In this document: piece by piece, positions 1-64,000 of the stretch | How the letters are laid out: each line of letters starts with the position of its first letter | How positions within the stretch are numbered: the first letter of the stretch is position 1 | Source of the DNA: Acidimicrobiia bacterium | Lineage (GTDB): Bacteria; Actinomycetota; Acidimicrobiia; Spongiisociales; ZC4RG35 | NCBI GenBank assembly: GCA_035544615.1 | Contig: DATKEA010000126.1 | Location: forward strand, 50-64,049 | DNA length: 64,000 bases | Reading direction: 5' to 3' | The notes under the pieces: generated by a model | Told to the model about the DNA's origin: nothing | The model's input: the letters and a program-made list of their open reading frames with translations, nothing else | The model's database searches: none | Position numbers and translations under genes: made by a program

Positions 1-248
1 AAGCCGATTGTCCAGGCTCGGCGATTCAACGCCCTCCTCCGTTCGGGGAGGGACTTCAGGGGACGCCCACCCCGGGGATACGCGCGTGATCGACTGACTT
101 CCTATGGATTCGAGTGCCGCACCGGACACGTGAACAAGACCTGGTCGTCCTGTCTGACAGGGTGACCATCATCATCGACTAACTGGGTTTGATGCCCATC
201 GTCGGAGTGCGGCTGAGTTCAACTCATCAGATTGGTCTACTGACCCCA

Positions 249-265
249 CACGCCCCGTTTCCCTG
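249..265 (+). repeat. R1a, copy of the CACGTCCCGTTTCCCTA family
   Basis: cacgccccgtttccctg. Confidence 0.8.
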
Positions 266-290
266 TGGCGGCCTGCGCGGCGCCACCCAA

Positions 291-307
291 CACGTCCCGT
301 TTCTAAA
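291..307 (+). repeat. R1b, family copy (42 nt after R1a)
   Basis: cacgtcccgtttctaaa, followed by gccgcgcttatcaagacg (right-arm-like). Confidence 0.8.
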
Positions 308-488
308 GCCGCGCTTATCAAGACGCTGGCGACTCTCCCGGCCTCTTGTAGCCCACAGCCTTGGCCTTCGCGAGTGCCTCGAGAAGGCCAAGTGGAACCG
401 GGCAGCACCAGGACACTCTGCTCCGCGAGGCAACTCACCAAGGAGTAGGTTCGGAACCATCGACGGCCGGGGGGAAAGGAGGTGGCAG

Positions 489-782
489 ATGGCTACCTAT
501 GTCAGTCTGGTGAACTTCACCGACCAGGGGATGCGCAACTACACGGACTCGCCGAAGCGGGCCGGGGCGTTCAAGGAGATGGTCGAGGACATGGGAGGCA
601 CGGTCAAAGAGATCGTGTGGACCATGGGGGCCTACGACGTGGTGGCGATAATCGAGCTGGCAGACGACGAGACGGCGACTGCGGCCGCCCTCAGGATCTC
701 GTCTCTTGGCAACGTGCGCACCACGACTCTGCGTGGATTCGACATGGAGGAAATGGAAGGGATCATCCAGAAGGCCGGTTAA
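489..782 (+). CDS. GYD-domain small protein (97 aa)
   Basis: ATG 489 with GAAAGGAGG at 474-482. MATYVSLVNFTDQGMRNY...GAYDVVAIIE fits the GYD-family pattern. The tracked 189 start is read-through across repeat copies. Confidence 0.8.
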   Translation: MATYVSLVNFTDQGMRNYTDSPKRAGAFKEMVEDMGGTVKEIVWTMGAYDVVAIIELADDETATAAALRISSLGNVRTTTLRGFDMEEMEGIIQKAG

Positions 783-799
783 CCGGCCTTCGACGATTA

Positions 800-818
800 C
801 GGGAGGATCGACCTCCCG
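800..818 (+). terminator. stem-loop just downstream of the GYD gene
   Basis: cgggagg-atcga-cctcccg, a 7-bp perfect stem 18 nt after the stop. No clear T-tract, so function is uncertain. Confidence 0.3.
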
Positions 819-1117
819 GCCGTCGATCACCCTCGAGCAGGGCGGCCACCTCGTCGATGAGTTCGTCGATGCGGTCAAACGCGGAGTCGTCCTGAGTCGA
901 CGTCATTTCATCCGCGGTCGACCTCTGGTTGTCGAGGATCATCCGACCGAGTTGCGATGGAATCATGACCTGGCCCCTTGCTCTGCTGGCGGAAGCATCG
1001 GCAGGAAGGTCCGACGGGTGAGTAGCCCCAACGACCCATCCCTGACCGACGGACCCGCTCGGGGACCAGAACCCATCGGGGGACCGAGACGACTACCTCC
1101 CCGGACGGGGGATTAGC

Positions 1118-1546
1118 TCAACGAGACTCCAGGATCCGTTTTAGCTCTGCGAGGTTGTCGGCGACAGCTTCCTTGACCCTCGAGCCCGCCAGCTGGCCGA
1201 CCGTGCCGAGGATTCCCCGCGGTCGGAGCTCCACCTCGTTCGTCAACCGGGTACTCCGCTCAAGGGGTTCAAGATGGTATTCCAGCTCGGCCGAGAAGGG
1301 ACCGAGTGTTCCGCTGAGGCCGAGAGACCGATGAGGTTCGTAGACAGTGAGTTCGAAGGTCTCCTCACTCCTGCTTGGAAGGGTTCGAACCTGCCGGTAG
1401 GTGGTACCTACTCCGACCGGCCCGTCGGACGTCTTCTCTGTCAACGCGATGGCGTAGTTCCACGAGGGCACGTTTTCGAAGTCGGCCAGGTACGCGTAGA
1501 CGTCCTCGATGGGACGCTCGACATCGACGACATTGACGAAGTGCAC
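1118..1546 (-). CDS. SRPBCC (START / polyketide cyclase-dehydrase-like) family protein
   Basis: 142-aa ORF. The N-terminus VERPIEDVYAYLADFENVPSWN and the overall beta-rich pattern are typical of SRPBCC ligand-binding proteins. Confidence 0.75.
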   Translation of the reverse strand: MHFVNVVDVERPIEDVYAYLADFENVPSWNYAIALTEKTSDGPVGVGTTYRQVRTLPSRSEETFELTVYEPHRSLGLSGTLGPFSAELEYHLEPLERSTRLTNEVELRPRGILGTVGQLAGSRVKEAVADNLAELKRILESR

Positions 1547-1640
1547 GATGGCGCCACCTTCGAGTCTGATTGGCCGCGAGCCACCCTACCGGAACACCTT
1601 TAGGCCCTGGCTCGTGCAGGGTGGCAACCAGGGCGGACAG

Positions 1641-1654
1641 GTCCCGTTTCCCTA
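1641..1654 (+). repeat. R2a, family copy
   Basis: gtcccgtttcccta. Confidence 0.85.
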
Positions 1655-1680
1655 CGGCCCCGAGTCGGCGGTGCCTGCTG

Positions 1681-1694
1681 GTCCCGTTTCTCAA
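1681..1694 (+). repeat. R2b, family copy (exactly 40 nt after R2a)
   Basis: gtcccgtttctcaa. Confidence 0.8.
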
Positions 1695-1792
1695 TCAGAG
1701 GACGCACTCACCGTCGGCAGCCCGATGCGGTTGAGGATCATCCACCCAATGCGGAGCGACGATGAGGCCGTGGGGCGCCACCGATTCCGAGG

Positions 1793-2281
1793 CTAGTTGC
1801 GGGTGCCGTGTCGATCCGTGGGCACCGCATGGGGAGGGGCTTCGGGTTTGTACGAACTGGCTTCGATGTCGGCGTCGATTGCGGCTATTTCCGCAAGGGA
1901 GGTTGAAGCCAGCTCTCGGATAAGTGCGTCCTGGGTGCGGGCCCAGATGTCGTGAACAGGGCATGTTTCTTCCCAGTCACAAGGACCATCGCGGAGGACG
2001 CAATGGTCGAACCTGGCGGGACCTTCGGCGGCTTCAACGATATCGAGGACACTGATATCTCCGGGGTGTCGGGCCAGTCGGTAGCCCCCTTTAGGCCCGT
2101 GGTTGGCTTCCAGCAGTCCCTCGGCGACCAATCCAGCCAGGATCAGGGTCAAGGTCTTGTACGGAATGTGCATCTCGGTGGAGATCTGACGGGCTTGGCG
2201 GAGACCCGACCCGTAGTGGCGTCCAACCGAGATCATGGCCCTGACGGCGTAGTCGCCTTTTCGTTTGAGGCTTAGTTGCAT
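1793..2281 (-). CDS. Rrf2-family transcriptional regulator
   Basis: MQLSLKRKGDYAVRAMISV...ISTEMHIPYKTLTLILAGLVAEGLLEANHGPKGGYRLAR is a typical Rrf2 winged-HTH N-terminus. C-terminal Cys residues (CVLRDGPCDWEETCP) suggest a cluster-binding type. Confidence 0.85.
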   Translation of the reverse strand: MQLSLKRKGDYAVRAMISVGRHYGSGLRQARQISTEMHIPYKTLTLILAGLVAEGLLEANHGPKGGYRLARHPGDISVLDIVEAAEGPARFDHCVLRDGPCDWEETCPVHDIWARTQDALIRELASTSLAEIAAIDADIEASSYKPEAPPHAVPTDRHGTRN

Positions 2282-2317
2282 CGATGCTCCTGGACTCTAT
2301 CCAAAACTACCCTCAGC

Positions 2318-2334
2318 ATGCCAGAATTCTGCAT
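2318..2334. promoter_or_regulatory. near-palindrome ATGCCAGAATTCTGCAT in the AT-rich Rrf2 divergent intergenic region
   Basis: Core cagaattctg (2322-2331) is a perfect palindrome. It is nested inside ctaccct(2307-2313)/agggtag(2356-2362), and a second tagaattcca follows at 2341-2350. Candidate Rrf2 operator. Confidence 0.35.
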
Positions 2335-2399
2335 CCGGTTTAGAATTCCAAACAAAGGGTAGAGTATGGACGAAGGAAGCAGCTATATGAGGAGAACTC

Positions 2400-2672
2400 A
2401 TGATTACTACTGCAATCCGGCATTCTGTGTCGGACTATGGAAAATGGAAGACCGTGTACGACACATTCCGCCCCACATCCGAAGGAGCGAAGTTCGCAAG
2501 AGTGAATCGCTCGGTTGAGGATCCCAACATGGTGACCGTGGTCGCCGGTTTCGATACTCTCGAGTTGGCGAATGCCTTCATCAACAACCCCGACCTCAAG
2601 GTCAGGATGACCGAAGCCGGCGTCGTTGGTTCCCCGAGGATCGAGATCAACGAGGAAGTCGAGTCGATCTAG
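2400..2672 (+). CDS. small alpha+beta protein (DUF3764-like / Dabb-like), divergent from the Rrf2 gene
   Basis: 90-aa ORF with ATG 2400 and GAGGAG RBS 6 nt upstream. MITTAIRHSVSDYGKWKTVYD...MVTVVAGFDTLELANAFI resembles small ferredoxin-fold proteins. Family assignment is weak. Confidence 0.6.
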   Translation: MITTAIRHSVSDYGKWKTVYDTFRPTSEGAKFARVNRSVEDPNMVTVVAGFDTLELANAFINNPDLKVRMTEAGVVGSPRIEINEEVESI

Positions 2673-2753
2673 ATCGGATCCCCGGATCCTGGCGAAGGAC
2701 CCCCGGGGAAAGCTGGAACTGGCAGACGTCTGATCAAGGCATCTGAATGATCG

Positions 2754-2786
2754 AGGCCCCCTGGAGGACATTCCGACGGGGGGCCT
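2754..2786 (+). terminator. GC-rich hairpin downstream of the 2400-2672 gene
   Basis: aggccccc (2754-2761) pairs with gggggcct (2779-2786). It lies immediately 5' of repeat copy R3. Confidence 0.35.
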
Positions 2787-2797
2787 TCCTTACGTCA

Positions 2798-2814
2798 CAC
2801 GTCCCGTTTCTAAA
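2798..2814 (+). repeat. R3, family copy with conserved right arm
   Basis: cacgtcccgtttctaaa + tcgcgcgtttgacatggagaattcctc. Confidence 0.85.
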
Positions 2815-2856
2815 TCGCGCGTTTGACATGGAGAATTCCTCAACAGCCTTGCGCTG

Positions 2857-2870
2857 TCGCGATATCGCGA
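2857..2870. promoter_or_regulatory. perfect 14-bp palindrome TCGCGATATCGCGA upstream of the phd/doc-like pair
   Basis: Lies 13 nt upstream of ATG 2883 and abuts a TATCAT -10-like hexamer (2871-2876), with TTGCGC at 2849-2854. This is the usual position of an RHH antitoxin autoregulatory operator. Confidence 0.45.
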
Positions 2871-2882
2871 TATCATGAAGCC

Positions 2883-3092
2883 ATGAGCAAGCAAACAACC
2901 GTGCGTCTTCCCGAAGACCTGGCAGATGATGCCGAGGCGGTGGCTCGCGTCCAAGGTACGAGCGTCAATGCCCTGATCATCGAAGCGCTCAGCAATGAGA
3001 TCCCGCGGGTCCGAGAGGATGAAGAATTCACCAGCCGAGCGAAGCGGCTACTCGAACGTGATCGGGAGTTGCTCGAACGTCTCGGCCGGTGA
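2883..3092 (+). CDS. ribbon-helix-helix (CopG/Phd-like) antitoxin
   Basis: MSKQTTVRLPEDLADDAEAVARVQGTSVNALIIEAL is an RHH N-terminus. Its stop overlaps the GTG of the downstream Doc-like ORF (GTGA at 3089-3092). Confidence 0.75.
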   Translation: MSKQTTVRLPEDLADDAEAVARVQGTSVNALIIEALSNEIPRVREDEEFTSRAKRLLERDRELLERLGR

Positions 3093-3498
3093 TCCGGTAC
3101 ATCACCCTGGCGGAGTACATGTGGTTGGCCGAGCAGGTCACCGGTGTCGACGCCGACGTGCTGGCCAAGGCCTCCAGGGCGGATCTGGCTGATTCAGCGT
3201 TGCACGCCCCACAAGCGGGCTTCGGTGACAACGAGTTCTACCCGGACATCTTCGACAAGGCGGCGGTGCCGGGGTGTGCCGGCTGGCCTGGAATCATCCT
3301 CTGATGGACGGCAACAAGCGCGCAGCGTGGGCGGCGCTCGTCATGTTCGTGGACCTCAATCGGGGCAGCTGGGATCCAGATCCTCCTGATGTTGAACAAG
3401 CGGAACAGGCCATGCTCCCAATAGCGGCACATGAAGTCGACGAGACCTGGACGGCGGCCTGGCTCCGCGACCGTGTCAGTTTCGTTGGGCGGGACTGA
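3089..3498 (+). pseudogene. doc: Doc/Fic-family toxin, split by a frameshift near 3266-3276
   Basis: The N-terminal part (3089-3304) ends DIFDKAAVPGCAGWPGIIL*. The Fic motif HPLMDGNKRAAWAALVMF continues in another frame (3274-3498). Confidence 0.7.
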
Positions 3499-3600
3499 CC
3501 GATTTGAGAGGAGAGGACCCCAAGGGACTCTCCAGCAATACCCAAAGGTTTGACACGACCCTGAGATGTGGGGATCAAGTGGCTGGCCAGCCAGACTCAA

Positions 3601-3617
3601 CGCGTTCCGTTTCCCTA
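3601..3617 (+). repeat. R4, family copy with conserved right arm
   Basis: cgcgttccgtttcccta + tcgcgggtttgacatgggaggatccctc. Confidence 0.85.
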
Positions 3618-3739
3618 TCGCGGGTTTGACATGGGAGGATCCCTCGGGTTGTGCCCTCGCCTCTCCCTCCCAACCGCAACTGGTTCGTTCGGGCTCGCGT
3701 TGCCCAAATAAGGTGGATCGAACCTGGCCAGGGAGTGGC

Positions 3740-4879
3740 ATGAGTTCTTCTCTGTTCGACCGAACCGATTACCCCACCTTGCGCGATGTCGTCTATCTGA
3801 ATCAGGCCTCTCTCGGTCTGATCGGCAAACCCGCTGTCGATGCGATGACAGGGTTCCTCGAAGGTGTGGGTCGTCACGGCAACACATACATGTCCGACGA
3901 AGACGAGGCCGGCTTTCTCGATGGGCTCCGCTCAAAGGCGGCTCAGCTGCTCAGAAGCGACCCGGACCGGGTCGCGATCCTGGCCAGCGCCAGTGAGCTA
4001 CTCGGTCAGATACCTTTCATCCTCGCCCCGGCCGCGGGGACCAAGATCGTTGCGGTGTCTACCGACTTCCCGGCGATAACCCGCCCCTGGTTGCAGTTGG
4101 CCGAGCGGGGCGGCTGCCGGGTGGACTTCGCCCATGACGACCCTGACCTCGATCTGACCGGTGAGCTGGTCCAGCGGATAGACGGAGAAACCGCGGTGGT
4201 GACGGTCGGTTCTGTTCAGTACGCAACCGGGACAGTCGTCGACGTCCCCCGCTTGCGGGAGGCCACCGAACAGGCCGGGGTCCGGCTGGTGGTTGATGCC
4301 ACCCAAGAGGCCGGGGCGACGAACCGCCCGATCGGGTCGTGGGAGGCCGACGTTGTGGTCTCGAGTGGGTACAAGTGGCTCGGCGGCCACGGTGGTGTGG
4401 CCATCGGGGTGATCAGTCGTCAACTACTCGAAGAGCCTCCCGCGCTGCCCGGGTGGATGTCAGCACCGGAACCGTTCGACTTCGACGCAACCCACCTCCT
4501 GCTGGCACCTGACGCACGTCGATACACCCAGTCGACCATCTCATACGCGTCGGCTGCGGGTCTCACCGCCGCCATCGACCAGATCCTCGATTCCGGCCTC
4601 GACAACATCGAACGAGCCGCCTCCGACCTTGCCCATTTGCTCGTCGGCGAGCTGAGACCCTCCGGCTGGCATCCGTTACGGGAGTTGGGTGACCCCTCGG
4701 CGTCCGACCACATCATCTCGCTCAGCCACGACGGGATCGACATGGGACAGGTGACAAGACACCTGAGGACGGTCAGCATCGTTGCCGGTGGTCGTGGCGG
4801 GCGACTGCGCATATCTCTGGCCCCTTACAACAACGAAGACGACGTCGCAGATCTGGTGAGGGCCCTCTGCCAGCTCTGA
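3740..4879 (+). CDS. class V aminotransferase-fold PLP enzyme (cysteine desulfurase / epimerase-like)
   Basis: MSSSLFDRTDYPTLRDVVYLNQASLGL start and SSGYKWLGGHGG PLP-lysine motif. The ATG at 3740 is preferred over the tracked 3566 start, which runs through repeat copy R4. Confidence 0.85.
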   Translation: MSSSLFDRTDYPTLRDVVYLNQASLGLIGKPAVDAMTGFLEGVGRHGNTYMSDEDEAGFLDGLRSKAAQLLRSDPDRVAILASASELLGQIPFILAPAAGTKIVAVSTDFPAITRPWLQLAERGGCRVDFAHDDPDLDLTGELVQRIDGETAVVTVGSVQYATGTVVDVPRLREATEQAGVRLVVDATQEAGATNRPIGSWEADVVVSSGYKWLGGHGGVAIGVISRQLLEEPPALPGWMSAPEPFDFDATHLLLAPDARRYTQSTISYASAAGLTAAIDQILDSGLDNIERAASDLAHLLVGELRPSGWHPLRELGDPSASDHIISLSHDGIDMGQVTRHLRTVSIVAGGRGGRLRISLAPYNNEDDVADLVRALCQL

Positions 4880-4988
4880 GGGGGCGACTGAGTGTGTTTC
4901 GGAGGCCAGACCGGGGTTGACCTCGTTTGTCATCCTCGCCTGACCGCGGCCCGACATTTGGATGGCTGACCAGCGCTCTTACACCTCG

Positions 4989-5005
4989 CACGTCCCGTTT
5001 CCCGC
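4989..5005 (+). repeat. R5, family copy
   Basis: cacgtcccgtttcccgc, between convergent genes. Confidence 0.85.
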
Positions 5006-5055
5006 ACACGGCCGGATGTCCCGACTCCCCGTTGATTCCGTGGCCGCTCTGGCGA

Positions 5056-5454
5056 TCACATGTCTCGCTCTATCAGTGCTGCCCTTCGGCTGGCCGAGGC
5101 CAATCCACGATCGGTCGTGACGATCAACATGTCGAGCTGGCTGGCCAACTCGACGTAGAAGGCGTCGACCAGGCGCAGGTTTCCCCGCCTCCGCCACGCC
5201 CCGGTGAGTAACGGTGCAAGCGGGTGTCGGAAGATCGGTGACGATGCGACGAGGTTGACGCGCTCGGTCACTTGTCTTGTCGTCAGCTGACTGGCCCGAT
5301 GCAGCCTCCCAAGAGCGGAGAGGACCTCTGCGTCGAAATGCCCTGGAGCATGTAGCTCTGCGTTGTGCAGGTGTGCCTCGATCGACGCGGCGTGGTCAGA
5401 ACCAACGAGCAGGTCGACCATCGCCGAGGCGTCGAGAACGAGCGACTCAGCCAA
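5056..5454 (-). CDS. vapC: PIN-domain toxin (VapC type)
   Basis: LVLDASAMVDLL..., DAFYVELA and IVTTD acidic motifs are typical of PIN. It overlaps the upstream antitoxin gene by 8 nt. Confidence 0.85.
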   Translation of the reverse strand: MAESLVLDASAMVDLLVGSDHAASIEAHLHNAELHAPGHFDAEVLSALGRLHRASQLTTRQVTERVNLVASSPIFRHPLAPLLTGAWRRRGNLRLVDAFYVELASQLDMLIVTTDRGLASASRRAALIERDM

Positions 5455-5689
5455 GGCCCTCCAGCTCGTCCTTGGCTCCCTGTAGTGCGACCAGGACGTC
5501 TTTGTGCTCCACTCCGGTTGGGGACAGTGACGCCACCGTCTCCAACCACTCGCCCGTGCGCATGGATGACAGGGCTGACCGGACTGCTTCCTGCGTCAGG
5601 TTCGAAACATTGAGCCCAGCGTCTCTGGCTTCATTGGCCAGTTGGTCGGGTAGGTATACGTTGACTCTCGCCATGCGCATAGTATACAC
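5447..5689 (-). CDS. vapB: RHH antitoxin (VapB type)
   Basis: MARVNVYLPDQLANEARDAGLNVSNLTQEAV is an RHH fold pattern. The true start may be 5674 (MARV...). Confidence 0.75.
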   Translation of the reverse strand: MYTMRMARVNVYLPDQLANEARDAGLNVSNLTQEAVRSALSSMRTGEWLETVASLSPTGVEHKDVLVALQGAKDELEGLG

Positions 5690-5704
5690 ACATTCGAGCG
5701 GCCA

Positions 5705-5715
5705 GATCTTTCCCT
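5705..5715 (+). repeat. R5b, degenerate family copy between the two vapBC pairs
   Basis: atctttccctg. Its flank gcctgagctggagtggag is shared with the flank of R10b at 42601-42618. Confidence 0.5.
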
Positions 5716-5738
5716 GTTGCCTGAGCTGGAGTGGAGAT

Positions 5739-6146
5739 CTACGGGTTGGTTCGGTAGTGGCGGACGGTCACACTAGGTAGATCTGCGAATGCTGACTCGT
5801 CGGCGGTGAGCACCATGCGCTTTGTGGCGCGAGCTGTGGCCGCGATGAGCAAGTCGTGCGCGCCGCGAGGATGCCCTGTCTGCCTTACCGCCACCAGAAG
5901 CTGAGCATGTTCGAAAGCGACATCCCGGTCATAGGAGATTATTGGAACCGAGGCGAGGATCTCGTCCACGTAAGCCTGTCGGTCGGCCTTGGCATGCGGG
6001 GATGCGAGTTCGACCCCCACGACCAATTCGGCGACTGTGATTGCCGCAATTGCTATGTCGTCGTCTTCGTGGATCAGATCGTCGAGATCGATGTCGCCTC
6101 GCTCGGCGTCGATCAGGAAAGTCGTGTCGAGAAGCACGACGCTCAT
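5739..6146 (-). CDS. vapC: PIN-domain toxin (VapC type), second pair
   Basis: VVLLDTTFLIDAERG..., AITVAELVVG and LIAATARA...VLTADESAF are PIN motifs. A 4-nt overlap links it to the antitoxin gene. Confidence 0.85.
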   Translation of the reverse strand: MSVVLLDTTFLIDAERGDIDLDDLIHEDDDIAIAAITVAELVVGVELASPHAKADRQAYVDEILASVPIISYDRDVAFEHAQLLVAVRQTGHPRGAHDLLIAATARATKRMVLTADESAFADLPSVTVRHYRTNP

Positions 6147-6385
6147 GATCTGTTGTCGATCTCAACCAACTCGCGGAGACGCGAGAGCTCCTCTGCCCAA
6201 GCTGAATCTGGTCTGTGACGCTTCAGGATCTCCTTCACCTCGGAGCCACGGCCCTTGGTAATCGGTTCGAGATGTGCCACGGCCTTGCCTCGCCGAATGA
6301 TCGTGTAGTGCTCGTGCGCGTGCTCAACGCTGTCCAGCAAATCGGCGAAGCGTCTTGCTGCTTCGGTGGCTGAGATATCTGGCAT
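6143..6385 (-). CDS. Phd/YefM-type antitoxin
   Basis: ISATEAARRFADLLDSVEHAHEHYTIIRRGKAVAHLEP is the Phd/YefM N-terminal pattern. It is translationally coupled to the PIN gene. Confidence 0.8.
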   Translation of the reverse strand: MPDISATEAARRFADLLDSVEHAHEHYTIIRRGKAVAHLEPITKGRGSEVKEILKRHRPDSAWAEELSRLRELVEIDNRS

Positions 6386-6431
6386 GAGATCAGATTATCA
6401 GATTTCACGATATGGGGGAGCTCATCCGACG

Positions 6432-6449
6432 ACGTGTCCCGTTTCCCTA
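6432..6449 (+). repeat. R6, family copy
   Basis: acgtgtcccgtttcccta. Confidence 0.85.
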
Positions 6450-6629
6450 ACGCCTTCTTGCTCGAACTGCGAGTGGCTGTTCACACGGCTGGCGTGCCTT
6501 TGAGCGGACCGCAGATGGAGACCCCAGCCGGGCACAAGACTTGAATTGGCTGCCCCGATAGCCGGAGGGATGACAAATGCGGCGGAGCGTGCGAGGAGCA
6601 ATCTCACGCAGGATCTGCTGTCGCGACCC

Positions 6630-9600
6630 CTAAAAAATGCAGAACCCGTTGATCTCGATGCTTGCGGAGCCGGATGCCCGACCGTCGTCGACCTGGAACA
6701 CGAAGACGTCGTCATTGCCCGCGTTTCCGGCGGTGTAGTCGACCGTCGCCTCGGTGTCCGAGATCTTCTCGATGGCGCTGAGGGTGCCGAATTCGGGTCC
6801 ATCGATGATGGTGAACTGGAGCGGGTCTCCGTCGGCATCCGACCCGGTGAGGGTGATCGGGACCGTGGAGTTGCAGCTGACCTGCGTCGACCCGGGGTTC
6901 GCTATCGGCACGGCGTTGACCGGGTTGATCTCGATGGTCACCTGGGCTGAGGTGGTGCCCCCATTGCCATCGACCACGGTGTAGTCGAAGCTGTCCGACG
7001 TGGTAGCCGAGTCGTCGTGGCTGTACAGCACCACGTCTCCCATGATCTCGACCGAGCCGTGGGCCGGTGCCGAGGCAGCCACGATCGTCAAGGGGTCGTC
7101 TTCGGGGTCACTGTCATTGGCGAGCACGGCGATTCGGACTTGACCACCCTCGTTCACCGTCTCTTGGTCGTCCACGGCAAGGGGGCGGTCGTTCACCGGC
7201 GAAACCTCTATGGTCACCGTGGCTTCGTTCGAAGTGGCCTCACCGTCGGAGACCTGGTAGGTGAACGAATCCTCGCTGGACTCCGAACCATTGTGCCTGT
7301 AGGTGATCGCACCATCTGGGTTCAGCGTCACATCTCCGTTCTCAGGGAGTCGCACGATCTCGATGTTCAGGTCGTCCGAGTCGGGGTCGGTGTCGTTCGC
7401 CAACACCGAGATGAGGACCGAGCTCCCTTCCGACACTGTCTCGAAATCATCGGCCGCGGTAGGCGGCCGGTTCTGCTGGATTGTGGTGGTGGATGAACTC
7501 TCGACGGTCGTCGTGGTGGCGCCGGCGGTTGTGGTGGGTGCATCGTCGAGGCGGACCCCGACGCCTGTCAACTCGATGGTCTCCTCTCCCTCATCGGTGG
7601 TGATGCGCAATTCGCCTTGTGCCTCGCGTCTCGTCTCGCCAAAGTCGAGAATCGGGGCGAAGGTGACCCATAGGGCGCACTCCGACTCTGGTTCGACCCG
7701 AATTCGGACGAGGGCATCAGCCGGCTCGACCTGCTCGAACCGGCACTCGGGGACCTCCGGACCGTCCGCGACCGGCTCGGATTCGATGGCGGGCTGACCT
7801 GGGGCGCTACAGATCGGCCCTTCAGGTGCGACGACGCAAAAAGCCGGATCCCCAACGATCTCGATCCGGTGGACCGTGAGCTCCTCTTCCTCGTTGCTGA
7901 AGGTCTGGTACCGGTGACTGACGCTTCCAGTGGCCACCTCACCAAAATCGAGAACCGCGCCGGCCTCGGTCGTCTGGGCCCAGACGCCGATCACCATCAC
8001 CGCCCCGGCCAGGACCGCCCATCTCCTCCAAGTCGTGGCGAAACCGCCGGTGTGACCAAGGTTATGGGTGCTGATCGCGGCCCCAGGCATGTCCGCTGCG
8101 CGGCGCCGCAAGCGGAGGGCCCCCCTGAGACTGCGGCGTGCCTCTCGCTTGTTGCCCAGCATCAGCTGGCGCGTGCCTGCTTCGTGAAGCGCCCAGGCTT
8201 CGGCGCCTTTCGCACCGAGAGACCGAGCCGACCTCAGCGCTTGGTTGGTCGCCACTCCCCATGAGTCCCAGGCTCCCATCACCGCAAGGTGGGGAGCCAA
8301 CGCCATGGCCAGCAGCAGCACCCCTCGATGCCGGTCGCGTTCGACGCCCCACTCGAGCACCCGCAGGATGAACGCCCGCGATTCCTCGAGGCGGCGTGGG
8401 GCCGCCTCAGCGATCCATTGCACAGTCACTTCGAAGATCTCGCCGCGAATCGCTTCGAGGTCGACCGCCTCGACGATGGGCAGGTATTCGACGCCGGCGA
8501 GACGGTGGGCGGGCCCGTCGCCTATGACGTGACCCGACATCATCAGCCCGGTCATCCGTTCGGCAGACACACCGAGCCGCATCATCATCTCGCCTGGTGT
8601 GGCCAGATCGGGCCCGAAGGCCGCCAGGATCCCAAGCACCCGGTGATCGTCTTCGCTCAGGTCGTTTCCTGGGTCAGCAGCCGTCTCCTGCTTCCTGCCG
8701 AGCCACCCGGCCAATGAGAGCCCGCTTCCCCACGCTTCGTGAGCCAGCTTGGTGATCATCCCTGGGCCCGTCCCGTCCCGTCGGCAGAGCGCCACAACAG
8801 CGTCGGCCAGCTCAGAGGGAACTTCCTGGCCATAGCGAGCCCCGAACAGGGCGACGATGTCGGCGGGCTTCTCGAAGTCGGTCAGCGGGACCGCCTTTGT
8901 ATAGGCGAGAGGGCCGAGGTCTCTCTCTTTTGCCTCGTCGGAGGTGAGAACGAACGTGGAGCCGGGCACGTCGGCACGTAGACGGTCGACCTCATCGGCG
9001 CGGAGTCGCACACCGTCGACGAACACCAGAGCCCTCCTCGCCTGGAGGTCTGCTCTCAGCGCGGCATCGTCTGGGACGAAGGTGTGGTCGGCGACCCGGT
9101 ACAGCTCCGACCACAATGCCCGAAGCAGATCCCCTGCCCGCGGCCACGCCTCGCCTTCGATGTAGACGCCGACTCCATCGGGGTAACGCTCGATTGAGGC
9201 GTTGGGATCGTGGGCGACTCGGCGCAGCACGGACGTCTTTCCGATTCCGGGGACCCCCGACACACCCAGCAAGGACTCACCGGACCCGATTGCAGCCTTG
9301 AGACGGTCGACTACGTCGTTGCGATCCACGAACGGGTCCGGAGGGCGTGGGCCGTTGCTTGCCTGCAGCGGATGCCGTCTCATCGGCGTCGCCCGTGCGG
9401 TCAGATCGAATCGGCCCCCGTACCGGCTTCCGGTGTAGGTGCGACCGTTGGTGCCCTGAACCCTGATCAATTCACCTTGGACCCGAGTGACGTCGTGGGA
9501 GACCAGCTGCCCTAGCTCTTCGGGGCTTCGGAAGCGTCGGATGGTCACCCCCTCCTCGACGTGGCCGATCCGGTTGAGGAACGCCGACAGCTCCGGCTCA

Positions 9601-9938
9601 CGTTGGGCGGCGATCTTCTCGTAGATCAGACAAGCGACTCCGCTTCGGCGGGCCGCGTCGAATTCGTCGACGGTGTAAGCACCCTGGGTTTTCCAGAACA
9701 AACCCAGGTACACGTCGCTGTTGTAGAGGGCGTCGAGATAGGTCTGACGGGGCGGACCGGGACCCGCTCCTGCATCCACCTCATACAGCCAGGGGGCGTA
9801 GCCTGCCGCGGCGAGTACATCGCGGACTGCGGCGCGCTCAGGGGCCAACTCGGACATGCGTGAGCTGATGAAGACCCGCAGCGCATCGGCGGCTGCCACC
9901 TGCCTTCTTTCGACCGCGGGCACCTCTACGGATGTCAT
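6630..9938 (-). CDS. DUF4062-like (TIR-like) + NB-ARC/STAND P-loop NTPase + TM helix + extracytoplasmic Ig-like and cadherin-like repeats
   Basis: - Start ATG 9938, with GGAG 9-12 nt upstream
- RVFISSRMSELAPERAAV head
- Walker A GVSGVPGIGKTS
- TM helix WRRWAVLAGAVMVIGVWA after an Arg-rich stretch
- Then LDFGEV... and three to four ANDTDPDSDD / VNDRP repeats. Confidence 0.8.
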   Translation of the reverse strand: MTSVEVPAVERRQVAAADALRVFISSRMSELAPERAAVRDVLAAAGYAPWLYEVDAGAGPGPPRQTYLDALYNSDVYLGLFWKTQGAYTVDEFDAARRSGVACLIYEKIAAQREPELSAFLNRIGHVEEGVTIRRFRSPEELGQLVSHDVTRVQGELIRVQGTNGRTYTGSRYGGRFDLTARATPMRRHPLQASNGPRPPDPFVDRNDVVDRLKAAIGSGESLLGVSGVPGIGKTSVLRRVAHDPNASIERYPDGVGVYIEGEAWPRAGDLLRALWSELYRVADHTFVPDDAALRADLQARRALVFVDGVRLRADEVDRLRADVPGSTFVLTSDEAKERDLGPLAYTKAVPLTDFEKPADIVALFGARYGQEVPSELADAVVALCRRDGTGPGMITKLAHEAWGSGLSLAGWLGRKQETAADPGNDLSEDDHRVLGILAAFGPDLATPGEMMMRLGVSAERMTGLMMSGHVIGDGPAHRLAGVEYLPIVEAVDLEAIRGEIFEVTVQWIAEAAPRRLEESRAFILRVLEWGVERDRHRGVLLLAMALAPHLAVMGAWDSWGVATNQALRSARSLGAKGAEAWALHEAGTRQLMLGNKREARRSLRGALRLRRRAADMPGAAISTHNLGHTGGFATTWRRWAVLAGAVMVIGVWAQTTEAGAVLDFGEVATGSVSHRYQTFSNEEEELTVHRIEIVGDPAFCVVAPEGPICSAPGQPAIESEPVADGPEVPECRFEQVEPADALVRIRVEPESECALWVTFAPILDFGETRREAQGELRITTDEGEETIELTGVGVRLDDAPTTTAGATTTTVESSSTTTIQQNRPPTAADDFETVSEGSSVLISVLANDTDPDSDDLNIEIVRLPENGDVTLNPDGAITYRHNGSESSEDSFTYQVSDGEATSNEATVTIEVSPVNDRPLAVDDQETVNEGGQVRIAVLANDSDPEDDPLTIVAASAPAHGSVEIMGDVVLYSHDDSATTSDSFDYTVVDGNGGTTSAQVTIEINPVNAVPIANPGSTQVSCNSTVPITLTGSDADGDPLQFTIIDGPEFGTLSAIEKISDTEATVDYTAGNAGNDDVFVFQVDDGRASGSASIEINGFCIF

Positions 9939-10465
9939 CTCGAGTGGCTCCGGTGCGCGAAGGGGCGTTTCGCTCTGCGCCCCAGGACGTTGTGTTTCGG
10001 AAGCGGATGCTTCTTGCCAGGGTCGTGACGACTCATGATCTCTCCCGGCGCCCCGTGCTCCGTCGGATGCGATTCCGTGGGGCCCCGCCTCTATGGCGAG
10101 GTCCCCAAACCTACGGTTTCTGAGACGACATGCATATAGGGGTTGTTCCCCCAATAGATGCCCAAAGGGGACGTGAGATACTCGTTTGTGGCGAGGGCGT
10201 GAGCGACGAGGAAGCCGACGACGTGGCCGCATGTCTGGCGGCGGCCGGGGGCCCGAGTCGCCCCCGAAAGTAGGTTGGTCGAATCGGACTGAGATCCTGG
10301 CTGAAACAAGGACTGGCCAGCCCGAAGATCTTCATCAGCTATCGCAGGAGCGATGCGGGGGGACATGCGGGCCGGCTTCAAGCCGCCCTGGCCGACTACT
10401 ACGGCGACGGGGCCGTCTGGCTGGATCACGCCGACATCGGCCCGGGACAGGGATTCGCCGAGGCG

Positions 10466-12340
10466 TTGGAAGAGGCGCTGACCCACAGTGACGTCCTGCT
10501 GGCGATCATCGGGCCCGACTGGCTGACCGCAGAAAAGGATGGTCGTCGGCGTCTCGACGACCCCGACGACTGGGTGAGACGTGAGCTGGTCACCGGTCTC
10601 GGTCTGGGACGGGTCCAGGTGATTCCGGTGCTGGTCGGCGAGGCCCCCCTGCCCGTGCCCGAAGAACTGCCCGAGCCGCTGCAACGCATCCCCGCGCTGC
10701 AGGCGATAACGGTGCGTCCCGATCGGTTCGAGGACGACGTCGACCATCTCACCGAGCGAATCGGGGGATGGCGTCGTCGATGGCACGGCTTTCCCCTCTG
10801 GATGTGGCTGCTGGGGGCGGCTCTGGTGATCGGAGGGCTCACCGCGGCCCTCGTGGTGAGAGGCAACCGGCCCCCGCTGGTCGCCACCGAACAGGTCTCG
10901 GCCATCGGCGGAGTCCAGACCGAGATCGACATCGCACCCTGGGTCACCGATGAGGACCCGGCCGGGCTCGTCTTCTCCCCCGCCAACGAGACGGCTCATG
11001 GCGGGACCGTCGTCGACCTGGGCGGGGGGAAGGTCATCTACACCGGCCCGGGGAGGTACAGCGGACCCGACTCGTTCCAATTCACGGTCAGCGACAAGCA
11101 GGGGGCGACAACGAGCGGGACCGTGAACGTGACGGTCAGCCTGGGCCAGATCGGTGGTGATTTCAACGTGGCGGTGGCGAAGTTCTCGGCCACCGACCAG
11201 AACTCCGGCGCCAGTCTCTCCGAGGCCCTGTTCGACCAGATCGCCATCACCCTCGACGATGTGACCGATGTGAACATCGAAGTGGCCGGGCCAGACGAGG
11301 TGGGAGACCTGGCCGGCGACACTCCCGAAAGCCGAGCCGAAGCCGCCGCCGACCTGGCCGATCGGGTCGGTGCAGACGTGGTGGTCTACGGGACCCTCGA
11401 GATCCTCGAAGGCCTGTCGAACCTGTCTGCGGAGTTCTACTTGTCGAGTCGGGGTCTGACCGGTGCCGAAGAGCTGGCCGGGGTCTACCCGCTCGACAGC
11501 GTGCAGCTTGCCACCACCGACCCGATCGCCTTGAGCCAGGCCGCCTCCCGCTTTCTCGAGCCGAAGATCATCGCCCTCACCGAACTCGCCATCGGGCTCA
11601 GCCACTACCAACTCAACGAATACGCCGAAGCTGAGGAGCTGTTCGCGGAGGCGGAGGCCTCCTGGCCTAGCTCGGCAGGTCGCATCAACGGGCGGGAGGT
11701 CGTCTTGAGTCTGCTCGGCAATGTCAGCGGTCTGCAGAACGACCTCGACGCCGCCGACGACTACTACACCCAGGCCCTCGATCTCGACCCCGAGTACTCC
11801 CAGGCCCGCTTCGGAGCGGCCGAGATGCGGTTCCTGCGATCGATGGGATCGCTCTGCGGAGGAACCGGGGAGGCAGACGTGGCCGGACTGGAAGATGCCA
11901 TCCGCCAGTTCGAGGAGCTGATCGACCTCCCTGCACCTCCCCTCGCCTTTCACCCCGAACGTGCCCGGCTGGAGATCGGACGGATCTACGCGTGCCTCAC
12001 ACAGAACGGCGTCGACCGCCGTGATGAGGCCAGAGAGATCATCGAAGCCGTCATCGCCGACATCTCCGGCGAGACCAGACTGCGCGACCTGGAGGCCGAG
12101 GCCCACTTCGCTCTCGGCGCCTACCACCTGCTGAACAGGGATCGGCCGGCGGCCCTCGCCGAGTTCAACACCGCGGTCGAAACCACGGTGAATCCCATCC
12201 GCAAGAGCGGCTTCTATCTCTCCCTGGCCGAAATCCATCTTTGTCTGCTCGACCAGTCCGACCTGGCCGAGACCTACCTCCGTGCGGCCGAAGACCTGGC
12301 CGGGGAGCCTATGGAACCGATCGTCTGCGCCGCACCGTGA
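10466..12340 (+). CDS. TIR domain + TM helix + cadherin-like domain + TPR repeats
   Basis: The tracked TTG 10466 cuts the TIR domain. The in-frame upstream sequence from 10325 reads KIFISYRRSDAGGHAGRLQAALADYY... A DDWVRRE motif and TM helix FPLWMWLLGAALVIGGLTAALVV follow. The true start is unresolved (see finding). Confidence 0.75.
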   Translation: MEEALTHSDVLLAIIGPDWLTAEKDGRRRLDDPDDWVRRELVTGLGLGRVQVIPVLVGEAPLPVPEELPEPLQRIPALQAITVRPDRFEDDVDHLTERIGGWRRRWHGFPLWMWLLGAALVIGGLTAALVVRGNRPPLVATEQVSAIGGVQTEIDIAPWVTDEDPAGLVFSPANETAHGGTVVDLGGGKVIYTGPGRYSGPDSFQFTVSDKQGATTSGTVNVTVSLGQIGGDFNVAVAKFSATDQNSGASLSEALFDQIAITLDDVTDVNIEVAGPDEVGDLAGDTPESRAEAAADLADRVGADVVVYGTLEILEGLSNLSAEFYLSSRGLTGAEELAGVYPLDSVQLATTDPIALSQAASRFLEPKIIALTELAIGLSHYQLNEYAEAEELFAEAEASWPSSAGRINGREVVLSLLGNVSGLQNDLDAADDYYTQALDLDPEYSQARFGAAEMRFLRSMGSLCGGTGEADVAGLEDAIRQFEELIDLPAPPLAFHPERARLEIGRIYACLTQNGVDRRDEAREIIEAVIADISGETRLRDLEAEAHFALGAYHLLNRDRPAALAEFNTAVETTVNPIRKSGFYLSLAEIHLCLLDQSDLAETYLRAAEDLAGEPMEPIVCAAP

Positions 12341-12355
12341 CGAGGCGTATGGTTG

Positions 12356-13345
12356 ATGGCCAATCGGCGAGGAGAGTCGGGGATGAACCATTCTGCCGCA
12401 GCCACAGCGATCGCGCTCCTCTTGGTTGTCGCCTGCGGTGGTGACGCCGGGTCTACCACCACCTCCTCAGCGACCACCTCGACCAGCGTGCCCGGGACAT
12501 CGACTTCGACAGAGGCGGGTTCGACGACACAGCCGCCGACCACCCTCGACGGGACGGGCACCACCGGCACAACCGGCACCCCGGACACATTGCCGCCCGT
12601 CGTCGCCCAGGTCGCGTTTGCCTTCGCCGCGGGTGATGACCCGCGCCTGCTGGTTCGGGTGTCGGTGGGAGAGACTCCTGACGGTCCCTGGTCACCGGCC
12701 GGCAACTCCGATCCGACCCCGACGCTCTCCGGGCCGTCCTATTGGGTCCGTTTCGAGATCACAAATGTCGACCGACTCAATGCGGTGCTGACGGACCTCG
12801 ACATCTCCGGTTTCGAGGTCGGCTCGCCCCTCGGCGGAGATGTGTGTGAGCTCGATGCCCCGCTCCCGAAGGACGGCGAGGCGACATGCATCGCTGGCGG
12901 GTCGGATGGATTCCCGGTGCAGCCGGGACCCAATGACGTCGACTTCAACGTGTCAGGCGTCGGTCCTAGGCAGGGTGAGCCCGAGCGGTGGTTCGACCCG
13001 CCGGTCCCGACGAGTCTGGAGTTCACCGGCGCTCGGAACCGCTTCGTGCTGGTGTTCGACACGACCGAAGGAATACGGGTCGACGGCACTGCCGACTCCT
13101 CTCAATTCGAGATCGACATCGGAGGCCTGTCCGGAACCGTGAGCGTGGATTGCTCTGGGGGGAGCCCCTTTGGTGGGACACCTGGGCTGAAGGCGTATGT
13201 GATCGAGAACTACTCGGCCTCTGGGGACCGGGTAGGGGGATGCTCGGAGATACCCAGCGCGGTATTCGACTTCTTTGCCGACTTCGACAGCGACGAGGTC
13301 TATTTCTACGAAGGCGCCGTCACCGGCACCACCTCTGGCGGCTGA
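12356..13345 (+). CDS. secreted lipoprotein of unknown function
   Basis: Signal peptide with lipobox LLLVVAC-GG, then a Thr/Ser-rich linker. The start could be 12353, 12356 or 12383. Confidence 0.7.
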   Translation: MANRRGESGMNHSAAATAIALLLVVACGGDAGSTTTSSATTSTSVPGTSTSTEAGSTTQPPTTLDGTGTTGTTGTPDTLPPVVAQVAFAFAAGDDPRLLVRVSVGETPDGPWSPAGNSDPTPTLSGPSYWVRFEITNVDRLNAVLTDLDISGFEVGSPLGGDVCELDAPLPKDGEATCIAGGSDGFPVQPGPNDVDFNVSGVGPRQGEPERWFDPPVPTSLEFTGARNRFVLVFDTTEGIRVDGTADSSQFEIDIGGLSGTVSVDCSGGSPFGGTPGLKAYVIENYSASGDRVGGCSEIPSAVFDFFADFDSDEVYFYEGAVTGTTSGG

Positions 13346-13398
13346 GGCATCACGCCGGGGTCTCGAGCGCGTAGCCTCGGCACCGGAAAGGGGACTCG

Positions 13399-14370
13399 AT
13401 GGGCCACATCACTTTCGTTCACGGCATCATGAACCAACCGTCGACGGATCGGCTGCTCGCCATCTGGAGGAGGGACTTGGCGGACGGGGGCGACGGTGTC
13501 GATCTCGACGTCTACGGGGTCACCTCGTCGATGGTCTACTGGGCCGACGTCATGTACCCCGCAGCCACCGACGCCGGTGGCCCGGGCCAGGAGTCGATCG
13601 AATACGAGGGGATCGAGCCCGGCGCCCTCACCGAGGTCGACGAGTCCTACATCGACGACGCCGACGGTGCCGAGAGAGAATTCCTCGAGTCGATGATCGA
13701 AAGCTACGACCTCGACCACCCCGACGAGCCCGAAGGAGCCGAGGCAGGCCCTCCCGATCAGGCGGCCTCACCGTCGCCGGGCGCCGAGGCCAGGATGGCT
13801 GCAGCATCAGCCCTCGAGGCGGTTCCCCTCCCGTGGTTCATCAAACGACCCCTGATGAAGGTCCTGCTCCGCGACGTCCACCACTATCTGTTCAACACCA
13901 GTCACTCCCCGCGATCCGGCTCCACCTACAAGGTGCGCGACGAGGTGAGAAACCGGTTCGTTGGCGACCTGGCCGCGGTCGAGGACGGACCTCACATCGT
14001 GGTGGCACACAGTCTCGGCACGGTGGTCGCCTACGACTGCCTCAAACGGGTGGCGGACACCAAGAAAGTCGACATGCTCATCACCCTCGGCACCCCCCTC
14101 GGCATGTCCGAGATCCAGCACAATATGCGCCCAGAATGGTCTAAGGACGATGGATATCCCGACGGTCTGTCCCACTGGGTGAACGTGGCCGACACCATCG
14201 ACCCGGTCTGTGTCGCCGATCCGTTCATCGCCAACGACTACAAACGCAAGAAGGCCAGTGCGGTGAAAGACGAGACGGTGAACAACGGCGGGCTGTTCCG
14301 CCATCCGTCCGGCAAGTACTTCCGCCAGTCGGTGGTCCAGGAGGCGGTGCGAAGAGGGCTCGGTCTTTGA
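13399..14370 (+). CDS. alpha/beta-hydrolase (lipase/esterase-like), cytosolic
   Basis: GGAAAGGGGA RBS. ITFVHGI oxyanion-hole HG motif and VVAHSLGT nucleophile elbow (GxSxG). No signal peptide. Confidence 0.7.
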   Translation: MGHITFVHGIMNQPSTDRLLAIWRRDLADGGDGVDLDVYGVTSSMVYWADVMYPAATDAGGPGQESIEYEGIEPGALTEVDESYIDDADGAEREFLESMIESYDLDHPDEPEGAEAGPPDQAASPSPGAEARMAAASALEAVPLPWFIKRPLMKVLLRDVHHYLFNTSHSPRSGSTYKVRDEVRNRFVGDLAAVEDGPHIVVAHSLGTVVAYDCLKRVADTKKVDMLITLGTPLGMSEIQHNMRPEWSKDDGYPDGLSHWVNVADTIDPVCVADPFIANDYKRKKASAVKDETVNNGGLFRHPSGKYFRQSVVQEAVRRGLGL

Positions 14371-14373
14371 GGG

Positions 14374-15942
14374 ATGTCGTTTCTCGACTCCCCACTCGGT
14401 GAGCGGCTGACCGCAAGCCTCGACGCCGGCAAGCCCGATGACATCACAGCGGCCGTCGCCGAGATAGAGGCCAAGATCTGGAGCGGTGCGCTCGACTCGA
14501 TCCAGATCGACGAAGTGCTGGAGACGTTGCAGCGACACCGCCAGTTTCCTCACGTGATCACGATCGCCGACGCCGCGACCGCGGTGGATTCCATCACCAG
14601 CGCCGGTCGTCGTCGTTATTGCCAGATCCTCATCGAATCCGGCGCCCTGCATGCGGCCGAGCTCGCCTGCAGAGAGCTGCTCGAGGTGGCCGACAGCGCC
14701 ACAGAGCGAGGGGAGGCGCTCGGGCTCCTGGGGCGAATTTGCAAGCAGCGATTCGTCATCGGGGGCAGACCCGAGGACTTGTTGGCCGCCATCGACGCCT
14801 ACCGCTTCGCCTACGAGGGCGGCACCGATCGGGCCTGGCACGGGATCAACCTGTTGGCGCTCACCTGCCGCGCCGCCCGGGAGGGAATTACGGTGCCCAA
14901 TGCGGTCGACACCCGCTCCCTGACCACAACCATTCTCGCGGAGGTGAGAAAGACCGACCCCGAGGTACGCCAGGTCTGGCACCGTGCCACCGAGATCGAG
15001 GCACTTCTCGCTTCGGGAGACGATCCGAGTGCGCTCGACGAAGCGGTTGTCGCCGCAGGACAACTCGCCGCCAGTCGCAGTGTCCGCGCCTTCGAGTTGG
15101 AAAGCCTGCGCCGGCAATTGACCGACATCTGGCAACTGGAGTCGCATCACCCCCTCCTCGTCGCCATCGCCGATCAGAAGCTGCATCTCGGCGGCAGGGC
15201 GGATGTCGAGCTGCCCGAGTCGCCCCAGCAACTGGAGAAGATCTTCGGGACCGCGCTACCCGTGGGATACAAACATCTGATGCGGGGTCTGCACTGCGCC
15301 GAGTCGGTGGCCAAGATCACCGATGCCTCGGGTGAGCCCTGGGGCACCGGATTCCTGGTGGCAGGGAGTCTGATCCACCCCGACTTCGGGGAGGCACCGG
15401 TCCTGGTGACCAATGCCCATGTCTGCAGCCCCGAGCCGGGAGTGGGCAAGCTCCTTCCCGGCGAGGCCCGTGCCGTGTTCGATGTGACCAAGGCGGTTGA
15501 CGGGTCGGGTCTGGTCCTCACCGGCTTCGAGTGTCTTTGGAGCTCGCCGCCGGGCACCTGTGATGTGACGTTTCTCCGCTTGTCGGGGCCCGGGGCCGTC
15601 ATCACCCAGCCGATCGAGGTCGCCCAGATTCCCCAGCCCGTCACCGAGGGCGCCTATGTGTACGTCATCGGACATCCGGCCGGCGGGGGGCTCAAGTTCT
15701 CGATCCGGGGCAACGACCTTCTCGCTTACGACGCCGAGATGTTCAAGGTGCACTACACCGCCCCCACCGAGGGGGGCAGCTCTGGAAGCCCGGTGTTCAA
15801 CCAGGCATGGCAGCTGATGGCGGTGCATCATGCCGGAGACTCCAAGATGCGCCGTCTTGACGACCCCTCGGCCACCTATCAGGCCAACGAGGGGATAACG
15901 ATCAAGTCGATCAGAGAGGAGTACGAGCGCAGTGGACGATGA
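14374..15942 (+). CDS. N-terminal TPR-like (DUF4071/TRAFs-binding-like) domain fused to a trypsin-like serine protease
   Basis: GLLGRICKQRF...AIDAYRFAY...WHGINLLAL resembles DUF4071. The C-terminus has GTGFLV...LVTNAHV (His) and TEGGSSGSPVF (Ser). The start is 4 nt after the upstream stop. Confidence 0.8.
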   Translation: MSFLDSPLGERLTASLDAGKPDDITAAVAEIEAKIWSGALDSIQIDEVLETLQRHRQFPHVITIADAATAVDSITSAGRRRYCQILIESGALHAAELACRELLEVADSATERGEALGLLGRICKQRFVIGGRPEDLLAAIDAYRFAYEGGTDRAWHGINLLALTCRAAREGITVPNAVDTRSLTTTILAEVRKTDPEVRQVWHRATEIEALLASGDDPSALDEAVVAAGQLAASRSVRAFELESLRRQLTDIWQLESHHPLLVAIADQKLHLGGRADVELPESPQQLEKIFGTALPVGYKHLMRGLHCAESVAKITDASGEPWGTGFLVAGSLIHPDFGEAPVLVTNAHVCSPEPGVGKLLPGEARAVFDVTKAVDGSGLVLTGFECLWSSPPGTCDVTFLRLSGPGAVITQPIEVAQIPQPVTEGAYVYVIGHPAGGGLKFSIRGNDLLAYDAEMFKVHYTAPTEGGSSGSPVFNQAWQLMAVHHAGDSKMRRLDDPSATYQANEGITIKSIREEYERSGR

Positions 15943-16982
15943 CGCCATCGCCGCCGCGCTCCTCGCGACCCGCGCCACGTAGAGAAAGGACACCTGCGAT
16001 CCGGGTCTTCCTGAGCTACCGGAGGGACGACACGGCAGGACGTGCCGGCCGGCTTCACGATGCGCTGGCGGCACGCCTGGGAGCGCGCAACGTGTTCATG
16101 GATGTTGCGACCATCGCGGTCGGCACCGATTTCGCCGACCAGGTGGATCGGGCGATCGACAACAGCGAAGCGTCGTTGATAGTGATCGGGCGGAATTGGC
16201 TTCGGCTCCAAGATGCTGCTGGAAACCGGCGTCTCGACGACCCGCGAGACCACGTCAGATCCGAGGTGCGCACTGCCCCGAAGTCGAACCACCCGGTGGT
16301 GCCGGTCCTGGTGGACGAGGCAGCGCTGCCATCAGAAGCGGAGCTTCCAGAGGATCTTGTCTCGTTGGCTCGCCGTCAGGCCGTCGAGCTGCACGACGAG
16401 ACCTGGGCCCAGGACGTGGAGATGCTGATCCGCCGTCTCGAAGGCAAGGACGTGGTCGCTTCGCGCCGTCGTCTCCCCCCCTTGGCCATCGGGTTCGTCG
16501 TGTTGGCCATCGCTGGCGTCGCGGCCTGGCGTGGGCTGGCAGGCACAGACGACGGTGCAACGCCGAGATGCGAGTCGGACCCAAACGTATCGCTGACCAC
16601 CCTGGAGGTCGGGCCCGAAGCCACCGCGATGGACAACTCCGGCGACAGATCGATCCGTTACACCGTGTCAGGAGCAGACTTCACAGCTTCGGGATCGCAT
16701 TGGCTGGTGGTCCTCGAGGTCGAGGCCTCCAATGAGACTACGGCGAGCGGCAACCAGCAAGGCCTCTACTTCAGTACTTCTTCATTCCAGGCGCTGCTGG
16801 TCGATGGCTTTGCCGCCGAGCCCGCGTGCTTCACGCCGATCGCAGGCAATCGCGACAGTGTCGACCCCGGTCAAACAGCGAGCGGCCTGGTGGGATTCGA
16901 GACGACCAGAGACCCAACGGACTCAGTTCTGATTCTGGGGACGGAGGGCGGCCAGATGATCGAGGTCACCGGCGGCTCGTGA
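15939..16982 (+). CDS. TIR domain + TM helix + extracytoplasmic beta-rich domain
   Basis: IRVFLSYRRDDTAGRAGRLHDALAARLG...VFMD and a DHVRSE motif. TM helix LPPLAIGFVVLAIAGVAAW follows. ATGA overlap with the protease gene. Confidence 0.8.
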   Translation: MTPSPPRSSRPAPRRERTPAIRVFLSYRRDDTAGRAGRLHDALAARLGARNVFMDVATIAVGTDFADQVDRAIDNSEASLIVIGRNWLRLQDAAGNRRLDDPRDHVRSEVRTAPKSNHPVVPVLVDEAALPSEAELPEDLVSLARRQAVELHDETWAQDVEMLIRRLEGKDVVASRRRLPPLAIGFVVLAIAGVAAWRGLAGTDDGATPRCESDPNVSLTTLEVGPEATAMDNSGDRSIRYTVSGADFTASGSHWLVVLEVEASNETTASGNQQGLYFSTSSFQALLVDGFAAEPACFTPIAGNRDSVDPGQTASGLVGFETTRDPTDSVLILGTEGGQMIEVTGGS

Positions 16983-16990
16983 CGAATCAC

Positions 16991-17020
16991 CGGATCCTCG
17001 CCATCGCCGACGAGGATCCG
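16991..17020 (+). other. perfect 10-bp inverted repeat (cggatcctcg N10 cgaggatccg) between the TIR and SLOG-like genes
   Basis: Read directly. It lies 9 nt after the stop at 16982 and 22 nt before the GTG at 17043. Possible attenuator or processing hairpin. Confidence 0.4.
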
Positions 17021-17042
17021 CATGGCCCGGTAGGCTCCCTCG

Positions 17043-17588
17043 GTGGCGGTGGTCCTGTTCTCGGGTCACATGGTGGATGCACCCAACCGCATTCAACCTC
17101 GCTTCCCACCAGAGCGGGTAGCCCAGGTCCGACGCGATATCGCCGGTGAGCTCTGGCTAATCGACGACCCCGATGCCAGGGCGATTTCGGGCTTGGCCTG
17201 CGGAGGCGACCTGTTGTTCGCTGAGGAATGGCTGAAGACCGGCCGAGTACTACAGGCCTTTCTTCCCCGCCCGGTAGAAGAGTTCCTGGACGAGTCGGTG
17301 CGTTTTGCCGGCGAGGAGTGGGTCACGTCGTTCCACCGGGTGGTCACCCACGTGATGGTGAGTGTGGTCGGCCCTGACGACGAAATGCTCCGCCTGGAAG
17401 ACCCACATACCGCCAACAACCTCCGAATGCTCGAGTCCGCCCGCCGGCAGGGCGGATCGATTCACGGTGTGTTCCTCTGGGACGGCAGCGGTGGTGACGG
17501 ACCCGGTGGCACTCAACAGCTCGTCTCCGATGTGCTCGAGGCAGGCGGAAGTGTCACCATTCTCGATCCCAACCCCAGAGGCGGGTGA
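17043..17588 (+). CDS. small Rossmann-like protein, possibly SLOG/LOG/DprA-like nucleotide-binding
   Basis: GTG start forced by an in-frame TAG at 17031. VVLFSGHMVD..., SGLACGGDLLFAEEWL and GGDGPGGTQQLV resemble the GGxGxD and PGGxGT motifs of the SLOG/LOG superfamily. Assignment is tentative. Confidence 0.55.
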   Translation: MAVVLFSGHMVDAPNRIQPRFPPERVAQVRRDIAGELWLIDDPDARAISGLACGGDLLFAEEWLKTGRVLQAFLPRPVEEFLDESVRFAGEEWVTSFHRVVTHVMVSVVGPDDEMLRLEDPHTANNLRMLESARRQGGSIHGVFLWDGSGGDGPGGTQQLVSDVLEAGGSVTILDPNPRGG

Positions 17589-17644
17589 TCCGCGGCGATT
17601 GGCTTGTCGCCGGGATCGGTTTAGCGGACCCAGGGAGATCTTCC

Positions 17645-17660
17645 GGTTCCCGTTTCCCTA
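17645..17660 (+). repeat. R7, family copy with partial right arm
   Basis: ggttcccgtttcccta + ttgcgcgcttgcactcccag. Confidence 0.85.
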
Positions 17661-17804
17661 TTGCGCGCTTGCACTCCCAGAAGCTGTGGGCTGTCAGGTC
17701 ACGGTCGGTTCATGGGTGCCGGGTGGGCTGGCACGGGAGACCAGACCAGGGCACTCGCCAGCACCACCCATAAAGGAAAGGCAACCTACCGAAGCGCCTC
17801 GTCA

Positions 17805-19043
17805 TCAGCTTTGGCCGGCTTCGCGCAAGAGCTGGCGTTCGAGGACGCGGGCGGTGAATCGCGCGCCGAGCACGAACCTGACAACGGGTCCGAATGCCGA
17901 ACCAGATGCGGCGCCCACGAAGTACAGGCCCGGAACCGTCGACTGGAAGCGCCCATCGAGGATCGGGTAGTCGGCGACGGTCTTGATCGCGCTGGCGAGC
18001 GCGGCATCAATGAATCGCAACCGGGCGAGATCGACGCGATAGCCGGTCGCGCAGATGACGTGTTCGGAGCGAAGGGTCGTACGTCCGCTCACGCCTTCGA
18101 ACTCGAGCTCGACCTCGTCGCCGTACGATCTGGCTTTGCGCACGTGGTGATCGAGACGAACCGGGACCTTACCTTCAATGCGCTGGCGCAACCACCACGC
18201 GCCTGCTGGACCAAATGTCGTCGTCGCCAGCCGAACACGCCTTTCCTCCGGCAGCAGGTGAAAAGCCCGCGGCCCGTGCTCGTACAGCCAGCAGCCCATG
18301 CCGGTGCACAGCCCTCCGACCGGGCGGCGAAGTCGTTTCCAAAGCGGACGATCCAGCGGATGTGGGGGCGGGTTCCACACGATCGAGAGAGCGCGTGCGG
18401 CGATCTCGACGGTTGCGCCGTGCTCATGCAGCAAAGCCGCGTTCTCGAGAGCAGACTGTCCGGCGCCGATGACGGTCACTCGGCGCCCCGCGAACTCCGC
18501 AGGATGGAGTTGACTTCCGGTGGCCCCGGAGATGCCTCCGCGCACCGACGACGAATGCGAGAAGAGCTCTGGCGGCAGCGCAGCGAACTCCGCCGGAAGA
18601 TGCCGGAAGTGTGTGAGGCCGACCGCAACTACGACTTGCGCGGCGCGGAGTGTTTCTCCGGTTGCGAGATCGAGCACGAAGCCGCCGGAGTCTTTGGCCA
18701 GGCTGACGACTTGAGTGTCCTCGACGGGCACTTTCGCCTGCTCGACGAACCACTCGCCATAGCCGCTGTATACCTCGAGCGGGACAGGAACACCCCACCC
18801 GCCCACGTCGAAGCCGTGGTCCTCGCAGTAGCGCTCAAGAGTCAGCTCGCCGCCCGGGTCGGCGAGGTTCGAAGCGAAGCCTTCGGATCGCAACCACATG
18901 CCTTCCGGCATGTGGTTGCGCCATGTGTGCATCGGTGTGCCAAACAGCCGGTAATCGACTCCCCGTTGCGACAGGTGCGAAGCGATCGACAGGCCGTAAG
19001 GACCGGCACCGATGATCGCGACTTCCAGTCGCCGCGACATCAT
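17805..19043 (-). CDS. FAD/NAD(P)-binding monooxygenase (N-hydroxylating flavoprotein-like)
   Basis: VAIIGAGPYGLS and a second dinucleotide motif VTVIGAGQSALE. ATGA overlap with the upstream ATP-grasp gene. Confidence 0.8.
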   Translation of the reverse strand: MMSRRLEVAIIGAGPYGLSIASHLSQRGVDYRLFGTPMHTWRNHMPEGMWLRSEGFASNLADPGGELTLERYCEDHGFDVGGWGVPVPLEVYSGYGEWFVEQAKVPVEDTQVVSLAKDSGGFVLDLATGETLRAAQVVVAVGLTHFRHLPAEFAALPPELFSHSSSVRGGISGATGSQLHPAEFAGRRVTVIGAGQSALENAALLHEHGATVEIAARALSIVWNPPPHPLDRPLWKRLRRPVGGLCTGMGCWLYEHGPRAFHLLPEERRVRLATTTFGPAGAWWLRQRIEGKVPVRLDHHVRKARSYGDEVELEFEGVSGRTTLRSEHVICATGYRVDLARLRFIDAALASAIKTVADYPILDGRFQSTVPGLYFVGAASGSAFGPVVRFVLGARFTARVLERQLLREAGQS

Positions 19044-20308
19044 TGAGGATGCCCTGGTGGCGCGAGTCGCTGCTTCAGGCTGCGCGCCAGCCAAGCCACG
19101 TCGGAAGCCACGGCAACGAGGGCGGGTCGCAGGTCGCGCGCATCGAAATAGTCGTAGCTCGTCGGCTTGCGGAAGTCCTTGAAGAAAGATGACACGGCAT
19201 TGCGCGATGCAACCGTGTCCGGAGCGCCCTGCTGGCGCGCGTTGTCGAGAAGCCACTTGACATCTGCGGCGAGCCAGCGCACACGCACGCCGGTGCGATA
19301 CGACGACTTGCCGGGGTCAGGCAGCTCATTGGTAGCCCAGGCGCGTACAAGACCCGGGAAGTCGATTCCGGCGCGCACCGCGCACTCGATCGACGCCGAC
19401 AATCGAGGATTGATCTCCATCAGCACAGGCGTGCCATCAGCGTCGCGACGGAACTCGACTTCGGCGTATCCATCGAGCTCGAGTTCGGAGACGAGTCGTC
19501 GAGCATCCGTCGTCGCGTCCTCGGGCAGGGGCACGCTCTCGCGCAGGACGGACTCGCCGCCGAGGATCGGAAGCATGCGGTGCGCAACCTGAGCGAACTC
19601 GCCATAGAACGACCCGCGCGCACGGACGAAGCTGACGGCCAGGCGTTCGCCGGGGATCCAATCCTGGACGAGCACCACAGCGCCGAGATGCAACATCGCC
19701 CGGAGTTGCTCACTCGCTTCGGATGCCGAGCGCGCGAGCCGCACCCCGAGGCGGCGACGCTCTTCTCCTGCAACAACCCATGACCGCTCCGGCTTCAAGA
19801 CCGCGGGCATGGGAATCGAGGTGACTGCGTCCCTTATCTCGGCTTCGTCAGCGACCGTCACCGAGACAGGAATCCGGATTCCAAGCCTGCCCGCGAGCTC
19901 GAGCGTCGTTCGCTTGTCGTTCGCTGCGTCGAGCGGCTCGGATCGGGCGAGAGCAAGCGCACACTTCGCCTCCACCTCGGCCCGGCGCTCCTGGATCGCC
20001 GCGATCGTTCCGTCGTGAGTCGGGATGACGACAACGTCTTTCGAGCTCGATGATGCGAGGTCGACGAGTTGTTGCACCATCGCCTTCGGATCGACATCGC
20101 GATCCTCGACGCGCGCCGTTGCCGCGCACCAGCGCGACGAAAAGGCGGGAACACCACGGGTTGACACACACTCGACTGCGCCGACCGTGTATCCGCCCGC
20201 CCCGAGCGTCCGCACGGCAACCAATGCCTGCCGCAGCTTCGCGTCGGTGAGAATCACGTCGATCGGCCGCGCCGCTGATCGCTTCGTGATCCAGCGCCCT
20301 GGCGCCAT
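19040..20308 (-). CDS. ATP-grasp domain ligase
   Basis: PAVLKPERSW..., LVQDWIPGE and YAEVEFRRDADGTPVLMEINPRLS are ATP-grasp motifs. The start at 20308 (MAPGRW...) is chosen over 20413 and is uncertain. Confidence 0.75.
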   Translation of the reverse strand: MAPGRWITKRSAARPIDVILTDAKLRQALVAVRTLGAGGYTVGAVECVSTRGVPAFSSRWCAATARVEDRDVDPKAMVQQLVDLASSSSKDVVVIPTHDGTIAAIQERRAEVEAKCALALARSEPLDAANDKRTTLELAGRLGIRIPVSVTVADEAEIRDAVTSIPMPAVLKPERSWVVAGEERRRLGVRLARSASEASEQLRAMLHLGAVVLVQDWIPGERLAVSFVRARGSFYGEFAQVAHRMLPILGGESVLRESVPLPEDATTDARRLVSELELDGYAEVEFRRDADGTPVLMEINPRLSASIECAVRAGIDFPGLVRAWATNELPDPGKSSYRTGVRVRWLAADVKWLLDNARQQGAPDTVASRNAVSSFFKDFRKPTSYDYFDARDLRPALVAVASDVAWLARSLKQRLAPPGHPQ

Positions 20309-20431
20309 CAGGCGCGCCGCACGTCGAACTCGTCGTCGCTGCCGGCGGCCGTTTGCTCTCGGGCAACCAGGTGTGACGTCACTGAGTGTGGAGCAGGGGC
20401 GGCGACGACCCACTCCTGGAGTGGTCCGAAC

Positions 20432-21415
20432 TCATCCTGACCCTTCGCCCTTACGACTCTGGCTCGGTGGCGGTCCGGCATTCTCAGGCGGACCCGCATG
20501 TTCTGGTGGCCCCGGGTTGGCCGGGGGTCCGGCATCGTCAGGCGGACCCAGGTTGGCCGGTGGCCCGGCATGGTCGGGCGGCCCGGCATGGTCGGGCGGA
20601 CCCGCGTGTTCTGGTCGCTGCAAGTTGGCCGGGGGCCCGGCATGGTCGGGCGGACCCGCGTGTTCTGGTGGCCCCGGGTTGGCCGGTGGCACAACACCCG
20701 GCTGCTCATCGGGCTCATCGATCGGTAGGTCCTGGTCTCGCGGTTCCTCCAATGCTGGTCCGGGCTCTTCCGGCTGGACCGGGGGCGTCTCGACGGATGG
20801 TTCAGGATTGTCCGAGCCACCCACCGAGGGCTCCGGCGGGGTCGTCGGCACAACGAGGAACCGGCTCTCGTCGGAGACCGTCGGCTCCGCGATGGTCGGC
20901 TTGTCTGCACTGTCCTGCCCCTGGCCAACGTCGCCACCGACCGACGCCGGTGAGCCAACGTCGGTCAGCTCCGTGGGAGCAAATTCAGGCGGTGGAATGT
21001 CGATCCCGATCAGTGCCAACGATTTCGAGATCAGATCTTGAGCCGGAGCCGGCAGATTCCCAGTCGCTGCAGCAGCCATCCCCGCCGTCATCACGACTGC
21101 GGCTAAACCAACCATCACATTGCGCGGCGCCAGACGTCGTCTGAATGGGACGAGTATGCCGGTGGCGATGAGGCGGATTCTCGTCGACAGTGGCCGACCG
21201 CTCACAGCGGGTCTGCGATCCTGGAACCTTTCCACCTCGCTAGTGATGGCATCCAGATGCCGGTCCGCCACGTCCGGCTCGGGTCTGGCAACACCGATGT
21301 CGCGCAGCCTGGCCAGATATCGGCCCAAGACCTCATCGGTGCCATGGCCGTCGACAAGTAGACGGTCCATTTCGTCGTCGGTGAGGTTTTTCACGCCAAC
21401 TCGTTTACTAATCAT
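20432..21415 (-). CDS. single-pass membrane protein with a C-terminal GPP(E/D)HA proline-rich repeat region
   Basis: Soluble N-terminal domain, then TM helix VMVGLAAVVMTAGMAAAATG, then a Pro/Glu-rich tail containing the tandem hexapeptide repeats. Anti-sigma-like architecture but no recognisable domain. Confidence 0.65.
   Translation of the reverse strand: MISKRVGVKNLTDDEMDRLLVDGHGTDEVLGRYLARLRDIGVARPEPDVADRHLDAITSEVERFQDRRPAVSGRPLSTRIRLIATGILVPFRRRLAPRNVMVGLAAVVMTAGMAAAATGNLPAPAQDLISKSLALIGIDIPPPEFAPTELTDVGSPASVGGDVGQGQDSADKPTIAEPTVSDESRFLVVPTTPPEPSVGGSDNPEPSVETPPVQPEEPGPALEEPRDQDLPIDEPDEQPGVVPPANPGPPEHAGPPDHAGPPANLQRPEHAGPPDHAGPPDHAGPPANLGPPDDAGPPANPGPPEHAGPPENAGPPPSQSRKGEGSG
20469..20684. 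repeat. 12 imperfect tandem copies of an 18-nt unit (ggcggRcccgSNNgKNNN)
   Basis: Read directly. It encodes the GPPEHA/GPPDHA/GPPANL units on the minus strand. A 36-nt block is duplicated exactly at 20581-20616 and 20635-20670. Confidence 0.85.
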
Positions 21416-21495
21416 GCGACTCAGACCCGCCTACGATCAACCACGGGCTCAGGGCGCCCGCCGAGGTAATCATACGGTGAACAGTAGGTGCGCGG

Positions 21496-22449
21496 CTATA
21501 CCAGGCCCGCCTCCCAGTCTCGCTCGAACCATTGCACCTGGGAGGCGAGGCCGTCCCGAAGCGGCCAGCGGGCATGCCATCCCAAATCGTGCTCGATCCG
21601 GGTTGTGTCCCCGCCGGTTCGATCCGGATCCCCGAGGGCCGGTTCTTCGTGCCTGATGTCCAACTCTTTTCGGGTGAGCTCGCCCAGGTGCTGGAACACG
21701 TCGTTGACGTTGACCGGGCTTCCTCCGGCCACGTTGTAGATGCGATGGCCGGTGACCCCCTCCCCGGCAGCGAGGACCGTTGCTTCGACGACATCTTCGA
21801 CATAGGTGAAGTCCCGAATCGCCTTCCCATCTCCAAACACACGAATCGGCTCGTTCAGAAAGGCGGCGCGAATCCACTTGGTGAACGCCATGTCGGAGCG
21901 CTGGCGGGGACCATAAACGGTGAAGTAGCGCAGACTCACCGCACTGATCTCGTATTGGCTGCTGTACGCGGTGACCAGAGCCTCACATGACGCCTTGGTC
22001 ACTCCGTAGGGCGAGATCGGAGCGAGTGGCCGATTCTCTCCAACCGGGATCTCATCGACCTGGCCGTACACCGAGGAGGAGGACGAGAAGACGAGCCGGG
22101 TCGACGGATGCTCGGCTATCGCCTCCAAGACCCGTTGCGTGGCGAGGATGTTCGCATTCGATGCCTGTGCGAAGTCACGCCAGGAAGCCCGCACACCAGG
22201 TCGGGCGGCGAGATGGAAGACGACGTCGGCCTCGCTCACCATGTGGCTCAGCTCAACCCGGTTCAGGTCACCCTCGACGAATTCGTAACCACGATGAGGC
22301 GCCAGCCGGGCCACCCGTGCCCGCCGTCCGATCGTGTCATAGGTGGGGGCGAAGGCATCGATGCCCGACACCGTCCACCCATCGTTCAAGAGTCGTTCAC
22401 AGAGGTGAGAGCCGATGAATCCGGCGGCTCCCGTCACCACGGCTCTCAC
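21496..22449 (-). CDS. NAD-dependent nucleotide-sugar epimerase/dehydratase
   Basis: MRAVVTGAAGFIGSHLCERLL Rossmann motif and a YxxxK-containing SDR pattern (YGVTKASCE). Confidence 0.9.
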   Translation of the reverse strand: MRAVVTGAAGFIGSHLCERLLNDGWTVSGIDAFAPTYDTIGRRARVARLAPHRGYEFVEGDLNRVELSHMVSEADVVFHLAARPGVRASWRDFAQASNANILATQRVLEAIAEHPSTRLVFSSSSSVYGQVDEIPVGENRPLAPISPYGVTKASCEALVTAYSSQYEISAVSLRYFTVYGPRQRSDMAFTKWIRAAFLNEPIRVFGDGKAIRDFTYVEDVVEATVLAAGEGVTGHRIYNVAGGSPVNVNDVFQHLGELTRKELDIRHEEPALGDPDRTGGDTTRIEHDLGWHARWPLRDGLASQVQWFERDWEAGLV

Positions 22450-22529
22450 CCGATTACCCCTGGCGCATGCCCGCGCTGTGGGCAGTTTCGGCTTTGGTTG
22501 ATCGCCCTGGGTGACATGGTGGCCCTACC

Positions 22530-23249
22530 TCAACGTCCCGAGCGGTTCAAGACCGTTCCGATGGTGCGCAGCAGTATCTCGAAATCGAGCTTGGAGCAAC
22601 ATCTCTGGTGATACGCGAGCTCGAGCCGCACCCTCTCGGTCCAGTCGAGATCGGCGCGAGCCGCCACCTGCCAGAGACCGGTCATCCCCGGTCTCAGATC
22701 GACTCGGGCCGTGTGCCAGGCCTCGTAGGTGTCCAGGCCGAACGAGGTAGGGCGAGGTCCGACGAGCCCCATGTCACCCTTGAGCACGTTGAACAACTGG
22801 GGAAGCTCGTCGAGGCTCGAGGCTCGGAGCAGCTTCCCGATCCGCGTGACCCTCGGGTCGTTGCTGATCTTGAAATCGGGCCACACCAGCTCGTTGAGGT
22901 GGAGGAGGTCCTGTTTGATCGATTCCGCGTCCTTGACCATGGTCCTGAACTTGAGGACCGCGAACCGCCTGCCGTCCCGGCCGGTGCGCGGCTGCCGGAA
23001 CAGCGTTGGCGCCGACGGGTCCTGGAGCTTCACCATCAGGGCGATCAGGCCGATCAAGGGCAGCCAGAGCGGCGAACCGATCACGACCAGGGCCAGGTCG
23101 CGCCATCGGGCGATTCGCTCGTGACGACGAATGGCCTCACCGGTGCGTCTTGGGTAGCGGCTCCACCAGGACGGCCCCGTCCAACGTGCTGCGGTCGTGA
23201 GTCGCCGGTCTAGCCGGTCACGGTAACGGCCGTCGAGCAGCTCGGTCAT
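22530..23249 (-). CDS. polyprenyl-phosphate sugar-1-phosphate transferase (bacterial sugar transferase family)
   Basis: FRQPRTGRDGRRFAVLKFRTM...DPRVTRIGKLLRASSLDELPQLFNVLKGDMGLVGPRP is the family hallmark. Confidence 0.85.
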   Translation of the reverse strand: MTELLDGRYRDRLDRRLTTAARWTGPSWWSRYPRRTGEAIRRHERIARWRDLALVVIGSPLWLPLIGLIALMVKLQDPSAPTLFRQPRTGRDGRRFAVLKFRTMVKDAESIKQDLLHLNELVWPDFKISNDPRVTRIGKLLRASSLDELPQLFNVLKGDMGLVGPRPTSFGLDTYEAWHTARVDLRPGMTGLWQVAARADLDWTERVRLELAYHQRCCSKLDFEILLRTIGTVLNRSGR

Positions 23250-23689
23250 CGGAGCTGGGCATCCCGAGCGCCGGTCACCGATCTGATCAGCGCGTCGCTG
23301 GTGGGGGCTTCGTCGGGAAAGGTCGAGGCCGACGCCTCGATGGCGAGTCCCTCCAGCTCAGCGTTGCCGAGAATCCGATCTATCACACGGGATCTCGCCG
23401 CCAGGTCGGTCTCGGGAAGCACCACGGTGATCCGATCCGAGTCGACCCAGTAGCTGTCGAAGTCCCGCAGCGAGATTGCCATTGTTGCGGCGAAACGCTG
23501 CCACTTCCCGTCGATCGTTCCGGTCGACGCCGCCCGGAATGCGACTAGCGAGACACGGCCGCCATACCGACGAGCACGACCCACTTCGTAGTCGAGCCGT
23601 GTTCGGATGATCTCTCCCCGCTCTTCGAAGGCCAAGGGAGGCATGCGGCGGAGGCCGGACACCAACGACACGAGTCCGACCGTCACCAT
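23246..23689 (-). CDS. hypothetical protein, possibly a degenerate GGDEF-like domain
   Basis: ARRYGGRVSLVAFRAA...SLRDFDSYWVDSDRITVVLPETD parallels the GGDEF fold pattern, but DSDRI replaces GGDEF. GGGGAGAA RBS. ATGA overlap with the sugar transferase gene. Confidence 0.45.
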   Translation of the reverse strand: MVTVGLVSLVSGLRRMPPLAFEERGEIIRTRLDYEVGRARRYGGRVSLVAFRAASTGTIDGKWQRFAATMAISLRDFDSYWVDSDRITVVLPETDLAARSRVIDRILGNAELEGLAIEASASTFPDEAPTSDALIRSVTGARDAQLR

Positions 23690-23756
23690 TGGTTTCTCCC
23701 CAGAATGCCCATTGCGTGTGTAATCGGAGAGGAGTGGAAAAAGGTTACGAGTGTGG

Positions 23757-24482
23757 TTACTGGGAGGAGAGGGTTTCCTGGAGAGTGAGCAGCCCTCGTC
23801 TCTGCAACGCCTTGACGGCGCCGGGCGTCTTTCCCAACGCCCGGGCAATCTCGTCGATGGTCAAGCCAGCGAGCAGTCGTAGCAGGAGGACGTCGCGCTG
23901 CTCCGGTGTTAGGGCGTCGAGAAAACCGATGATCTCCTCGTCAGTGAGACGATCTATCACCGTAGTGGCCGGGTCCTCAGCGACGACAGCCGGCTCGAGG
24001 TCTTCGCGCAGCTCCACCGGGCGTTTGCTCCGAGCCCGCCGCTCGTCGATCAGCCTCCGGTGGGCAATGGTGAAGACCCATGACCGGAATTGCTGGCTGT
24101 CACCCTCAAAGGCATGGAGTCCACGAACCATCTGGAGAAAGACCTCGCTCAAGAGGTCTTCCGGTTCGGCGGCCCCACGAACCCTGAGATAGCCCAACAG
24201 CGGCCCAGCCAACCCGTCGTAGAGCTGTGACCACGCCCAAGTGCTGCCGGAGCGGGCCTGGCTCAACAAGTGGCCGAACTCGTCGGGAGTCGTCGTGTGC
24301 CGCGACTCGACCGGCTCCTCGACTACCGCGACATCCTCGCGTCGGGTTCTGGCCGAACGCGGAAGATCGCGAGCGATGCGTCTCCCGGGTCCGATCCTCT
24401 GGTGGTGAGAGCGGTTGAACGGCCCGGTGATGTCGGTCACGCGGCCACTTCCCGTGCACACACGCAAAAGGGAGAGCCGCAT
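23757..24482 (-). CDS. ECF-type sigma-70 family RNA polymerase sigma factor
   Basis: Region 2 (EDLLSEVFLQMVRGLHAFEG...FRSWVFTIAHRRLIDERR) and region 4 (LTPEQRDVLLLRLLAGLTIDEIARALGKTPGAVKALQRRG). The true start is probably downstream of 24482. Confidence 0.8.
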   Translation of the reverse strand: MRLSLLRVCTGSGRVTDITGPFNRSHHQRIGPGRRIARDLPRSARTRREDVAVVEEPVESRHTTTPDEFGHLLSQARSGSTWAWSQLYDGLAGPLLGYLRVRGAAEPEDLLSEVFLQMVRGLHAFEGDSQQFRSWVFTIAHRRLIDERRARSKRPVELREDLEPAVVAEDPATTVIDRLTDEEIIGFLDALTPEQRDVLLLRLLAGLTIDEIARALGKTPGAVKALQRRGLLTLQETLSSQ

Positions 24483-24545
24483 CGGATCGGCTCGAACAAC
24501 TCCCGCGGATTCACCCCCAACTTCAACTCCTCACACGCCCTGAAG

Positions 24546-25820
24546 TCAGCCTAGTGGCCCGCTCGGTGGGCCGGGACGAGAGGTTCCTGACCCCGGAGCA
24601 CAAGAACCGTCTCCCAGGGCGAACCGATCGACTATCCGGTCGGAAACCGAGTGGAACTCGAACACGAGGCTGCTGTCACACGCCTCGACGATAACTACGC
24701 CGAAGTCGTCGGCGTATCGCACCTCGCTGCCCTCGATCGGTGGGTCGAACCCGTACAGGGAGCGTCCACCCAGCCCGCTCACGAAATAGGCCAGCCCGTC
24801 GTGGACGATCCGCTCGTAGACATGGTCGTCCCCGGAGAACACAGCGTCGGCGCCCCACTCGTCATACGGCCACTGCATGGAAGGGTCTGAGCCGTGGTTG
24901 TTACCTGACGAGAACGGAGGGATCGCTGAGACAACCAGACGCCATGGTGAAGTGGAGGCGGCGAGCTGTTGCTGTAGCCACTGACCCTGGGGCGATCGGG
25001 GGGTCGTGCCATCGGGTTCCTGTGGCTGCACGTTGAGCACGAAGAAGTGGGCCGGCCCCATGACGAAGTCGTAGTACCGCTCGTTCCCGGAGGTGCCTGT
25101 AGTCTCGATCCGGTCCCCGGGGAGGGTGAAGAACGCGAGGTACGGGTCGATGCCACCGTCCGAGTATTCGTGATCACCCAGTGCCGGAAAGAATCGGTTC
25201 ACCGGGGCTCCATCGCCATGCACCCCTCGGTACGAGCCGACATAGTCGCTGTACAGGTTGCCGACGTGGAGGTCGTAGTCCGGGAAGTCATAGCTGTTGT
25301 CTCCGGTGGTGACGATGAAGTCGGGGTCGAGCCGTTTCACCAGGGCGGCCACCCGCGTCGCCCCTTCGGAGTTGTCGCCGAAGTCGCCGAATACGGCAAA
25401 TCGGACCGTCGATCCGGAGACCTCCACCGGTCTGACGTGAACCACGACGTTGGCCCGTGCACAGTTGCTTTCTGAATCGCAGACCTCGTACTCGAGGTCG
25501 TCACTGCCCGCGAATTCCTCGGCTGGGGAGTAGACGATTGACCCGTCGAGATCGACGCGAGCCGTGCCCGATGTGGGTGCTCTGGTGATGGCAACGCTCA
25601 GGCCATCGAGGTCGCCGTCCGAATCGCTGTCGTTTGAGGTCACCGCCGCCGATGCGGGTGATGCCTCGGTGGGCAGGGAGATGACGTCGTCGTTCGCCAC
25701 GGGCGGGGTACCCGAGGTGGCGGGAGGTGCCGGTGGCGGATAGAGCAGTAGGGAGGCGACGAAGAGCAAAGCGAGGGCCAGGAGCACAAGAGTTCGTCGC
25801 CGGTTCTTCGACAGTTCCAT
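24546..25820 (-). CDS. secreted/membrane-anchored metallophosphoesterase with an N-terminal cadherin-like domain
   Basis: Signal/anchor LVLLALALLFVASLLL. VANDDVISL...NDSDSDGDLDG cadherin-like module. FAVFGDFGD...TTGDNSY...GDHEY calcineurin-like motifs. Confidence 0.8.
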   Translation of the reverse strand: MELSKNRRRTLVLLALALLFVASLLLYPPPAPPATSGTPPVANDDVISLPTEASPASAAVTSNDSDSDGDLDGLSVAITRAPTSGTARVDLDGSIVYSPAEEFAGSDDLEYEVCDSESNCARANVVVHVRPVEVSGSTVRFAVFGDFGDNSEGATRVAALVKRLDPDFIVTTGDNSYDFPDYDLHVGNLYSDYVGSYRGVHGDGAPVNRFFPALGDHEYSDGGIDPYLAFFTLPGDRIETTGTSGNERYYDFVMGPAHFFVLNVQPQEPDGTTPRSPQGQWLQQQLAASTSPWRLVVSAIPPFSSGNNHGSDPSMQWPYDEWGADAVFSGDDHVYERIVHDGLAYFVSGLGGRSLYGFDPPIEGSEVRYADDFGVVIVEACDSSLVFEFHSVSDRIVDRFALGDGSCAPGSGTSRPGPPSGPLG

Positions 25821-26770
25821 CAGCGCATCGCCAATCGCACCACAGCCCGATGCCATTTGAGGGCCCAATCCTCCACCACACCCCATCGGCGGTGGGTGCG
25901 GGTCGCCACCTCGGCGGCAGTCCAGATCGAGGCCAGCTCGGCCTCGTCACCGCGTCGCAGGGGTAGCCCGCGGTGCCGCCTGTAGGTTTCGCTGAAGGAC
26001 ATCAGGTCGTGCTCCGGCCCTTCCAGGCCGAGGGTGAGATTGGAGAGCGGGTAGAGGAACTCGTCTGCGACAGGACTCGGCGACCAATGAGCATTCTCCC
26101 AATCGATGATTGTGAACCCACTCCCGTTTATCCGCCAGTTGCCGGGCCAGAAGTCGCCGTGAACCAGGATCTCGGTAGAGCTGGCCGCAAACTCCGACGT
26201 TACCGATTCTGCAGCATGTTGTAGCCGCTTGCCCACCGGATCCGGCGGCTCGAAGATCTCGATGTAGGTCTTGACGATCAGCTCCGGTTGGCGGAGGTCC
26301 ACGGCGCCGAGGGGTCGCTCCGACCTCCCGTGGAGGTCGGCCAACCATGCGGCCAGTCGGTCGGTGACCGGTGCACGCGATGCGGGGGCGAGACGGTCCC
26401 AACGAAGACCCTCCGGGGCGAACTCGGATATCAGATAGAGGTCCTGACCGGCCCGGATCAGGCCGAAGGGACGGGGCACGGTTTCCTCTTGTTCCGGGCC
26501 GAGCGCCAGGCGGGCCTCGTTCGATCGCTCACTCTCGTGCTGAACCACGAAACCGAATCTCGGATCCCGGCTCACCTTGGCGACCAGGGTCGGCCGGCGG
26601 GTCGTCGAGTCGATTGCGTAGAGGATGACCGAGGTTTGCGCGGTGGGTCGCGCGGTGGATTCGAGGACCCATTCGAGGGAGGGGGCGCCGCTTCCGAGCC
26701 AGCGGGGCCACTCCTTCGCCACGAGCTCGGTCAGCAGGTCGATCAGTCCTCCGGTTTGCGGACGGCTCAA
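25820..26770 (-). CDS. aminoglycoside/choline-kinase-like phosphotransferase (APH fold)
   Basis: ILVHGDFWPGNWRINGSGFTIIDWENAHW is the catalytic-loop/DxD pattern of the APH family. TTG start overlaps the upstream stop. Confidence 0.75.
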   Translation of the reverse strand: MSRPQTGGLIDLLTELVAKEWPRWLGSGAPSLEWVLESTARPTAQTSVILYAIDSTTRRPTLVAKVSRDPRFGFVVQHESERSNEARLALGPEQEETVPRPFGLIRAGQDLYLISEFAPEGLRWDRLAPASRAPVTDRLAAWLADLHGRSERPLGAVDLRQPELIVKTYIEIFEPPDPVGKRLQHAAESVTSEFAASSTEILVHGDFWPGNWRINGSGFTIIDWENAHWSPSPVADEFLYPLSNLTLGLEGPEHDLMSFSETYRRHRGLPLRRGDEAELASIWTAAEVATRTHRRWGVVEDWALKWHRAVVRLAMR

Positions 26771-27549
26771 GGCCCATCACCGCGAAGCCGGCAGACGATG
26801 AAACCGCCAGGGAGAGCCGACATGGCGAGGCCGACGATTGGCCCCAACCTGAGCGTCGCCCATATCCAGCCCCAGGCCGGTCGGCGGGAGAGCAAGAACC
26901 GCTCGATGGCAAACGCGGCGGCCGCCCGGGTGAACGGGAACACGTACTCCGGCACCCAGGGGTCGGGGAGAGCCCCGTACACAGCCTGCGCCTCGAGCCT
27001 CGTCCCTCGGAGGAGCCGGCGCGCCGATCGTGCCTGGAAGGCCATCGGCCTATAGAGCCTTGTCCTTGCCCGGCGGTGCGGAGTGCATACGACCACGACC
27101 CCCTCTGAGGGGTCCAGGACACGCTCGATCGACGCAACCGAGTCCCGGGACTCGAGGCGGATGGCAACGATGATTAGCTGAAACGTTTGGGGTGGCTTCG
27201 GTATCTCATCCCAGCCCGGGACCTCGGTCGCCTCGAACACCGATTGGAGATCCGGGTATACGCCACCTATGACCAGCGCCCGACCGCTCCTCGGCAGGAC
27301 GCCGAGATGGCGCCAGTCGGCCAGGAGGGCGCCGGGCTCTGTACGGGATACTGCCACCAGGACAGCGTATCCCGGGCTCGTCCAACCCGAAGAGGTCGGA
27401 ACCGTGGTTAGTCTGCGCGCGGTCGTGGGCAGCTTGAGAGATGAGACGAGACGCCACAGAATTTCCTCATCCGCCAAGGCACGAGGCAGAAGGGCCCTCG
27501 GGAGCATTGGCTCACCATTCGGAAAAGCACTGTTGCGGCGATCGCTCAC
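26767..27549 (-). CDS. hypothetical protein
   Basis: 260-aa ORF coupled to the kinase gene. No motif recognised. The start could be 27507. Confidence 0.5.
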   Translation of the reverse strand: MSDRRNSAFPNGEPMLPRALLPRALADEEILWRLVSSLKLPTTARRLTTVPTSSGWTSPGYAVLVAVSRTEPGALLADWRHLGVLPRSGRALVIGGVYPDLQSVFEATEVPGWDEIPKPPQTFQLIIVAIRLESRDSVASIERVLDPSEGVVVVCTPHRRARTRLYRPMAFQARSARRLLRGTRLEAQAVYGALPDPWVPEYVFPFTRAAAAFAIERFLLSRRPAWGWIWATLRLGPIVGLAMSALPGGFIVCRLRGDGP

Positions 27550-27550
27550 C

Positions 27551-28510
27551 GTGGTTTGCTATCACCGTATCGTCGAGCATGTGGAGCGGGGGCTGTTTCC
27601 GGAGGTGGCGAGCGCTAGCCCCACGATGCTCGAGCAGCACCTGGACATGATGGGGGAGGATCACCAGTTCGTCACGCTCGAAGACGTCGTCGCCTGGCTG
27701 GGCGGCGGGGTGGCGCTTCCGTCCCGGGCGCTACTCCTGACCTTCGACGACGGCTACAGGGACAACTACGACACGGCATTCCCGATCCTGCGAAGAAGGG
27801 GACTGCCGGCGACCTTCTTCATCGCCACCCGGCACATGGACACCGGAGAATTGCTGTGGTGGGACATGGCATCGACGCTCATCTCGGAGGCGACCAGCAC
27901 TGTTGTGGACCTTCCCTTGCTTGGGCCTGTCACCCTGCCAGGGCCCGACGAACGCACCTCGCTCGCCCGACGCTGGATCTCGGCAGCCAAGCTCCTGCCC
28001 AATACGGCTCGACTGGAAGCACTCGACTCCCTGGCCCAATCCGTATGCGTGACGCCCATGCCCCGACCCTCCGTCGCGATGAGCTGGGATCAGGCGAGGG
28101 AGATGGCCGACGCCGGGATGACCCTCGGCGGTCACACCAGTTCCCACCCGATCCTCAGCCGAATGTCCCCCTCCGATGCTCGCCGAGACATCGCCGACGG
28201 GCTGGACAGGATCAGAGAGGAGGTGGGACGGGCTGTCGTCTCGTTCGCCTATCCGAATGGCGAGCGGGGCGATTTCGATCTGGTTCACAAGCAGGCACTG
28301 GCAGATCTCGGCGTGGTGCTCGCCTTCAGCCTGGTGAGTGGGCCCGCCCGGTTGAGCGAGGTCACCGCAGATCCCTACGGGGTGAGACGCATCTACGTGG
28401 GGCGGGGTGACGATTCAGATCGGCTTCGTCTCAAGCTGCTCGGTTGGAGTCGGGTATTCGAGATGGCTTCACGGATGCGGGGTGCTGATGACGGTCAAGA
28501 AAACACGTGA
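27551..28510 (+). CDS. polysaccharide deacetylase (NodB homology domain)
   Basis: VCYHRI...LLLTFDDGYRDNYDTAFPILRRRGLPATFFIAT...GGHTSSHP. GTG 27551 is preferred because the tracked 27269 start is an Arg-rich antisense shadow of the 26767-27549 gene. Confidence 0.7.
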   Translation: MVCYHRIVEHVERGLFPEVASASPTMLEQHLDMMGEDHQFVTLEDVVAWLGGGVALPSRALLLTFDDGYRDNYDTAFPILRRRGLPATFFIATRHMDTGELLWWDMASTLISEATSTVVDLPLLGPVTLPGPDERTSLARRWISAAKLLPNTARLEALDSLAQSVCVTPMPRPSVAMSWDQAREMADAGMTLGGHTSSHPILSRMSPSDARRDIADGLDRIREEVGRAVVSFAYPNGERGDFDLVHKQALADLGVVLAFSLVSGPARLSEVTADPYGVRRIYVGRGDDSDRLRLKLLGWSRVFEMASRMRGADDGQENT

Positions 28511-28565
28511 TGATCCGATTGAAAAGGTGTCCAAGCGGGAAAGTGTCCGATCGAACTATTCGAGG

Positions 28566-30044
28566 ATGGCGTTGATCCGGTTCACCCTGTTGCTGCTCCT
28601 GGCGTTGCTGCCACCAGGAGGGACTTTCGTCGATGACGACGGGAGCGTCCATGAAGGCAGCATCGAGGCGATTGCAGCCGAGGGACTGACAGTGGGGTGC
28701 AACCCTCCGCAGAGCGATCGGTACTGCCCGACGCGGACCGTGACCCGTGGCGAGATGGCGGCCTTCCTGGCCAGGGCGTTGACCCTCGGGGCGACCGGTG
28801 ACGACTTCTTCGTCGATGACGACGGCCACCTGTTCGAGGGCGCGATCAATCGGTTGGCCGAGGCCGGGGTGACCGAAGGTTGCAATCCGCCGGCTAACGA
28901 TGGTTTCTGTCCAGACCGCGTCATGACCAGAGGTGAGATGGCGGCGATGCTGAGCCGGGCCTTTCACTATCCGGATTCAGGTGTCGACCGCTTTCGAGAC
29001 GACGACGGCCATCTCTTCGAGGCCGCCATCAACCGGTTGGCTGCTGCGGGAGTCACCTCGGGCTGCAACCCGCCCGCCAATGATCGCTTCTGTCCCGGAG
29101 CGAAGATCACACGCGACCAGATGGCGACGTTCCTGACCCGATCCCTCGAGCTGACTCCGCTCAAGCCACCGTCGGTCGACTCGCCAATGGGTGCCCGGTA
29201 CTGGTCCCCTTCCAGCCCGTTCAACACGCCGATACCGGGGAGCCCGCGTCTCGACCCGGAGAGCACGGCGATGACGGCTCACCTCTCGACCAAAGTCGTC
29301 TTCGACCTGTACGAGTTCGGGATCGCCGTAAACCTCGTCAACGGCTCGACCCCCCAGACCGACGTATACTGCCTGGCCGACTGGGGAGATTGTCCGACCG
29401 ACTCCCTGAACCCGATCCCGGTCCCGTCAGACCTGACCGTCCCGCCAGGGTCGGACGGGAACACGGTCCTCGTGGACTGGTCGAACCGGAGGGCGGTATC
29501 CCTTCACCAGCCCCAGGCCAACTCGAACGGCTCCTGGTCCGCCACCTGGGTCACTGTGGCCAACCTGAACGGCTCCGGAGTGCCGCCCGAAGGTGGGAAC
29601 GGCTCGGGCGTCTCCCACCTCGCCGGTGTGGTCGAGCTCGATGAGATCGTCGGCGGGCACATCGACCATGCCCTCGTCTTCTCCACCGACATCGCCTGCC
29701 AGGGCCTCCTCCGTTACCCGGCCAGAAAAACCGACGGCCAGTCCACCCGTCCCGACTGCGTGCCCCAAGGGGCCCGGGTTCAGCTCGACCCCTCGATAAA
29801 CGTCGATCTGCTCGCCGTGCCTGAAGGAGTCAAGACCGTGGCCAGGGCTCTCCAGGAGTACGGGGCCTATGCGGTCGACCGCGGGGGCGCCCCCATGGCC
29901 CTGTACTTTCAGGTCGCGCCCGACGCCAGGGCCGGCTTCCCCGGCAGGGTCTACGTCGACGCCGGGATGACGAAGGACTACTTCTCGACGAGTGGAGTGC
30001 CCTGGCATCGCCTGCGGGTGCTCCACGCCTGGGACGGCAGCTGA
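28566..30044 (+). CDS. secreted protein with three SLH-like repeats and an uncharacterised C-terminal domain
   Basis: Signal peptide MALIRFTLLLLLALLPP. Three repeats follow the pattern F(V/R)DDDG..(H)..I..LA.AG(L/V)T.GCNPP..D.(Y/F)CP...(V/I)TR(G/D)(E/Q)MA.FL(A/T/S)R. The start could be 28488. Confidence 0.65.
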   Translation: MALIRFTLLLLLALLPPGGTFVDDDGSVHEGSIEAIAAEGLTVGCNPPQSDRYCPTRTVTRGEMAAFLARALTLGATGDDFFVDDDGHLFEGAINRLAEAGVTEGCNPPANDGFCPDRVMTRGEMAAMLSRAFHYPDSGVDRFRDDDGHLFEAAINRLAAAGVTSGCNPPANDRFCPGAKITRDQMATFLTRSLELTPLKPPSVDSPMGARYWSPSSPFNTPIPGSPRLDPESTAMTAHLSTKVVFDLYEFGIAVNLVNGSTPQTDVYCLADWGDCPTDSLNPIPVPSDLTVPPGSDGNTVLVDWSNRRAVSLHQPQANSNGSWSATWVTVANLNGSGVPPEGGNGSGVSHLAGVVELDEIVGGHIDHALVFSTDIACQGLLRYPARKTDGQSTRPDCVPQGARVQLDPSINVDLLAVPEGVKTVARALQEYGAYAVDRGGAPMALYFQVAPDARAGFPGRVYVDAGMTKDYFSTSGVPWHRLRVLHAWDGS

Positions 30045-30051
30045 GCGCTCA

Positions 30052-31290
30052 CTACTGATTCGGCGAGCTGAGGGTCTCAGCTGACTCCAGCACCCGGGCG
30101 GCGACCTCCGACCATCGGAAGCGTGCCCGGTCCCGGGTGACGGCCGCGCCCATCCGCTCGATGAGGTCGTCGTCCAACAACATTCGCTCCAGCGCGGCGG
30201 ACAGGGCGGGAACATCGCCGGGCTCGACCAGCAAGCCGTTGACCTCATTCTCGATCACATCGACGATGCCGCCGGTCCTGGTGGCCAAGACGGGTTTGCC
30301 GAAGGTGATGGCGACGTGGAGTGGGCCGCTCTGGGTGGCGCTGCGATAGGGGAGGGCGACGAAGCGGGCAAGCCGGTACATGGGAGCTACCAGCTCGTTG
30401 GGGAAGTAGCCGAAGTCGAATCGGACCGCATCGGTGATGCCCAGGGCTCGAGCCTGTTCGACCAGCGCCCCCGCGTCCACATCGGGGCTCGGATACCCCA
30501 CGACCAACAGCCTCGCATTTGGGGGACGTTTCGCCCCGGCGAAACCCGCCAAGAGGTCACCGACCCCTTTGCTCGGCCGGAGGTTTCCGAAGAACAAGAC
30601 CACCGCGTCGTCGTCCTCGATCCCGAAACGCCCGTCGAGGTCGGCATCGGAGTCGGCGAGGAGCTCGAACATCTCCCCGTCGCCGTGGGGGATGACCCGG
30701 AGTCTCGAACCGGGAACCCGAGGATGGAGAAGGGCGTATCTATCCCGCACACTCGCCCCGAGGAAGAGGCGAAGGTCGATCGACCTCGATCCGGTGCCGG
30801 CCAGCATTCGCTCCAAACGAGCTGCGAGAGGATTGACTGCGTCGCGGGGCTCGAACTCATGTGACACCTCGATGAGGGTGGCCCCGGCCCGCTTCAGCTT
30901 CGCCATCATCAGCTCGCGACCCGGCAGGGGGAAAGGCCGTACCAACACGATGTCCGGTCGGCCCGAGGCGACGAGTCCCACCACGCGCCACATCTCGCTG
31001 CTCAACCTCAGGGCACGCCAGGCCCTGCGGATCACCTTCCGGTGGAGACGACCCATCCACGAGTCGACCTGGGGGTTGGACCGACCTGAATCCATCCGCG
31101 ACCAGAGCGTGAACTCGGTCTTCACTTCGAAGTCGTGAGGGAGACCGCTCAGTTCGTAGTCGTGTGCCGTGATCAGCGTCACTCGCGCCCCCAACCCACT
31201 CAACCCGCGACCCAGCATGTAGGCGAAGTGGACCATCCCACCGCTGGCGTCGGGCTCGATGATGACTATCCGCATCGACGATGTCATCAA
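30052..31290 (-). CDS. GT4-family (group 1) glycosyltransferase
   Basis: The C-terminal EGFGLP-like region (ATQSGPLHVAITFGKPVLATRTGGIVDVIENEVNGLLVEPGD) is typical of GT-B group 1 enzymes. Confidence 0.85.
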   Translation of the reverse strand: MMTSSMRIVIIEPDASGGMVHFAYMLGRGLSGLGARVTLITAHDYELSGLPHDFEVKTEFTLWSRMDSGRSNPQVDSWMGRLHRKVIRRAWRALRLSSEMWRVVGLVASGRPDIVLVRPFPLPGRELMMAKLKRAGATLIEVSHEFEPRDAVNPLAARLERMLAGTGSRSIDLRLFLGASVRDRYALLHPRVPGSRLRVIPHGDGEMFELLADSDADLDGRFGIEDDDAVVLFFGNLRPSKGVGDLLAGFAGAKRPPNARLLVVGYPSPDVDAGALVEQARALGITDAVRFDFGYFPNELVAPMYRLARFVALPYRSATQSGPLHVAITFGKPVLATRTGGIVDVIENEVNGLLVEPGDVPALSAALERMLLDDDLIERMGAAVTRDRARFRWSEVAARVLESAETLSSPNQ

Positions 31291-32825
31291 ACCGGACCCT
31301 GCTCGAGGCGCGGGGCCCTGATCAGCATGGCCATGCGACGGAGTGCATCCCTCTCCAGCAGCCAGATGGCGCCCAGATATGTCACGGCCCCGGTAAGGCT
31401 CGTCACGACCAGTTGGATCAGCGGGCGCGCTCCGTCCAACACATACAAAGTCGCCACCGAGACCAGGGCCAGGGGTACGGCCGCGACCACCGCCGGGATG
31501 AACTGGGCGACGACATCGGTCACCCTCATGTCCAGCTGACGGGAGATGAGATACACCCGCAGTAACTTGTCGAGCACGGTGGCGATGAGGAGGGCGATGG
31601 CCACAGCCACCAACCCGTACGGGGTGGCTATTAGGAGGGCCGGCACGAGGACCGCCAAACGCAGACCTGTGATCCTGGCCAGAAAGCCCGGCCGGCCCAT
31701 CGCCTTGTACACGTCCCCATCGTTCGACATCAGCGAGCGAACCCAGGCGAAAGCGGCGAGGACTCGCAGCACAGGCACCACCTCCAGCCAGTCCTCACCG
31801 AGCATCACCAAGACCAAGGGCTCCGCCACGACGAACAGCCCGACACAGATCGGGGTGGTGAAGATCACGACATACCTGATCGACGCGGCGAAACCGCGAC
31901 GGAGCGAGTTCATCGAGTCCCTCGCCTTGGTGAAAGCGGGAAACATCGTGCGGCTCAGCACAGACACCACTCCCAGCACCAGCAACTCCGGGATCCGGTA
32001 CGCCAGCGTGTAGATGCCGAGCGCAGTGGCGCCGAGGACGCGGCCCACGATCAGATAGTCGATGTTGCCGGTGACGACATAGATCAGGTCGACCACGAAC
32101 AGGGGCAACCCATAGGCCAGGAGCGACCGGGTCAGATCCCGGTCGAACGCCAACCGCGGCCGCCACTTGACCACCACCCAAGCCAGCACCACGGTGACAA
32201 GAGCCCCGGCGACGTGTCCGAGAACCAGCGCCCAGACGCCGAACCCGGCCACGGCGAGCACCACGGATGCCGCACCTTTGACCAAGGCGCCACCGACGTC
32301 GGGGAACATCTTGCGTCGGAAGTCGAGCTCCTTCTGCAGCAGGATCAGGTGAACCGACCCCAAAGGCGCGATCAGGAAGGTCACACTGAGTACCCGCATC
32401 AGCGAGGCGACCTCAGGTTCATCGAAGAACTGAGCAGCCAGCGGAGCGGTCAACAGCCCGACCAGGAACAGAACCACTCCAAGGACGAGGTTCCAGGAAA
32501 ACACAACGTGTGCCGCTCGATCTGCGTTCTCCCGCCGGTAAATGAGAGCCCCGGCCAGACCAAGGTCTTGGGCTATGGAGAGATAGGTGATCGCCACGAT
32601 GGCGAAACCGACCACCCCGAACTCGGCCGGGGTGAGCAGCCTGGCCAGAATGGCCGTCGCCACGAGGGTGAGCGCCTTGCTCGAGGCGAACGCGCCGTAA
32701 CCCCAGAGGGCCCCATGGGCGGTGCGCCGGGAGAGCTGGTCGCCAGACTCAGTCACCAGCGGCTCCATCGGCGGGAAGCGCTCAGACCGATCAAACCAGG
32801 GGCCAGAGGGCGCTCCATCGGTCAA
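31287..32825 (-). CDS. polysaccharide/oligosaccharide flippase (MOP/Wzx-like)
   Basis: About 14 predicted TM helices. The N-terminus GALWGYGAFASSKALTLVATAILARLLTPAEFG is typical of Wzx/PST flippases. Confidence 0.85.
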   Translation of the reverse strand: MTDGAPSGPWFDRSERFPPMEPLVTESGDQLSRRTAHGALWGYGAFASSKALTLVATAILARLLTPAEFGVVGFAIVAITYLSIAQDLGLAGALIYRRENADRAAHVVFSWNLVLGVVLFLVGLLTAPLAAQFFDEPEVASLMRVLSVTFLIAPLGSVHLILLQKELDFRRKMFPDVGGALVKGAASVVLAVAGFGVWALVLGHVAGALVTVVLAWVVVKWRPRLAFDRDLTRSLLAYGLPLFVVDLIYVVTGNIDYLIVGRVLGATALGIYTLAYRIPELLVLGVVSVLSRTMFPAFTKARDSMNSLRRGFAASIRYVVIFTTPICVGLFVVAEPLVLVMLGEDWLEVVPVLRVLAAFAWVRSLMSNDGDVYKAMGRPGFLARITGLRLAVLVPALLIATPYGLVAVAIALLIATVLDKLLRVYLISRQLDMRVTDVVAQFIPAVVAAVPLALVSVATLYVLDGARPLIQLVVTSLTGAVTYLGAIWLLERDALRRMAMLIRAPRLEQGPV

Positions 32826-32828
32826 GGG

Positions 32829-33494
32829 TCACGACTCACCGCCCGCTTCGGCCCGCTCCTGGATCCGGGCGGTCTCGATACCCATGATCGGCGGGGTCTG
32901 CCGATTCGGCACGGGCCACACCACGGCCAGGACGATGCCGAGGAATGCGCCGACCGCGGCTCCGAACAGGGCATCGCGTACCGGTGCCGGCGATGCCGGG
33001 GCCGAGGGGGTCTTGGCCGATTCGAGCAGGATCGCCCTGTAGATCGGGTACAGCGACGCGAGATCTTCGCTGCCGGCGGCGCCGATGATCTGGTTGACCT
33101 CACGAACCGCGTCCGCATCCGGCCCGGAGACGGTGAGTGAGACGACATTCGACTCGGGCAGTACGACACCGGTGCTCTCGAAGTCAGAACCCGCTGAGCC
33201 GATCTCCCTGGCTGCCCGATCCAGCAGCGTCTGACTCTGCAGGATCTCGGCGAAAGTCGCGGTGATCTGGCGATTGCGCAGCACGCCGAGGGCGGCGGCA
33301 ACATCGCCCGAGTCCTCGATCGAGTCCCCCGTGGCGATGACGAAGCTCGACGCCGACTGGTAAACAGGTGGGTTGAGCTGGGGGAGCCAATATGCGGCAA
33401 TCGCTCCCACCAGAGCGATAGCGGCGACCATCCACCAACGGTCGACGATTTGGCGAACGGTCGTGCCCTCGGTTCCCGCCTCCCTCCAGGTCAT
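32829..33494 (-). CDS. Wzz-like chain-length determinant protein (two TM helices)
   Basis: IVDRWWMVAAIALVGAIAAYWLP...ATFAEILQSQTLLDRAAREIG...C-terminal TM helix GAFLGIVLAVVW. Start ATG 33494. Confidence 0.6.
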   Translation of the reverse strand: MTWREAGTEGTTVRQIVDRWWMVAAIALVGAIAAYWLPQLNPPVYQSASSFVIATGDSIEDSGDVAAALGVLRNRQITATFAEILQSQTLLDRAAREIGSAGSDFESTGVVLPESNVVSLTVSGPDADAVREVNQIIGAAGSEDLASLYPIYRAILLESAKTPSAPASPAPVRDALFGAAVGAFLGIVLAVVWPVPNRQTPPIMGIETARIQERAEAGGES

Positions 33495-33597
33495 GATGTG
33501 ATCGCCTCGCCGTCGGGTCCTCTTCGAATCGTGGCTGATGACCAGCAAGCTACCAGGCGCCGTGAGTTTGAATGCCCAGGCCCGACACGGCATCGGG

Positions 33598-33630
33598 CCG
33601 GTTTCTTCCAGGATCGCGGGTTCTCAATGG
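33598..33630 (+). repeat. R7b, degenerate copy retaining the right arm
   Basis: ccggtttcttccaggatcgcgggttctcaatgg, versus R4 ccgtttccctatcgcgggtttgacatgg. Confidence 0.5.
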
Positions 33631-33682
33631 CACGAAGTGGCGATAGATTCTCCCTACAGGTGGGCAAGGGGAGTGCGTCGGA

Positions 33683-35851
33683 GTGAAGAAACCGGATTTC
33701 CGGCGATGGCGGAGTGGCGGCACGACCCGGACTCGCCCCTCAGCCGATCAGCCACGGGCCAGCGGGGCCAGGCAGCCCTCGAAGGGACCGTGGATTCTAT
33801 GGTTGCTGGGAGCGAGTTTCGTCGTCATGGCGGTGATGGTGGCCTTCATGATGCCCGGCCCATCCACATTCCATGCAAGCTCCTCACTCGTCCTCGTCCT
33901 CGATTCGCCTCTCGTGGCCGTCGACGAGGCCGTGGACCGTCTCGATTCGGCGGACACGGGCAACGCGGTCGGGACCCTGGCCCAAATGCTGAGCAACCGG
34001 GACCTGCATGTTCAGGCGATGGAGGACGTGGGAATCGATTCCAGCGAGGCAGACCAATTCCAGGTGACGGTGACGAGCCCGCGGAACGCCTTGATCGCGA
34101 CAGTCGACGTCGCCGGTCCCCGCCCCGTGGTAGTACAGATAGCTGGTGAGATCGGGAGGCAGGCAGCGGCAATCGCCGAAGGTGCATTTCCCGGTCTCGT
34201 CCTGGAAGAAAGGCCCTCGTCTGTTCCGACGACGGGCGGTGAGGCTGGCGGAAACCCGATCGTGAGCACGGTTCTGGGATTCCTCGCTGCTCTGGCGATC
34301 GTGGGCGGGGCCTTTGTCAAGAACTCGAAGGCGAGATGGTCCCTCGCGGGACTGAAAGCCGTTCTGCACGATTGGATCGATGGAGAGGCGGTCCCCAGCC
34401 GCACCAGATTCGGGCCCGGGCCCGATGCCCGGATCACCGTGCTAGCCCTCGCTGCAGTCTCAGCCGTTCTCGTCCTCACCCCCGGTCACGTCGTCTGGCT
34501 GGGGCTGGGCGCCGCGGCTGGACTGTCGATGCTTCTCGCTCTGCGTTTCTCCCGACTGCTCGTCATCGGGCTGGTGGTCCTGGTCCTCTTCAACTTGTCC
34601 GACATAGGCACCGACTTCTTCGGTCTACCCGGGATGTCGGTGCCATACACACTCTCGGTGATTGTCGTGCTGGCGATACGGACCTGGGTGCTGGGCGAGG
34701 ATCGCCGATCCTGGCTCGGGTTGGCCATTGCCATTGCCGCACTGGTGGCGGTGATGTCAATCTCCGGCATTTTTGCCGAGGACCAGGCAGTGGCATTCGA
34801 GCGCACCGTCGACCTGGTCAAGAACGGGTTGCTCCTTCTACTCATTGTCGTCCTGATCCGCGACCTGAAGGATCTGCGGCGGGTGATCTGGGTGCTGATC
34901 ATCGGCACGTCCTTCCTCTCACTGTTGGGCATTTCACGAAGCGTGATGGGGGGCATTCCTGGTCTTCTCGAAGGCTTCTCCCAGGTCGTGAACGAAGTGG
35001 TGGACGAGGAGGTCGTTGGGTTCCGTATCGCCGGGCCTCTTGGTGACGCCAACTTCTTCGGCCAGTTTCTGGTCTTGGTGTTCCCGTTTGCCTTGGAACG
35101 GGCGTTCCGGGCCCGCGTCTTGGTTCCGAGGGTCACGGCAGCGCTGGCGACGCTTCTGATCGCCGGCGCTGTGGTCTTCACCTACTCGCGTGGCGCGCTC
35201 ATCGGGCTCGTGGTCGCCATCGTGGTCGCACTGGTCTTCATCAGACCGGCTCTCCGGACCGTTGTGGTCGCGCTCTTCGTGTCGGCTCTCGTCCTGTTCC
35301 TGACACCGAGCCAGTACTTCGATCGAATCGGGAGCCTCGGCCAGGTTCTGCAGATAGGGTCGGGAACCGGCGTCCAGGACCCTTCCCTCCAGGGGCGCTT
35401 CGGCGAGATGGTGGTCGGGATGGAGATGTTCCACGACTACCCCTTCACCGGAGTCGGCCCCGGGAACTATCCCAGCCGATACGTGGAGTACTCGTCGGGC
35501 CTTGGCATCGACTACAGACTCGAGCTGCGCCAGCCGCACAGTCTCCCCATCGAGGTGGCCGCGGAGTTGGGGATCCTGGGTCTCACCTGGTGGACGATCG
35601 CGGCCTATCTACTGGGATCACGTCTGTTGCGGGCGAGACGGTTCGCTGCGATGGATGAAGACGAGGAGTTGAAGCACTGCCTGGAGGCTCTCTGCGTTTC
35701 GTTCGCCGGGTTCGCCGCCACGTCTCTGTTCCTCCACCTTGCCTTCTCACGCTCGCTGTGGATGATGGTGGGTGTCGCCGTGGGGGCGATCGGGTTGACT
35801 CGATCACAGTTGGATCGGACCACCTTGCTCCTGGAGCGCCAGGCGAGATGA
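33683..35851 (+). CDS. fusion of a Wzz-like N-terminal domain with an O-antigen polymerase/ligase (Wzy_C) membrane domain
   Basis: N-terminal TM helix plus periplasmic domain, then more than 10 TM helices including FTYSRGALIGLVVAIVVAL (Wzy_C-like). GTG start. Confidence 0.75.
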   Translation: MKKPDFRRWRSGGTTRTRPSADQPRASGARQPSKGPWILWLLGASFVVMAVMVAFMMPGPSTFHASSSLVLVLDSPLVAVDEAVDRLDSADTGNAVGTLAQMLSNRDLHVQAMEDVGIDSSEADQFQVTVTSPRNALIATVDVAGPRPVVVQIAGEIGRQAAAIAEGAFPGLVLEERPSSVPTTGGEAGGNPIVSTVLGFLAALAIVGGAFVKNSKARWSLAGLKAVLHDWIDGEAVPSRTRFGPGPDARITVLALAAVSAVLVLTPGHVVWLGLGAAAGLSMLLALRFSRLLVIGLVVLVLFNLSDIGTDFFGLPGMSVPYTLSVIVVLAIRTWVLGEDRRSWLGLAIAIAALVAVMSISGIFAEDQAVAFERTVDLVKNGLLLLLIVVLIRDLKDLRRVIWVLIIGTSFLSLLGISRSVMGGIPGLLEGFSQVVNEVVDEEVVGFRIAGPLGDANFFGQFLVLVFPFALERAFRARVLVPRVTAALATLLIAGAVVFTYSRGALIGLVVAIVVALVFIRPALRTVVVALFVSALVLFLTPSQYFDRIGSLGQVLQIGSGTGVQDPSLQGRFGEMVVGMEMFHDYPFTGVGPGNYPSRYVEYSSGLGIDYRLELRQPHSLPIEVAAELGILGLTWWTIAAYLLGSRLLRARRFAAMDEDEELKHCLEALCVSFAGFAATSLFLHLAFSRSLWMMVGVAVGAIGLTRSQLDRTTLLLERQAR

Positions 35852-37038
35852 GCTGGCGTCGACTCATGGTCGCTTCCCTCGGCACGATCGGGTACGTGCT
35901 GATCGGGTACCCGGCTGCCGCCATCGGGCTGTCGCGTCTCTTCGGACGTGACCGCCGTTACGAAACGGGCGCCGTCGTTCCCAGCATCACCGTGGTCGTC
36001 GCCGCCTACAACGAGGAGGCGGTGATCGCGGATCGGATCGAGAACCTGCTCGCGGCCGATTACCCGCGGGACCGGCTCTCGGTCATCGTCGCGGCGGACG
36101 GCTCGGACGACCGCACCGCCGAGATCGCGGGGTCGTTCAGACAACAGGGGGTCCTGGTTCTCGCGAACGGCTCGAGGCGGGGCAAACCAGCGGCAATCAA
36201 TCGGGCGATCAGAGAAGTGAGCTCGGATGTCGTCGTCTTCTCAGACGCCAATAACCAGTACGAGGCGGATGGCCTGACTCGCCTGGTGGCCCCGTTCTCC
36301 CACCCCCGAGTCGGGGCGGTGACCGGGGCCAAGCGGGTCAGGGCGTCCGACAGCCTGACCGGTGCCGGCGAGGGCCTCTACTGGAGGTATGAGTCGCTGA
36401 TCAAGACCGCCGAGAGCCGACTGGGGTCCTGCGTCGGGGTCAACGGCGAGATGTTCGCGGTGCGGGCAGGGCTCATCGACCACGTGCCTGAGGAGATCAT
36501 CAACGACGACTCGTACATGGCGATGCATGTGCTCAAGGCGGGATTCGACGTCGTGTACCAGCCCGACGCGATCTCCTGGGAGCCTGCCTCGGAGACGGGC
36601 GACGACGACAGGCTTCGCCGGGAGAGAATCGTGGCGGGGCGAATCCAGGCGCTGGCGAGGGCGCCCCAGATCGTTCCATGGAGACGGCCGGTGGTCGCTT
36701 GGCAGATTGTGTCGCACAAGCTCCTGCGCCCCTTCATCCCCCTCCTGGCCGGGGTTGCTCTGGTCTCGACCCTGGCATCACTCAGGGATGCGGTCCGCAA
36801 TCGCCGGGCACTGGTGCTCCCGGTGACGGCCCTGATCAGCCAACTCGTCGTCTACCTCGCTGCCTGGGTCGGAAGGCATAGCGCCCGGCCCGGACGTCTT
36901 GCCAAAGCTGCTGCATACCTGGTCGACTCCAACCGGGCTTCGCTAGCGGGGACCATCGGGTACCTGCGCGGGCGCCAAGACGTACTCTGGGTCAAGGCGC
37001 AGCGGGCCGCCGATGAACCGCAGACCCAAGCTCGATGA
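35848..37038 (+). CDS. GT2-family glycosyltransferase
   Basis: ITVVVAAYNEEAVIADRIENLLAADYPRDRLSVIVAADGSDDRT, a DxD-type FSDANN motif and QRxRW-like RRERIVAG. ATGA overlap with the upstream gene. Confidence 0.85.
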   Translation: MSWRRLMVASLGTIGYVLIGYPAAAIGLSRLFGRDRRYETGAVVPSITVVVAAYNEEAVIADRIENLLAADYPRDRLSVIVAADGSDDRTAEIAGSFRQQGVLVLANGSRRGKPAAINRAIREVSSDVVVFSDANNQYEADGLTRLVAPFSHPRVGAVTGAKRVRASDSLTGAGEGLYWRYESLIKTAESRLGSCVGVNGEMFAVRAGLIDHVPEEIINDDSYMAMHVLKAGFDVVYQPDAISWEPASETGDDDRLRRERIVAGRIQALARAPQIVPWRRPVVAWQIVSHKLLRPFIPLLAGVALVSTLASLRDAVRNRRALVLPVTALISQLVVYLAAWVGRHSARPGRLAKAAAYLVDSNRASLAGTIGYLRGRQDVLWVKAQRAADEPQTQAR

Positions 37039-38195
37039 CCCGCTCGACAAGTGGCCGGTTGTCCCCGGGTCGGATCCGGGTCCTGTTCGTGATCGATTCC
37101 CTTGGTCCAGGTGGGGCGGAACGGACCCTTAGGCGGGTCGTCGAATTCATCGACCCGACCAACTTCGAGTGCCGGGTCGCCGTTCTTCAGGTCAGGGAAG
37201 GCAATTCCGTGGCAGATGAGATCCGGGATCTCGGAGTCCCGGTCGACCTGGTCCGGGTCGACCGACTCAGATCCCTGGCCGGGCATGCACGGCTCCTCCG
37301 ATACCTCCTCGCTTACCGTCCGAGCATCATCCACACCCACCTGGAGTTCTCGCACACACTCGGCGGTATCTACGGTCGATTGGTCGGGGCCAGGCCGATT
37401 GGGACCATCCACACTTTCGCCCTTGGGAGGGCGTCGCGCGAAAAGAAGCGGCTGGGCTTGATGTGGTTCTCTCTCCGCAACACCCACGTCAAGGTCGTTG
37501 CCCCTTCCCGATCGGGGATGGTTCACGCCGAGGCCGTGGGAAGGATCCCGGCCGACCGGCTCGTGGTGCTGCACAACGGGGTAGACCTGGAGACGTTCAC
37601 GCCCGACGCTTCGCCCCGGGCACGGGTCCGAGAGGAGCTTGGCATCGCCGCTGGCTCACCGCTGTTGATCACCGTCGCTGTCCTGCGCAGTGGCAAGGGA
37701 ATCAACGATCTCGTCTCAGCCATGTCCGAGATCCTCAATTCGATCCCGGACGCCATGGCGTTGATCGTCGGCGACGGCGATGAACTTGTCGCCCTCCAGC
37801 GGCTGGCAGGGGAGGCAGGAGTGGCAGACCGGGTCGTCTTCACCGGCAGCCGCGATGATGTCGGGGTCTTACTGTCTGCATCGGATGTCTTCGTCCTGCC
37901 CACGCATGAGGACCTGCTTCCGACGGTGGTCGCCGAGGCGATGGCCGCCGGTTTGCCAGTCGTGGCGAGTGACGTGGGCGGGTTGCGCGACATGGTCGAC
38001 GAGGACGTCACGGGGATCCTCTACCCGGCCGGGGACATCCCGGCGCTGACTCAGGCATGTGTCGAGCTGCTCGACGACAGTTTCCGCCGTGAGTCGTTGG
38101 GCAGAGCCGGCCGACTCGTTGCACAGGAGAAGTTCGACATCCGAAAACACGTCGAGGCGCTCCAGCGGCTCTACGTGGAAAGCTCCAGAGGATGA
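37035..38195 (+). CDS. GT4-family glycosyltransferase
   Basis: VLFVIDSLGPGGAER N-terminus and HEDLLPTVVAEAMAAGLPVVASDVGGLRDMV C-terminal motif. 4-nt overlap with neighbours. Confidence 0.85.
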   Translation: MTRSTSGRLSPGRIRVLFVIDSLGPGGAERTLRRVVEFIDPTNFECRVAVLQVREGNSVADEIRDLGVPVDLVRVDRLRSLAGHARLLRYLLAYRPSIIHTHLEFSHTLGGIYGRLVGARPIGTIHTFALGRASREKKRLGLMWFSLRNTHVKVVAPSRSGMVHAEAVGRIPADRLVVLHNGVDLETFTPDASPRARVREELGIAAGSPLLITVAVLRSGKGINDLVSAMSEILNSIPDAMALIVGDGDELVALQRLAGEAGVADRVVFTGSRDDVGVLLSASDVFVLPTHEDLLPTVVAEAMAAGLPVVASDVGGLRDMVDEDVTGILYPAGDIPALTQACVELLDDSFRRESLGRAGRLVAQEKFDIRKHVEALQRLYVESSRG

Positions 38196-39316
38196 GCGGA
38201 GAGGAGAGGGTGGGCCCGGTCCTCCTGGTGGACTTGGCCAAGGGACTCGGCGGCGCGGAGGTGCGAGTCGTCGACACCGCCTTACTGCTGGCAGAAAGCG
38301 TCGAGTGCTCGATCGTCGCCCTGGAAGACACACCGCTTCATCGCCGGGCGAAGGCAGCCGGGATTCCGGTCCATCCACTCCGGTACCAGCGTCACGATCC
38401 GAGGATCGTTGGGGCCGTGCGTGATCTGATTCGATCTCATCGGTACCGTGTCGTCGACGCACACAACGTGCAGTCGCAATTGTGGGGGCTCCTTGCAGCC
38501 AGGGCCGAGCGACTGCCGGGTCGAGTCTCGACCGTGCACAGCGAGTATCGATTCGAGAACCCCGGTCCCAAAGGCCGCGCCCACGAGCAGGTTTTGAGAA
38601 GAAACATGGCGTGGGGATCGAGTTTCGTGGCGGTCAGCGAGGGCATCGCCCGGTACCTGAGGGACGTCCTCGGCCCACAGCCCCAGATCGAGCTCATCAG
38701 GCGCGCTTTCCCTGTTCCCCGGCCCCCAGCCGGAGCACAGATACGTCGTTCCGACCTCGGGTGGGACGAACAAGACTTCGTGGTGGGTGTGATCGGGCGC
38801 CTCGCGATCGCAAAAGGTCACCCGGTCCTCTTCCAGGCGTTGTCGATCCTCCGTGAAAAGGGGGTGAGGCTTCGGTGCTACATCGTGGGCGAAGGGGCGG
38901 AGCGGGAGAGTCTGGAACGCGAGGTTCGCTCGTCCGGTTTGCTCGACAGCGTCCACTTCGCCGGCTTTCGGGAAGATGTAGGTGCAGCCCTCGATTTCAT
39001 CGATCTGCTTTGCCTCCCTTCCCTCAGCGAGGGGCTTCCCAATGTCGTGCTCGAAGCCGTCGTATCCCAAGTACCGCTGGTCGCCACCTCGGTGGGTGAG
39101 ATCCCTTCGCTCTTGCGAGACGGCAAAGATGCCCTGCTCGTTCCACCCAACGACCCTGTGGCCCTGGCAGCCGCCTTGGAGCGAGCCCGAGCGTCATCGG
39201 AGCGGCTCTCTCGACTCGCCGATTCGGCGTATGACACACTGGCGAAGGCTCTGAGCGGTGACTGGATCGCGCAGACGATCGAGCACTATTGGCGGGCTCA
39301 ACGATCACCACGGTGA
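38192..39316 (+). CDS. GT4-family glycosyltransferase
   Basis: SLSEGLPNVVLEAVVSQVPLVATSVGEIPSLLRDGKDALLVPP is the E(x7)E-type GT-B motif. Confidence 0.85.
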   Translation: MSGEERVGPVLLVDLAKGLGGAEVRVVDTALLLAESVECSIVALEDTPLHRRAKAAGIPVHPLRYQRHDPRIVGAVRDLIRSHRYRVVDAHNVQSQLWGLLAARAERLPGRVSTVHSEYRFENPGPKGRAHEQVLRRNMAWGSSFVAVSEGIARYLRDVLGPQPQIELIRRAFPVPRPPAGAQIRRSDLGWDEQDFVVGVIGRLAIAKGHPVLFQALSILREKGVRLRCYIVGEGAERESLEREVRSSGLLDSVHFAGFREDVGAALDFIDLLCLPSLSEGLPNVVLEAVVSQVPLVATSVGEIPSLLRDGKDALLVPPNDPVALAAALERARASSERLSRLADSAYDTLAKALSGDWIAQTIEHYWRAQRSPR

Positions 39317-39415
39317 CGGCAGGCGCCGAGTCCCCTTGGCCCAGATGCGCGGGAAGCGATGCCACCGGACACGATCGACAACCGCCTCGCCGCCCACCAA
39401 GCCAGGGGCGAGTCG

Positions 39416-39432
39416 CACGTCCCGTTTCCCTA
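39416..39432 (+). repeat. R8, exact consensus copy
   Basis: cacgtcccgtttcccta, between convergent genes. Its last 3 nt are the methyltransferase stop codon on the other strand. Confidence 0.9.
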
Positions 39433-40149
39433 GGCCGGTGGGGGTCTTCTCCTTGGGCGCCATGCGACGAAGTATGCGATCGAGCCGGAGACCTCTATCT
39501 CCACTTCGTCGAAGGAGGCTTCAAGCATCTTTCGGAGACCGTCAACGTCGTCTTCGCTGTTGTCGAATCCGCCGTGAAGGTTCGCCACGCGCAAGAACAT
39601 CCTTGCCGCCCACGCGTGTTCTGCGGACAACCCAAGCACTGTGCCGCCGAAGAGCACGCCATTGTTGGTCAGGACTGCGGCGATGTGCTCGATGGCCGGA
39701 ACCTTGGCCGCCATGGGCCCGGGGAGGCAGTGGATCACGTGGGCAAGCGCTGCTGAGTCGAACGTCCCCTTGACCGGAAGGGGCTCGAGCACGCTGGCCT
39801 TGATCGTCTTGGGATTCCACTTGGCCAAGGTTTGGGTGCAGTGGTCGAGCACGTGAGGATTCGGGTCGACGAGGGTCAACTCGATGTCATCTGGAGGCTC
39901 CGACTCGGCGATGAACCACCCTGTCCCCGGCCCGACGTCCAAGTGCCGATGCCCCATGTGCTTCCTGTAGACCTCAATCCCGGGATCCGATCCCGTTTTC
40001 CAGACTCGAGGGGCCATGAACCCGACCACCCACGGGTCATACCACCTCAGAAAACGGGGCGTGTAGTCCTTGAAGCCTTTGTAACCAGGCTCATTCGGGT
40101 CCGACGTGACCGACCTCCTTCGCCCTCGACCCGCCAAGGTACATCTCAA
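39430..40149 (-). CDS. class I SAM-dependent methyltransferase
   Basis: HLDVGPGTGWF motif I. The stop TAG is formed by the last 3 nt of repeat copy R8. The start is uncertain: TTG 40149 directly follows the HEPN stop, and AAGGAGG sits at 40114-40120. Confidence 0.7.
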   Translation of the reverse strand: MRCTLAGRGRRRSVTSDPNEPGYKGFKDYTPRFLRWYDPWVVGFMAPRVWKTGSDPGIEVYRKHMGHRHLDVGPGTGWFIAESEPPDDIELTLVDPNPHVLDHCTQTLAKWNPKTIKASVLEPLPVKGTFDSAALAHVIHCLPGPMAAKVPAIEHIAAVLTNNGVLFGGTVLGLSAEHAWAARMFLRVANLHGGFDNSEDDVDGLRKMLEASFDEVEIEVSGSIAYFVAWRPRRRPPPA

Positions 40150-40150
40150 C

Positions 40151-40573
40151 CTAGGTCTGTCGGGCGCAGGCCTCGAGGATTGCTCCGGCTGACCTGATGG
40201 CCTCAACGACTTCAGCCTTGCCGAAGCTCCTCGACCCGTACTCAGATCGGTTCCTCTCGCGGCGAAGACGGTCGAACTGTTCGAGAGCGGGTTCGCCGGT
40301 CTCCCTGGCGAGGACTTTGGCATATTGAGCGAGCGCCTGATGGGACCCTGGCCGGCTGCGCACCCTGCGCCCGGTCATCAACAAGGCGGCAGCGACGGCT
40401 TTGCGGGCGGCGTCATATGCCAAGACGTATGCGCCCGAGGGGTCCATGGTTTGGATGGCCTGTGCGGCTTCGAGATGACGTCTCGCATCGCTGATCCACT
40501 GCTCGGCCATCGGCCGGTCTGATTCGACGGCCTCGATGAGACCTTTGGCGATGAGGTCGTTGAGTTCGCTCAC
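40151..40573 (-). CDS. HEPN-domain protein (toxin-like partner of the MNT)
   Basis: 140-aa all-helical ORF with RLRRERNRSEYG near the C-terminus. 4-nt overlap with the upstream nucleotidyltransferase gene. Confidence 0.7.
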   Translation of the reverse strand: MSELNDLIAKGLIEAVESDRPMAEQWISDARRHLEAAQAIQTMDPSGAYVLAYDAARKAVAAALLMTGRRVRSRPGSHQALAQYAKVLARETGEPALEQFDRLRRERNRSEYGSRSFGKAEVVEAIRSAGAILEACARQT

Positions 40574-41145
40574 ACGAGCTGGATCCGCGGTCGACTCCGT
40601 ACAGCCCGCTCAAACGCTCCGTTAGTGCCAGCCCATTCGTCCTCGGATCGCAAGACCACGTTGATCGGCCTTCCCACCTCTACTTCAACTGCCGAAACCG
40701 CGCCGTAAACCTGCCCAGGATCCGGTTCTCCTATCACCATGAGATCGATGTCGTGTGGTGCCATCTGGTCGGGGTCGGCCCAGGACCCGAAGATGAATGC
40801 TTCTTTGATGCCATCGATCGTGGCCAGAGCCTCCCGCAGTAGGGGTTCTGGTCCCATCGACTTGGTCAGAAGGCTGCGGAGCTCCGTGTAAACAGGAGAG
40901 GACCGGTTTGGTTCGACAAGACGGGATCTGCCCGAAGTCTTGGAAACGACCAAGCCCGATCTCTCGAGCCGTTCCACCTCCTTGTGGACCCCTCCCATCG
41001 ATGTGCCGGTGCGTTGAGCAAGCTGGCTGAGCGAGAGCGGCTCCTGGGCAAAGACGAACAGTTCGGCCAGCAATCGTTCTTGCTCTGGTGATTTGAAGAG
41101 CGGGAGCTCGGATCTAGGTTTCACGAACCATGAATGTAGGTTCAC
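40570..41145 (-). CDS. winged-HTH + minimal nucleotidyltransferase (MNT) protein
   Basis: LSQLAQRTGTSMGGVHKEVERLERSGLV (wHTH) and AFIFGSWAD...DIDLMVIG (GS...DxD NTase motif). Confidence 0.75.
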   Translation of the reverse strand: MNLHSWFVKPRSELPLFKSPEQERLLAELFVFAQEPLSLSQLAQRTGTSMGGVHKEVERLERSGLVVSKTSGRSRLVEPNRSSPVYTELRSLLTKSMGPEPLLREALATIDGIKEAFIFGSWADPDQMAPHDIDLMVIGEPDPGQVYGAVSAVEVEVGRPINVVLRSEDEWAGTNGAFERAVRSRPRIQLV

Positions 41146-41293
41146 GCAGAGTGAAAGTCAATTCCCTTCCAGGTTTGACACGGACGTCGGGCTCCTTCCA
41201 GAGACCGAGAGGCGTTCTCTGCTCCGTCCCGTCAGGTCGGCTAGGCCCTCGCGCCTTGTGCCGCAATATGAATAGAAGAGTCCAGCGTCGTCT

Positions 41294-41793
41294 TCACGAT
41301 CCGGACCGGGCGAGATCCAGCCGCAGCAGGTGCTCGGGCTCATCGTCGTCCCACTGGACGTCCCCGACCAGCGTGAAGCCGTAGTGAAGGTAGAACGGCA
41401 GTGGTCCGCCTCGCCTTTCCCACAGCTTGTCCAGAGAATGTCCGCGTTTGGCCGGGTCCGGAGGTATTCGACCACTGCATCGATCGTTGCCGTGCCGAAG
41501 CCCCGACCCTGGGACGCCTGGTCGATGAGAAGGCGCCACAGGTAGTACGGCCCAACCAGATCGTCGCCCAAATCCTCGATGTTGTCGCTGATCATGACGA
41601 AGCCGATCAGCTGCTCTCCGTCATGCACCGACCACATTCGTGGCATGGCCTGCGGCTCGTCTTCGGCGTCCTCGAAGTGGCTCTCCATCGACCCCAGGAA
41701 GCGCTCCTGGCCAGGCGCTCGGCGTAGGCCGAGAACGGCGGCACGATCTTGGTCGGTCACGATGTCACGGAGCTGGACGGTGGTCACGGTCAA
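41294..41793 (-). pseudogene. GNAT N-acetyltransferase disrupted by a frameshift near 41400-41420
   Basis: The frame from 41793 gives WRLLIDQASQGRGFGTATIDAVVEYL...ILWTSCGKGE, then nonsense. The expected C-terminus GGPLPFYLHYGFTLVGDV continues in another frame and ends at 41294. The 500-nt span is not a multiple of 3. Confidence 0.65.
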
Positions 41794-41904
41794 GAACCGA
41801 ACCTAGTCACCGGCGACCTCCCCGCATCTGCGGAAGGGCCGGCCGCGTCGAATGCTCGCTGCGACAGAGTTGATCGATCTCCTGGCTTGAATTGACGCCC
41901 AGCG

Positions 41905-41920
41905 CCCTCCCGTTTCCCTA
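41905..41920 (+). repeat. R9, family copy
   Basis: ccctcccgtttcccta, between divergent genes. Confidence 0.85.
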
Positions 41921-42046
41921 ACCGCAGTGGATCCCAACGGTGCAAACCTCACCTGCTCGTCCGCGGCGCAATCGAGCAGGATTCGAGAAGCCATCTCAAC
42001 GCATAGCCCCTAGTTTCAGGTTGTAACGCCTAAAGGAGGTCGAGAG

Positions 42047-42493
42047 ATGAGCACCACGAAAAAGTCCGGTTCGGACGGTTTCTCGGCGGCGGAGCGTGCC
42101 GCCTTGAAGGCACGCACCCAGGAGCTGAAAGCGCAAGGCCGCAGCGGCCAGAAGAAGGCCGAGAACGAGAGCGCCGTCCTCGACGCGATCGCCGAGATGC
42201 CGGATGTCGATCGCTCGCTTGCCGAACGTATCCACGCCCTCGTCACGGCGAACGCGCCGGAGCTTCTGCCCAAGACCTGGTACGGCATGCCCGCCTACGG
42301 GAATGCGGATGGAAAGGTTGTCTGCTTCTTCAAAGCCGCTGCCAAGTTCGAAGGCCGCTACGCGGTCTTGGGATTCGAAGATGCGGCCACGCTCGACGAG
42401 CACCCCATGTGGCCGGTCGTGTTCGCGATCGTCGAATGGACCCCCGCGGTCGAGAAGAAGGTCCGGGCGCTGGTCAAGGCTGCGGTCGCCTGA
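42047..42493 (+). CDS. DUF1801 (YdhG/iron-chaperone-like) domain protein
   Basis: Strong AGGAGGT RBS. TWYGMPAYGNADGKVVCFFKAAAKF pattern. Confidence 0.7.
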   Translation: MSTTKKSGSDGFSAAERAALKARTQELKAQGRSGQKKAENESAVLDAIAEMPDVDRSLAERIHALVTANAPELLPKTWYGMPAYGNADGKVVCFFKAAAKFEGRYAVLGFEDAATLDEHPMWPVVFAIVEWTPAVEKKVRALVKAAVA

Positions 42494-42561
42494 GCGTCGC
42501 CGCCGGAGAGGGGAGCTCAGACAAGGCTGCGAGCGGGCGTTCGCTCGTACGCGAACGGGCC

Positions 42562-42577
42562 GACCCCCGTTTCCCTA
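42562..42577 (+). repeat. R10a, family copy
   Basis: gacccccgtttcccta, preceded by the hairpin cgttcgc-tcgta-gcgaacg. Confidence 0.85.
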
Positions 42578-42583
42578 GGTCCA

Positions 42584-42597
42584 GGTCCGTTTACCCA
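42584..42597 (+). repeat. R10b, degenerate copy 20 nt after R10a
   Basis: ggtccgtttaccca. Confidence 0.55.
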
Positions 42598-42620
42598 TCC
42601 GCCTGAGATGGAGTGGAGTT

Positions 42621-42814
42621 TCACGGATTGGTTCGGTAGTGGTGGACGCTCGCGCCGGTAGATCTGCAAAAGCTGATTCGTCGGCGGTGAACAGGGTGCG
42701 GTTTGTGGCGCGGAATATGGCCGCGATGAGCGAGTTCGATGCCCACCACCAATTCGGCGACCGTGCCGCAATTGCTATGTCGTCGTCTTCGAGGATCAAC
42801 AGGCAGGCCGCCAT
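42621..42814 (-). pseudogene. vapC: decayed copy of the 5739-6146 vapC gene
   Basis: DNA-level identity blocks to 5739-5855 and 6001-6075. An internal deletion of about 155 nt plus at least two small indels break the frame. The original stop is equivalent to 42621-42623. Confidence 0.7.
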
Positions 42815-42931
42815 CGACCCAGGAGAAGGCGTGCCGGTCGTGGTGGGGCCTGAAACCCGTCCCGCATCACCGTCGCCGGTGGCTTCGGTGTTGTCCGTCT
42901 CCGTCTACCTTTCGGTCCTCGGAAAGGACCC

Positions 42932-44134
42932 ATGAAAACAAACGGCTTCCGTCGGGCCAGGATCGCCAGGATCACCCCGCCCAGGCTGCAGACCTTGGAC
43001 GAGAGCCGTGGTCGGACCGCGACCTGGCTCGAGCTCTTCTACGACCTGGCGTTCGTCGTAGTGGTGGCGGTGCTCGGGCAACGGCTCCACGATGACATCT
43101 CGTGGTCCGGGCTCGCTTCGTTCGGTGGCTACTTTGCCCTGCTCTGGTGGCTGTGGGTGAGTCACACCTTCTACGCCGACAGATACGACACCGATGACCT
43201 TGTGTACCGGCTGCTGGCCATGGCTCAGATGCTGGCCGTGTTGGTCATCGCCGCGGCCCTCACCGCCGGGCCGGCCGAGTCGACAGTGGCCTTCTCCGCG
43301 GGATACGCCACGGCGCGGCTGGTCCTCCTCGCCATGTACGTCAGGGTCTACCGCCATGTCACCGAGACCCGTTACCTGGTCGGCGGTTACCTGATCGGAT
43401 TCGGGCTCGCCGCGGCTCTGTGGACCACGTCGATCTTCGCCCCGGAGCCCTCTCGGTTTGCCCTCTGGGCGGTGGCACTCACCGTCGACCTGGCTACGCC
43501 CTGGCTCATGCGCCGCCAGCAGGCGGAGGTGCCTCTCGACGTCTCGCACCTCCCGGAGCGTTTCGGTCTGTTCACGATACTCGTCATGGGCGAGTCGCTT
43601 GCGGCGGTGATGGTCGGTCTCGGGCATCACCACTGGTCTTGGGGCTCGGTGCTCGGTGCAGCCCTCGGCGTCGGGCTGACGACCACCCTGTGGTGGCTGT
43701 ACTTCGACAACGCCGAGGGAAGCGTGGTTCGGAGACGTGACACCGACCGCCGGACCTGGCGGCCCACTGCCTGGATCTATGCCCACCTCCCACTTGCCGC
43801 TGCCCTGGCCGCATTGGGGGTCGCGCTCGAGCATATCGTGACCGAAGTCGGCGATGGAAGGATGGATCCAAGTCTTCGTTGGCTTCTGGTCGGGGCGGTA
43901 ATCATCGCCCTGAGTGCCATGGCGTTGACCCAGCTGGCCTCGCTTGGTCACCCGATGGGCTCGTTGAACCGGGCGATCTCGTTGAACCGACTAGCCGCTC
44001 TCCCCATCCTGTTGGTGATCGGCGTCTTGGGGCGTCCCAGACCGCTCGTGGTCGTGCTCGGTGTCCTTGGGGTCTGTGTCGCTGTCCTAATCGCCGACTT
44101 GTGGGCTTGGGATCGCGAAGACGACCGCGGGTAG
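42932..44134 (+). CDS. ltrA: low-temperature-requirement A (LtrA) family membrane protein
   Basis: ATWLELFYDLAFVVVVA N-terminal signature and about 11 TM helices. Confidence 0.8.
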   Translation: MKTNGFRRARIARITPPRLQTLDESRGRTATWLELFYDLAFVVVVAVLGQRLHDDISWSGLASFGGYFALLWWLWVSHTFYADRYDTDDLVYRLLAMAQMLAVLVIAAALTAGPAESTVAFSAGYATARLVLLAMYVRVYRHVTETRYLVGGYLIGFGLAAALWTTSIFAPEPSRFALWAVALTVDLATPWLMRRQQAEVPLDVSHLPERFGLFTILVMGESLAAVMVGLGHHHWSWGSVLGAALGVGLTTTLWWLYFDNAEGSVVRRRDTDRRTWRPTAWIYAHLPLAAALAALGVALEHIVTEVGDGRMDPSLRWLLVGAVIIALSAMALTQLASLGHPMGSLNRAISLNRLAALPILLVIGVLGRPRPLVVVLGVLGVCVAVLIADLWAWDREDDRG

Positions 44135-44176
44135 TCCTGGGCTAGCCCGCAGCGGACTGAGCCATTTCTGCGCGAG

Positions 44177-44196
44177 CACGTCATTCCGTTTTCAAG
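44177..44196 (+). repeat. R11, degenerate copy (3-nt insertion)
   Basis: cacgtc-att-ccgttttcaag, intergenic between ltrA and the cyclase gene. Confidence 0.5.
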
Positions 44197-44228
44197 AGGA
44201 GGGATGCCCGGTTGGCCCTAACCTCAGG

Positions 44229-47200
44229 TTGGTGAGTGCTTCCCCGCAGCCATACCTACCTCGCATGGTTCGATACTGGGACGAGGACACACCAGGTGAG
44301 TTGCACCGGTCGATCAACGGGTCGATGGTGTTCGTCGACGTCTCGGGTTTCACCAGGTTGTCCGAACGGCTCGCCCGCCAGGGCCAGGTGGGCGCCGAGG
44401 AGCTGACCGAGGTCATCGGCGCCACATTCGGAGCCCTGCTTCATGCGTCCTACGCCTACGGAGCCAACCTGGTCAAGTTTGGTGGTGATGCACTCCTGCT
44501 CCTGTTCACAGGGGACGGTCATGAGCTTCGCGCCTGTGCCTCGGCACTGGCCATGCAACGGACGATGGACGCGGTGGGCGTCTGTGAGACCTCGGCGGGA
44601 AAAGTGAACCTGCGGATGTCGGTCGGGATCCACAGCGGCGAGTACGACTTCTTCCTGGTCGGTGAGTCGCACCGTGAGCTGATCGTTGCCGGGCCTGCCG
44701 CCAGCCGCATCGTGGAGATGGAGTCGGCTGCGAACGCGGGCCGGATCCTCCTCAGCCCTGAGACGGCCACGGCGCTTCCCAGGCTCAACCGGGGCCGGTC
44801 CCATGGCCCCGGAATCCTGCTCAGAGGCACGATCGAGGCGGAACGATCCGAGTTTCAGGCCGCCACGTCGCCAACCCGGGAGCTGATGCAGTTCGTACCG
44901 ATCGGTCTCTGCCAGCTCCTGCTCGGGGGCGAAGTCGAACCGGAGCATCGACCGGCGACGGTGGCATTCCTCCGTTTCCACGGGTTCGACACCTTGATCC
45001 AAGACGAGGGATGCGAGGTCGCCGCCGCCCGACTCGACGAATTGGTGCGCACCGTCCAGAGCGCCATCGACCAACGAGGGGTCACCTTCCTTGGCAGCGA
45101 CATCGCCGGCGATGGGGGGAAGATCATCCTCACCGCAGGTGTCCCCACCACCACCGGGAACGACGAAGAACAGATGCTGCTCGCAGTTCGACAGGTCTTG
45201 TCTGAGGGCCCGGACATCCCGATCTCGGTCGGAGTCAATTGGGGGTCGGTCTTCGCCGGTGAGATCGGCACGCCTTACCGTCGCACCTACACCGTCATGG
45301 GGGACACGGTGAACCTGGCGGCCCGGCTGATGGCGAAAGCACCGGCAGGAGAGGTCTACGCGACTTCGGGAGTGTTGGACGGTTCACGAACCACTTTCGA
45401 GATGACCAACGTGGAGCCCTTCCTGGTCAAGGGCAAGAAGCTCCCGGTGCACGCGGTCTCGGTCGGGAACCCGATAGGGAGCAGGTCTGCCCAGGAAGGC
45501 GGCGGGCTTCCCTTGATCGGGCGCGACGAGGAGTTGGCGCTAATCGCTGCCGCCTGGGAGGAGACGCTGGCCGGCAGAGGGCAGATGGTGGAGATCTCGG
45601 CCGAGGCCGGCATGGGTAAGAGCCGGCTCCTCGAAGAGTTCCTCATGACGGGCCGCCCGGACAAAGTCGTCAGGGCGGAGTGCCGGCTCTATCAGGCCGC
45701 CACTGCCTACTTCCCTTTCCGGGCATTGCTCCGGGGGGCGTTGGAGCTGGACGACCTCGGTGTCAAGGAGTCCGAGAAGGCGCTGATCGATCTCGTCGAA
45801 GCCAAGGCTCCCGAGTTGATTCCATGGCTGTCCCTGGTCGCTCTCCCCCTTGGCCTCGAGATCCCGGATTCGGTCGAGTCCGCCCAGTTGGAAGATCAGT
45901 TCCGACCGGCCCGCACTCTGGCCGCGGTCGACTCCCTGCTCGAAGCGACCGTCACCTCCCCCGCTTTGTTCGTGATCGAGGACACCCATTGGATGGACGA
46001 ACCGTCCCGAGAGCTCCTCGACGGCCTGCTCGCCGAGCTGAGCCGGCGCCCCTGGCTGATCATCGTCACCCGGCGCCCCGGGGAAGACGGTTTTGTCGCC
46101 TCTGCCGATCCCCAGGTCACCGCCATTCAGCTCCAACCGCTGGGCGTCGAGCAAGCCAAGGATCTCATTTATAGGGCCACCGAGGCCTCACCTCTGCCGC
46201 CACGGCAGGTGGAACGACTGGCCCGACAGGCGCAGGGGCGTCCCCTGTTCCTCATCGAGTTGCTCCAGACGCTGCGCAGCAGCGGATCCCTCGATGAGAT
46301 CCCCCAGTCGGTTGAAGCGCTTATCGCGGCTCGCATCGACACGTTGCCGTTGTCAGACCGGAACATTCTCCGGCGAGTATCCGTCCTCGGAGCTGGATTC
46401 AATCTCGAGCACATCCCGGCGGTCCTCGGCGATGAGGGGCAGGATCCGCCCCGGCAGGCACGAATTATCAAGAGGCTCTCCGATTTCTTGTCGCTCGACC
46501 AGTCGGGTTGGGTCCAGTTCCACCATGCTCTGATCCACGATGTGGCTTACGCCGGACTCCCGTTCCGGACCAGACAGAACCTGCACGCCCGGGTCGGCGA
46601 GTCGATCTTCGCCGACTGTGACGGCCACCCCGAGGAGTTCGCCGAGCTTCTTTCGTTCCACTTCTTCCATGCGAAAAGATGGAGCCGGTCTTGGCTGTTT
46701 TCCCAGATGGCGGGAGATCGGGCCAAGGAGATCTACGCCAATCACGAAGCGGAGGTCTTCTACGAGCGGGCATTGCAGTCGGCGGCACGGCTCGACTGGG
46801 TCACTCAATCCGATCGGGCCGGATTGCTGACAGATCTGGCCAGGGTCCGGTACGAGGCGGGGTCGTACGACGAGGCGATGGTCTCCCTGCGTGCTGCGAT
46901 CAGGCTGCTCCCCGATGACCCGGTGGCGCGCGCCGACCTTCGACTCGACCTGGCCCGCACCTTGCACCGGACGGGCGCACTCTCCCGGGCCTTGCGTGAG
47001 ACCGCTCTGGGATTGAAGCTGGTCGAGGAGAGCAACGGTCCCGAGGCGAGGAGAGTCACCGCCCGGCTGCGGGTGGTTCGCGCCGGTCTCTTTGCCGATC
47101 AGTTCCGGCCCAGGATGGCGCTGAAAGTCGGTCTGCGAGCAGTGGAGGAGGCGGAAGCCAGTGGCGAGCTGACGGCGTTGGCCCGGGCTTATACCAAGAT

Positions 47201-48026
47201 CGACGAGGCATACCAGATCCTGGGCATGCGAGACGAGGCTGTCCACGAGGAGAAAGCGCTGGAGATCTTCGAGCAGCTCGGCGACCTCTCCGGGATCTCG
47301 CTTCTCGCCATCAACCTCGGCGTGCAGGCCTACTCCGACGGACGCTGGGACGATGCCATCTCGTTGTATACCAAGGCCCAGGAGGTGGGCCGGCGCGCGG
47401 GGAATACCTACGACGAAGGTGCAGCGGCTGCCAATCTCGGCGAGGTCCTCATCAGCCGCGGAAGGTTTGACGAGGCGGAGACCGTCCTGGAGGAAGCGAG
47501 ACGGGTGCTGCGGGCGCAAAAGATGCTCGGGTTCGCGCTATTTGCCGAGACCCAATTGGGGCGTCTCAGGATGGAGCGGGGAGAGCATCAGGCCGCAGTG
47601 AGCGCCTTGAATCTGGTCATCGACGAGGCCAACCGGATGGGGCAACCCTTTTTCGCCGTGGATGCCTCCGTGCACCTGGCCGACGCCTTGACCCGATCCG
47701 GCGACCCGCTGCGCGCCCTCGATGTCGTGGCTGTCACCCGCGAGCTCGCCGGGGAGGACGCCGCTCTCTACGAAGTGCCACTGGAACGGCTGCGGGCACA
47801 AGCCCTCGTCGCCCTGGACCGGCCCGATGAGGCTTCGTCTCACATCGAAGGGGCGCTGGCCAGTGCCCGGGCACAAAGGCTGGCCTACGAGGAGGCGTTA
47901 CTCCTTTTGGTCAAGGCACAGACAGGCTTCGGCGGCGCGGAGGTCTTCGAGGAGGCCACTCGACTTCTCGAACATCTCGGAGCATCCTCTCCTCAATTGG
48001 ACCTCTTCCCATCGCCGACGTTGTAG
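44229..48026 (+). CDS. tandem class III nucleotidyl cyclase domains + AAA/STAND ATPase + TPR region
   Basis: - CHD1: MVFVDVSGFT...KFGGDALLLLF
- CHD2: TYTVMGDTVNLAARL
- Walker A: AEAGMGKSRLLEEF
- Long helical-repeat C-terminus
- The start may be ATG 44265. Confidence 0.85.
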   Translation: MVSASPQPYLPRMVRYWDEDTPGELHRSINGSMVFVDVSGFTRLSERLARQGQVGAEELTEVIGATFGALLHASYAYGANLVKFGGDALLLLFTGDGHELRACASALAMQRTMDAVGVCETSAGKVNLRMSVGIHSGEYDFFLVGESHRELIVAGPAASRIVEMESAANAGRILLSPETATALPRLNRGRSHGPGILLRGTIEAERSEFQAATSPTRELMQFVPIGLCQLLLGGEVEPEHRPATVAFLRFHGFDTLIQDEGCEVAAARLDELVRTVQSAIDQRGVTFLGSDIAGDGGKIILTAGVPTTTGNDEEQMLLAVRQVLSEGPDIPISVGVNWGSVFAGEIGTPYRRTYTVMGDTVNLAARLMAKAPAGEVYATSGVLDGSRTTFEMTNVEPFLVKGKKLPVHAVSVGNPIGSRSAQEGGGLPLIGRDEELALIAAAWEETLAGRGQMVEISAEAGMGKSRLLEEFLMTGRPDKVVRAECRLYQAATAYFPFRALLRGALELDDLGVKESEKALIDLVEAKAPELIPWLSLVALPLGLEIPDSVESAQLEDQFRPARTLAAVDSLLEATVTSPALFVIEDTHWMDEPSRELLDGLLAELSRRPWLIIVTRRPGEDGFVASADPQVTAIQLQPLGVEQAKDLIYRATEASPLPPRQVERLARQAQGRPLFLIELLQTLRSSGSLDEIPQSVEALIAARIDTLPLSDRNILRRVSVLGAGFNLEHIPAVLGDEGQDPPRQARIIKRLSDFLSLDQSGWVQFHHALIHDVAYAGLPFRTRQNLHARVGESIFADCDGHPEEFAELLSFHFFHAKRWSRSWLFSQMAGDRAKEIYANHEAEVFYERALQSAARLDWVTQSDRAGLLTDLARVRYEAGSYDEAMVSLRAAIRLLPDDPVARADLRLDLARTLHRTGALSRALRETALGLKLVEESNGPEARRVTARLRVVRAGLFADQFRPRMALKVGLRAVEEAEASGELTALARAYTKIDEAYQILGMRDEAVHEEKALEIFEQLGDLSGISLLAINLGVQAYSDGRWDDAISLYTKAQEVGRRAGNTYDEGAAAANLGEVLISRGRFDEAETVLEEARRVLRAQKMLGFALFAETQLGRLRMERGEHQAAVSALNLVIDEANRMGQPFFAVDASVHLADALTRSGDPLRALDVVAVTRELAGEDAALYEVPLERLRAQALVALDRPDEASSHIEGALASARAQRLAYEEALLLLVKAQTGFGGAEVFEEATRLLEHLGASSPQLDLFPSPTL

Positions 48027-49330
48027 ATGATGTCCACTTCGAGGAAGGTCCCCATGGGGTGATCGAGGATGTCCATCAGACCGGTGACATAGCTCCGAGA
48101 CTCGATCAAGCACGAGGTGTGCCCGGTGGGCAGGATCTCCGTGGTGTCGACCGGATCCAGGACAGTGCCCACCGGCAGGTCACCGGCGCCGTCACGTGGA
48201 TCGATCAGACACCATGGCATCACTCGTTCCCCGGCCCCGACATGATCGTCGTAGCTGAGGATCCGAACCTGGCTCTCACCCCCGGGAACGTCGGGTGGGC
48301 CGTCGTAACGCCAGGTGATCACCTCGAGGAACTGGGCAACGGTGTCGGGGTCGGCGTCGACCGGCTCGGTGATGAAATCGACGAAGAGGCGATCGCCCTC
48401 CACTCCCGACTCGAAGTTGAAGAGGAGACCGTCCTCCGGCCCCTTGCATCCGCCGTCGAGGTCGGTGCCCCGGGTGATCTGGGAGGTGGCGTCGCCGCCG
48501 CCGAGGCTGACAGTGTCTCCGCAATCGATCTCGCCGTCGAAGGCCTCGACTACCTGGAACAAGGTGTCGCTCGTGCCAAGGTTGGCTCCCAGGGGCCCGG
48601 GGGCGGCGCCACTGAAGCCGCCTTCGAGCGAGACGACGCCCGAGGAGGCGGCATTTCCAGGCTCGATCACGACGGTGTCGAAAGCATCGTCGATGGCAAA
48701 CGCTTGCCAGTCCCCGTCGCCCGGATCGTCGGCTGGGTCCAGATAGAGGATGACCCTTTCGTTGTCAGAGCCACCGGAGTCGGGGCCACAATCGGAGCCG
48801 CCACTGCACGCCACCGTCACGGTGTCGACCACAATGCCGGACGGGCCGCCCTTCTTCAGTTGGAGCAGGGCGTCGCCATCGAACTTGAACCCGAGGTCGA
48901 TCTCGGCGTAGCCAATGCTCTGGCCGTCGAGCTGACCCACGAGACTGAGCGCCAATGCTTGCCCCAGGTCCTTGTTGATCCGGGCACAAGGCTCTCCGTT
49001 ACCTTCGCCGTTTTGACCCACCCCAATCCGATGGTCCTTGAGACCTGCGAAAGGCTTCTTGTTCAGTTGGTCCCCTGACCCGACGACCCCGACCAGGGAG
49101 GCGCCGCTGCTGGACAGCTTGCAGTTGGTCTGAGAGAGTGTCTGAACGAGGTTGGGTCCGGGGGCGACCGCATCGAAAACGAACCTGTCCCCGTCCGAGT
49201 TCAGGTGGAGATGGAGCACTCCGACCTCTTCGGTGACCGGACCCTGACCCATTGCCGGTATCACGAAGAGTGATATTGCGACCATCAGGCCTGCGACCCC
49301 AGCCAATGGCCAGCGCCAACCTTTTCTCAT
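47993..49330 (-). CDS. secreted protein of unknown function
   Basis: GGGAGG RBS, ATG 49330 and signal peptide MRKGWRWPLAGVAGLMVAISLFVIPAMG. Gly/Asp-rich mature part. Its 3' end overlaps the cyclase gene by 34 nt (convergent). Confidence 0.6.
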   Translation of the reverse strand: MRKGWRWPLAGVAGLMVAISLFVIPAMGQGPVTEEVGVLHLHLNSDGDRFVFDAVAPGPNLVQTLSQTNCKLSSSGASLVGVVGSGDQLNKKPFAGLKDHRIGVGQNGEGNGEPCARINKDLGQALALSLVGQLDGQSIGYAEIDLGFKFDGDALLQLKKGGPSGIVVDTVTVACSGGSDCGPDSGGSDNERVILYLDPADDPGDGDWQAFAIDDAFDTVVIEPGNAASSGVVSLEGGFSGAAPGPLGANLGTSDTLFQVVEAFDGEIDCGDTVSLGGGDATSQITRGTDLDGGCKGPEDGLLFNFESGVEGDRLFVDFITEPVDADPDTVAQFLEVITWRYDGPPDVPGGESQVRILSYDDHVGAGERVMPWCLIDPRDGAGDLPVGTVLDPVDTTEILPTGHTSCLIESRSYVTGLMDILDHPMGTFLEVDIIYNVGDGKRSN

Positions 49331-49770
49331 TGTGCCTCCCTGATCGCTTCGGACCACCAGCAGACGACGCCGCCCTTGGTCCTACATTTCTCTCTTGAGC
49401 AGTGGTCCTCACCCAACCACGGGACATCACTCGACTCGAGGATTGGACCTCGGAGTGCCCGAGGACAACTCAAGTCATCGGACTATACGTTCCCTTTCAC
49501 TGCTCCGCGCCGCTGGACCTCACTATCCGTGGTCGACATGGGCCTGCCGCGCCCCAAGTCTCGAGGATTCCTCCTGCTGACCCGCTCTTGGGGTGCTTGA
49601 CACCGACATTTCCGACGGAGGACAAGCAATGAGACACCAGGAAGCCGTCACCGACCAGCACGCCTTGACAAACCCGGTATCCCTCTGCCCGATCGGTGGT
49701 GGACGGTCTCGGAAGGCGATGGATTTCGCAGCGCAGAGACGAATCGCGGTCCGGGGTAGCCTGGTGGCCT

Positions 49771-50088
49771 ATGGACGATGAACGCAGGGTCTCTACGGTC
49801 ACGAACTTCTGGAGGCTGGCGCTCGCGGTCATCGGAGTCATCGCTGTCATTCAGGAGCTCCGCAAGCCTCCCGACGAGAGAACCTGGAACGGAAAGGTCG
49901 CCGACTTCGTGCCATACGACTTCCGCATGCCGACCATCGGGCGGGTGCGGAGCACCTACTGGAACCCCGAAGGTCCGATCATTGCTGGCAAGGTGTTCGG
50001 TGTCGGCTGGGCGCCCAACCTCGGGGCGCTCAACAGGATGGTCGGCAACTGGCGCGCCGGCGCAGATTCGAACCGCCAGCCTTCCTGA
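49771..50088 (+). CDS. small membrane protein (DUF5808-like)
   Basis: TM helix FWRLALAVIGVIAVI, then TWNGKVADFVPYDFRMPT...VFGVGWAPNLGAL. The last 13 codons run through the tRNA-like fragment. Confidence 0.55.
   Translation: MDDERRVSTVTNFWRLALAVIGVIAVIQELRKPPDERTWNGKVADFVPYDFRMPTIGRVRSTYWNPEGPIIAGKVFGVGWAPNLGALNRMVGNWRAGADSNRQPS
50050..50082 (-). other. tRNA 3'-end-like fragment (T-arm + acceptor 3' strand + CCA), not a complete tRNA
   Basis: The minus strand reads aggct-GGCGG-TTCGAAT-CTGCG-CCGGCGC-G-CCA. The T-loop is canonical and the T-stem has 4 of 5 pairs. No 5' acceptor strand, D-arm or anticodon arm is present upstream. Confidence 0.45.
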
Positions 50089-50209
50089 CCCCGTTCGGTT
50101 TCCCCGAGGAGGTCATGACCCCCTCCCCACAGTCGGTCGAGTTGAAGATGACGTTGTGGTTGGCAATGGCAACCGGGGGTGGAAGCCCGCACCTTAAGAT
50201 CCGGCGGGC

Positions 50210-51328
50210 GTGACCAGCATCCGAGGAACCGAAGAGCAGGGGGCGACCTTCGTCGAGCTCTTCTTCGATCTTGTCTTCGTATTCGCCGTCACCCAGGTCA
50301 CCGCATCCCTGGCCTACGATCTGACCGCATCGGGTCTGCTCCGCGCATTGATCGTCTTCTGGCTCGTGTGGTGGGCGTGGACGCAATACACCTGGTCGCT
50401 CAACGAGGCCGACACCGAGCACGGGCGGATCCGATTCATAACCCTGCTGGCGACGGCCCTCGCCTTCCTGATGGCGGTGACGGTGCCCCTGATCACGACC
50501 GAGTGGGGATGGCTATTTGCACTGGCCTACCTGGTCCTGCGAATAGTCGGCATCTCACTGCAATGGCGGCTGGCGGGAGGCGACATCGTCTGGACTCGGA
50601 GTGTGCAGACCTGGACTCTGATGTCGAGCATCGGCTTGCTGGCGATCCTCACCGCGATGTTCCTTCCGCCGGATCGTCGATTCTTTGCCCTGGGAGCGGC
50701 CGCCATCCTCGACGTGATCGCTGCCTTGCGAGCAGGACGCAGCGAGTGGAGATTGTTCGCGGGTCACTTCTCGGAACGGCACGGGCTGATCGTCATCATC
50801 GCGCTCGGCGAGGCCCTGATCGCAGCCGGTGTCACTTTGAGCGACCAGCCGCTGAGCGGGCGGCTGCTCATGGTGGCGGTCACTGCGGTCGCCGGCTCGT
50901 GTGCCCTGTGGTGGACATACTTCGGATGGGCCAAGGACCGGCTCGAAGAGACGATGAGGTCGCAGAGCCCGGCCAGGATTGGTCGATATGCCCGGGACGT
51001 CTACTCGTTCGCCCACTTTCCCCTGATATTCGGGGTGATCGGCTACGCCATCAGCGTCGAGGAGACGATCGCCCATCCGCAAGACCCGCTTGCAGTTCCG
51101 GGAATGCTGGCACTGGGTTTCGGTGTCTGTTTGATCGTGGGCGGCACCGCGCTGGCATTGACCCTGGCCGGGGTCCGGGTCCCGGCGGTCAGATGGTGGA
51201 TGATGATCGTCCTCCTGGCGTCCATCCCGGCGCTGGGGCTGATTCCGGCCTGGGTGGCCCTGGCCCTGGTGTCGCTCCTGGTCGCCGTCCTTGCCCTCGT
51301 CGAGGCGCGGCAACGAGGTGCCGACTAG
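50210..51328 (+). CDS. ltrA: LtrA-family membrane protein (second paralog)
   Basis: GTG start. ATFVELFFDLVFVFAVTQV signature. Multi-TM. Confidence 0.8.
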   Translation: MTSIRGTEEQGATFVELFFDLVFVFAVTQVTASLAYDLTASGLLRALIVFWLVWWAWTQYTWSLNEADTEHGRIRFITLLATALAFLMAVTVPLITTEWGWLFALAYLVLRIVGISLQWRLAGGDIVWTRSVQTWTLMSSIGLLAILTAMFLPPDRRFFALGAAAILDVIAALRAGRSEWRLFAGHFSERHGLIVIIALGEALIAAGVTLSDQPLSGRLLMVAVTAVAGSCALWWTYFGWAKDRLEETMRSQSPARIGRYARDVYSFAHFPLIFGVIGYAISVEETIAHPQDPLAVPGMLALGFGVCLIVGGTALALTLAGVRVPAVRWWMMIVLLASIPALGLIPAWVALALVSLLVAVLALVEARQRGAD

Positions 51329-51349
51329 CGCATCGCCGCGAGTGAGCGG

Positions 51350-52747
51350 TCAGCGGCCGACTGCCATCCAGCCCGGCTCCGGATCCCCGAACATCTCGAG
51401 TAGGTAGTCACGCGACGCCTCCACCGCCCGGCGAGGCGCATCGAGCGACGTCTTGAGCTTGAAGTCCTCCTTGAGGATCTCACCGTCGACGAGGACGGTC
51501 TTCACATTGGAGATGTCCGCCGCACAGACGACCGCACCCACCGGGTCGATGATCGGCGCCACGTTCACCGCCGACCCGTCGATGATCACCACGTCCGCCT
51601 TCTTCCCCGGTGTCAGCGACCCGGTGCGGTCGGCGATCCCGGCCACCTCGGCTCCGCCGATCGTGGCCCACGACAGGGCGTCACGAGCGGTGATGAGACC
51701 GGGCGAGGCCTCCAGGCCATCGAGGTCGTTGTCCCAGGACTCCTGGTGCTTGCGCCCCCGCTCGGAACCAAAGACCGCGTGCATCTGGGTGAACTGGTCG
51801 GCCGATGCGGTGGTGGCCACGTCCGAAGAGAGCCCGATCGGGACGTTGTATTCGACTGCGGTGACCGCCGGCGCCCACCCGTGTCCCATCTGGATCTCGA
51901 CTTGGGGGGCGAAGCTGACGTTCCCCCCCGAATCGGCGACCAGCTGCCACTCCTCGTCGGAGAAATGCGAGGCGTGGACATAGGTCGTGCCCGGGTAGAG
52001 GAGGTCCATGTCGCGCAGCGCGGTGATCTGGCCTTTGGTGTAGCCGAACCGGTCCATGGCGACGTGCACCGTGATGTTGATGCCGAGCTCTTTGGCCAGC
52101 TCCCAGTCGTGACGCACCACATCGGGCTTGCAGAACCCGGGTCCCCGTGTGGCCAGACCCATGGTGATGCGGCCCTCGTCCGAGCTGAAGTACTGCGACC
52201 GCAGACGACGTGCGTCGTCACCGTCCGAGGTCAGGACACTGCCGGTGTAGTCGGGGCCGAACCACCAATCCACCAGCGAGGTGTTGGGGAAGCCGTAGGC
52301 GAAGACCGACCTGATGCCCGACTCCTGGAGAGCGGCGACTGAGGCGTCGGCATGCTCGGGTGTGTTCATGATGTGGGCCCAGTCGACCAGGGTGGTGATG
52401 CCGGCGTTGATGCACTCGAGCGCACCCCAGTGTGTCGCCGAGTGGACGTCCTCGGGCCGGTAGTGCGGGGCGAACTTGTCGAGGATCGCGCTGAAGTAGG
52501 TGATCAGTGCGAAGTCGGGGGCACAGGTCCTGATGCACGTCTCCCAGGTGTGCCGATGGGTGTCGATGAAGCCGGGGATGACGATGTCGCCAGTCGCATC
52601 GATGACCCGAGCATCATCGGCTGGCAGGTCGGTGCCGATGGCGGCGATCTTGTCATCCTCGATCAGCACGTCCGCCTTTGGCATCTCGCCGAGCTCGGGG
52701 TCCTGGGTCAGGACGATCCCGCCGCTTATGAGGATTCGATCAGTCAC
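51350..52747 (-). CDS. amidohydrolase-superfamily enzyme (nucleobase/aminohydrolase-like)
   Basis: PGFIDTHRHTWE (HxH metal motif), VHASH and a C-terminal KKADVVIIDG pattern. Confidence 0.85.
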   Translation of the reverse strand: MTDRILISGGIVLTQDPELGEMPKADVLIEDDKIAAIGTDLPADDARVIDATGDIVIPGFIDTHRHTWETCIRTCAPDFALITYFSAILDKFAPHYRPEDVHSATHWGALECINAGITTLVDWAHIMNTPEHADASVAALQESGIRSVFAYGFPNTSLVDWWFGPDYTGSVLTSDGDDARRLRSQYFSSDEGRITMGLATRGPGFCKPDVVRHDWELAKELGINITVHVAMDRFGYTKGQITALRDMDLLYPGTTYVHASHFSDEEWQLVADSGGNVSFAPQVEIQMGHGWAPAVTAVEYNVPIGLSSDVATTASADQFTQMHAVFGSERGRKHQESWDNDLDGLEASPGLITARDALSWATIGGAEVAGIADRTGSLTPGKKADVVIIDGSAVNVAPIIDPVGAVVCAADISNVKTVLVDGEILKEDFKLKTSLDAPRRAVEASRDYLLEMFGDPEPGWMAVGR

Positions 52748-52966
52748 CGGTCTGGCCCTTTCTATCTGCGGATTGGCCCCACCGGCCGGCGGAGCCGTGT
52801 CATGAACTTGTTGTGCGCGGGCGGGTCGATTCGAGACACCCGATCTTGCACCTCCCGCGGGACCCTACTCGTGGGCGGATTCCGGTCGTTGGGCGAGGAT
52901 GCCGACATCGACCGTGCAGGTGGCCGGAGGAGGGATCGGCTTCGAGGGTCGGGGCAGGTCCAGTTC

Positions 52967-54454
52967 TCACACCCGGTTCGGTCCAGGCGCTCTCGCCTCC
53001 ACCACTCTCTGACCCGATGTCAGGTCGACCTCCAGCGAGCAGGAGGAAGGACCCGATTTCCAGCCGAGACGCAACCGGCTCCCAGCTTCGGTCTCGACCC
53101 GGAGCTCGCCATCGAAGGCGGGATGGGCGGTGCGCAAGCGAATGAGCTCGAGCAGGCTCCCCACCACCGGCCTCCGCACCGCGTCGTCGACCTCCTCCGC
53201 CGAGTAGTCGTGACGATTGATCGCCCGACCCTCGCCGGTCTGGTCGACGGCCGCGTTGTCGTTCTCGCCGGCGAGGAGGCCGACGTAGTAGATCTGGGGG
53301 ACACCCCTGGCGAATAGTTGGATCGCCCGTGCCGCCAGGTACAGGTCGTCATCCCCGCCGAGCGCCGAGTAGTAGGTGCAGTTGAGCTGATGCACGTCCA
53401 CCTCGCTGCTGGGGGCGGGGGACAGGATCCGGTTGACGTTGCCCCCATGGTCGAGGACTCGATCGGCCAGCTCGAGCATCTCGGACGGTTCCAGGATGCC
53501 GTCCAGGTCCGGCCGCACCGGGATCCCGTCATGACAGTCGAGGGTGGTGAACTGACGCTCCGGTGACCGGGACAGGTGCTCGGCGAGGCGCTCGGCGTTG
53601 CCCGTGTGGAAGGCGTGGAGGACCAGGCCGGGCAGGACGAAGTCGTATGTCCAGTAGCCATGGGCCGAGAGTGTCTGGTGGGTGGGATATCGATCGTGCA
53701 CCTCGGGGAGCAGGATCAACCCCACCGATTCGGCGACCGAGGTGATCCAATCGAGGAACTCGTAGATCTCTGGCTCCACCATGAAACAGCTGGTCCCCGG
53801 CTTCTTGATCACGTAGCCGATGGCGTCGAGTCGGATGATGCGGGCCCCTCGTGTGGCGAAGTCCCTGAGCCAATCGGTGATCAGGCTCCGGCCGGCCTGG
53901 GAGGTGACATCCAGGTCGATCTGCTCGGCCCATCCGCTCGGCCCGAACGAGGTCCAGACTTGCTCTTGCCCGCCGGTGTCCTCGATGGTCACCGTCGAGA
54001 AGGGCGAGTCGGGCTTGCGAAGAAAGATGCGGGCCACGTCCTCGGGGGGTGGGTCACCCTGGGGCCAAACCTTGTCCAGGGTTATGAACAGGTCGGCATA
54101 CCGGGAAGCCCTCCCGTGTCGGAGGAAGTCCTGGAACTGGGGGCTCTGCCTCGAGATGTGGTTGACCATCAGGTCGAGCAGAACGTCGTATTCCTCGGCG
54201 ATTCTCCTCAGGTCCTCCCAGGTGCCGAACCGTGGGTCGATCTGGTCGTAGGTGATGGGGGAGAAGCCTCGATCACCCGAGGAGGGGAATGGCGGCAGGA
54301 TGTGCACCCCCCGAAACAGCCCGGCCAAAGGCCCCTGCAACAACCCCGACAGCGTCTTCAGGTCGCCGCCCAGAGAGTCGGGATAGGTGAGCAACTGGGG
54401 ACGCGGCGCCACCGAGCCTATCTTCTCGTTCCTGTCCACCGATATCTCCGGCAC
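52967..54454 (-). CDS. sucrose-phosphorylase-family (GH13) sugar phosphorylase
   Basis: LLTYPDSLGGDLKTL...GVHILPPFPSSGDRGFSPITYDQIDPRFGTWEDL...DLMVNHIS...RLDAIGYV is the GtfA-family pattern. Confidence 0.85.
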   Translation of the reverse strand: MPEISVDRNEKIGSVAPRPQLLTYPDSLGGDLKTLSGLLQGPLAGLFRGVHILPPFPSSGDRGFSPITYDQIDPRFGTWEDLRRIAEEYDVLLDLMVNHISRQSPQFQDFLRHGRASRYADLFITLDKVWPQGDPPPEDVARIFLRKPDSPFSTVTIEDTGGQEQVWTSFGPSGWAEQIDLDVTSQAGRSLITDWLRDFATRGARIIRLDAIGYVIKKPGTSCFMVEPEIYEFLDWITSVAESVGLILLPEVHDRYPTHQTLSAHGYWTYDFVLPGLVLHAFHTGNAERLAEHLSRSPERQFTTLDCHDGIPVRPDLDGILEPSEMLELADRVLDHGGNVNRILSPAPSSEVDVHQLNCTYYSALGGDDDLYLAARAIQLFARGVPQIYYVGLLAGENDNAAVDQTGEGRAINRHDYSAEEVDDAVRRPVVGSLLELIRLRTAHPAFDGELRVETEAGSRLRLGWKSGPSSCSLEVDLTSGQRVVEARAPGPNRV

Positions 54455-54572
54455 TCCACGATTGAACCAGGGATCCGCTCAGGGACGGATCACGTCGTCG
54501 GGACCATATGTATCCGGGCCCGGGCGCTGGCCCACGTCGGCGGGGGATGTGCAATGGGCCAGGTGGTGGTGG

Positions 54573-55733
54573 TCAGCCCGAGACTGCCTGGCGAAAGACA
54601 GGAAGACCTCGCTCGATCATCTCGGGGGTGGCGGTGAGCGAGATGCGGAAGTGTCCCGGCGAGGCGCAGGTGGAGCCGGGCAGCACCAGGACATCCTGTT
54701 CGGCTAGGTCCCGTGTGAAGGCGATATCGTCGGGCTGTGGCGAGCGGACCCAGAGGTAGAAGGTGCCCTCGGGTGACCGGAGGTCATAACCGGCCCGACC
54801 CAGCTCGGTGACCAGGAGATCGCGCTTGCCCTCCAGCTCAACCAGGTCGATGGAGAGCCGGTCCAGCTCGGCCACCGAGTACTGCATGATGGCGCTGGGG
54901 AATAGCCACCCTCCGGAGACCTGGGCCATGAAAACTCCCGAGCGCAGCGCTTCTCGTTCCGGCATCTGCGGGGTCCAGGCCAGCCAGCCGATCCGTTGAC
55001 CGGGGGCGAGCAGGATCTTCCCGTAGCTGTAGGAGATGAGCGTGTGCGGGTAGTACCGGGCTGGGCTGGTGAACTCGGCGTCGCTGAACACGAGCTTGGA
55101 GTAGGGCTCGTCGGACAGTAGGTAGATCGAAGCCCCATACCGGTCTGACGCCTCGGTCAGGATGCCGGCCAGGCCCTCGAGCGTCGCCGGTGGGTAGATG
55201 CGTCCGGTCGGGTTGTTGGGGGAGTTGACGATCACCATCCGGGTCTTCTCGCTGATCGCCCCGGCGAGACGGTCCAGGTCGAGGTCGTGGTTGTCCGCCC
55301 GGACCGGGACACTGATCGGAGTAGCTCCCGCGGCGAGGACCATCGACCGGTAGAAGAACCAAGACGGGTCGGAGTACACCACCTCGTCTCCGACGTCGAC
55401 CAGGGTGCCCAGGGCGACGGCGATGGCGCCGAAGGCTCCCGGGGTCATGCCGATGTCCTCCGGTAAGAACTCGTGGCCCCGCCACTCGGTGAGATGGTTG
55501 GCCACGGCTCGGCGTGACTCCTCCTCGGAGAACTTGTAGGCGTAGTGGTTCTTGTCCAGCGGGGCTGTCGCCGCGGCAAGGGCGGAGGCGAAACCGTCGA
55601 CGACCATCTCCTGCGGGTTGCCGAAGGCGAAGTCGGCGATCCCGGGCTGGTGACGATGCGCCTCCCAGATGGGGAGGTACGACAGCAACGTGTCGTTGGC
55701 TGCCGTGATCTGCTTGATCCGCTGAGTCACCAT
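54573..55733 (-). CDS. class I/II PLP-dependent aminotransferase
   Basis: NSPNNPTGR and SYSYGKILLAPGQRIGW (PLP-lysine region). Confidence 0.85.
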   Translation of the reverse strand: MVTQRIKQITAANDTLLSYLPIWEAHRHQPGIADFAFGNPQEMVVDGFASALAAATAPLDKNHYAYKFSEEESRRAVANHLTEWRGHEFLPEDIGMTPGAFGAIAVALGTLVDVGDEVVYSDPSWFFYRSMVLAAGATPISVPVRADNHDLDLDRLAGAISEKTRMVIVNSPNNPTGRIYPPATLEGLAGILTEASDRYGASIYLLSDEPYSKLVFSDAEFTSPARYYPHTLISYSYGKILLAPGQRIGWLAWTPQMPEREALRSGVFMAQVSGGWLFPSAIMQYSVAELDRLSIDLVELEGKRDLLVTELGRAGYDLRSPEGTFYLWVRSPQPDDIAFTRDLAEQDVLVLPGSTCASPGHFRISLTATPEMIERGLPVFRQAVSG

Positions 55734-55828
55734 GGCTGGTCCGCGACGTTAGCTGTCATCCGAGGATCGGTTCGTGGGGATTGTCCGCACCCGTTCGAAG
55801 CGGAGGTCGAAATCCGGTTCCATGTCCA

Positions 55829-55968
55829 GGTAGCGCCATTTCTCCCCCCGAAGGGGGGAGTACCGGCGTAGCCGGGGAGGGGGGAACTCTTGGCGCTACC
55901 TACCTCAGGTAAGGCGGGGGGTGGTGACAGGGCCCCGGCCCGGGGCCATGCCACCACCGCTTTTGGTT
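55829..55968 (+). other. structured intergenic element: 10-bp closing stem enclosing two hairpins, followed by a terminator-like hairpin plus T-tract
   Basis: - ggtagcgcca (55829-55838) pairs with tggcgctacc (55891-55900)
- Inner hairpin ctcccccc-gaa-ggggggag (55842-55860)
- Inner hairpin ccggc-gta-gccgg (55863-55875)
- Terminator-like hairpin: ggtggtg (55920-55926) pairs with caccacc (55952-55958), inner ggcccc/ggggcc, then gcttttggttt. Confidence 0.35.
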
Positions 55969-55972
55969 TCGA

Positions 55973-57253
55973 TCAGTTGGCCGGGAACACCAGTTCCGAT
56001 GTTGCGGCATCTGCGGGCCAGATCAGCTCGATGGCACCGCCAACCCGCTGCATCAGCGGGTTGGGGACCGGAGCTGTCCCGTCCTCCCGGAAGGTGATCG
56101 GCCCGATGATGGTCGATAGACCGTCGGTGGCCGCGATCGCATCCCGGACTGCCTCATGGTCCAGGGTCCCGGCACGCTCGATGGCGTCCGCCAGGATCTC
56201 GACCAGTGCGTAGGCGCTGCCGACGACGGGATCGGCGGGCCGGCCCTCCTCGTCGAGGTGCCTGGCGTTGACCTCCTCGGTCCCGGGGAATCCCAGGCCG
56301 GGATGCCAAGGAGTTGACAGTACGACCCCTTCCCCCGCCTCACCGAGATCGTTCCACGTGGGCACGTCGGCCGCCCGAACCACCAGGTTGAACGGCGGCT
56401 TGAAGCCGAGCTCTCCCATCTGCTGGTAGATGGCGAACCCGTCCGGGGGTGTGGGAAGGCTGAACAGGGCCTCGACGTCGGCCGCCTGTGCCTTGAGGAT
56501 GATGTCGGTGAAGTCCGTCGCCCCGGGGGCATAGGTCTCATGGAGGACCACTTCGTAGCCATTCGCCGTGGCGTTCTCGGCCCAGAGCGGCCCCAACTCC
56601 TCACCCCAGTCGGTGCTCTCCTGGAAGATGCCGACCCGGAGCGGGCGCTCTCCTTCCGGGATGAGACCGTTCAGCATCTCGTAGGTCGAAACCGCCATAT
56701 CGGGCGACTTCGGGAACGGCGAGAAGAAGTAGCGGAACCCCTGCTCGTGCAGGGCTTGGGTGGAAGTGGCCACGGCCAGATAGGGGATCTCGCTCCTCTC
56801 CGCAATCGCGGTGCCCGCGGCGACCACCGGGGTGGCGAAGCCCCCCAGGTAGGCCACGACGCCGGCGCCGCCGAGCTCCTCCATGTTGCTGGCGGTCTGG
56901 TTCGGGTCGGAGGCGTCGTCACGCACCTCCAACTCCAGCGGCAGTGAGACTCCGAACTCCTCCACGGAGACCCCGCCCGCCTCGTTGATCGCTTCCACCG
57001 CGTATCGATAGCCCCGCTCGATCTGAGCTCCGCCTCCGGCGAAGGCCCCCGTCAGGGGCACCACCGCCCCGATCGTGATCGACTCTGGGGCATCCATCGG
57101 CTCTTCGGCGGTGGTCGTAGTCTCCGCCACCGGGGTGGTGGTCGTCGCCTCCGCGGGCGCCGTTGTTGATGTGGTGGTGTCGGCGCCATCGGTGCCGCAT
57201 GCCGCCAGGATCAACGACAACACAGCGAGCACGCTCAGTGCTGTCTTTCTCAT
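55973..57253 (-). CDS. ABC transporter substrate-binding lipoprotein (branched-chain amino acid/LivJ-like)
   Basis: ATG 57253 (ATGA overlap with the permease stop). Lipobox LSLILAAC-G, Thr-rich linker, then IGAVVPLTGAFAGGGAQIERGYRYAVEAINEAGG. The tracked 58006 start is a shadow extension. Confidence 0.85.
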   Translation of the reverse strand: MRKTALSVLAVLSLILAACGTDGADTTTSTTAPAEATTTTPVAETTTTAEEPMDAPESITIGAVVPLTGAFAGGGAQIERGYRYAVEAINEAGGVSVEEFGVSLPLELEVRDDASDPNQTASNMEELGGAGVVAYLGGFATPVVAAGTAIAERSEIPYLAVATSTQALHEQGFRYFFSPFPKSPDMAVSTYEMLNGLIPEGERPLRVGIFQESTDWGEELGPLWAENATANGYEVVLHETYAPGATDFTDIILKAQAADVEALFSLPTPPDGFAIYQQMGELGFKPPFNLVVRAADVPTWNDLGEAGEGVVLSTPWHPGLGFPGTEEVNARHLDEEGRPADPVVGSAYALVEILADAIERAGTLDHEAVRDAIAATDGLSTIIGPITFREDGTAPVPNPLMQRVGGAIELIWPADAATSELVFPAN

Positions 57254-58230
57254 ACCAGCTCCTTTCCTTTGCTTTTTGTTGTTCCCTCGTTTGAGGTGGA
57301 CCGGGTGTCTTGTTTCGACCCCCGTCTGATGAGCCGCTGTGCCCCCTCCAGGAGACCGCCAGGGAGCAGGAGGACGACGAGGATGAAGAGCAGGCCGAAC
57401 ACGACCACCTGAAACTCCTCGATGCTGGAGGGAAGGGCGTCTCGTCCGACCACGAAGAAGACGGACCCGATCAACGGGCCGGTGATGGTCCCCATCCCTC
57501 CGACGAACGCCACCAGGATGGCCTCGAATGTCCAAACGACGCTGAACGGGAAGCTCGGGTAGTAGCTGGCAGTGAAGTAGGCGTATGCAGCCCCTGCCAA
57601 TGCCGCCAGGACGGCGCTGACGACGAAGGCGACCATCTTGTGGCTGAGCGGGTTGATCCCGGTGGACCCGGCGGCCTCCTCGTCGTCCCGTACCGCCATC
57701 ATCCCCAGACCCACCTTGCTGTTCTTGAGCCAGGTAGCGACAGCGACCGTGACGAGGAGGACGCCGAGGGTCATGAAGTAGGGGCCGGAGAAGTCGTATG
57801 CGCGCAGCGCTTCGACCGTGAGGGAGCTGAGTCGGGGTCTCACGTTGCCCACTGTGAGGAAGATGGCGACTCCGAGGGCGAGCGTCCCGATCGTGAAGTA
57901 GATGTCGCGGAAGCGCAGCATGGGCACGCCGACCACGGCCGCGAACACGGCCGTCACCAACAGGGCTGCCGCGACAGAGACCGCCAATGGCAGGCCAGCC
58001 AGCCACAACTCACGGGTGGTCTGTGCGCCAAGGCCGAAGAACACCGCGTGACCCAGGCTGATCTGGCCGGCGAAGCCGCCGAGGATGTTCCAGCTCGAGG
58101 CGAGCGCGGCCAGCAGCATCGTCTGGATGGCGATGGTCAGGAGATGCTGGTTGTCCGATCCCAACCCGATCCCCACGGCAAGCGCCAGGACCGCAGATCC
58201 CGAGACGACTGCGAGCCACTTCCTAGGCAT
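57250..58230 (-). CDS. livM: branched-chain amino acid ABC transporter permease (LivM-like)
   Basis: Multi-TM. SWNILGGFAGQISLGHAVFFGLGA is the LivM hallmark. Confidence 0.85.
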   Translation of the reverse strand: MPRKWLAVVSGSAVLALAVGIGLGSDNQHLLTIAIQTMLLAALASSWNILGGFAGQISLGHAVFFGLGAQTTRELWLAGLPLAVSVAAALLVTAVFAAVVGVPMLRFRDIYFTIGTLALGVAIFLTVGNVRPRLSSLTVEALRAYDFSGPYFMTLGVLLVTVAVATWLKNSKVGLGMMAVRDDEEAAGSTGINPLSHKMVAFVVSAVLAALAGAAYAYFTASYYPSFPFSVVWTFEAILVAFVGGMGTITGPLIGSVFFVVGRDALPSSIEEFQVVVFGLLFILVVLLLPGGLLEGAQRLIRRGSKQDTRSTSNEGTTKSKGKELV

Positions 58231-59104
58231 GGGCCCTCCCGAAGAACCCCTGAGGACGGATGCTGAGGACCAGAAGGAAGAGGACGAGTGCAGCGATCTC
58301 GCGGTATTCCCCGCCCAACCAGACCGCGGCGAGGCTCTCGGTGAGCCCGAGGAACACCCCGGCCAGGATGATCCCCCTCATGCTGCCCAGCCCGGCCAGC
58401 ACCACCACGATCAGGGCCTTCAGGGTCCATCCCAAGCCAATGCTCGGGCTGACGCTGTATCCAAGTCCGACGAGCGATCCGGCCACGGCCGCCAGGCCGG
58501 CAGAGATGGCGAATGCGGTCAGGTAGATCCATCCCACATTCACGCCGGTCAGCGCAGCCCGGGTCCAGTCCTCCGAAGTGGCGCGCAGCGCCAGCCCGAA
58601 ACGTGTACGAGTCAAAACCCATTCGAGGAGGAAGGCGGCGACGACCGCGACCACCAAACCGGCGAGACGGACCACCGGCACCCTCAGCCATCCGATGGTG
58701 ATCGCCTCGGAGGAGTAAGCCGTGGAGATGGTGCGCTCGTCGCCGGTGAAGAACCTGACAGCCAGAGCCTGAAGCACCAGTACCAGCCCGAATGAGAGCA
58801 GCAGGGAGTTCTTGATTCGGGGGCCGATGGCCAGCCTGGTGACGTGTTTGAACAGCGTGAAGTAGAGGATCACCCCGAAGAGGAACAAGCCCAGGAAGAC
58901 GAGGGGGATGGACACGATCGGGTCCAAGCCCCAGAGAGTGAAGGCGAAGAAGGCGGCGTAGCCGCCCAGCATGAGCAGTTCGCCATGGGCGACGTTCAGC
59001 ACCTTGAGCACCCCGAAGGCAAGTGCGAGGCCGAGTGCCACCAGCCCGTACATGCCTCCGACGAGAACCCCCGAGACGGCACTTTGCAGGATCAGCCGGC
59101 TCAT
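58223..59104 (-). CDS. livH: branched-chain amino acid ABC transporter permease (LivH-like)
   Basis: GVLVGGMYGLVALGLALAFGVLKVLNVAHGEL is the LivH hallmark. Confidence 0.85.
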   Translation of the reverse strand: MSRLILQSAVSGVLVGGMYGLVALGLALAFGVLKVLNVAHGELLMLGGYAAFFAFTLWGLDPIVSIPLVFLGLFLFGVILYFTLFKHVTRLAIGPRIKNSLLLSFGLVLVLQALAVRFFTGDERTISTAYSSEAITIGWLRVPVVRLAGLVVAVVAAFLLEWVLTRTRFGLALRATSEDWTRAALTGVNVGWIYLTAFAISAGLAAVAGSLVGLGYSVSPSIGLGWTLKALIVVVLAGLGSMRGIILAGVFLGLTESLAAVWLGGEYREIAALVLFLLVLSIRPQGFFGRAHA

Positions 59105-59805
59105 AAGCCGAGATACGCTTCGCGGACCCTGGAATCGGTGGCCAGGCGGGTGCCGGGCCCGTCGACGACGATCCTGCCCATCTCGAGGATGTAGGCGTGA
59201 TCGGCCAGGTCGAGGGTCTTCTCTACGTGCTGCTCCACCATCAGGACCGCAACCCCCTTCTCCCTGATCGTGGAGATCACCCCGAAGGTGTTCTCGACCA
59301 CGATCGGAGCGAGGCCGAGCGACGGCTCGTCGAGGATCAGGAGGCGGGGTCTGGCCATCAGCGCCTTGCCGATGGCCAGCATCTGCCGTTCGCCCCCACT
59401 CAGGGTGGCTGCCTTCTGCGTCGGTCTCTCGGCGAGAAAGGGAAAGATCTCGTAGACCTCTGACTTGGTCTCATCGACGGCCGAGCGGGCCCGGCGGGTG
59501 AAGGCGCCCAGCTCGAGGTTCTCCTCCACCGTGAGAGAGGCAAATGTGGCTCGCTCCTCAGGGACCATCACGACACCCCGTTCGACCACCTTGTGGGTCG
59601 GCAATCCGAGGAGCGGGTCGGCCCCGAATGTGACCGTTCCACCGGTGACGGGGAGAAGTCCCATGAGCGCGAGCAGGGTCGTGGTCTTACCGGCGCCGTT
59701 GGGGCCCAGGATGGCGACGATCGAGTCCTCGGGAACCTCGAACGAGATGCCCCAGACGACCTGGAGATCGCCGTAGGCAACTTCGAGACCGTCAACGACC
59801 AGCAT
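59101..59805 (-). CDS. livF: ABC transporter ATP-binding protein (LivF-like)
   Basis: Walker A GPNGAGKTT, signature LSGGERQML and Walker B LLILDEPS. Confidence 0.85.
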   Translation of the reverse strand: MLVVDGLEVAYGDLQVVWGISFEVPEDSIVAILGPNGAGKTTTLLALMGLLPVTGGTVTFGADPLLGLPTHKVVERGVVMVPEERATFASLTVEENLELGAFTRRARSAVDETKSEVYEIFPFLAERPTQKAATLSGGERQMLAIGKALMARPRLLILDEPSLGLAPIVVENTFGVISTIREKGVAVLMVEQHVEKTLDLADHAYILEMGRIVVDGPGTRLATDSRVREAYLGL

Positions 59806-60520
59806 GGCCGGTTCCCAGATAGGCCTTGATCACGGCCGGGTCGTGGACCACCTCTTCGACCGACCCCTCAACCAGCTTCCTGCCGGCATCCAGGACCACC
59901 ACCCGATCGCAGGCATCGGTGATCGCCTTGATGATGTGCTCGACAAGGACGACGGTGATTCCCGAGGCGTTGATCGACTTAACCATGTCGACGGCATCGG
60001 GGATCCCACTGCTGGCGATGCCGGCCATGAACTCGTCGAGCAACATGAGCTTCGGCCGGCCGGCGAGCGCCCTCCCCACCTCCAACCACTTCCGTTCCAG
60101 GATCGTGAACGACTCGGCCCTGACACCGGCCTTGGCGGCGAGCCCCACCTTCTCGAGGACGGCCATGGCCTCGGTCACGCTGGCCTCGCTCCTGGGAGCT
60201 CCCTCGCCTCCAAACAGACGCCCGGCCAGGACGTTCTCCAAGGCGGTGAGATGGGGGAAGGGCCGCACCACCTGGAAAGTCCGGGCGATCCCCTTGCGGG
60301 CAATGCGGTGCGCGGGGAGCTGGGTGATTTCCTCGCCGTCGAAGACGACTCGGCCCCGGTCGGCCTTCACCGCTCCGGTGATCACGTTGAAGGCAGTCGA
60401 CTTGCCGGAGCCGTTGGGCCCGATCACACCCAGGATCTCGCCGGGCTGGACGGTGAAGGTCAGGCCGTCGAGCGCGCGCAGACCGCCGAATCTGACACTG
60501 ACGTCTACGAGCTCGAGCAC
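59792..60520 (-). CDS. livG: ABC transporter ATP-binding protein (LivG-like)
   Basis: VRFGGLRALDGL..GVIGPNGSGKST.FNVITG. Walker B LMLLDEFMAG. Confidence 0.85.
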   Translation of the reverse strand: MLELVDVSVRFGGLRALDGLTFTVQPGEILGVIGPNGSGKSTAFNVITGAVKADRGRVVFDGEEITQLPAHRIARKGIARTFQVVRPFPHLTALENVLAGRLFGGEGAPRSEASVTEAMAVLEKVGLAAKAGVRAESFTILERKWLEVGRALAGRPKLMLLDEFMAGIASSGIPDAVDMVKSINASGITVVLVEHIIKAITDACDRVVVLDAGRKLVEGSVEEVVHDPAVIKAYLGTGHAGR

Positions 60521-60545
60521 CGTGGCATCCCGCCCCGATCACTGC

Positions 60546-60686
60546 TCAGAAACGCAGCCACGTGCCTTCCAGGACTACCTGGCCGACACCCGGCTGTGAC
60601 CAGTCGCACACGCCGTCCGGGAAGACCGCCTGGAGCCGGCTCCACTCCTCGTCGGTGAAGTCGACCGGATAGACGGTGCGATCCAT
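60546..60686 (-). pseudogene. possible C-terminal remnant of a larger (DUF6351-like) gene
   Basis: 46-codon ORF MDRTVYPVDFTDEEWSRLQAVFPDGVCDWSQPGVGQVVLEGTWLRF*. The upstream in-frame TGA leaves only about 55 codons. Recognition of the FP(D/G)GVCD(W/Y)S motif is from memory only. Confidence 0.3.
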
Positions 60687-60889
60687 CTCGGTGAGCCGGC
60701 ATTCGAGGATCGGGAATCGGGAGCCTGATCATGTGCCACCTCTCTTGCGGAGTGAGACCGTCTGCAGCCGGCCGCCGGCTCGGGGAGCCAGAATGTAATG
60801 CAACTCAGGTTCACGTGTCAACGAATCGCATTGTGTTGACAGTGGCGGGAATGCCACCAGCCAGGGACCTGGATCGGCGACGTAGGTCG

Positions 60890-62506
60890 TCATGGTGGCG
60901 TCCCTTCTTCGAACCTCGGGACGTACTCCTCGCGTAGCCGTCTCTTGTCGATCTTGCCGACACCGGTCTTGGGAAGCTCGTCGACGAAATGCACCCGGTC
61001 CGGCACCTGCCACGACGCCACCCGCTGGGAGAGGAATTGCTTGATCTCCTCCTCGCTCACCGTCGCCCCCTCGTGCACGACCACGATGGCGGCGGGACGC
61101 TCTCCCCAACGGTCGTGGGGCACCGCGACAATGGCCGATTCGCGGACTGAGGGATGGGCCGCGAGGAGCCGCTCCAGTTCTACCGAGCTGATCCACTCGC
61201 CGCCCGACTTGACCAGGTCCTTGGTGCGGTCGACGATCTCGAGCGTGCCGTCGGGGGCGACCCGGCCCACGTCACCGGTCCGCAGCCAGCCGTCTGTGAA
61301 CCGGTCGGTGTTGGCGTCATCGTCCGGGTTCAGGTAGGCGGCAGCCACCCAGGGCCCTCGTACCTGGATCTCGCCGACTGCGGTCCCGTCCCAGGGGAGG
61401 ACCATCCCGTCGTCGGAGACGAGTCGAAGCTCCACTGTGGGCGCCGGCACCCCTTGTTTGCCCCCTCGCTCCACGTCGGTGGCCCCGGCCGCGATCCAGT
61501 TGCCGGTCCCGCTCGGCGACATCTCGGTCATACCCCAGCCGTGAAAGAAGTCGATGCCTCGATTGGTGTACTTCTCGATCAGTGCGGGGGGAGCCTCGGC
61601 ACCCCCGCACAGGATCCGCTCGACCGAGGAGAGGTCGTGCTCGTCGGAGGAGAATGCCTGGTCCATCTGCACCCAGAATGTGGGGATGCCGGCGAGCACG
61701 GTGGGCCGCTCTGCCTCGACGAGGCGGGTCACGGCAACGGGAGTGGTATCGACCCCGGCGAAGACCAGGGAGGCGGGAGCGAGCCCGGCCGCATAGGGAA
61801 GACCCCAGCAGTTGACGTGGAACATCGGGGTCAAAGGCAGCACGACATCGCCGCGGCGGACCGCGTGCCCATCCACCATCAGCTCCGCCATCGAGTGGAG
61901 CACCACCGAGCGATGTGAGTAGACCACGGCCTTGGGACGACCCGTCGTGCCGCTGGTGAAGCAGATCGAGGCGGCATCGTTCTCGTCGACGCCGACCAGC
62001 CCCTCCGGTTCTACCGTGGCGAGAAGCTCCTCGTATCTCGGATCCTGGTCGAATGCCGGATCCACCTCAGCGCCGTCCTCCATCACCACGAACGCCCTGA
62101 CGTCCAGCCGGTGACGCAGCGAGGCCAGAGCAGGTGTGAGCGAGGCGTCGACGAAGATCACGCTGTCGTCGGCGTGACCCACCACGTAGTCGATCACGTC
62201 GGCATGGAGGCGCACGTTGATGGCATGGAGCACGCGTCCCGAGGAAGGGACCCCGTAGTACAGCTCCAGGTGCCGGTGACCGTTCCAGGCGAAGCTTCCC
62301 ACCACCGCCCCCTGAGGCACGCCCAGCGAGTCGAGGACACGCCCGATCCTGGCTGCCCGCTCGCCGACGTTGGGCCACGATCTCCGGTCGATGCCGGCAG
62401 GCTCGACCGAGACGATTCTCATCCCGTGTCCCAGTGATACCGCGCGCTGGAGAATCATCGGGATCGAAAGTGGTACGTCCTGCATGAGGCCTTTCAAAGC
62501 CACCAT
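60890..62506 (-). CDS. AMP-dependent acyl-CoA synthetase/ligase (long-chain fatty-acid-CoA ligase-like)
   Basis: MVALKGLMQDVPLSI start. FTSGTTGRPKAVVYSH AMP-binding motif, GWGMTE, and GWLRTGDVG...DRTKDLVKSGGEWIS. Confidence 0.85.
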   Translation of the reverse strand: MVALKGLMQDVPLSIPMILQRAVSLGHGMRIVSVEPAGIDRRSWPNVGERAARIGRVLDSLGVPQGAVVGSFAWNGHRHLELYYGVPSSGRVLHAINVRLHADVIDYVVGHADDSVIFVDASLTPALASLRHRLDVRAFVVMEDGAEVDPAFDQDPRYEELLATVEPEGLVGVDENDAASICFTSGTTGRPKAVVYSHRSVVLHSMAELMVDGHAVRRGDVVLPLTPMFHVNCWGLPYAAGLAPASLVFAGVDTTPVAVTRLVEAERPTVLAGIPTFWVQMDQAFSSDEHDLSSVERILCGGAEAPPALIEKYTNRGIDFFHGWGMTEMSPSGTGNWIAAGATDVERGGKQGVPAPTVELRLVSDDGMVLPWDGTAVGEIQVRGPWVAAAYLNPDDDANTDRFTDGWLRTGDVGRVAPDGTLEIVDRTKDLVKSGGEWISSVELERLLAAHPSVRESAIVAVPHDRWGERPAAIVVVHEGATVSEEEIKQFLSQRVASWQVPDRVHFVDELPKTGVGKIDKRRLREEYVPRFEEGTPP

Positions 62507-62552
62507 CCTCCACGCGGCTGGTCTCTCCGAATATATCAAGTAACTTGATAGC

Positions 62553-63443
62553 GTGAAGGCCGAGAGCCGATCATTCGCGGATGTCGTCGCGGTTGACTTC
62601 CACGTCCACGTGGAAGTTGGCCCCACCGGCGCGGATCATCTCAGCCCCGAGTTGCGCCAGGCCGCGATGCGATACTTCAAAGGCGATCTACAGCTCCCCA
62701 CCATCGACGAGATCGCCCAGCTCTACCGGGAGCGAAAGATGATGGCGGTCGTGTTCGGGCTCGACTCTGCGCTGACCACCGGCCAGCCCCGCATCCCTAA
62801 CGAGTTCGTCGTCGAGAAGGCTCGTGAGCACTCCGATGTGCTCATCCCGTTCGCCAGCATCGACCCGCGACGGGGTGGGGAGGCGGTCACCGAAGCGAAG
62901 GCTCTTCTCGCCGAGGGCTCGGTCCGCGGCTTCAAGTTTCACCCCAACATCCAGCAGTTCCACCCCGACGACCGACTCGCCTACCCGCTCTACGAGCTGA
63001 TCGAGGGCTCCGGCGCAGTTGCTCTCTTCCACACGGGGCACAGCGGTATCGGGTCCGGTCTCCCCGGTGGGGGAGGGATACGCCTGAAGTACGGCAATCC
63101 GATGGCGATGGACGACGTCGCTGTCGACTTCCCGGAGATGTCGATAGTGATGGCCCACCCCTCGTTCCCCTGGCAGGACGAGGCGCTGTCGGTCGCCATG
63201 CACAAGCCACAGGTCGCCATCGATCTCTCGGGATGGTCACCGAAACGGTTCCCGCCGCAGCTGGTCAAGGCCATGGCCACCAACCTGGCCGGCCAGACGC
63301 TGTTCGGATCGGACTTCCCACTGATCACCCCGGACCGTTGGATGGAAGACTTCGCCACTCTCGAGCTGAACGACGAGGTGAGGGAGGCGATACTCAAGGA
63401 GAACGCGCTCCGAATCCTTGGTATCGGGGACGCCGCTGGATAG
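62553..63443 (+). CDS. metal-dependent TIM-barrel amidohydrolase (amidohydrolase_2-like)
   Basis: VDFHVHVE N-terminal HxH, FHTGH and MAHPSFPW. GTG start. Confidence 0.8.
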   Translation: MKAESRSFADVVAVDFHVHVEVGPTGADHLSPELRQAAMRYFKGDLQLPTIDEIAQLYRERKMMAVVFGLDSALTTGQPRIPNEFVVEKAREHSDVLIPFASIDPRRGGEAVTEAKALLAEGSVRGFKFHPNIQQFHPDDRLAYPLYELIEGSGAVALFHTGHSGIGSGLPGGGGIRLKYGNPMAMDDVAVDFPEMSIVMAHPSFPWQDEALSVAMHKPQVAIDLSGWSPKRFPPQLVKAMATNLAGQTLFGSDFPLITPDRWMEDFATLELNDEVREAILKENALRILGIGDAAG

Positions 63444-63499
63444 AAGAAGCCGACACTGGACCCAGGTGCCGTTGGAGGATGTCCTATCTTGTTGGACCA

Positions 63500-64000
63500 A
63501 TGAAAGGAACGAGCTCGGAGCCGAGCGCCACCTCCCTCGCCGTCACTGCACCACACCGGCGCCCTCTGGCCCGGGCCAGGTCGCAGCGACTCCTCGTGAC
63601 GCTCTTCGGTGACTACTGGGCTCTGGGGAGCGATCCGCTCCCATCGTCGGGATTGGTACACGTCCTCGAGGAGTTCGGCATTGCCAAGGCCAATGCCCGG
63701 GCCGCTCTACAGCGGCTCACCCAGAAAGGGGTGCTGATTCGGACCAAGGAAGGACGCCGGACCAGCTATGAGCCGAGCCAGGCCACGGTGCGCATACTGG
63801 AGCGGGGTCGTTCCCGAATCTTTTCCCGCGACGAGGAATTCCCATGGGATGGCAGTTGGACTCTCATCGCCTTCTCGCTCCCGATCGAAGATGGCCCGCG
63901 GCGCCGGCTGCTCCGGTCCCGCCTGCGCTGGTTGACCTTCTGGCCCATCTTCGACGCCACCTGGGTCACACCCCATGACCGCTTCGATGCCGCCCACGAG
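63500..64000 (+). CDS. PaaX-family transcriptional regulator, 3'-truncated by the window end
   Basis: ATG 63500. LLVTLFGDYW...LVHVLEEFGIAKANARAALQRLTQKGVLIRTKEGRRTSYEPS is the PaaX N-terminal wHTH pattern. No stop occurs before 64000. Confidence 0.75.
   Translation, partial: MKGTSSEPSATSLAVTAPHRRPLARARSQRLLVTLFGDYWALGSDPLPSSGLVHVLEEFGIAKANARAALQRLTQKGVLIRTKEGRRTSYEPSQATVRILERGRSRIFSRDEEFPWDGSWTLIAFSLPIEDGPRRRLLRSRLRWLTFWPIFDATWVTPHDRFDAAHE

Follow-up and report, generated by a model that had tools for sequence, protein, structure and literature searches.

In integron attC sites, the R' box follows the consensus GTTRRRY and has RYYYAAC as its partner. Tandem modules separated by att direct repeats of ~15–20 bp are typical of CIME/IME accretion next to ICEs and of the composite SCC elements at rlmH in staphylococci. 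These modules span kilobases to tens of kilobases and are mostly served in trans, having no recombinase of their own, and their arrays occupy one conserved attB (the 3' end of a gene or tRNA) with an integrase or Ccr gene inside or beside them. The pdif modules of Acinetobacter plasmids are Xer-dependent, relying on a host-encoded, unlinked recombinase, and their 28-bp XerC–spacer–XerD sites alternate in orientation around each module. Cassette arrays with no integrase nearby also exist, known as CALIN, and the survey that described them (PMC4889954) found no complete integrons in Actinobacteria.

Here, we analyzed a 17-base site, cac-GTCCCGTTTC-CCTA, a signpost marking the edges of small gene modules swapped in and out of the chromosomes of uncultured soil Acidimicrobiia. 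In the 64-kb window (the whole stretch of DNA analyzed), the + strand carries 12 strong and 3 degenerate copies, spread from 249 to 44.2 kb; the − strand carries none, and chance predicts none at all. The exact 12-mer CCCGTTTCCCTA occurs six times, only on the + strand, and was never recovered in 100 dinucleotide-preserving shuffles; the 17-mer at ≤3 mismatches yielded 10 matches, all + strand, against 0.21 expected. Likewise, a PWM trained exclusively on sites from other loci, with the window excluded, gave 12 matches >12 bits on the + strand and 0 on the −, so that the strand-specific, non-random motif reported in the first-pass annotation is real. Its 12 good copies stand, with positions corrected by 0–4 nt (249, 291, 1638, 1678, 2798, 3601, 4989, 6433, 17644, 39416, 41904, and 42561). 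The ~16 copies it had counted also included degenerate ones, from which we kept 42584 (GGTCCGTTTACCCA) and 44177 (CACGTCATTCCGTTTTCAAGA), both graded plausible, and 5705, weak in sequence but placed where locus L068 carries a perfect site beside its homologous phd-vapC cassette; the supposed copy at 33598 (GGGCCGGTTTCTTCC) scored <8 bits and was dropped. Beyond 44.2 kb there are no good copies, as had been noted by eye, only weak + strand matches at 49484, 50088, and 62416, and the PWM scan detected no strong site in the window's 20 kb of core DNA.

A Pfam-checked gene map places all copies in the window in intergenic regions at module edges, whether the adjacent genes are convergent, divergent, or in tandem, in agreement with the initial description. 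Conservation in the site logo is limited to ~17 nt, the core has no dyad symmetry, and folding and complement searches revealed no hairpin, inverted partner, or terminal inverted repeats at the sites, the best match to the core complement within 150 nt either side not exceeding that at random positions. Neither a sigma-70-type promoter nor an intrinsic terminator was found at the sites, and Rfam, which could have exposed a known RNA family, gave no match; assignments as a REP, dif, or Rfam element were rejected. Many cores are accompanied by a second box, GGTTTGAC, either ~55 nt upstream or 20 nt downstream, which is enriched at these fixed offsets on the same strand as the site: 20/33 same-strand boxes fall within 100 nt of a site vs 1/16 opposite-strand boxes, and 13/62 sites carry one at −80 to −40 with ≤1 mismatch (0.5 expected). 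From sequence, these fixed offsets suggest an assembled protein–DNA complex.

The window opens with a doublet (249–307, +) of CACGCCCCGTTTCCCTG (249–265), a 25-nt spacer, and CACGTCCCGTTTCTAAA (291–307), scoring 22.4 and 25.7 bits. Cassette 1 (308–1637) follows, with an antitoxin-like remnant (~318–480, −) and, from Pfam as for the domains below, GYD (489–782, +) and SRPBCC (1118–1546, −) proteins; it recurs in L070 (97% identity, motif-flanked) and in L059–L064, partly without the motif. A second doublet (1638–1694, +; CAGGTCCCGTTTCCCTA at 1638–1654, a spacer, and GGTCCCGTTTCTCAA at 1678–1694), inside which homology to L070 stops at 1693, precedes cassette 2 (1695–2797), encoding an Rrf2 regulator (1793–2281, −) and a 90-aa protein (2400–2672, +). 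The site at 2798–2814 (+) is again CACGTCCCGTTTCTAAA, with the accessory box TCGCGCGTTTGACAT after it (box 2821–2828), and opens cassette 3 (2815–3600, +), in which an RHH antitoxin (2883–3092) and a frameshifted doc (3089–3498) are followed by a tail box, GGTTTGACAC, at 3548–3555; this tail is also present in L067. Next, the site CGCGTTCCGTTTCCCTA (3601–3617, +) and its box TCGCGGGTTTGACAT (3624–3631) lead into cassette 4 (3618–4988, +), with a class-V aminotransferase (3740–4879), and the contig L065 (Logan SRR8556377) is 100% identical to window positions 3419–5415. Between convergent genes, CACGTCCCGTTTCCCGC (4989–5005, +) separates this cassette from cassette 5 (5006–5699, −), composed of a vapC PIN gene (5056–5454) and a CcdA/RHH antitoxin (5447–5689) and matching L066 2–381 (85%), where it adjoins a site. 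The degenerate GCCAGATCTTTCCCTGT (5700–5716, +), equivalent to the perfect site at the cassette edge in L068, bounds cassette 6 (5717–6432, −), which encodes vapC PIN (5739–6146) and a Phd antitoxin (6143–6385), matches L068 1872–2566 (85%) in a copy flanked by two good sites, and has a paralogue at 42601–42798.

Larger units follow. Between CGTGTCCCGTTTCCCTA (6433–6449, +) and CGGTTCCCGTTTCCCTA (17644–17660, +), the 11.2-kb module 7 (6450–17643) is a defence-like cluster of a DUF4062/AAA16/Big_9-cadherin protein, TIR/TPR proteins, Trypsin_2 + TPR-S, and TIR_2. The 21.8-kb module 8 (17661–39415) encodes an oxidoreductase, ATP-grasp, epimerase, and sugar transferase proteins, an ECF sigma factor, glycosyltransferases, Wzx/Wzz/Wzy, and an SLH protein, and the PWM scan found no supported site in its interior. 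Module contents had otherwise been described correctly, but because the 33598 copy is unsupported, this polysaccharide region is one module and not the two halves proposed earlier. It ends at the perfect site CACGTCCCGTTTCCCTA (39416–39432, +; 27.3 bits), whose CTA reads on the opposite strand as the TAG stop codon of the methyltransferase. The block at 39433–41903 (−) comprises three fused cassettes, a methyltransferase (39430–40323), HEPN (40151–40573) with MNT (40570–41145), and GNAT (41158–41793), with the cores at ~40148 and ~41161 deleted and an orphan tail box left at 41173–41180; elsewhere, the methyltransferase cassette stands on its own in L084 and L086, and the HEPN/MNT cassette in L068, L077, L088, and L091. 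Divergent genes flank the next site, GCCCTCCCGTTTCCCTA (41904–41920, +), after which cassette 10 (41921–42560, +) carries a DUF1801 protein (42047–42493). A site pair (42561–42598, +), CGACCCCCGTTTCCCTA (42561–42577) plus the degenerate copy at 42584–42597, then introduces cassette 11 (42599–44176), with a vapC remnant (paralogue of 5739–6146) and an LtrA membrane protein (42932–44134, +). The Pfam match of this "LtrA" is PF06772, the low-temperature-requirement membrane protein, and its reading as an intron reverse transcriptase was rejected. The degenerate terminal site (44177–44197, +) adjoins a cyclase-AAA16-TPR gene.

The same site was found in related Acidimicrobiia MAGs and metagenome contigs. 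Across 21 loci from independent assemblies, most of them drawn from a small number of soil metagenomes and MAGs, 68/69 copies follow the majority strand of their locus and one is opposite. Cassettes recur in varied order and context, including phd/doc, phd-vapC, vapBC, HEPN/MNT, methyltransferase, and GYD+SRPBCC: the phd/doc cassette (window 2803–3617) matches L070 6231–7041 at 90.5% with different neighbours, and the phd-vapC, vapBC, HEPN/MNT, and methyltransferase cassettes are reordered across L068, L066, L077, L084, L086, L088, and L091. GYD+SRPBCC precedes the Rrf2 cassette in the window, but in L070, which is 97% identical over the shared parts, it precedes cassettes with TIR, cyclase, and Fic. 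Each cassette alignment between loci ends within GTCCCGTTTC(CC). Thus, for phd/doc and other cassettes, presence/absence breakpoints in relatives lie inside the core, the outcome of a test set beforehand, and modules are both gained and lost at the motif, which supports the original reading of the copies as recombination scars of cassette accretion. In L088, a solitary HEPN/MNT cassette sits within a metabolic gene neighbourhood with a perfect site on each side, these two being the only perfect sites of that locus, and 9 kb of core genes in L091 contain none. Arrays occupy several chromosomal places (L077, L088, L091, and L110) with no recognisable primary attB or attI, and no clean empty-site/occupied-site pair was obtained, the L088 relatives being too diverged and without the motif. 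Spacing between sites is bimodal, at 38–46 nt (~20 cases) and 0.57–2.7 kb (~20 cases), and the 38–46 nt doublets fall into two conserved spacer families found in many contexts. A sister Acidimicrobiia lineage carries a variant site, CACGTCC-TAGTTCTTCG (consensus caaCACGTCC[TC][AG][AG]TTCTTCG, n = 5, one strand), at module edges including those around HEPN/MNT; it has the left half and the GTTTGACAT flank in common with the main site, and such a lineage variant fits a site co-evolving with its protein. The cargo consists of toxin–antitoxin pairs, GNAT, small regulators, and defence genes.

Taken together, the most likely role of cac-GTCCCGTTTC-CCTA is as the shared core of att-type sites used by a putative recombinase encoded elsewhere in the genome; we favour, as reasonably probable, a site-specific enzyme that acts on these sites in trans to build cassette arrays and shuffle them. 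A cassette would be the unit between two co-oriented cores, mostly 0.6–2.7 kb with a few operon-sized (4–22 kb), excised as a one-core circle and reinserted at any other core; arrays would therefore grow by accretion, reshuffle, and decay through core deletion. With a crossover point presumably inside GTCCCGTTTC(CC), the upstream cassette would keep the 5' flank and core, and the downstream cassette a 4-nt tail (CCTA, TCAG, TAAA, or CCCA). Many cassettes bring a GGTTTGAC box, at their tail ~55 nt ahead of the core or at their head ~20 nt past it; in the circular form, the core would have these boxes on either side as direct repeats, much as arm-type sites are placed in an attP. The 38–46 nt doublet units would behave like empty cassettes. 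The asymmetric core is unusual for tyrosine or serine recombinases, though not excluding. The first-pass annotation had placed a recombinase outside the window, yet no tyrosine/serine recombinase, transposase, or HUH gene turned up, either in the 64-kb window or ≤10 kb from sites in about a dozen other loci, and no circular junction was observed. Since no locus examined yielded a recombinase, we infer the enzymatic step, including catalysis of the exchange, the enzyme type, and the circular intermediates.

The absence of a linked recombinase from every array would also suit a self-spreading, lineage-specific intergenic repeat (REP- or MITE-like) with the 60-nt doublet as its unit, the modules being shuffled secondarily by homologous or illegitimate recombination without a dedicated recombinase, as would doublet families conserved across many contexts and sites at several chromosomal places rather than in one array. 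We consider this unlikely, if still the strongest of the alternatives. Because conservation covers only ~17 nt, unrelated cassettes share little else to drive homologous exchange, a stretch rather short for exchange by RecA, and yet the junctions fall precisely in register; moreover, co-orientation runs 68 to 1 within loci where REP/BIME are palindromic and occur in both orientations, hairpins and terminal inverted repeats are missing, the sampled core DNA is without sites instead of showing an even spread over both strands beside core genes, and the fixed-offset box suggests an assembled complex.

Alternatively, the motif could be bound by a protein of regulator, insulator, or nucleoid type, one labelling or controlling horizontally acquired modules, and its place at module edges would then reflect a copy brought in by each module. 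Compatible with this proposal are the fixed distance between two short conserved boxes, the core and GGTTTGAC, the doublets of direct repeats spaced by about four turns of the helix, and GTCCCGTTTT-type iterons in an unrelated IMG/VR contig, which show that such sequences can be protein-binding repeats. It nevertheless appears improbable: the sites disregard gene orientation and coincide with no promoter of sigma-70 type and no intrinsic terminator, and the proposal would leave both the homology breaks in the core and the solo cassette between two perfect copies unexplained. Finally, small cassettes bounded by co-oriented sites, frequently lacking a promoter or lying reversed and with many toxin–antitoxin and GNAT genes, recall a classical integron cassette array, an integrase-less attC cluster with divergent attC whose integrase could lie outside the window. 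The integron-like character proposed at first holds for cassette behaviour and fails for a classical integron, which we regard as highly improbable: there is no imperfect palindrome or common hairpin, GTTTCCC does not fit the R' consensus and its inverted partner is absent, many junctions consist of the 17-nt site alone, the sites are spread over several chromosomal places, and the phylum yielded no complete integrons in the survey.

Compared to known systems, the sites resemble REP/BIME and other interspersed intergenic repeats in being short, intergenic, lineage-specific, and multi-copy, but REPs are palindromic and occur in both orientations genome-wide beside core genes, whereas the sites here lack symmetry, are co-oriented, and, in the DNA sampled, occur only with accessory modules. 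Like pdif modules, which are small and often carry toxin–antitoxin or resistance genes, the units are bounded by short recombination sites in many contexts, and their putative recombinase would likewise be unlinked and supplied by the host; unlike pdif, the site lacks XerC–spacer–XerD structure and is strictly co-oriented. CIME/IME/SCC arrays share the tandem modules parted by short direct repeats, most without their own recombinase, but differ from the mostly 0.6–2.7 kb units, 40-nt "empty" units, several insertion places, and unseen integrase encountered here. In sedentary chromosomal integrons and CALIN, co-oriented short sites likewise part small cassettes subject to gain, loss, and reordering, with cargo rich in toxin–antitoxin pairs, acetyltransferases, and small proteins of no known role. 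Their attC is a folded element of 57–141 bp with R''/R' and L''/L' boxes, whereas the site here pairs a non-palindromic core of 17 bp with a GGTTTGAC box. No IntI, attI, or Pc was found, multi-gene and operon-sized units occur and hold genes in either orientation, both arrays and lone cassettes sit at several chromosomal places, and the survey met no complete integrons in the host phylum. Overall, the arrangement is integron-like in its working, but its site is of a different kind.

All six copies of the 12-mer CCCGTTTCCCTA in the 64-kb window are on the + strand, and it did not occur in 100 dinucleotide-preserving shuffles. When up to three mismatches were allowed, the 17-mer CACGTCCCGTTTCCCTA gave ten matches, again all on the + strand, against an expectation of 0.21, and the core CCGTTTC was found 15 times on + and twice on −. 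A position weight matrix (PWM) built solely from sites at other loci, then run on the window with a cut-off of 12 bits, returned 12 matches on + (range 247 to 41,902) and none on −, with the copy at 42559 slightly under the cut-off at 10.3 bits. These counts confirm the repeated motif that the first-pass annotation had described at module boundaries, with good copies at 249, 291, 1638, 1678, 2798, 3601, 4989, 6433, 17644, 39416, 41904, and 42561 (all +). Among the degenerate copies proposed alongside them, those at 42584 and 44177 (+) are plausible; the one at 5705 is weak in sequence but coincides with a perfect site in the homologous cassette of another locus (L068), and the one at 33598 found no support in PWM scoring. 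On the 3′ side of 44.2 kb, only weak matches were detected, at 49484, 50088, and 62416.

The modules delimited by these sites were recovered by Pfam as previously listed: GYD + SRPBCC; Rrf2 with a 90-aa protein; an RHH antitoxin with a frameshifted doc (phd/doc); a class-V aminotransferase; PIN with a CcdA-like antitoxin; PIN with Phd; an 11.2-kb TIR/STAND/Big_9 cluster; a 21.8-kb polysaccharide and cell-envelope region; methyltransferase, HEPN/MNT, and GNAT; DUF1801; and a vapC remnant with LtrA (membrane protein PF06772). The intergenic regions holding sites are convergent, divergent, and tandem alike. The entire 11.2-kb cluster is a single site-bounded module with a defence-like content (6630-17588), encoding a pair of TIR paralogues (repeats at 10329-10653 and 16006-16330), a DUF4062-AAA16-Big_9/cadherin protein, TPR-S + Trypsin_2, and an alpha/beta hydrolase. 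The stretch separating an ATP-grasp gene from an epimerase gene holds a tandem repeat (20475-20690; 18/54-nt period, ~4 copies of 54 nt, 76% matches), and two LtrA (PF06772) paralogues are encoded at 42932-44134, in the last cassette, and at 50210-51328, in an apparently core region. The weak site-like sequences at 49484 and 50088 suggest that decayed modules may reach ~51.3 kb, where synteny with locus L077 starts.

We next consider where such sites occur beyond the window. The sole 100% match was a 2-kb Logan contig (SRR8556377), identical to 3419-5415, and the closest annotated relatives are Acidimicrobiia MAGs; contig DATHUP010000047.1 of GCA_035462175.1 is 97% identical across 472-1693. 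Every named homologue of the MNT protein, the partner of HEPN in the HEPN/MNT unit, is from Acidimicrobiia. A scan for doublets, i.e., two cores 38-46 nt apart, matched three MAGs of a species-representative genome collection, two labelled Acidimicrobiia/Acidimicrobiaceae and one, a 2.64-Mb contig, labelled Acidobacteriota; the scan also matched 13 credible metagenome contigs. Further loci were taken from the genomic contexts of MNT homologues, and most loci originate from a handful of soil metagenomes. Across 21 loci, 68 sites followed the majority strand of their locus and a single site did not, and site spacing was bimodal, with ~20 spacings at 38-46 nt, ~20 at 0.57-2.7 kb, and a few at 4-22 kb. 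No strong site was found in the sampled core DNA, and a plasmid database contained no motif match. Viral contigs were rejected as site carriers, all 58 matches being single ones due to chance. On one IMG/VR contig (L001, 13400-13530), the chance motif match came without any blastn relation to the window, and the same interval holds an iteron-like cluster of GTCCCGTTTT / ACGGGAC repeats adjoining a replication-type gene.

Several of these loci have features of their own. In the Acidobacteriota-labelled contig (L066, CAVVMG010000001.1), five sites share one orientation, and its vapBC cassette has 85% identity to that of the window. One neighbouring gene, albeit a widely shared one, has its nearest named homologue in Acidimicrobiia, so that either doubt falls on this label or the system has passed between phyla. 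In L086, a three-gene cassette between a site and a doublet (339-2655) encodes proteins of 233, 104, and 416 aa, for none of which a Pfam match was obtained. Beside a two-site module, L110 encodes (12791-20573) a type I restriction-modification system (HsdR/HsdS), a HATPase_c_3 + Metallophos pair, and very large DUF6603 proteins, i.e., a defence-island context.

Comparative evidence supports the cassette accretion proposed in the first-pass annotation, and the breakpoints expected at the motif were borne out in relatives. The phd/doc cassette (2803-3617) recurs in L070 (6231-7041, 90.5% identity) with different neighbours, and a three-way alignment of its tail is identical through ...CGT(C/T)CCGTTTCCCTA and then diverges immediately. 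The phd-vapC cassette (5709-6403) is also present in L068, with two perfect sites around it, and the vapBC cassette in L066, while HEPN/MNT is a stand-alone cassette in four loci (L068, L077, L088, and L091) and the methyltransferase in two (L084 and L086). In the window, the methyltransferase, HEPN/MNT, and GNAT units are three cassettes that became fused through deletion of the intervening cores. Downstream of GYD + SRPBCC, the window has the Rrf2 cassette where L070 has TIR, cyclase, and Fic cassettes. In L088 (20.5 kb), a lone HEPN/MNT cassette lies within a metabolic neighbourhood with a perfect site on each side, this bracketing pair being the only perfect sites of the locus; in an empty-site comparison, relatives only 82-88% identical had a GntR gene at this position and no motif. 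In L077, an amidohydrolase gene, core in the window (92% identity), has cassettes to its left and right. When the same upstream or downstream cassette was compared across contexts, the core and the sequence 5′ of it stayed with the upstream cassette, and the four post-core bases (CCTA, TCAG, TAAA, or CCCA) stayed with the downstream one, which places the exchange within GTCCCGTTTC(CC). GYD + SRPBCC also occurs without any motif copy in close relatives (L059-L061 and L064, e.g., L059 9864-11011; 90-97% identity), where part of the same antitoxin-gene remnant lies upstream; what these loci represent is either an array that has decayed or the place where the cassette originated.

At the level of the site itself, a logo of 64 copies displayed conservation limited to c-a-c-GTCCCGTTTC-C-C-T-A, i.e., one asymmetric block of ~17 nt. 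The core has no dyad symmetry, 140-nt folds around ten sites revealed no common hairpin, and in the 150 nt to each side of the core its best complement was no better than at random positions. An alignment of doublets likewise yielded no conserved structure (−1.65 kcal/mol, no covariation). Since dyad, shared hairpin, conserved fold, and partner are all lacking, the site is not attC-like. Doublets are 38-46-nt units with two conserved spacer families, type 1 having GGTGTGAC five bases 5′ of the second core. A second element, the accessory box GGTTTGAC(A), lies on the same strand: 11 cassette tails have it 54-67 nt before the core, and seven cassette heads have a downstream form, TCGCGCGTTTGACAT, 18-20 nt past the core. 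In the window, boxes on the same strand as the core are at 2821-2828, 3548-3555, 3624-3631, and 41173-41180. Over 198 kb, 20 of 33 same-strand boxes lay no more than 100 nt from a site, against 1 of 16 on the opposite strand, and 13 of 62 unique sites had a box with ≤1 mismatch at −80 to −40 (0.5 expected). Strongly enriched at these fixed offsets, the box may represent an arm-type site for protein binding. Both phd/doc and HEPN/MNT have a box at each cassette end, and a circular copy would therefore read box, ~47 nt, core, ~6 nt, box, a layout that would resemble the arm-type sites flanking an attP core.

A divergent form of the site was found in a sister Acidimicrobiia lineage, in contigs of GCA_022563805.1 and of related metagenomes. 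These contigs encode a 69%-identical MNT and lack the motif, and instead contain a variant, caaCACGTCC[TC][AG][AG]TTCTTCG, with five copies on a single strand of an 11-kb stretch (L100: 1817, 5663, 9131, 9712, and 11019, all −). Copies lie at the edges of LigD/ligase, AMP-binding, PemK, and HEPN/MNT units, on both sides of the PemK pair and of HEPN/MNT, and one is followed by GCGCAGTTTGACATGG; the variant was also seen in L102 and L103. With left half and box in common and a different centre, the two forms look as they would had the site co-evolved with the protein that binds it.

The first-pass annotation had placed a recombinase outside the window. All sizeable window ORFs were compared with Pfam or NCBIfam (Pfam-negative ORFs were rechecked with NCBIfam, and one with PDB), and no recombinase, transposase, or HUH domain was found in the 64 kb. 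None was found up to 10 kb from the sites of some dozen other loci either, including L066-L068, L076, L077, L083, L086, L088, L091, and L110, in which ORFs or precomputed Pfam hits near sites were checked. A 454-aa protein (47993-49357) was discarded as a candidate, being a secreted protein with no PDB match. Other identities for the site were rejected: ARAGORN detected no tRNA or tmRNA from which an att site could derive, no Rfam family reached its gathering score, a consensus scan found no promoter or terminator at sites, and the TTGACA of the accessory box has, by eye, no −10 partner.

Taken together, the reading with most support is that an enzyme acting in trans recombines DNA site-specifically, with an att-type core as its target. 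Cassettes would circularise and then re-insert, accretion would enlarge arrays, and deletion of cores would decay them. Site asymmetry and strict strand polarity fit either the "common core" of an integrase or a strand-specific HUH-type enzyme. An alternative is a REP/MITE-like repeat combined with homologous or illegitimate recombination, which we consider unlikely given that the shared sequence is capped at 17 nt, junctions are precise, co-orientation is near-absolute, palindromes are absent, and the sampled core DNA is free of sites. A protein-binding regulatory or insulator site is more doubtful still, as it would leave both the breakpoints and the bracketed solo cassette unexplained, and a classical CALIN is highly improbable, having failed the attC test. 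A more novel reading, with a little less than an even chance, is an undescribed Acidimicrobiia gene-capture system that would fill the role of an integron through a different mechanism: a double-strand att site (17-bp asymmetric core and direct GGTTTGAC arm boxes), 40-nt empty units, cassettes ranging from single toxin-antitoxin pairs to whole operons at many chromosomal places, and an unlinked, possibly new-type, recombinase that co-diverged with the site between lineages.

Integrons are the textbook cassette-capture platform. A second cassette system with a different mechanism, in an actinobacterial class abundant in soil and water, would show that modular gene capture had more than one origin, and would provide a handle on the movement of toxin-antitoxin and defence genes in uncultured Actinomycetota, as well as a new short recombination site and, eventually, an enzyme as a tool. 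The occurrence of GYD + SRPBCC with and without flanking sites in close relatives may also bear on the question of cassette origin. Full-text literature searches turned up neither the motif string nor any account of Acidimicrobiia cassette arrays.

In function, the system resembles sedentary chromosomal integrons and CALINs, ICE/CIME or SCC-type accretion, and pdif modules, yet it lacks a defining feature of each. Xer/dif sites are 28 bp long, with two 11-bp arms and a 6-bp spacer, and alternate in orientation around modules, whereas here an asymmetric ~17-nt block is uniformly oriented; REP/BIME and MITE elements are palindromes or have terminal inverted repeats and occur genome-wide in both orientations, whereas these sites have neither structure, are co-oriented, and have no strong copy in the sampled core DNA. 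As in ICE/CIME and SCC-type accretion, the same att identity segment forms direct repeats at each module edge, but those elements use a single attB with a linked integrase, and no single conserved attB is seen here, the arrays adjoining different genes in the window, L077, L088, L091, and L110. The IntegronFinder survey (PMC4889954) found no complete integron in Actinobacteria. An integron attC is an imperfect inverted repeat of 57-141 bp in which R″ (RYYYAAC) pairs with R′ (GTTRRRY), a consensus that the core GTTTCCC does not fit. Integrons also have an integrase gene (intI) beside attI at one array end; the left end of the window's array lies beyond the window, and no PF00589-type or other recombinase was found in the window or in the flanks of ~12 loci. 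As in integrons and CALINs, co-oriented sites bound cassettes that vary from strain to strain. Functionally the system is thus like an integron, but it is not one.

Follow-up and report, generated by a model that had tools for sequence, protein, structure and literature searches.

Gene content and organization of the locus

The seven genes P1 to P7 (Table 1) lie in a 64-kb window of an Acidimicrobiia genome, that is, the whole stretch of DNA analysed, and the operon formed by P2 to P7 is set in a region of cell-surface polysaccharide and S-layer genes. Small blocks make up a patchwork in the surrounding region, and toxin-antitoxin genes occur close by. All seven open reading frames are present as given in a preliminary description of this DNA, and the domain assignments made there hold by Pfam searches, predicted structures and sequence reading. 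From P2 to P7, the operon genes are separated by 12, 53 and 3 nt, an ATGA overlap (P5/P6) and 60 nt. A scan for promoters and terminators gave nothing useful. The motif TCCCGTTTCCCTA occurs in 12 copies in the window (0.93 expected by chance); two of them, R6 and R7, had been taken as the bounds of the seven-gene cluster. The junction at R7 was compared with the corresponding junction of the related locus L082.

Table 1. Features of the locus, in window coordinates
Feature	Position	Strand	Description
P1	6630-9938	-	DUF4062 (TIR-like), STAND/NB-ARC-type P-loop NTPase, TPR, one TM helix, three Big_9/cadherin-like repeats
P2	10283/10289-12340	+	cytoplasmic SARM1-type TIR, one TM helix, extracytoplasmic Big_9 and TPR
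P3	12353-13345	+	lipoprotein, lipobox VVAC (sequence reading)
P4	13399-14370	+	lipase-like alpha/beta hydrolase; putative proenzyme effector
P5	14374-15942	+	TPR-S (ASK1/DUF4071-like) predicted sensor fused to V8/Spl-type S1B serine protease
P6	15939-16982	+	cytoplasmic SARM1-type TIR, one TM helix, beta-rich ectodomain of ~140 aa
P7	17043-17588	+	stand-alone predicted SLOG-fold protein (YpsA/DprA/LOG-like), 181 aa
P0 remnant	10187-10292	+	frameshifted, ~35 codons of the P0 3' end
Relocating block	10242-17632	+	P0 remnant, then P2 to P7; blastn synteny
Motif copy R6	6437-6449	+	TCCCGTTTCCCTA, exact match; junction marker downstream of P1
Motif copy R7	17648-17660	+	TCCCGTTTCCCTA, exact match; 15 nt past the right end of the relocating block

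A widespread hydrolase-protease pair

P4 (1728 homologs) is matched only weakly by the Pfam model Abhydrolase_6 (2e-4), and its predicted structure resembles minimal lipases of the Bacillus LipA type. It has the HG motif and serine elbow (HSxG) read earlier from the sequence, together with invariant H8-G9, S205, D265/D268 and H302, which supply Ser, Asp and His. P4 also contains an acidic insert of 67-91 aa, variable in sequence and terminating at the invariant Glu140; Asp and Glu make up 16-34% of the insert versus 12-15% of the rest of the protein, and basic residues are few. In P5, Pfam recognises TPR-S (2.9e-14) and Trypsin_2 (3e-15), and a profile search against PDB retrieved glutamyl endopeptidases (5e-9) and the TPR region of ASK1 (2.7e-5). 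The protease, whose His and Ser had been described as intact, keeps the full triad (H349, D397 and S470, all in invariant columns) and belongs to the glutamyl-endopeptidase branch, with the Thr and His beside the catalytic Ser retained. Based on this family membership and on the composition of the insert, P5 may be Glu-specific and P4 may be its substrate.

The gene immediately before P5 is P4 in 49 of the 80 species-level loci, which come from Actinomycetota, several classes of Pseudomonadota, Acidobacteriota, Bacteroidota, Verrucomicrobiota and other phyla, with a spacing of ~3-12 nt in loci with gene calls. Where P4 is missing, the gene upstream of P5 codes for another potentially lethal enzyme, e.g. 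Amidase_2, Trypsin_2, SLATT_1 or Metallophos, and in some loci the pair is adjoined by the peptidoglycan hydrolases Peptidase_M15_4 and GH108. This two-gene pair, widespread across bacterial phyla, is the conserved core of the locus, and the position upstream of P5 appears to be a swappable effector slot. We found no experimental study of the pair in the literature.

TIR proteins and their linkage to the core

P1, P2 and P6 each cross the membrane once, with the N terminus inside and further domains outside the cytoplasm. Pfam identifies TIR_2, Big_9 and TPR in P2 (TIR_2, 9.5e-14) and TIR_2 in P6 (1.8e-13); in both, the TIR domain is accompanied by one TM helix, which in P2 follows it. The retention of the glutamate region of NAD-cleaving TIRs, noted in the preliminary description, was borne out: the Glu of P6 falls on the catalytic E642 of SARM1 in an alignment of the two TIR domains, and P2 has the same motif, DWVRRE. 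No ATG, GTG or TTG is found upstream of the TIR core of P2, and its start is non-canonical (ATC or CTG), in a region conserved in L001, L003, L005 and L082. In L001, L003 and L005 this start overlaps an upstream gene, P0. Because a canonical start is missing and the overlapping gene has been lost in the window, expression of P2 there is uncertain.

Of the 80 loci, 27 have TIR open reading frames no more than 3.5 kb from P5; their density there is 4.2 times that in the 3.5-10 kb flanks, and the TIR-TM-ectodomain form represented by P6 is found near P5 in 15 of the 80, recurring across unrelated phyla. In about two thirds of the loci (51/80) no TIR gene is present within 10 kb of P4-P5, so that either other inputs besides TIR signalling must exist or the TIR proteins are encoded at distant genomic sites.

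A predicted SLOG protein related to TPR-S fusions

P7 matched no model of Pfam, NCBIfam or PADLOC. Its AF2 model (pLDDT 92) retrieved ShosA, YpsA (TM 0.60) and DprA in Foldseek, and LOG structures were also matched; P7 is thus predicted to have the SLOG fold, as had been proposed from the sequence. The SLOG fold binds 3'cADPR in ThsA. The P7 family comprises 4667 cluster representatives, and 31 of its 37 long members combine the P7-type SLOG with TPR-S in one protein; further fusion partners in such proteins are kinase, TIR, SLATT, patatin and sigma-54 domains. P7 itself is found in 13 of the 80 loci. TPR-S is a predicted sensor of TIR signals and part of a validated type VIII Thoeris effector (bioRxiv 10.64898/2025.12.03.692087), and TPR-S assemblies with YpsA-like SLOG partners are credited, in a passage of bioRxiv 10.1101/2023.05.26.542521, to Burroughs and Aravind 2020.

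Neighbours and limits of the relocating block

P1 is matched by DUF4062 (6e-10), weakly by AAA_16/NB-ARC, and by Big_9/Cadherin repeats (1e-49); PADLOC models, including those of Avs, gave no match. In the relatives that could be checked (L001, L005 and L082-85) the operon has no P1 beside it, and an ortholog with 85% identity is found on L091, where the downstream flank differs. A TIR-NB-ARC-TM-Ig protein, of the same type of architecture, adjoins the core in L075, and TIR-nSTAND1-WD40 proteins flank P4-P5 in other phyla. P1 is a modular gene next to the operon, not inherited together with it. In relatives, the gene upstream of P2 is P0, a multi-TM gene of 522-528 aa, intact in L001, L003 and L005. 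A tblastn search of the window with P0 gave no hit; its remnant was identified by direct reading against the C-terminus of L001 P0. P1 took the place of this ancestral membrane gene. P3, in which Pfam recognises no domain or family, is seen only in an Acidimicrobiia clade (L001-L005, L082-85) and follows P2 wherever the contig covers the P2 region. P6 is present or absent among close relatives, being missing in L005 and L082-85.

By blastn synteny, the block from the P0 remnant to P7 occupies three different sites in close relatives. In L082 and L084 it lies, without P6, between the equivalents of window positions 39317 and 41955, and the L001 and L003 copies are next to the sequence that corresponds to window positions 51350-52876. 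The preliminary description held that the whole 11.2-kb stretch between R6 and R7 moves as one unit; the unit that relocates between close relatives is instead this shorter block, which excludes P1. A seven-gene evolutionary unit bounded by the two motifs is not supported, given the absences of P1 and P6, the restriction of P3, the displacement of P0 and the limits of the block. The idea that the genes form one system stands in part: the TIR, TPR-S-protease, hydrolase and SLOG components are linked by conserved gene order, enrichment and domain fusion, but the seven genes are not inherited together.

Comparison with known systems

The earlier statement that the locus matches no named system is supported: PADLOC and NCBIfam gave only generic TIR hits, and none of their Thoeris effector models match the operon proteins. 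Precedents exist, however, for TPR-S in TIR signalling and with SLOG. The first is type VIII Thoeris (ThsB TIR with ThsI, a CMP hydrolase fused to TPR; also BcTir/BcTpr), in which a TIR gene likewise lies beside an effector with Aravind-type TPR (TPR-S), the proposed receiver of TIR-made cADPR, to which the effector responds (10.64898/2025.12.03.692087; 10.1101/2023.05.26.542521). In the present operon an S1B serine protease takes the place of the CMP hydrolase, an alpha/beta hydrolase partner is encoded upstream and a SLOG protein separately, and the TIR proteins are membrane-anchored with ectodomains. Type IV Thoeris, which combines TIR with a caspase-like protease effector and N7-cADPR as the signal (10.64898/2025.12.03.692087), shares the logic proposed here, leading from TIR signal through protease to cell death. 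The protease here, however, has the chymotrypsin/V8 fold, the candidate sensor is TPR-S with SLOG, and a second enzyme, P4, is paired with it.

The order of P4 and P5 resembles protease-activated pairs (HamM with protease-HamA, Avs1, canu), in which a trypsin-like protease cuts the disordered insert of a proenzyme nuclease, encoded immediately before it, and thereby activates the nuclease (PMC12799240). In place of the MBL nucleases of those pairs, the operon encodes as putatively cleaved cargo a lipase-like alpha/beta hydrolase, and the protease is fused to TPR-S and not to Hachiman, Avs or Lamassu proteins. In VMAP systems, too, every alpha/beta hydrolase comes with a peptidase, the pairing with caspases being obligate (PMC7159879). 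The predicted fold of P7 is shared with type I Thoeris ThsA (SIR2-SLOG), YpsA and ShosA, but P7 stands alone, lacking an effector domain, and its family is characteristically fused to TPR-S. P1, with its N-terminal TIR-like domain, P-loop STAND NTPase and helical repeats, resembles STAND/NLR-like receptors (Avs, bacterial NACHT, TIR-nSTAND-WD40 of Kaur et al. 2020), except that a TM helix and, beyond it, cadherin-like ectodomains follow.

Proposed mechanism and alternatives

These comparisons are best read as pointing to a variant of TIR/TPR-S (Thoeris-like) signalling, with the mechanism inferred. We give roughly even chances to a scenario in which the plus-strand operon is a Thoeris-like TIR signalling and cell-suicide system around the widespread P4-P5 executioner module. 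P2 and P6 would sense a cue via their variable extracytoplasmic domains, and their cytoplasmic TIR domains would cleave NAD+ into an ADP-ribose-derived signal. This signal would be read by the TPR-S of P5 together with P7, activating the V8-type protease domain, which would cut the acidic insert of P4 and convert the proenzyme into an active hydrolase. Active P4 may then attack membrane lipids, so that the cell is killed or arrested, presumably in defence. P3 would be a clade-specific accessory of P2, and P1 a separate, exchangeable sensor cassette with its own ectodomain, which may feed the same pathway. The dispensability of P6 in close relatives and the presence of P7 in only 13 of the 80 loci count against this chain.

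Alternatively, independent modules may have been juxtaposed in a variable island. P1 would then be a STAND receptor acting on its own, P2-P3 and P6 would be self-contained NAD+-depleting TIR NADases, and P4-P5, either alone or joined by P7, would form an autonomous pair in which TPR-S directly recognises a protein or peptide. Proteins are the usual ligands of TPR domains, and this counts against nucleotide sensing by TPR-S, and the homologous ASK1 region retrieved from PDB is a protein-binding module. The 51 loci without a nearby TIR gene, the gain and loss of P1, P6 and P0 among close relatives, and the patchwork region with its toxin-antitoxin genes fit such a juxtaposition as well. We nevertheless regard it as rather unlikely, considering the TIR enrichment near P5, the recurrence of the TIR-TM-ectodomain architecture beside the pair in unrelated phyla, the fusion of TPR-S to a nucleotide-binding SLOG fold in most long family members and to TIR in some, and the presence of a TPR of this kind in a cADPR-responsive Thoeris effector.

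It is less probable still that the locus serves non-immune envelope surveillance or programmed cell death, with the ectodomains of P1, P2 and P6 and the lipoprotein P3 monitoring the surface (damage, kin contact or glycan state) and the protease-hydrolase pair remodelling or destroying the envelope in response to stress or in development, and not against phage. Conflict systems typically show such a patchy distribution, with relocation and swappable effectors, each of the nearest characterised relatives of the components acts against phage (Thoeris types IV and VIII, ShosA, protease-nuclease pairs), and no developmental genes are linked, even though all three TIR or TIR-like proteins share the N-in, single-pass topology with extracytoplasmic domains, the operon sits among surface polysaccharide and S-layer genes, a peptidoglycan amidase (Amidase_2) can fill the effector slot, Peptidase_M15_4 and GH108 adjoin the pair, and such domain sets have been connected with multicellular or social bacteria (Kaur et al. 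2020; PMC7159879). Least plausible is a purely regulatory P4, acting either in a chaperone-like way or as an esterase that forms or breaks down a small-molecule ligand for TPR-S, with P5 killing by indiscriminate cleavage of cellular proteins: the type IV Thoeris protease does cleave such proteins broadly and P4, with its full catalytic triad, could act on a small ester, but the unrelated lethal enzymes found elsewhere in its slot fit a cargo or effector role better than conserved regulatory chemistry, and its acidic insert, variable in sequence and with an invariant Glu at its end, is similar to the inserts that gate protease-activated nucleases.

Gene content and layout of the locus

All seven ORFs reported in the preliminary description are present, and its observation as a whole is confirmed with respect to ORFs, Pfam domains, the SLOG fold and the copies of a short motif. 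P1 is encoded on the minus strand, and P2–P7 form a plus-strand operon in which consecutive genes are separated, in order, by 12, 53 and 3 nt, an ATGA overlap and 60 nt. The G+C content of the window is ~65%, and the closest relatives of P5 come from Acidimicrobiia MAGs. The TPR-S domain of P5, an ASK1/DUF4071-like TPR sensor domain, is described by PF20308, the sister model of which is PF13281 (formerly DUF4071). Scans for promoters (1 promoter-like site versus 1.1 expected, at chance) and terminators (9 terminator-like sites versus 5.0 expected, near chance) left the operon ends unmarked.

Genes of the cluster and copies of the short motif in the window
Feature	Position	Strand	Content
P1	6630-9938	-	DUF4062, weak STAND-type P-loop (AAA_16, NB-ARC), TM helix, three Big_9/cadherin repeats (Pfam)
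P2		+	TIR_2, Big_9, TPR (Pfam)
P3		+	lipoprotein; no match to Pfam models
P4	13399-14370	+	weak Abhydrolase_6, under its cut-off (Pfam)
P5	14374-15942	+	TPR-S (PF20308) and Trypsin_2 (Pfam)
P6	15939-16982	+	TIR_2 (Pfam)
P7	from GTG 17043	+	no match to Pfam models
Motif copies	253, 295, 1642, 1682, 2802, 3605, 4993, 6437 (R6), 17648 (R7), 39420, 41908, 42565		TCCCGTTTCCCTA

Downstream of the in-frame stop at 10271, no ATG, GTG or TTG codon precedes the TIR core of P2; judging from the sequence, the gene likely starts at ATC 10283 or CTG 10289. Conservation of this start region extends to four relatives (L001 5851-5900, L003 1600-1650, L005 5910-5960 and L082 5907-5960), and together with the window (10271-10330) this makes five P2 orthologs without a canonical start upstream of the TIR domain. 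The conserved ATC sits 8 nt past GAAAGTAGG, and the Leu codon that follows it varies between genomes (CTG, TTG or CTC). In public annotations, P2 begins at an internal TTG, giving a 624-aa product from which the TIR domain is lost.

Conservation of a two-gene core

We used tblastn and profiles built in this analysis on a sample of 80 species-level genome loci anchored on P5 homologs. P4 lies directly upstream of P5 in 49 of these loci, coming from Acidimicrobiia, Gamma-, Alpha- and Betaproteobacteria, Acidobacteriota, Bacteroidota, Verrucomicrobiota, Mycobacterium and others, and a P7 homolog is found in 13. A TIR ORF is present anywhere in the locus in 29 of the 80 and within 3.5 kb of P5 in 27. 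The density of TIR ORFs is 0.79 per 10 kb in this 3.5-kb zone versus 0.19 per 10 kb further out. The TIR-TM-ectodomain form occurs within 3.5 kb of P5 in 15 loci, 10 of them outside the Acidimicrobiia clade. While the domain calls of the preliminary description and its failure to match the locus to a named system stand, the seven-gene unit that it proposed is replaced by a two-gene core, P4-P5, with modular sensors.

In several phyla, large TIR-nSTAND1-WD40 proteins are encoded next to the core, and in one locus (L075) the core is flanked by a TIR-NB-ARC-TM-Ig protein with a P1-like build. In loci that lack P4, the position upstream of P5 is taken by another potentially lethal enzyme (Amidase_2, a second Trypsin_2, SLATT_1, Metallophos or an HExxH protein). 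In locus L086 (3426-13905), P4 and P5 precede a Peptidase_M15_4/PG_binding_1 gene, a gene of 177 aa that aligns with P7 (about 70% nucleotide identity) and a TIR-TM gene; the other side of P4-P5 holds a TIR/DUF4062 gene in divergent orientation and an nSTAND1-WD40 gene. Extra stand-alone TPR-S proteins, convergent to P5, are encoded in two further loci (L087 11563-14755 and L089 11653-13002).

Cultured Sinorhizobium, Agrobacterium and Rhizobium carry homologous loci on plasmids, so the model is directly testable. The locus on megaplasmid pK101b of the cultured rhizobium Sinorhizobium sp. K101 (NZ_CP104132.1, record coordinates 192164-207660) offers a tractable experimental model: its order is a TIR gene, an opposite-strand autotransporter outer-membrane gene, a 185-aa hypothetical gene, GH108, P4, P5 and a 1422-aa TIR gene, so that two TIR genes flank P4 and P5 homologs annotated in RefSeq as "hypothetical protein" and "serine protease".

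The hydrolase P4 and the protease P5

P4 has at least 1728 homologs. Among 26 diverse ones, invariant residues include H8-G9 (the HG oxyanion motif), the H204-S205-x-G207 elbow, D265/D268 and H302, giving P4 the nucleophile elbow, Ser-Asp-His triad and HG motif of a lipase-like alpha/beta hydrolase. Residues 55-140 form an insert varying in length and sequence, behind which lies the invariant segment E140-x-(V/I)-PLPW...LLRDVHHYLFN. The insert is acidic: Asp and Glu make up 16-34% of its residues versus 12-15% in the rest of the protein, and Lys and Arg about 4% versus about 12%. The structural model of P4 (pLDDT 80, with low confidence inside the insert) resembles minimal LipA-type lipases (structure match with probability about 1, E 3e-3).

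The first 240 residues of P5 match the TPR region of human ASK1. Its protease triad, His349/Asp397/Ser470, is invariant among homologs, and the nearest PDB sequences to the protease domain are staphylococcal glutamyl endopeptidases (5e-9). The enzyme is probably of the S1B, V8/Spl type, with Glu specificity putatively assigned from the family match. A phage origin was rejected, as an IMG/VR scan with the P5 profile returned only weak matches, confined to the protease.

Membrane TIR proteins and the SLOG protein P7

When the TIR domain of P6 was aligned to SARM1, its glutamate fell on the catalytic E642, and P2 has the same motif, DWVRRE, which bears out the earlier claim that both TIR domains retain the glutamate region. 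P1, P2 and P6 all have an Arg-rich stretch before a single TM helix, which places their N-terminal domains in the cytoplasm and their C-terminal domains outside. A recent common ectodomain for P1 and P2 was rejected, since the similarity is only about 30% and of the generic Big_9 kind. The same Big_9 type that forms these ectodomains occurs in a protein encoded at window 24546-25886, in which a Big_9/cadherin-like domain accompanies a calcineurin-like phosphoesterase. A metagenome scan with P1 matched one short contig.

None of the 552 P7 homologs has a Pfam domain. The N-terminal VLFSGHMxD is conserved in the family, indicating that GTG 17043 is the true start, and ACGGD and GDGPGGT are further conserved motifs. 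The assignment of P7 to SLOG proteins, previously made by motif, is borne out by these glycine-rich motifs together with an AlphaFold model (pLDDT 92) for which Foldseek gave probability 1.0 to ShosA, YpsA (TM 0.60) and DprA, with LOG-like proteins also matched. The P7-type SLOG family comprises 4667 cluster representatives. TPR-S is also present in 31 of 37 long family members, and other fusion partners among these are protein kinase, TIR, SLATT, patatin and sigma-54 ATPase domains. In two loci (L039 and L046) a single protein adjoining P4-P5 unites TPR-S and a P7-type SLOG domain with an N-terminal domain that is uncharacterised, an architecture not seen in the window.

Comparison with known systems

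As the preliminary description had held, the locus fits no named defence system: when the seven proteins were scanned with PADLOC, NCBIfam and PHROGs, matches were limited to generic TIR or protease ones. The TIR cores matched ThsB (26-27 bits) and ThcB4 (34-37 bits, cut-off 220) under the PADLOC/NCBIfam thresholds, and P4, P5 and P7 did not match the effector models of these collections (ThsA, ThsC-L and ThcB families). The locus resembles Thoeris of any type in having TIR proteins with the catalytic glutamate, P2 and P6, but differs in that the adjacent effector is outside the described ThsA, ThsC-L and ThcB families. In type VIII Thoeris, the effector is a CMP hydrolase with a TPR that responds to cADPR (10.64898/2025.12.03.692087); P5 shares the TPR-S, whereas its enzyme domain is Trypsin_2. 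[quoted passage not shown] In the searched part of the supplementary tables of the same TIR survey (10.64898/2025.12.03.692087), none of the effector categories is a trypsin, protease or peptidase.

CBASS and Pycsar were rejected because a nucleotidyltransferase or cyclase domain is absent from all seven proteins (Pfam, PADLOC, NCBIfam). Assignment of P1 to Avs/AVAST was likewise rejected: it matched no PADLOC family at E<=0.1, and its AAA_16, NB-ARC and nSTAND5 matches are under the Pfam cut-offs.

Parts of the arrangement have precedents. Where a nuclease gene lies directly before that of a trypsin-like protease, cutting of a disordered insert unmasks the nuclease (PMC12799240), and VMAP systems pair alpha/beta hydrolases with caspases (PMC7159879). 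Assemblies of TPR-S with TIR, YpsA-like SLOG, patatin, calcineurin and caspase are credited to Burroughs and Aravind 2020 in a citing preprint (10.1101/2023.05.26.542521). We regard the locus as Thoeris-like TIR/TPR-S signalling with three features for which the accessible portions of the literature searched offered no description, namely, a TPR-S-protease with an alpha/beta-hydrolase partner, a slot for exchangeable cargo ahead of the protease gene, and membrane-spanning TIR sensors.

A possible sensor-to-executioner pathway

Given the conservation around P4-P5, we propose that the operon encodes a sensor-to-executioner pathway, a reading that we hold to be about as probable as its negation and every step of which we infer. 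Membrane TIR receptors, possibly also TIR-STAND proteins, would make an NAD-derived signal, which would be read by TPR-S together with the SLOG protein; the V8-type protease would then be switched on and might cut the acidic gate of P4, a lipase-like proenzyme. The main weakness of this pathway is that most P4-P5 loci lack a TIR gene within 10 kb, and the genes could instead be modules that act independently of one another within a variable island. A second rival explanation is envelope surveillance, and a third is that P4 acts as a regulator.

A broader and distinctly doubtful extension of the sensor-to-executioner pathway is that bacteria possess outside-in TIR signalling in the style of Toll-like receptors, running from a surface cue through an NAD-derived messenger and a protease to a lipase zymogen. 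The receptors would be single-pass membrane TIR proteins with hypervariable ectodomains detecting cell-surface events, including P2, P6 and the type with an inserted STAND NTPase represented by P1 and L075. The messenger would act on a TPR-S/SLOG-gated, Glu-specific protease that unlocks the acid-gated lipase zymogen, and P4-P5 would represent a widespread executioner module, so far unnamed, whose cargo slot is swappable. To our knowledge, the described Thoeris sensors are cytosolic. If the proposed sensor-to-executioner model holds, it would add to TIR (Thoeris-like) immunity a protease that activates a lipase proenzyme, would make proteolytic unmasking, recently shown for nuclease-protease pairs, a general cargo-swappable design, and would tie bacterial TIR signalling to outward-looking transmembrane receptors, as in the logic of animal Toll-like receptors. 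It would also give a function to P4-like hydrolases and P7-like SLOG domains (about 4700 cluster representatives), both annotated as hypothetical proteins.

Extent and movement of the block

The complete P2-P7 order is restricted to close Acidimicrobiia relatives (L001-L005, with P6 missing in L005), and P6 is also missing in L082-85. In nucleotide synteny, loci L082 and L084 share two segments with the window at 92-96% identity (33747-39317 and 41955-51339), and the operon block (window 10242-15923 and 17027-17632) lies between their copies of these segments. In L001 and L003, the operon adjoins a homolog of window 51350-52876. The block 10242-17632 thus occupies three sites, all inside a variable cell-surface polysaccharide region, and P1 lies outside it. 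This nucleotide synteny contradicts the idea that the seven genes between R6 and R7 move as one unit. P1 was sought upstream of P2 in the available sequence of L001 and L005 and in L082-85 and is absent; being missing beside the operon in relatives and outside the relocating block, it was rejected as a co-inherited operon member. Since TIR-STAND proteins are repeatedly encoded close to the core, P1 may still serve as an exchangeable sensor.

P2 is preceded in L001, L003 and L005 by P0, a multi-TM gene of 522-528 aa with an NTGA stop-start overlap, of which about 35 frameshifted codons remain in the window. Directly upstream of the relocated operon in L082, a G+C-rich element of about 150 nt that contains inverted repeats is present twice in tandem (positions 5580-5870).

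The short motif

The 13-nt motif, counted with up to 2 mismatches, has 12 copies in the window versus 0.93 expected, 11 of the 12 on the plus strand. Co-oriented copies of the form (CACG)TCCCGTTTCCCTA separate small gene blocks (including GYD, SRPBCC, Rrf2, aminotransferase and two VapC/PIN modules) in a cassette-array-like layout, and the right end of the operon block lies 15 nt before R7. Motif copies are present on both sides of P0-P7 in L001, and none was found flanking the operon in the other relatives. The motif is a junction marker in this lineage and not the intrinsic end of an element. An extended structured element or attC site was rejected, since aligned copies share only a core of about 17 nt; no integrase or recombinase, such as the IntI tyrosine recombinase of an integron-type cassette array, was found in ten large ORFs near the array, and Rfam and tRNA scans of the window gave no RNA element explaining the motif or the block ends. 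PIN/VapC toxin-antitoxin segments (repeat families D3, D5, D8 and D14) are repeated about 36.8 kb apart, at window 5719-6076 and 42601-42798, with 84-97% identity, and a motif copy adjoins each copy.

Wider surroundings

Directly downstream of the block, the minus strand at 17805-20413 encodes a flavin-dependent monooxygenase and a 'Ter operon' ATP-grasp protein (PF15632). An array with an 18-nt period and 8 or more copies of 60-77% identity follows at 20469-20738, inside overlapping ORFs at 20.4-21.4 kb that include a 327-aa minus-strand ORF with no Pfam match. According to domain names taken from the annotation of L082, window 33683-39316 and 42932-51328 contain a Wzy/glycosyltransferase cluster, two LtrA-family genes and a 1265-aa guanylate-cyclase-AAA_16-TPR protein. 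This wider region differs from that of L082 in cassettes exchanged at motif-bearing junctions.

What the first reader, a model, noticed from the sequence alone, without database searches (positions are those of the whole stretch)
6630..16982. Toll-like-receptor-like topology: three single-pass proteins with cytosolic TIR-like heads and extracytoplasmic adhesin-like tails
In all three proteins the TIR or DUF4062-like domain is N-terminal and is followed by an Arg-rich stretch and one hydrophobic helix:
- WRRWAVLAGAVMVIGVWA
- FPLWMWLLGAALVIGGLTAALVV
- LPPLAIGFVVLAIAGVAAW

The C-terminal part is then of a secreted type. It consists of cadherin-like ANDxDxDxD/VND repeats in 6630-9938 and 10466-12340, and a beta-rich domain in 15939-16982.

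By the positive-inside rule the TIR-like heads face the cytosol and the repeats face outward. This is the arrangement of animal TLRs (ectodomain, TM, TIR). It implies outside-in sensing of surface contact, phage adsorption or cell-cell contact rather than cytosolic sensing.

A related cadherin-like module also heads the metallophosphoesterase at 24546-25820 in the adjacent polysaccharide locus.
Basis: inference. Interest (0 to 1): 0.7.

Follow-up and report, generated by a model that had tools for sequence, protein, structure and literature searches.

The report
Membrane-anchored bacterial TIR receptor-like proteins
An aquatic actinobacterium (class Acidimicrobiia) has a gene cluster in which NAD-cleaving TIR immune domains are tied through one membrane helix to domains outside the cell, next to a protease that probably reads the TIR signal, so bacteria may have their own form of receptor-style TIR signalling.

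Summary
The core observation holds, with corrections.

**The three proteins**
- A (6630-9938, minus strand), B and C (15939-16982) each have a cytosolic N-terminal head, one membrane helix and a tail of exported type.
- The helix and the positive-inside charge bias are kept in all 69 C relatives. In the 40 B relatives the helix is kept in all and the bias in 39.
- The conserved, even-numbered cysteines lie after the helix.

**Corrections**
- B starts at 10289 (CTG), not 10466, so its TIR is complete.
- B's tail is one Ig-like domain, an alpha/beta domain and about 260 aa of TPR.
- A carries about 550 aa of STAND-type NTPase and helical repeats between DUF4062 and the helix.

**What the parts look like**
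- The TIRs of B and C are SARM1-like, with the catalytic Glu invariant.
- Gene T joins a TPR-S domain, a predicted sensor of TIR-made signals, to a trypsin-like protease.
- H is a lipase-like hydrolase. In a proteobacterial locus H and T are fused, beside a TIR-TM-Ig-PASTA gene.

**Reading**
- This is best read as a Thoeris-like TIR signalling system whose TIR proteins are membrane receptors.
- Outside-in sensing is plausible but unproven.
- The likeness to Toll-like receptors is convergent, because the chain order is reversed and the TIR is enzymatic.
- I rate it a new variant of a known kind.

The parts
6630..9938 (-). Gene A, 1102 aa. Domains: DUF4062 (9609-9878), P-loop STAND-type NTPase (about 8679-9341), TPR-like helical region (8043-8678), membrane helix (7965-8030), Ig-like beta-sandwich with 4 Cys (7554-7961), Thr-rich linker (7473-7553), three Big_9/cadherin-like repeats (6633-7472).
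   Evidence: Pfam and NCBIfam. Walker motifs and coordinates. The helix is conserved in 15 relatives. Relatives keep the cytosolic part but swap the tails for Flg_new_2, ASH+SH3_3 or PASTA.
10289..12340 (+). Gene B, 683 aa, with a corrected start (CTG). Domains: TIR (10325-10768, Glu99 in WVRRE), membrane helix (10790-10864), Big_9 Ig-like domain (10877-11146), alpha/beta domain (11156-11512), TPR superhelix with 4 conserved Cys (11522-12304).
   Evidence: start. (Pfam). (AlphaFold2 model, pLDDT 84). (SARM1 TIR, E about 1e-11 to 1e-12). (conservation, charge bias).
12353..13345 (+). Gene L. Lipoprotein with a signal peptide and lipobox (LLLVVAC), a Thr/Ser-rich linker and a beta-rich domain. 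It is the conserved partner of B.
   Evidence: Translation and hydropathy. Found beside B in L007 (60% identity) and L008 (33%) by tblastn. L009 has a 317-aa gene in the same position. L011 has an L homolog at 58% identity.
13399..14370 (+). Gene H. Cytosolic alpha/beta hydrolase of lipase/LCAT/PGAP1 type, with nucleophile Ser205 in HSLGT.
   Evidence: Weak Pfam hits to Abhydrolase_6, PGAP1 and LCAT. 77% identical in L001, L007 and L011. Fused to TPR-S-Trypsin_2 in L015.
14374..15942 (+). Gene T. TPR-S domain (14581-14862) plus a Trypsin_2 serine protease (15343-15825), with His349 and Ser470 present.
   Evidence: Pfam TPR-S 53.9 bits and Trypsin_2 57.6 bits, both above their cut-offs. Weak matches to S1B proteases in the PDB. 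Lies within one gene upstream of a C-type gene in L001, L003, L007, L009 and L011.
15939..16982 (+). Gene C, 347 aa. Domains: TIR (16002-16442, Glu109 in HVRSE), membrane helix (16473-16538), beta-sandwich ectodomain with invariant Cys211 and Cys297 (16563-16979). Its start overlaps T's stop (ATGA).
   Evidence: Pfam. AlphaFold2 model, pLDDT 88. Foldseek to SARM1 TIR, target-normalised TM-score 0.82-0.86. Glu aligned with SARM1 DWVHKE. Ectodomain resembles DUF4352/DUF5067 proteins. Family statistics.
17043..17588 (+). Gene D, 181 aa, with no known domain. It is the conserved downstream partner of C. Its membership of the system is inferred from neighbourhood only.
   Evidence: tblastn: 68-70% identity directly after C in L001, L007 and L011, and a 37% homolog near TIR-TM-PASTA in L013. 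No Pfam, NCBIfam or PDB hit.

Best explanation
The cluster is best read as a TIR-based signalling and cell-suicide system of the Thoeris kind, in which the TIR proteins are single-pass membrane receptors.

**Shown from sequence, models and comparison**
- B and C are type II membrane proteins: an N-terminal cytosolic SARM1-like TIR with the catalytic Glu intact, one membrane helix, and a disulfide-type extracytoplasmic tail.
  - B's tail is Ig-like, then alpha/beta, then TPR.
  - C's tail is a DUF4352-like beta-sandwich.
- A has the same layout with a DUF4062 head, followed by a STAND-type NTPase and helical repeats, before the helix.
- T combines TPR-S with an intact trypsin-like protease.
- H is a lipase-like hydrolase.
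- The set TIR-TM-ectodomain + hydrolase + TPR-S + protease (trypsin or CHAT) recurs across phyla, and in some loci the last three are fused into one protein.

**Inferred**
1. A ligand or a disturbance at the cell surface clusters the ectodomains. In relatives with PASTA tails this would most simply be cell-wall fragments or cell-wall damage. For B it may involve the lipoprotein L.
2. Clustering brings the TIR domains together. TIR NADases are known to need self-association for activity.
3. The TIRs then turn NAD+ into an ADP-ribose-derived signal.
4. The signal binds TPR-S and switches on the protease T.
5. The protease, together with the hydrolase H, kills or arrests the cell.

**Rough confidence by step**

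| Step | Confidence |
|---|---|
| Topology | 0.9 |
| TIR-to-TPR-S-protease coupling | 0.6 |
| Trigger comes from outside the cell | 0.4 |
For: **Topology**
- conserved helix and positive-inside bias.
- in B and C, cysteines only after the helix; even numbers after the helix in A too.
- models show TIR, helix, then folded tail.
- DUF4352/DUF5067-like ectodomain in C.

**Enzymatic TIR**
- SARM1 is the best solved match, and Glu aligns with SARM1's DWVHKE. By my recollection that Glu is the catalytic E642.
- The Glu is invariant in 69 C relatives and nearly invariant in 40 B relatives.

**Coupling to T and H**
- TPR-S is above the Pfam cut-off in T.
- The same TPR type is reported in the type VIII Thoeris effector ThsI. 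It is proposed there to perceive cADPR, and the paper says Burroughs and Aravind had predicted that it takes part in TIR signalling (bioRxiv 10.64898/2025.12.03.692087).
- A C-type TIR gene has a protease gene within one gene of it in L001, L003, L007, L009, L011 (Trypsin_2) and L002, L004 (CHAT); in L005 a patatin gene lies between them.
- L015 fuses hydrolase + TPR-S + Trypsin_2 next to TIR-TM-Ig-PASTA.
- L013 has TIR-TM-PASTAx5 next to hydrolase + CHAT + TPR-S.

**Generality of the receptor layout**
- 57 of 93 single-TIR representatives among the closest relatives are TIR, one helix, then a tail. 54 of those 57 are positive-inside.
- 26 of 35 genome loci in six or more phyla have the same layout.
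- Tails include PASTA, Ig-like, PDZ, Sel1, glucosaminidase and amidase_2.

**Sensor-like divergence**
- The cytosolic domains are more conserved than the ectodomains. In C, TIR is 58% identical against 32% for the ectodomain. In B, TIR is 68% against 44% for the Ig domain.
- A relatives swap whole tails.
Against: - There is no experiment of any kind. No topology predictor such as DeepTMHMM was available.
- A's hydrophobic core is short (15 aa) in the window protein.
- PADLOC finds no known defence system here, only weak ThsB-like hits for C.
- The B+L pair occurs alone among housekeeping genes in a 4.16-Mb contig (L008), and an A relative occurs alone in L010. The parts may therefore not form one machine, or may not be immune.
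- TPR repeats outside the cell are unusual, though NlpI-type periplasmic TPR proteins exist.
- The TPR-S-to-signal link rests on one preprint's proposal and on gene neighbourhood.
- Nothing shows that a single helix transmits a signal rather than simply tethering the TIR.
Confidence: 0.55

Rival explanations
1. Tether-and-release or localisation model. The helix and tail only hold the TIR at the membrane or cell wall, and may keep it from self-assembling. The trigger is cytosolic or membrane-proximal, for example phage DNA entry. Activation could even come from the neighbouring trypsin-like protease cutting the Arg-rich juxtamembrane linker, which would free the TIR to form NAD-depleting filaments.
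For: - The juxtamembrane stretch is Arg-rich (SRRRL in C, GGWRRRW in B, TWRRW in A).
- T belongs to Pfam's trypsin-like family. Classical trypsin cuts after Arg/Lys, but T's own specificity is unknown; its closest solved relatives are S1B SplB and glutamyl endopeptidases, at weak E-values.
- An amoeba TIR (TirC) is tolerated only while held by a membrane helix, and its authors speculate about proteolytic release (PMC13142454).
- Many tails are cell-wall-binding modules (PASTA, amidase_2, glucosaminidase), which could serve as anchors.
Against: - The positive-inside rule alone explains the Arg-rich stretch.
- Simple anchors would not need large, diverse, fast-changing, disulfide-bonded ectodomains or whole-tail swapping.
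- TPR-S on the protease points to the protease lying downstream of a small-molecule signal, not upstream of the TIR.
Confidence: 0.22
2. This is envelope-homeostasis signalling, not immunity. These proteins would be the TIR counterparts of PASTA Ser/Thr kinases. They would report cell-wall state or growth cues by making NAD-derived second messengers that regulate proteolysis and lipid turnover, without cell suicide.
For: - PASTA is the most frequent annotated tail among relatives: 11 of 78 and 5 of 31.
- PASTA kinases have the same layout, and their PASTA domains bind muropeptides (PMC5786024 abstract).
- B+L sits among housekeeping genes in L008.
- Peptidase_M15_4 + PG_binding_1 genes sit inside the cluster in L001, L007 and L009.
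Against: - The partners (CHAT or caspase, trypsin, patatin or lipase, extra TIRs, STAND NTPases) are typical of conflict systems (PMC7159879).
- The window and L009 clusters lie beside PIN, CcdA and PemK toxin genes.
- Presence is patchy, with partial deletions such as B+L lost in L001. That pattern fits accessory defence genes.
Confidence: 0.18
3. The hydrophobic segments are not membrane-spanning, or the orientation is inverted, so the three proteins are soluble or have TIR outside the cell.
For: - A's hydrophobic core is only 15 residues.
- Model confidence over the helices is modest, with pLDDT about 55-77.
Against: - Every relative keeps an uncharged run of at least 18 residues at this position while the sequence drifts.
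- The charge bias is near-universal.
- There is no N-terminal signal sequence.
- NAD+, the TIR substrate, is cytosolic.
- Relatives carry PASTA after the helix.
Confidence: 0.05

Closest known systems
Thoeris TIR signalling systems, especially type VIII (TIR + TPR-containing ThsI) and type IV (TIR + caspase-like protease)
   Same: - A TIR protein with a catalytic Glu lies next to an effector that carries a putative signal-binding domain.
- T has the TPR-S domain, and ThsI has a TPR of the type that Aravind and colleagues predicted for TIR signalling.
- Sister loci pair the same TIR family with CHAT or caspase proteases, as type IV does.
   Different: - In the papers read here I found no Thoeris TIR (ThsB) described with a membrane helix or an ectodomain. 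Here the TIR proteins are single-pass membrane proteins with ectodomains.
- The effector is a trypsin-like protease plus a lipase-like hydrolase.
- PADLOC gives only weak ThsB-like hits.
- No defence or signal data exist.
Animal Toll-like and IL-1 receptors
   Same: One membrane helix separates an outside ligand-binding part from a cytosolic TIR. Activation by clustering of TIRs would work the same way.
   Different: - The chain order is reversed (type II here, type I in animals).
- There is no signal peptide and there are no LRRs.
- The TIR is SARM1-like and probably enzymatic, not a scaffold for adaptor proteins.
- The resemblance is convergent, with no sign of common descent for the whole architecture.
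SARM1 TIR domain (NAD+ hydrolase)
   Same: It is the best solved match by sequence profile (E about 1e-9 to 1e-12) and by fold (target-normalised TM-score 0.82-0.86). The catalytic Glu aligns.
   Different: SARM1 is regulated by ARM and SAM domains in the cytosol. It has no ectodomain.
Bacterial PASTA Ser/Thr kinases (PknB, PrkC, StkP)
   Same: They have the same type II layout: a cytosolic catalytic domain, one helix and extracellular sensor repeats. Relatives of B and C, and of A's NTPase, carry PASTA tails.
   Different: The output domain is a TIR or a STAND NTPase, not a kinase. The window proteins themselves have Big_9, TPR or DUF4352-like tails, not PASTA.
Bacterial STAND/NLR-like defence proteins (Avs, bNACHT), and the membrane-proximal conflict systems of Kaur et al. 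2020
   Same: - A has an N-terminal effector-type domain, a P-loop STAND-type NTPase and helical repeats.
- Bacterial NACHT proteins with C-terminal membrane helices are a noted category (bioRxiv 10.1101/2022.07.19.500537).
- Helix-plus-cadherin tails are noted in GAP1-N2 systems (PMC7159879).
   Different: - A's NTPase is NB-ARC/AAA_16-like, not NACHT.
- Its tail is a large Ig/cadherin-like ectodomain.
- None of these papers, as far as I read them, describes DUF4062-STAND-TM-ectodomain or TIR-TM-ectodomain proteins.

Membership tests
Toll-like receptor / IL-1 receptor family | Cytosolic TIR-fold domain | tested here: met
   TIR_2 is above the Pfam cut-off in C (51.5 bits). B's complete TIR was recovered after the start correction. 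Fold match to TIR structures.
Toll-like receptor / IL-1 receptor family | Type I orientation: signal peptide, N-terminal ectodomain, C-terminal TIR | tested here: not met
   TIR is N-terminal, there is no N-terminal hydrophobic signal, and the ectodomain is C-terminal.
Toll-like receptor / IL-1 receptor family | LRR (TLR) or Ig (IL-1R) ectodomain | tested here: not met
   No LRR hit in Pfam. The tails are Big_9/cadherin-like, TPR and a DUF4352-like sandwich. Ig-like folds are present but are not of the IL-1R type.
Thoeris-type TIR signalling system | TIR protein with the catalytic glutamate | tested here: met
   Glu109 of C aligns with the Glu of SARM1's DWVHKE and is invariant in 69 relatives. 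B's WVRRE Glu99 is nearly invariant in 40 relatives.
Thoeris-type TIR signalling system | Effector gene next to the TIR gene, carrying a signal-binding domain | tested here: met
   T has TPR-S (53.9 bits against a cut-off of 27.6) plus Trypsin_2. Adjacency is conserved in five or more loci, and recurs in two proteobacterial loci with fused forms.
Thoeris-type TIR signalling system | Match to curated defence-system models | tested here: inconclusive
   PADLOC gives only weak ThsB-like hits for C (E 6e-7) and none for A, B, L or H. NCBIfam ThcB4 scores 34-37 bits against a cut-off of 220.
Thoeris-type TIR signalling system | Infection-dependent production of an ADPR-derived signal, and phage defence | not testable with these tools
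   This needs biochemistry and phage assays.
STAND NTPase (protein A) | Walker A and Walker B motifs of a P-loop NTPase | tested here: met
   GVPGIGKT at aa 228 and LVFVDG at aa 304. Both regions are conserved in 15 relatives.
STAND NTPase (protein A) | Profile match to a STAND family (NB-ARC, AAA_16 or NACHT) | tested here: inconclusive
   AAA_16 scores 24.7 bits, below the cut-off of 32.6. More distant hits of the same region carry NB-ARC PF00931.
TIR-like status of DUF4062 (protein A head) | Detectable homology to TIR | tested here: inconclusive
   Default profile-profile comparison finds nothing. A relaxed hhalign run gives a full-length alignment to C's TIR at probability 52%, with the conserved Glu92 aligned to the catalytic Glu.
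Bacterial cadherin-like / Big_9 domains | Profile match above the curated cut-off | tested here: met
   A: Big_9 167.5 bits, Cadherin_4 147.8, Cadherin_5 90.2. B: Big_9 46.9 and Cadherin_5 33.5.
DUF4352-type extracellular Ig-like domain (C ectodomain) | Sequence or fold match | tested here: inconclusive
   No Pfam hit even at E up to 5. Foldseek finds DUF4352 and DUF5067 phage proteins and phage lipoproteins (E 1e-5 to 1e-3, target-normalised TM-score up to 0.48).

The most novel reading that the evidence does not exclude
Bacteria have true receptor-type TIR immunity. A widespread family of single-pass proteins, found in Actinomycetota, Proteobacteria, Acidobacteriota and other phyla, would detect events outside the cell with swappable ectodomains. 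Candidate events are phage adsorption, cell-wall cleavage by phage or rival enzymes, or contact with another cell. The ectodomains seen are PASTA, Ig/cadherin-like, TPR and DUF4352-like. Clustering of the ectodomains would switch on a cytosolic SARM1-like TIR. The TIR's NAD-derived product would then activate TPR-S-bearing proteases and lipases. This would be an independent invention of the TLR principle. It would also be a rare case of a bacterial immune sensor that reads the outside of the cell.
Probability: 0.3. Interest if true: 0.85.

Novelty: new variant of a known kind. Interest (0 to 1): 0.62.

Why it matters
- **Where sensing happens.** To my knowledge, the phage sensors characterised so far act in the cytosol or at the membrane. 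How TIR proteins of Thoeris-type systems perceive infection is largely open.
- **A testable case.** A large family of TIR enzymes wired through one helix to exported ligand-binding domains would allow direct tests of surface-level sensing: swap or dimerise the ectodomain, then measure NAD-derived products.
- **Effector link.** The data tie the TPR-S domain to proteases and lipase-like hydrolases in a conserved, sometimes fused, effector. That extends the known range of TIR-signal effectors.
- **Evolution.** The TLR-style layout (outside sensor, one helix, cytosolic TIR) would have arisen independently in bacteria, using the SARM1-like enzymatic branch of TIRs.
- **If the tails are only anchors.** Membrane-tethered NADases beside proteases would still be a useful model for protease-released TIR activation.

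Tried and rejected
**Searches that gave little or nothing**
1. PADLOC scan of the six cluster proteins: no known system, only weak ThsB-like hits.
2. Pfam at relaxed thresholds on C's ectodomain, B's alpha/beta domain, L and D: nothing useful.
3. PDB sequence searches: D gave nothing. H gave only a marginal thioesterase hit.
4. A first PDB alignment request failed because the E-value threshold was too tight.
5. Foldseek against the PDB was dominated by the TIR hits for C and by the TPR hits for B, so the other domains could not be classified that way. Only the viral library exposed the DUF4352-like match for C.
6. I guessed by eye that B's alpha/beta domain is TolB-N/LpoB-like. This could not be tested.
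7. The promoter and terminator scan of 6400-17900 was uninformative.

**DUF4062 against TIR**
- The default profile-profile comparison found only the helix region.
- A relaxed run gave a weak full-length alignment. I treat this as inconclusive.

**Readings rejected**
- A second membrane helix in A at aa 539-557. The stretch between it and the real helix has 15 K/R, and NB-ARC-TM-PASTA relatives share the same single-helix layout.
- A polymorphic-toxin or contact-dependent-inhibition reading. The TIR is N-terminal and cytosolic, not a C-terminal exported toxin.
- A functional link to the neighbouring polysaccharide locus through the Big_9 metallophosphoesterase. Big_9 is a common exported module, and related clusters lie in other neighbourhoods.

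**Literature**
- The paper that defined TPR-S (Burroughs and Aravind 2020, J Bacteriol) is not held in the library. Its content is taken second-hand and from memory of its abstract.
- Searches for bacterial TIR-TM-ectodomain or TIR-PASTA proteins found no description. This is absence within one library, not proof of novelty.

Full report
**1. What is in the sequence**

The window has about 65% G+C. Its closest relatives are metagenome-assembled Acidimicrobiia, including Ilumatobacteraceae.

Codon-position G+C picks out one gene on the minus strand, A (6630-9938). Divergent from it lies a co-directional, tightly packed run on the plus strand:

| Gene | Coordinates |
|---|---|
| B | 10289-12340 |
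| L | 12353-13345 |
| H | 13399-14370 |
| T | 14374-15942 |
| C | 15939-16982 |
| D | 17043-17588 |

- Gaps between the plus-strand genes are 12, 53 and 3 bp, then a 4-bp overlap (ATGA), then about 60 bp.
- Upstream are two PIN toxin genes and an Rrf2 regulator gene. Downstream is a polysaccharide locus.

**2. Check of the observation**

Domain hits (Pfam and NCBIfam):
- A has DUF4062 (aa 21-86), a weak AAA_16 hit (aa 204-320) and three Big_9/Cadherin_4/5 repeats (aa 823-1100).
- C has TIR_2 (aa 23-163).

B's start:
- The frame is open from 10274 and encodes KIFISYRRSD from 10325, but there is no ATG, GTG or TTG before 10466.
- The 85%-identical homolog P0122 begins MRSWLKQG at the position of the window's CTG at 10289.
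- B therefore has a complete TIR and most likely starts at that CTG, which is a rare start codon. A start-codon substitution or a sequencing error are the alternatives.

Membrane helices:
- Hydropathy finds one strong segment in B and one in C, and a short 15-residue core in A. H and T have none.
- Family data make this solid:

| Family | Uncharged run of at least 18 aa at the aligned position | K/R, N-side against C-side | Members with the bias |
|---|---|---|---|
| C | 69 of 69 | 5.0 against 0.84 | 69 of 69 |
| B | 40 of 40 | 5.0 against 1.8 | 39 of 40 |

- In the 15 A relatives the segment stays hydrophobic while its sequence changes. More distant members have more than 20 hydrophobic residues there.
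- A's other hydrophobic stretch (aa 539-557) is a helix of the TPR-like region. The stretch from it to the real helix holds 15 K/R, which would be strongly disfavoured outside the cell.

Evidence that the tails are outside:
- B has exactly four cysteines and C exactly two. All lie after the helix, and all are invariant or nearly so.
- A has six cysteines after the helix and two before it.
- A's tail has a Thr-rich linker like that of the lipoprotein L.
- The AlphaFold2 model of C (pLDDT 88) shows TIR 23-167, a low-confidence linker, helix 182-200 and a beta-sandwich 220-342.
- The model of B (pLDDT 84) shows TIR, helix 170-190, an Ig-like domain, an alpha/beta domain (292-407) and a TPR superhelix (412-671).
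- C's ectodomain matches DUF4352 and DUF5067 domains and phage lipoproteins by fold. It has no Pfam hit.

So the core observation is right.
- mis-set B's start;
- overlooked about 550 aa of NTPase and helical repeats in A;
- described B's tail as cadherin-like repeats, although it has one Big_9 domain and is mostly an alpha/beta domain and TPR repeats.

**3. What the heads are**

- Profiles of the B and C families hit the SARM1 TIR best among solved structures, at E about 1e-9 to 1e-12.
- The C model superposes on SARM1 TIR with a target-normalised TM-score of 0.82-0.86.
- The family motif D-x-V-R-x-E aligns with SARM1's DWVHKE. From memory, the Glu in that motif is the catalytic E642.
- This Glu is invariant in the C family and nearly invariant in the B family. 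These are therefore probably active NAD+-processing TIRs, not scaffolds.
- A's DUF4062 could not be tied firmly to TIR. The default comparison found nothing. A relaxed hhalign run gave a full-length alignment with the conserved Glu in register, at 52% probability.
- A's middle part has Walker A and Walker B motifs, and more distant hits of that region carry NB-ARC. A is thus an NLR-like protein (effector head, STAND-type NTPase, helical repeats) that continues through a helix into an ectodomain.

**4. The rest of the cluster and its conservation**

- T has TPR-S (53.9 bits) plus an intact trypsin-like protease.
- H is a lipase/LCAT/PGAP1-like alpha/beta hydrolase with the motif HSLGT.
- L is a lipoprotein.
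- D has no known domain.

| Locus | Gene order |
|---|---|
| L009 | A, then divergently B L H T [M15 peptidase + PG_binding] C (C-type TIR gene called as a 198-aa fragment) |
| L007 | B L H T [M15 peptidase + PG_binding] C D |
| L001 | H T [M15 peptidase + PG_binding] C D, with only 30 codons of B left |
| L011 | L H T C D |
| L008 | B L alone |

- More distant C relatives sit beside or close to CHAT proteases (in L004 with a weak TPR-S hit), patatin, other TIR genes or a STAND gene.
- The enzymes H and T are 74-77% identical between loci where B, C and L are 54-60% identical.
- Within B and C the TIR is better conserved than the ectodomain.
- A relatives keep the cytosolic part and swap whole tails: Big_9, Flg_new_2 repeats, ASH plus SH3.

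**5. How general the layout is**

- C's TIR has 32,591 relatives at E up to 0.001 in the 50%-identity cluster library.
- Among the best 144 representatives, 93 have a single TIR. Of these, 57 are N-terminal TIR, one helix, then a tail of at least 60 aa. 54 of those 57 are positive-inside.
- Annotated tails include PASTA (11 of 78), ASH/HYDIN Ig-like, PDZ, Sel1, glucosaminidase and DUF4333.
- B's TIR also hits TIR-TM-PASTA, TIR-TM-amidase_2, TIR-TM-PDZ and TIR-TM-CHASE2 proteins. A's NTPase hits NB-ARC-TM-PASTA proteins.
- A scan of one genome per species returned 35 loci from Acidimicrobiia, Beta- and Gammaproteobacteria, Acidobacteriota, Phycisphaerae, Gemmatimonas, Chloroflexota and Solirubrobacterales. 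In 26 of them the TIR is followed by a hydrophobic segment and a tail of 88-514 aa.

Two proteobacterial loci are especially telling:
- L015 has a 934-aa fusion of alpha/beta hydrolase, TPR-S and Trypsin_2, which equals H plus T. It lies 1.5 kb from a TIR-TM-Ig-PASTA gene and next to a caspase gene and a hydrolase-CHAT gene.
- L013 has a D homolog, a TIR gene, a TIR-TM-PASTAx5 gene and a 1780-aa hydrolase-CHAT-TPR-S protein.

The association of membrane TIR with hydrolase, TPR-S and protease is therefore conserved across phyla, and in some loci it is fused into one chain.

**6. Mechanism**

According to a 2025 preprint:
- The type VIII Thoeris effector ThsI carries a TPR domain that may perceive the TIR product cADPR.
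- Aravind and colleagues had predicted that this TPR type takes part in TIR signalling (bioRxiv 10.64898/2025.12.03.692087).
- Type IV Thoeris pairs a TIR with a caspase-like protease.

Pfam's name for the domain in T (Tetratricopeptide Repeats-Sensor) fits this. On that basis the best-supported reading is a Thoeris-like pathway:
1. The membrane TIRs (B, C) make an NAD-derived signal.
2. TPR-S on T reads the signal.
3. T's protease, with the lipase-like H, executes the response.

The step from outside to inside is inferred. TIR NADases need self-association (established knowledge for SARM1 and for plant and bacterial TIRs), so ligand-driven clustering of single-pass receptors is a natural switch. 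PASTA tails in relatives point to cell-wall fragments or cell-wall damage as one class of cue. The fast-changing tails fit a sensor under diversifying pressure.

The rival readings are:
- a tether or release model, in which the helix restrains the TIR and a protease frees it (compare the amoeba TirC, PMC13142454);
- a non-immune envelope-signalling role, like that of PASTA kinases;
- a non-membrane or inverted topology, which the data make unlikely.

**7. Comparison with what is known, and novelty**

- Operon logic: closest to Thoeris.
- TIR type: closest to SARM1.
- Architecture: closest to PASTA kinases.
- In/out layout: convergent on TLR and IL-1R, but with reversed chain order and no LRRs.
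- Bacterial NACHT proteins with C-terminal membrane helices, and helix-plus-cadherin tails in GAP1-N2 systems, have been noted before.
- My searches of the held library found no description of bacterial TIR-TM-ectodomain or TIR-PASTA proteins. The library is incomplete, and the key TPR-S paper could not be read.
- I therefore rate this as a new variant of a known kind.
- It is of real interest because the family is large, cross-phylum and directly testable. The interest is tempered because the sensing direction and the immune role are inferences only.

Noticed in passing
window 10274-10466: B's complete TIR is encoded in frame, but there is no ATG, GTG or TTG before 10466. Homolog P0122 starts at the position of the CTG at 10289. 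Many database relatives (624 aa) are mis-called from the same internal TTG, and many C relatives (about 293-298 aa) are mis-called from an internal Met, so the TIR goes unannotated in public records.
   Followed up: yes
window 17043-17588: Gene D (181 aa) is conserved directly after C (L001, L007, L011), and a 37% homolog sits near a TIR-TM-PASTA gene in Sulfuricella (L013). It has no Pfam, NCBIfam or PDB hit. By eye the motif GLACGGDLLFAEEWL..GRVLQAFLP looks SLOG/DprA-like, which would fit a nucleotide-signal role. This was not tested.
   Followed up: partly
L015:5694-8498 (minus strand) and L013:13026-18368: These are Rosetta-stone fusions. L015 has alpha/beta hydrolase + TPR-S + Trypsin_2 in one 934-aa protein. 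L013 has hydrolase (DUF7379/LCAT-like) + CHAT + TPR-S in one 1780-aa protein. Both lie beside TIR-TM-PASTA genes in Proteobacteria. The pairing of a lipase-like fold with TIR signalling recalls the plant EDS1 family, but this is an analogy only.
   Followed up: partly
L001:9080-9892, L007:15494-16306, L009:3198-4013: A Peptidase_M15_4 + PG_binding_1 gene (a cell-wall peptidase) sits between T and C in three related clusters. It is absent from the window, where T's stop overlaps C's start.
   Followed up: no
L001:6393-6482; L007:12967-13912: There are signs of decay or turnover in related clusters. L001 keeps only the first 30 codons of B directly upstream of H, with B and L deleted. The H homolog in L007 is split by a frameshift near aa 207.
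   Followed up: partly
L008:10001-13133: In a 4.16-Mb contig the B+L pair stands alone among housekeeping genes (gatCAB, ligA, mnmA), with no T, H or C nearby. B and L may work as a separate module.
   Followed up: no
window 9609-9878 (A head) and B/A juxtamembrane regions: A and B share a Trp-Arg-Arg-(Arg)-Trp motif at the cytosolic face of the helix (TWRRW in A, GGWRRRW in B). B's GGW.R..G....W core is invariant or nearly invariant across its 40 relatives. That is more conservation than a plain anchor would need.
   Followed up: no
proteins P0294-P0336: The highest-scoring relatives of C's TIR are mostly soluble proteins with two tandem TIR domains (about 45 of the best 144 representatives; six further multi-TIR proteins have hydrophobic segments). 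A covalent TIR pair may be the soluble counterpart of receptor clustering.
   Followed up: no
window 5056-5454 and 5739-6146 (minus strand); L009:13649-21598: PIN toxin genes flank A in the window. The related island in L009 also carries PIN, CcdA, PemK, a TIR+CBS gene and two dynamin-like GTPase genes. This setting looks like a defence or toxin-antitoxin island.
   Followed up: no
An SLH-domain protein lies nearby. Both look like ordinary envelope proteins of the polysaccharide locus, with no evident link to the TIR cluster.
   Followed up: partly
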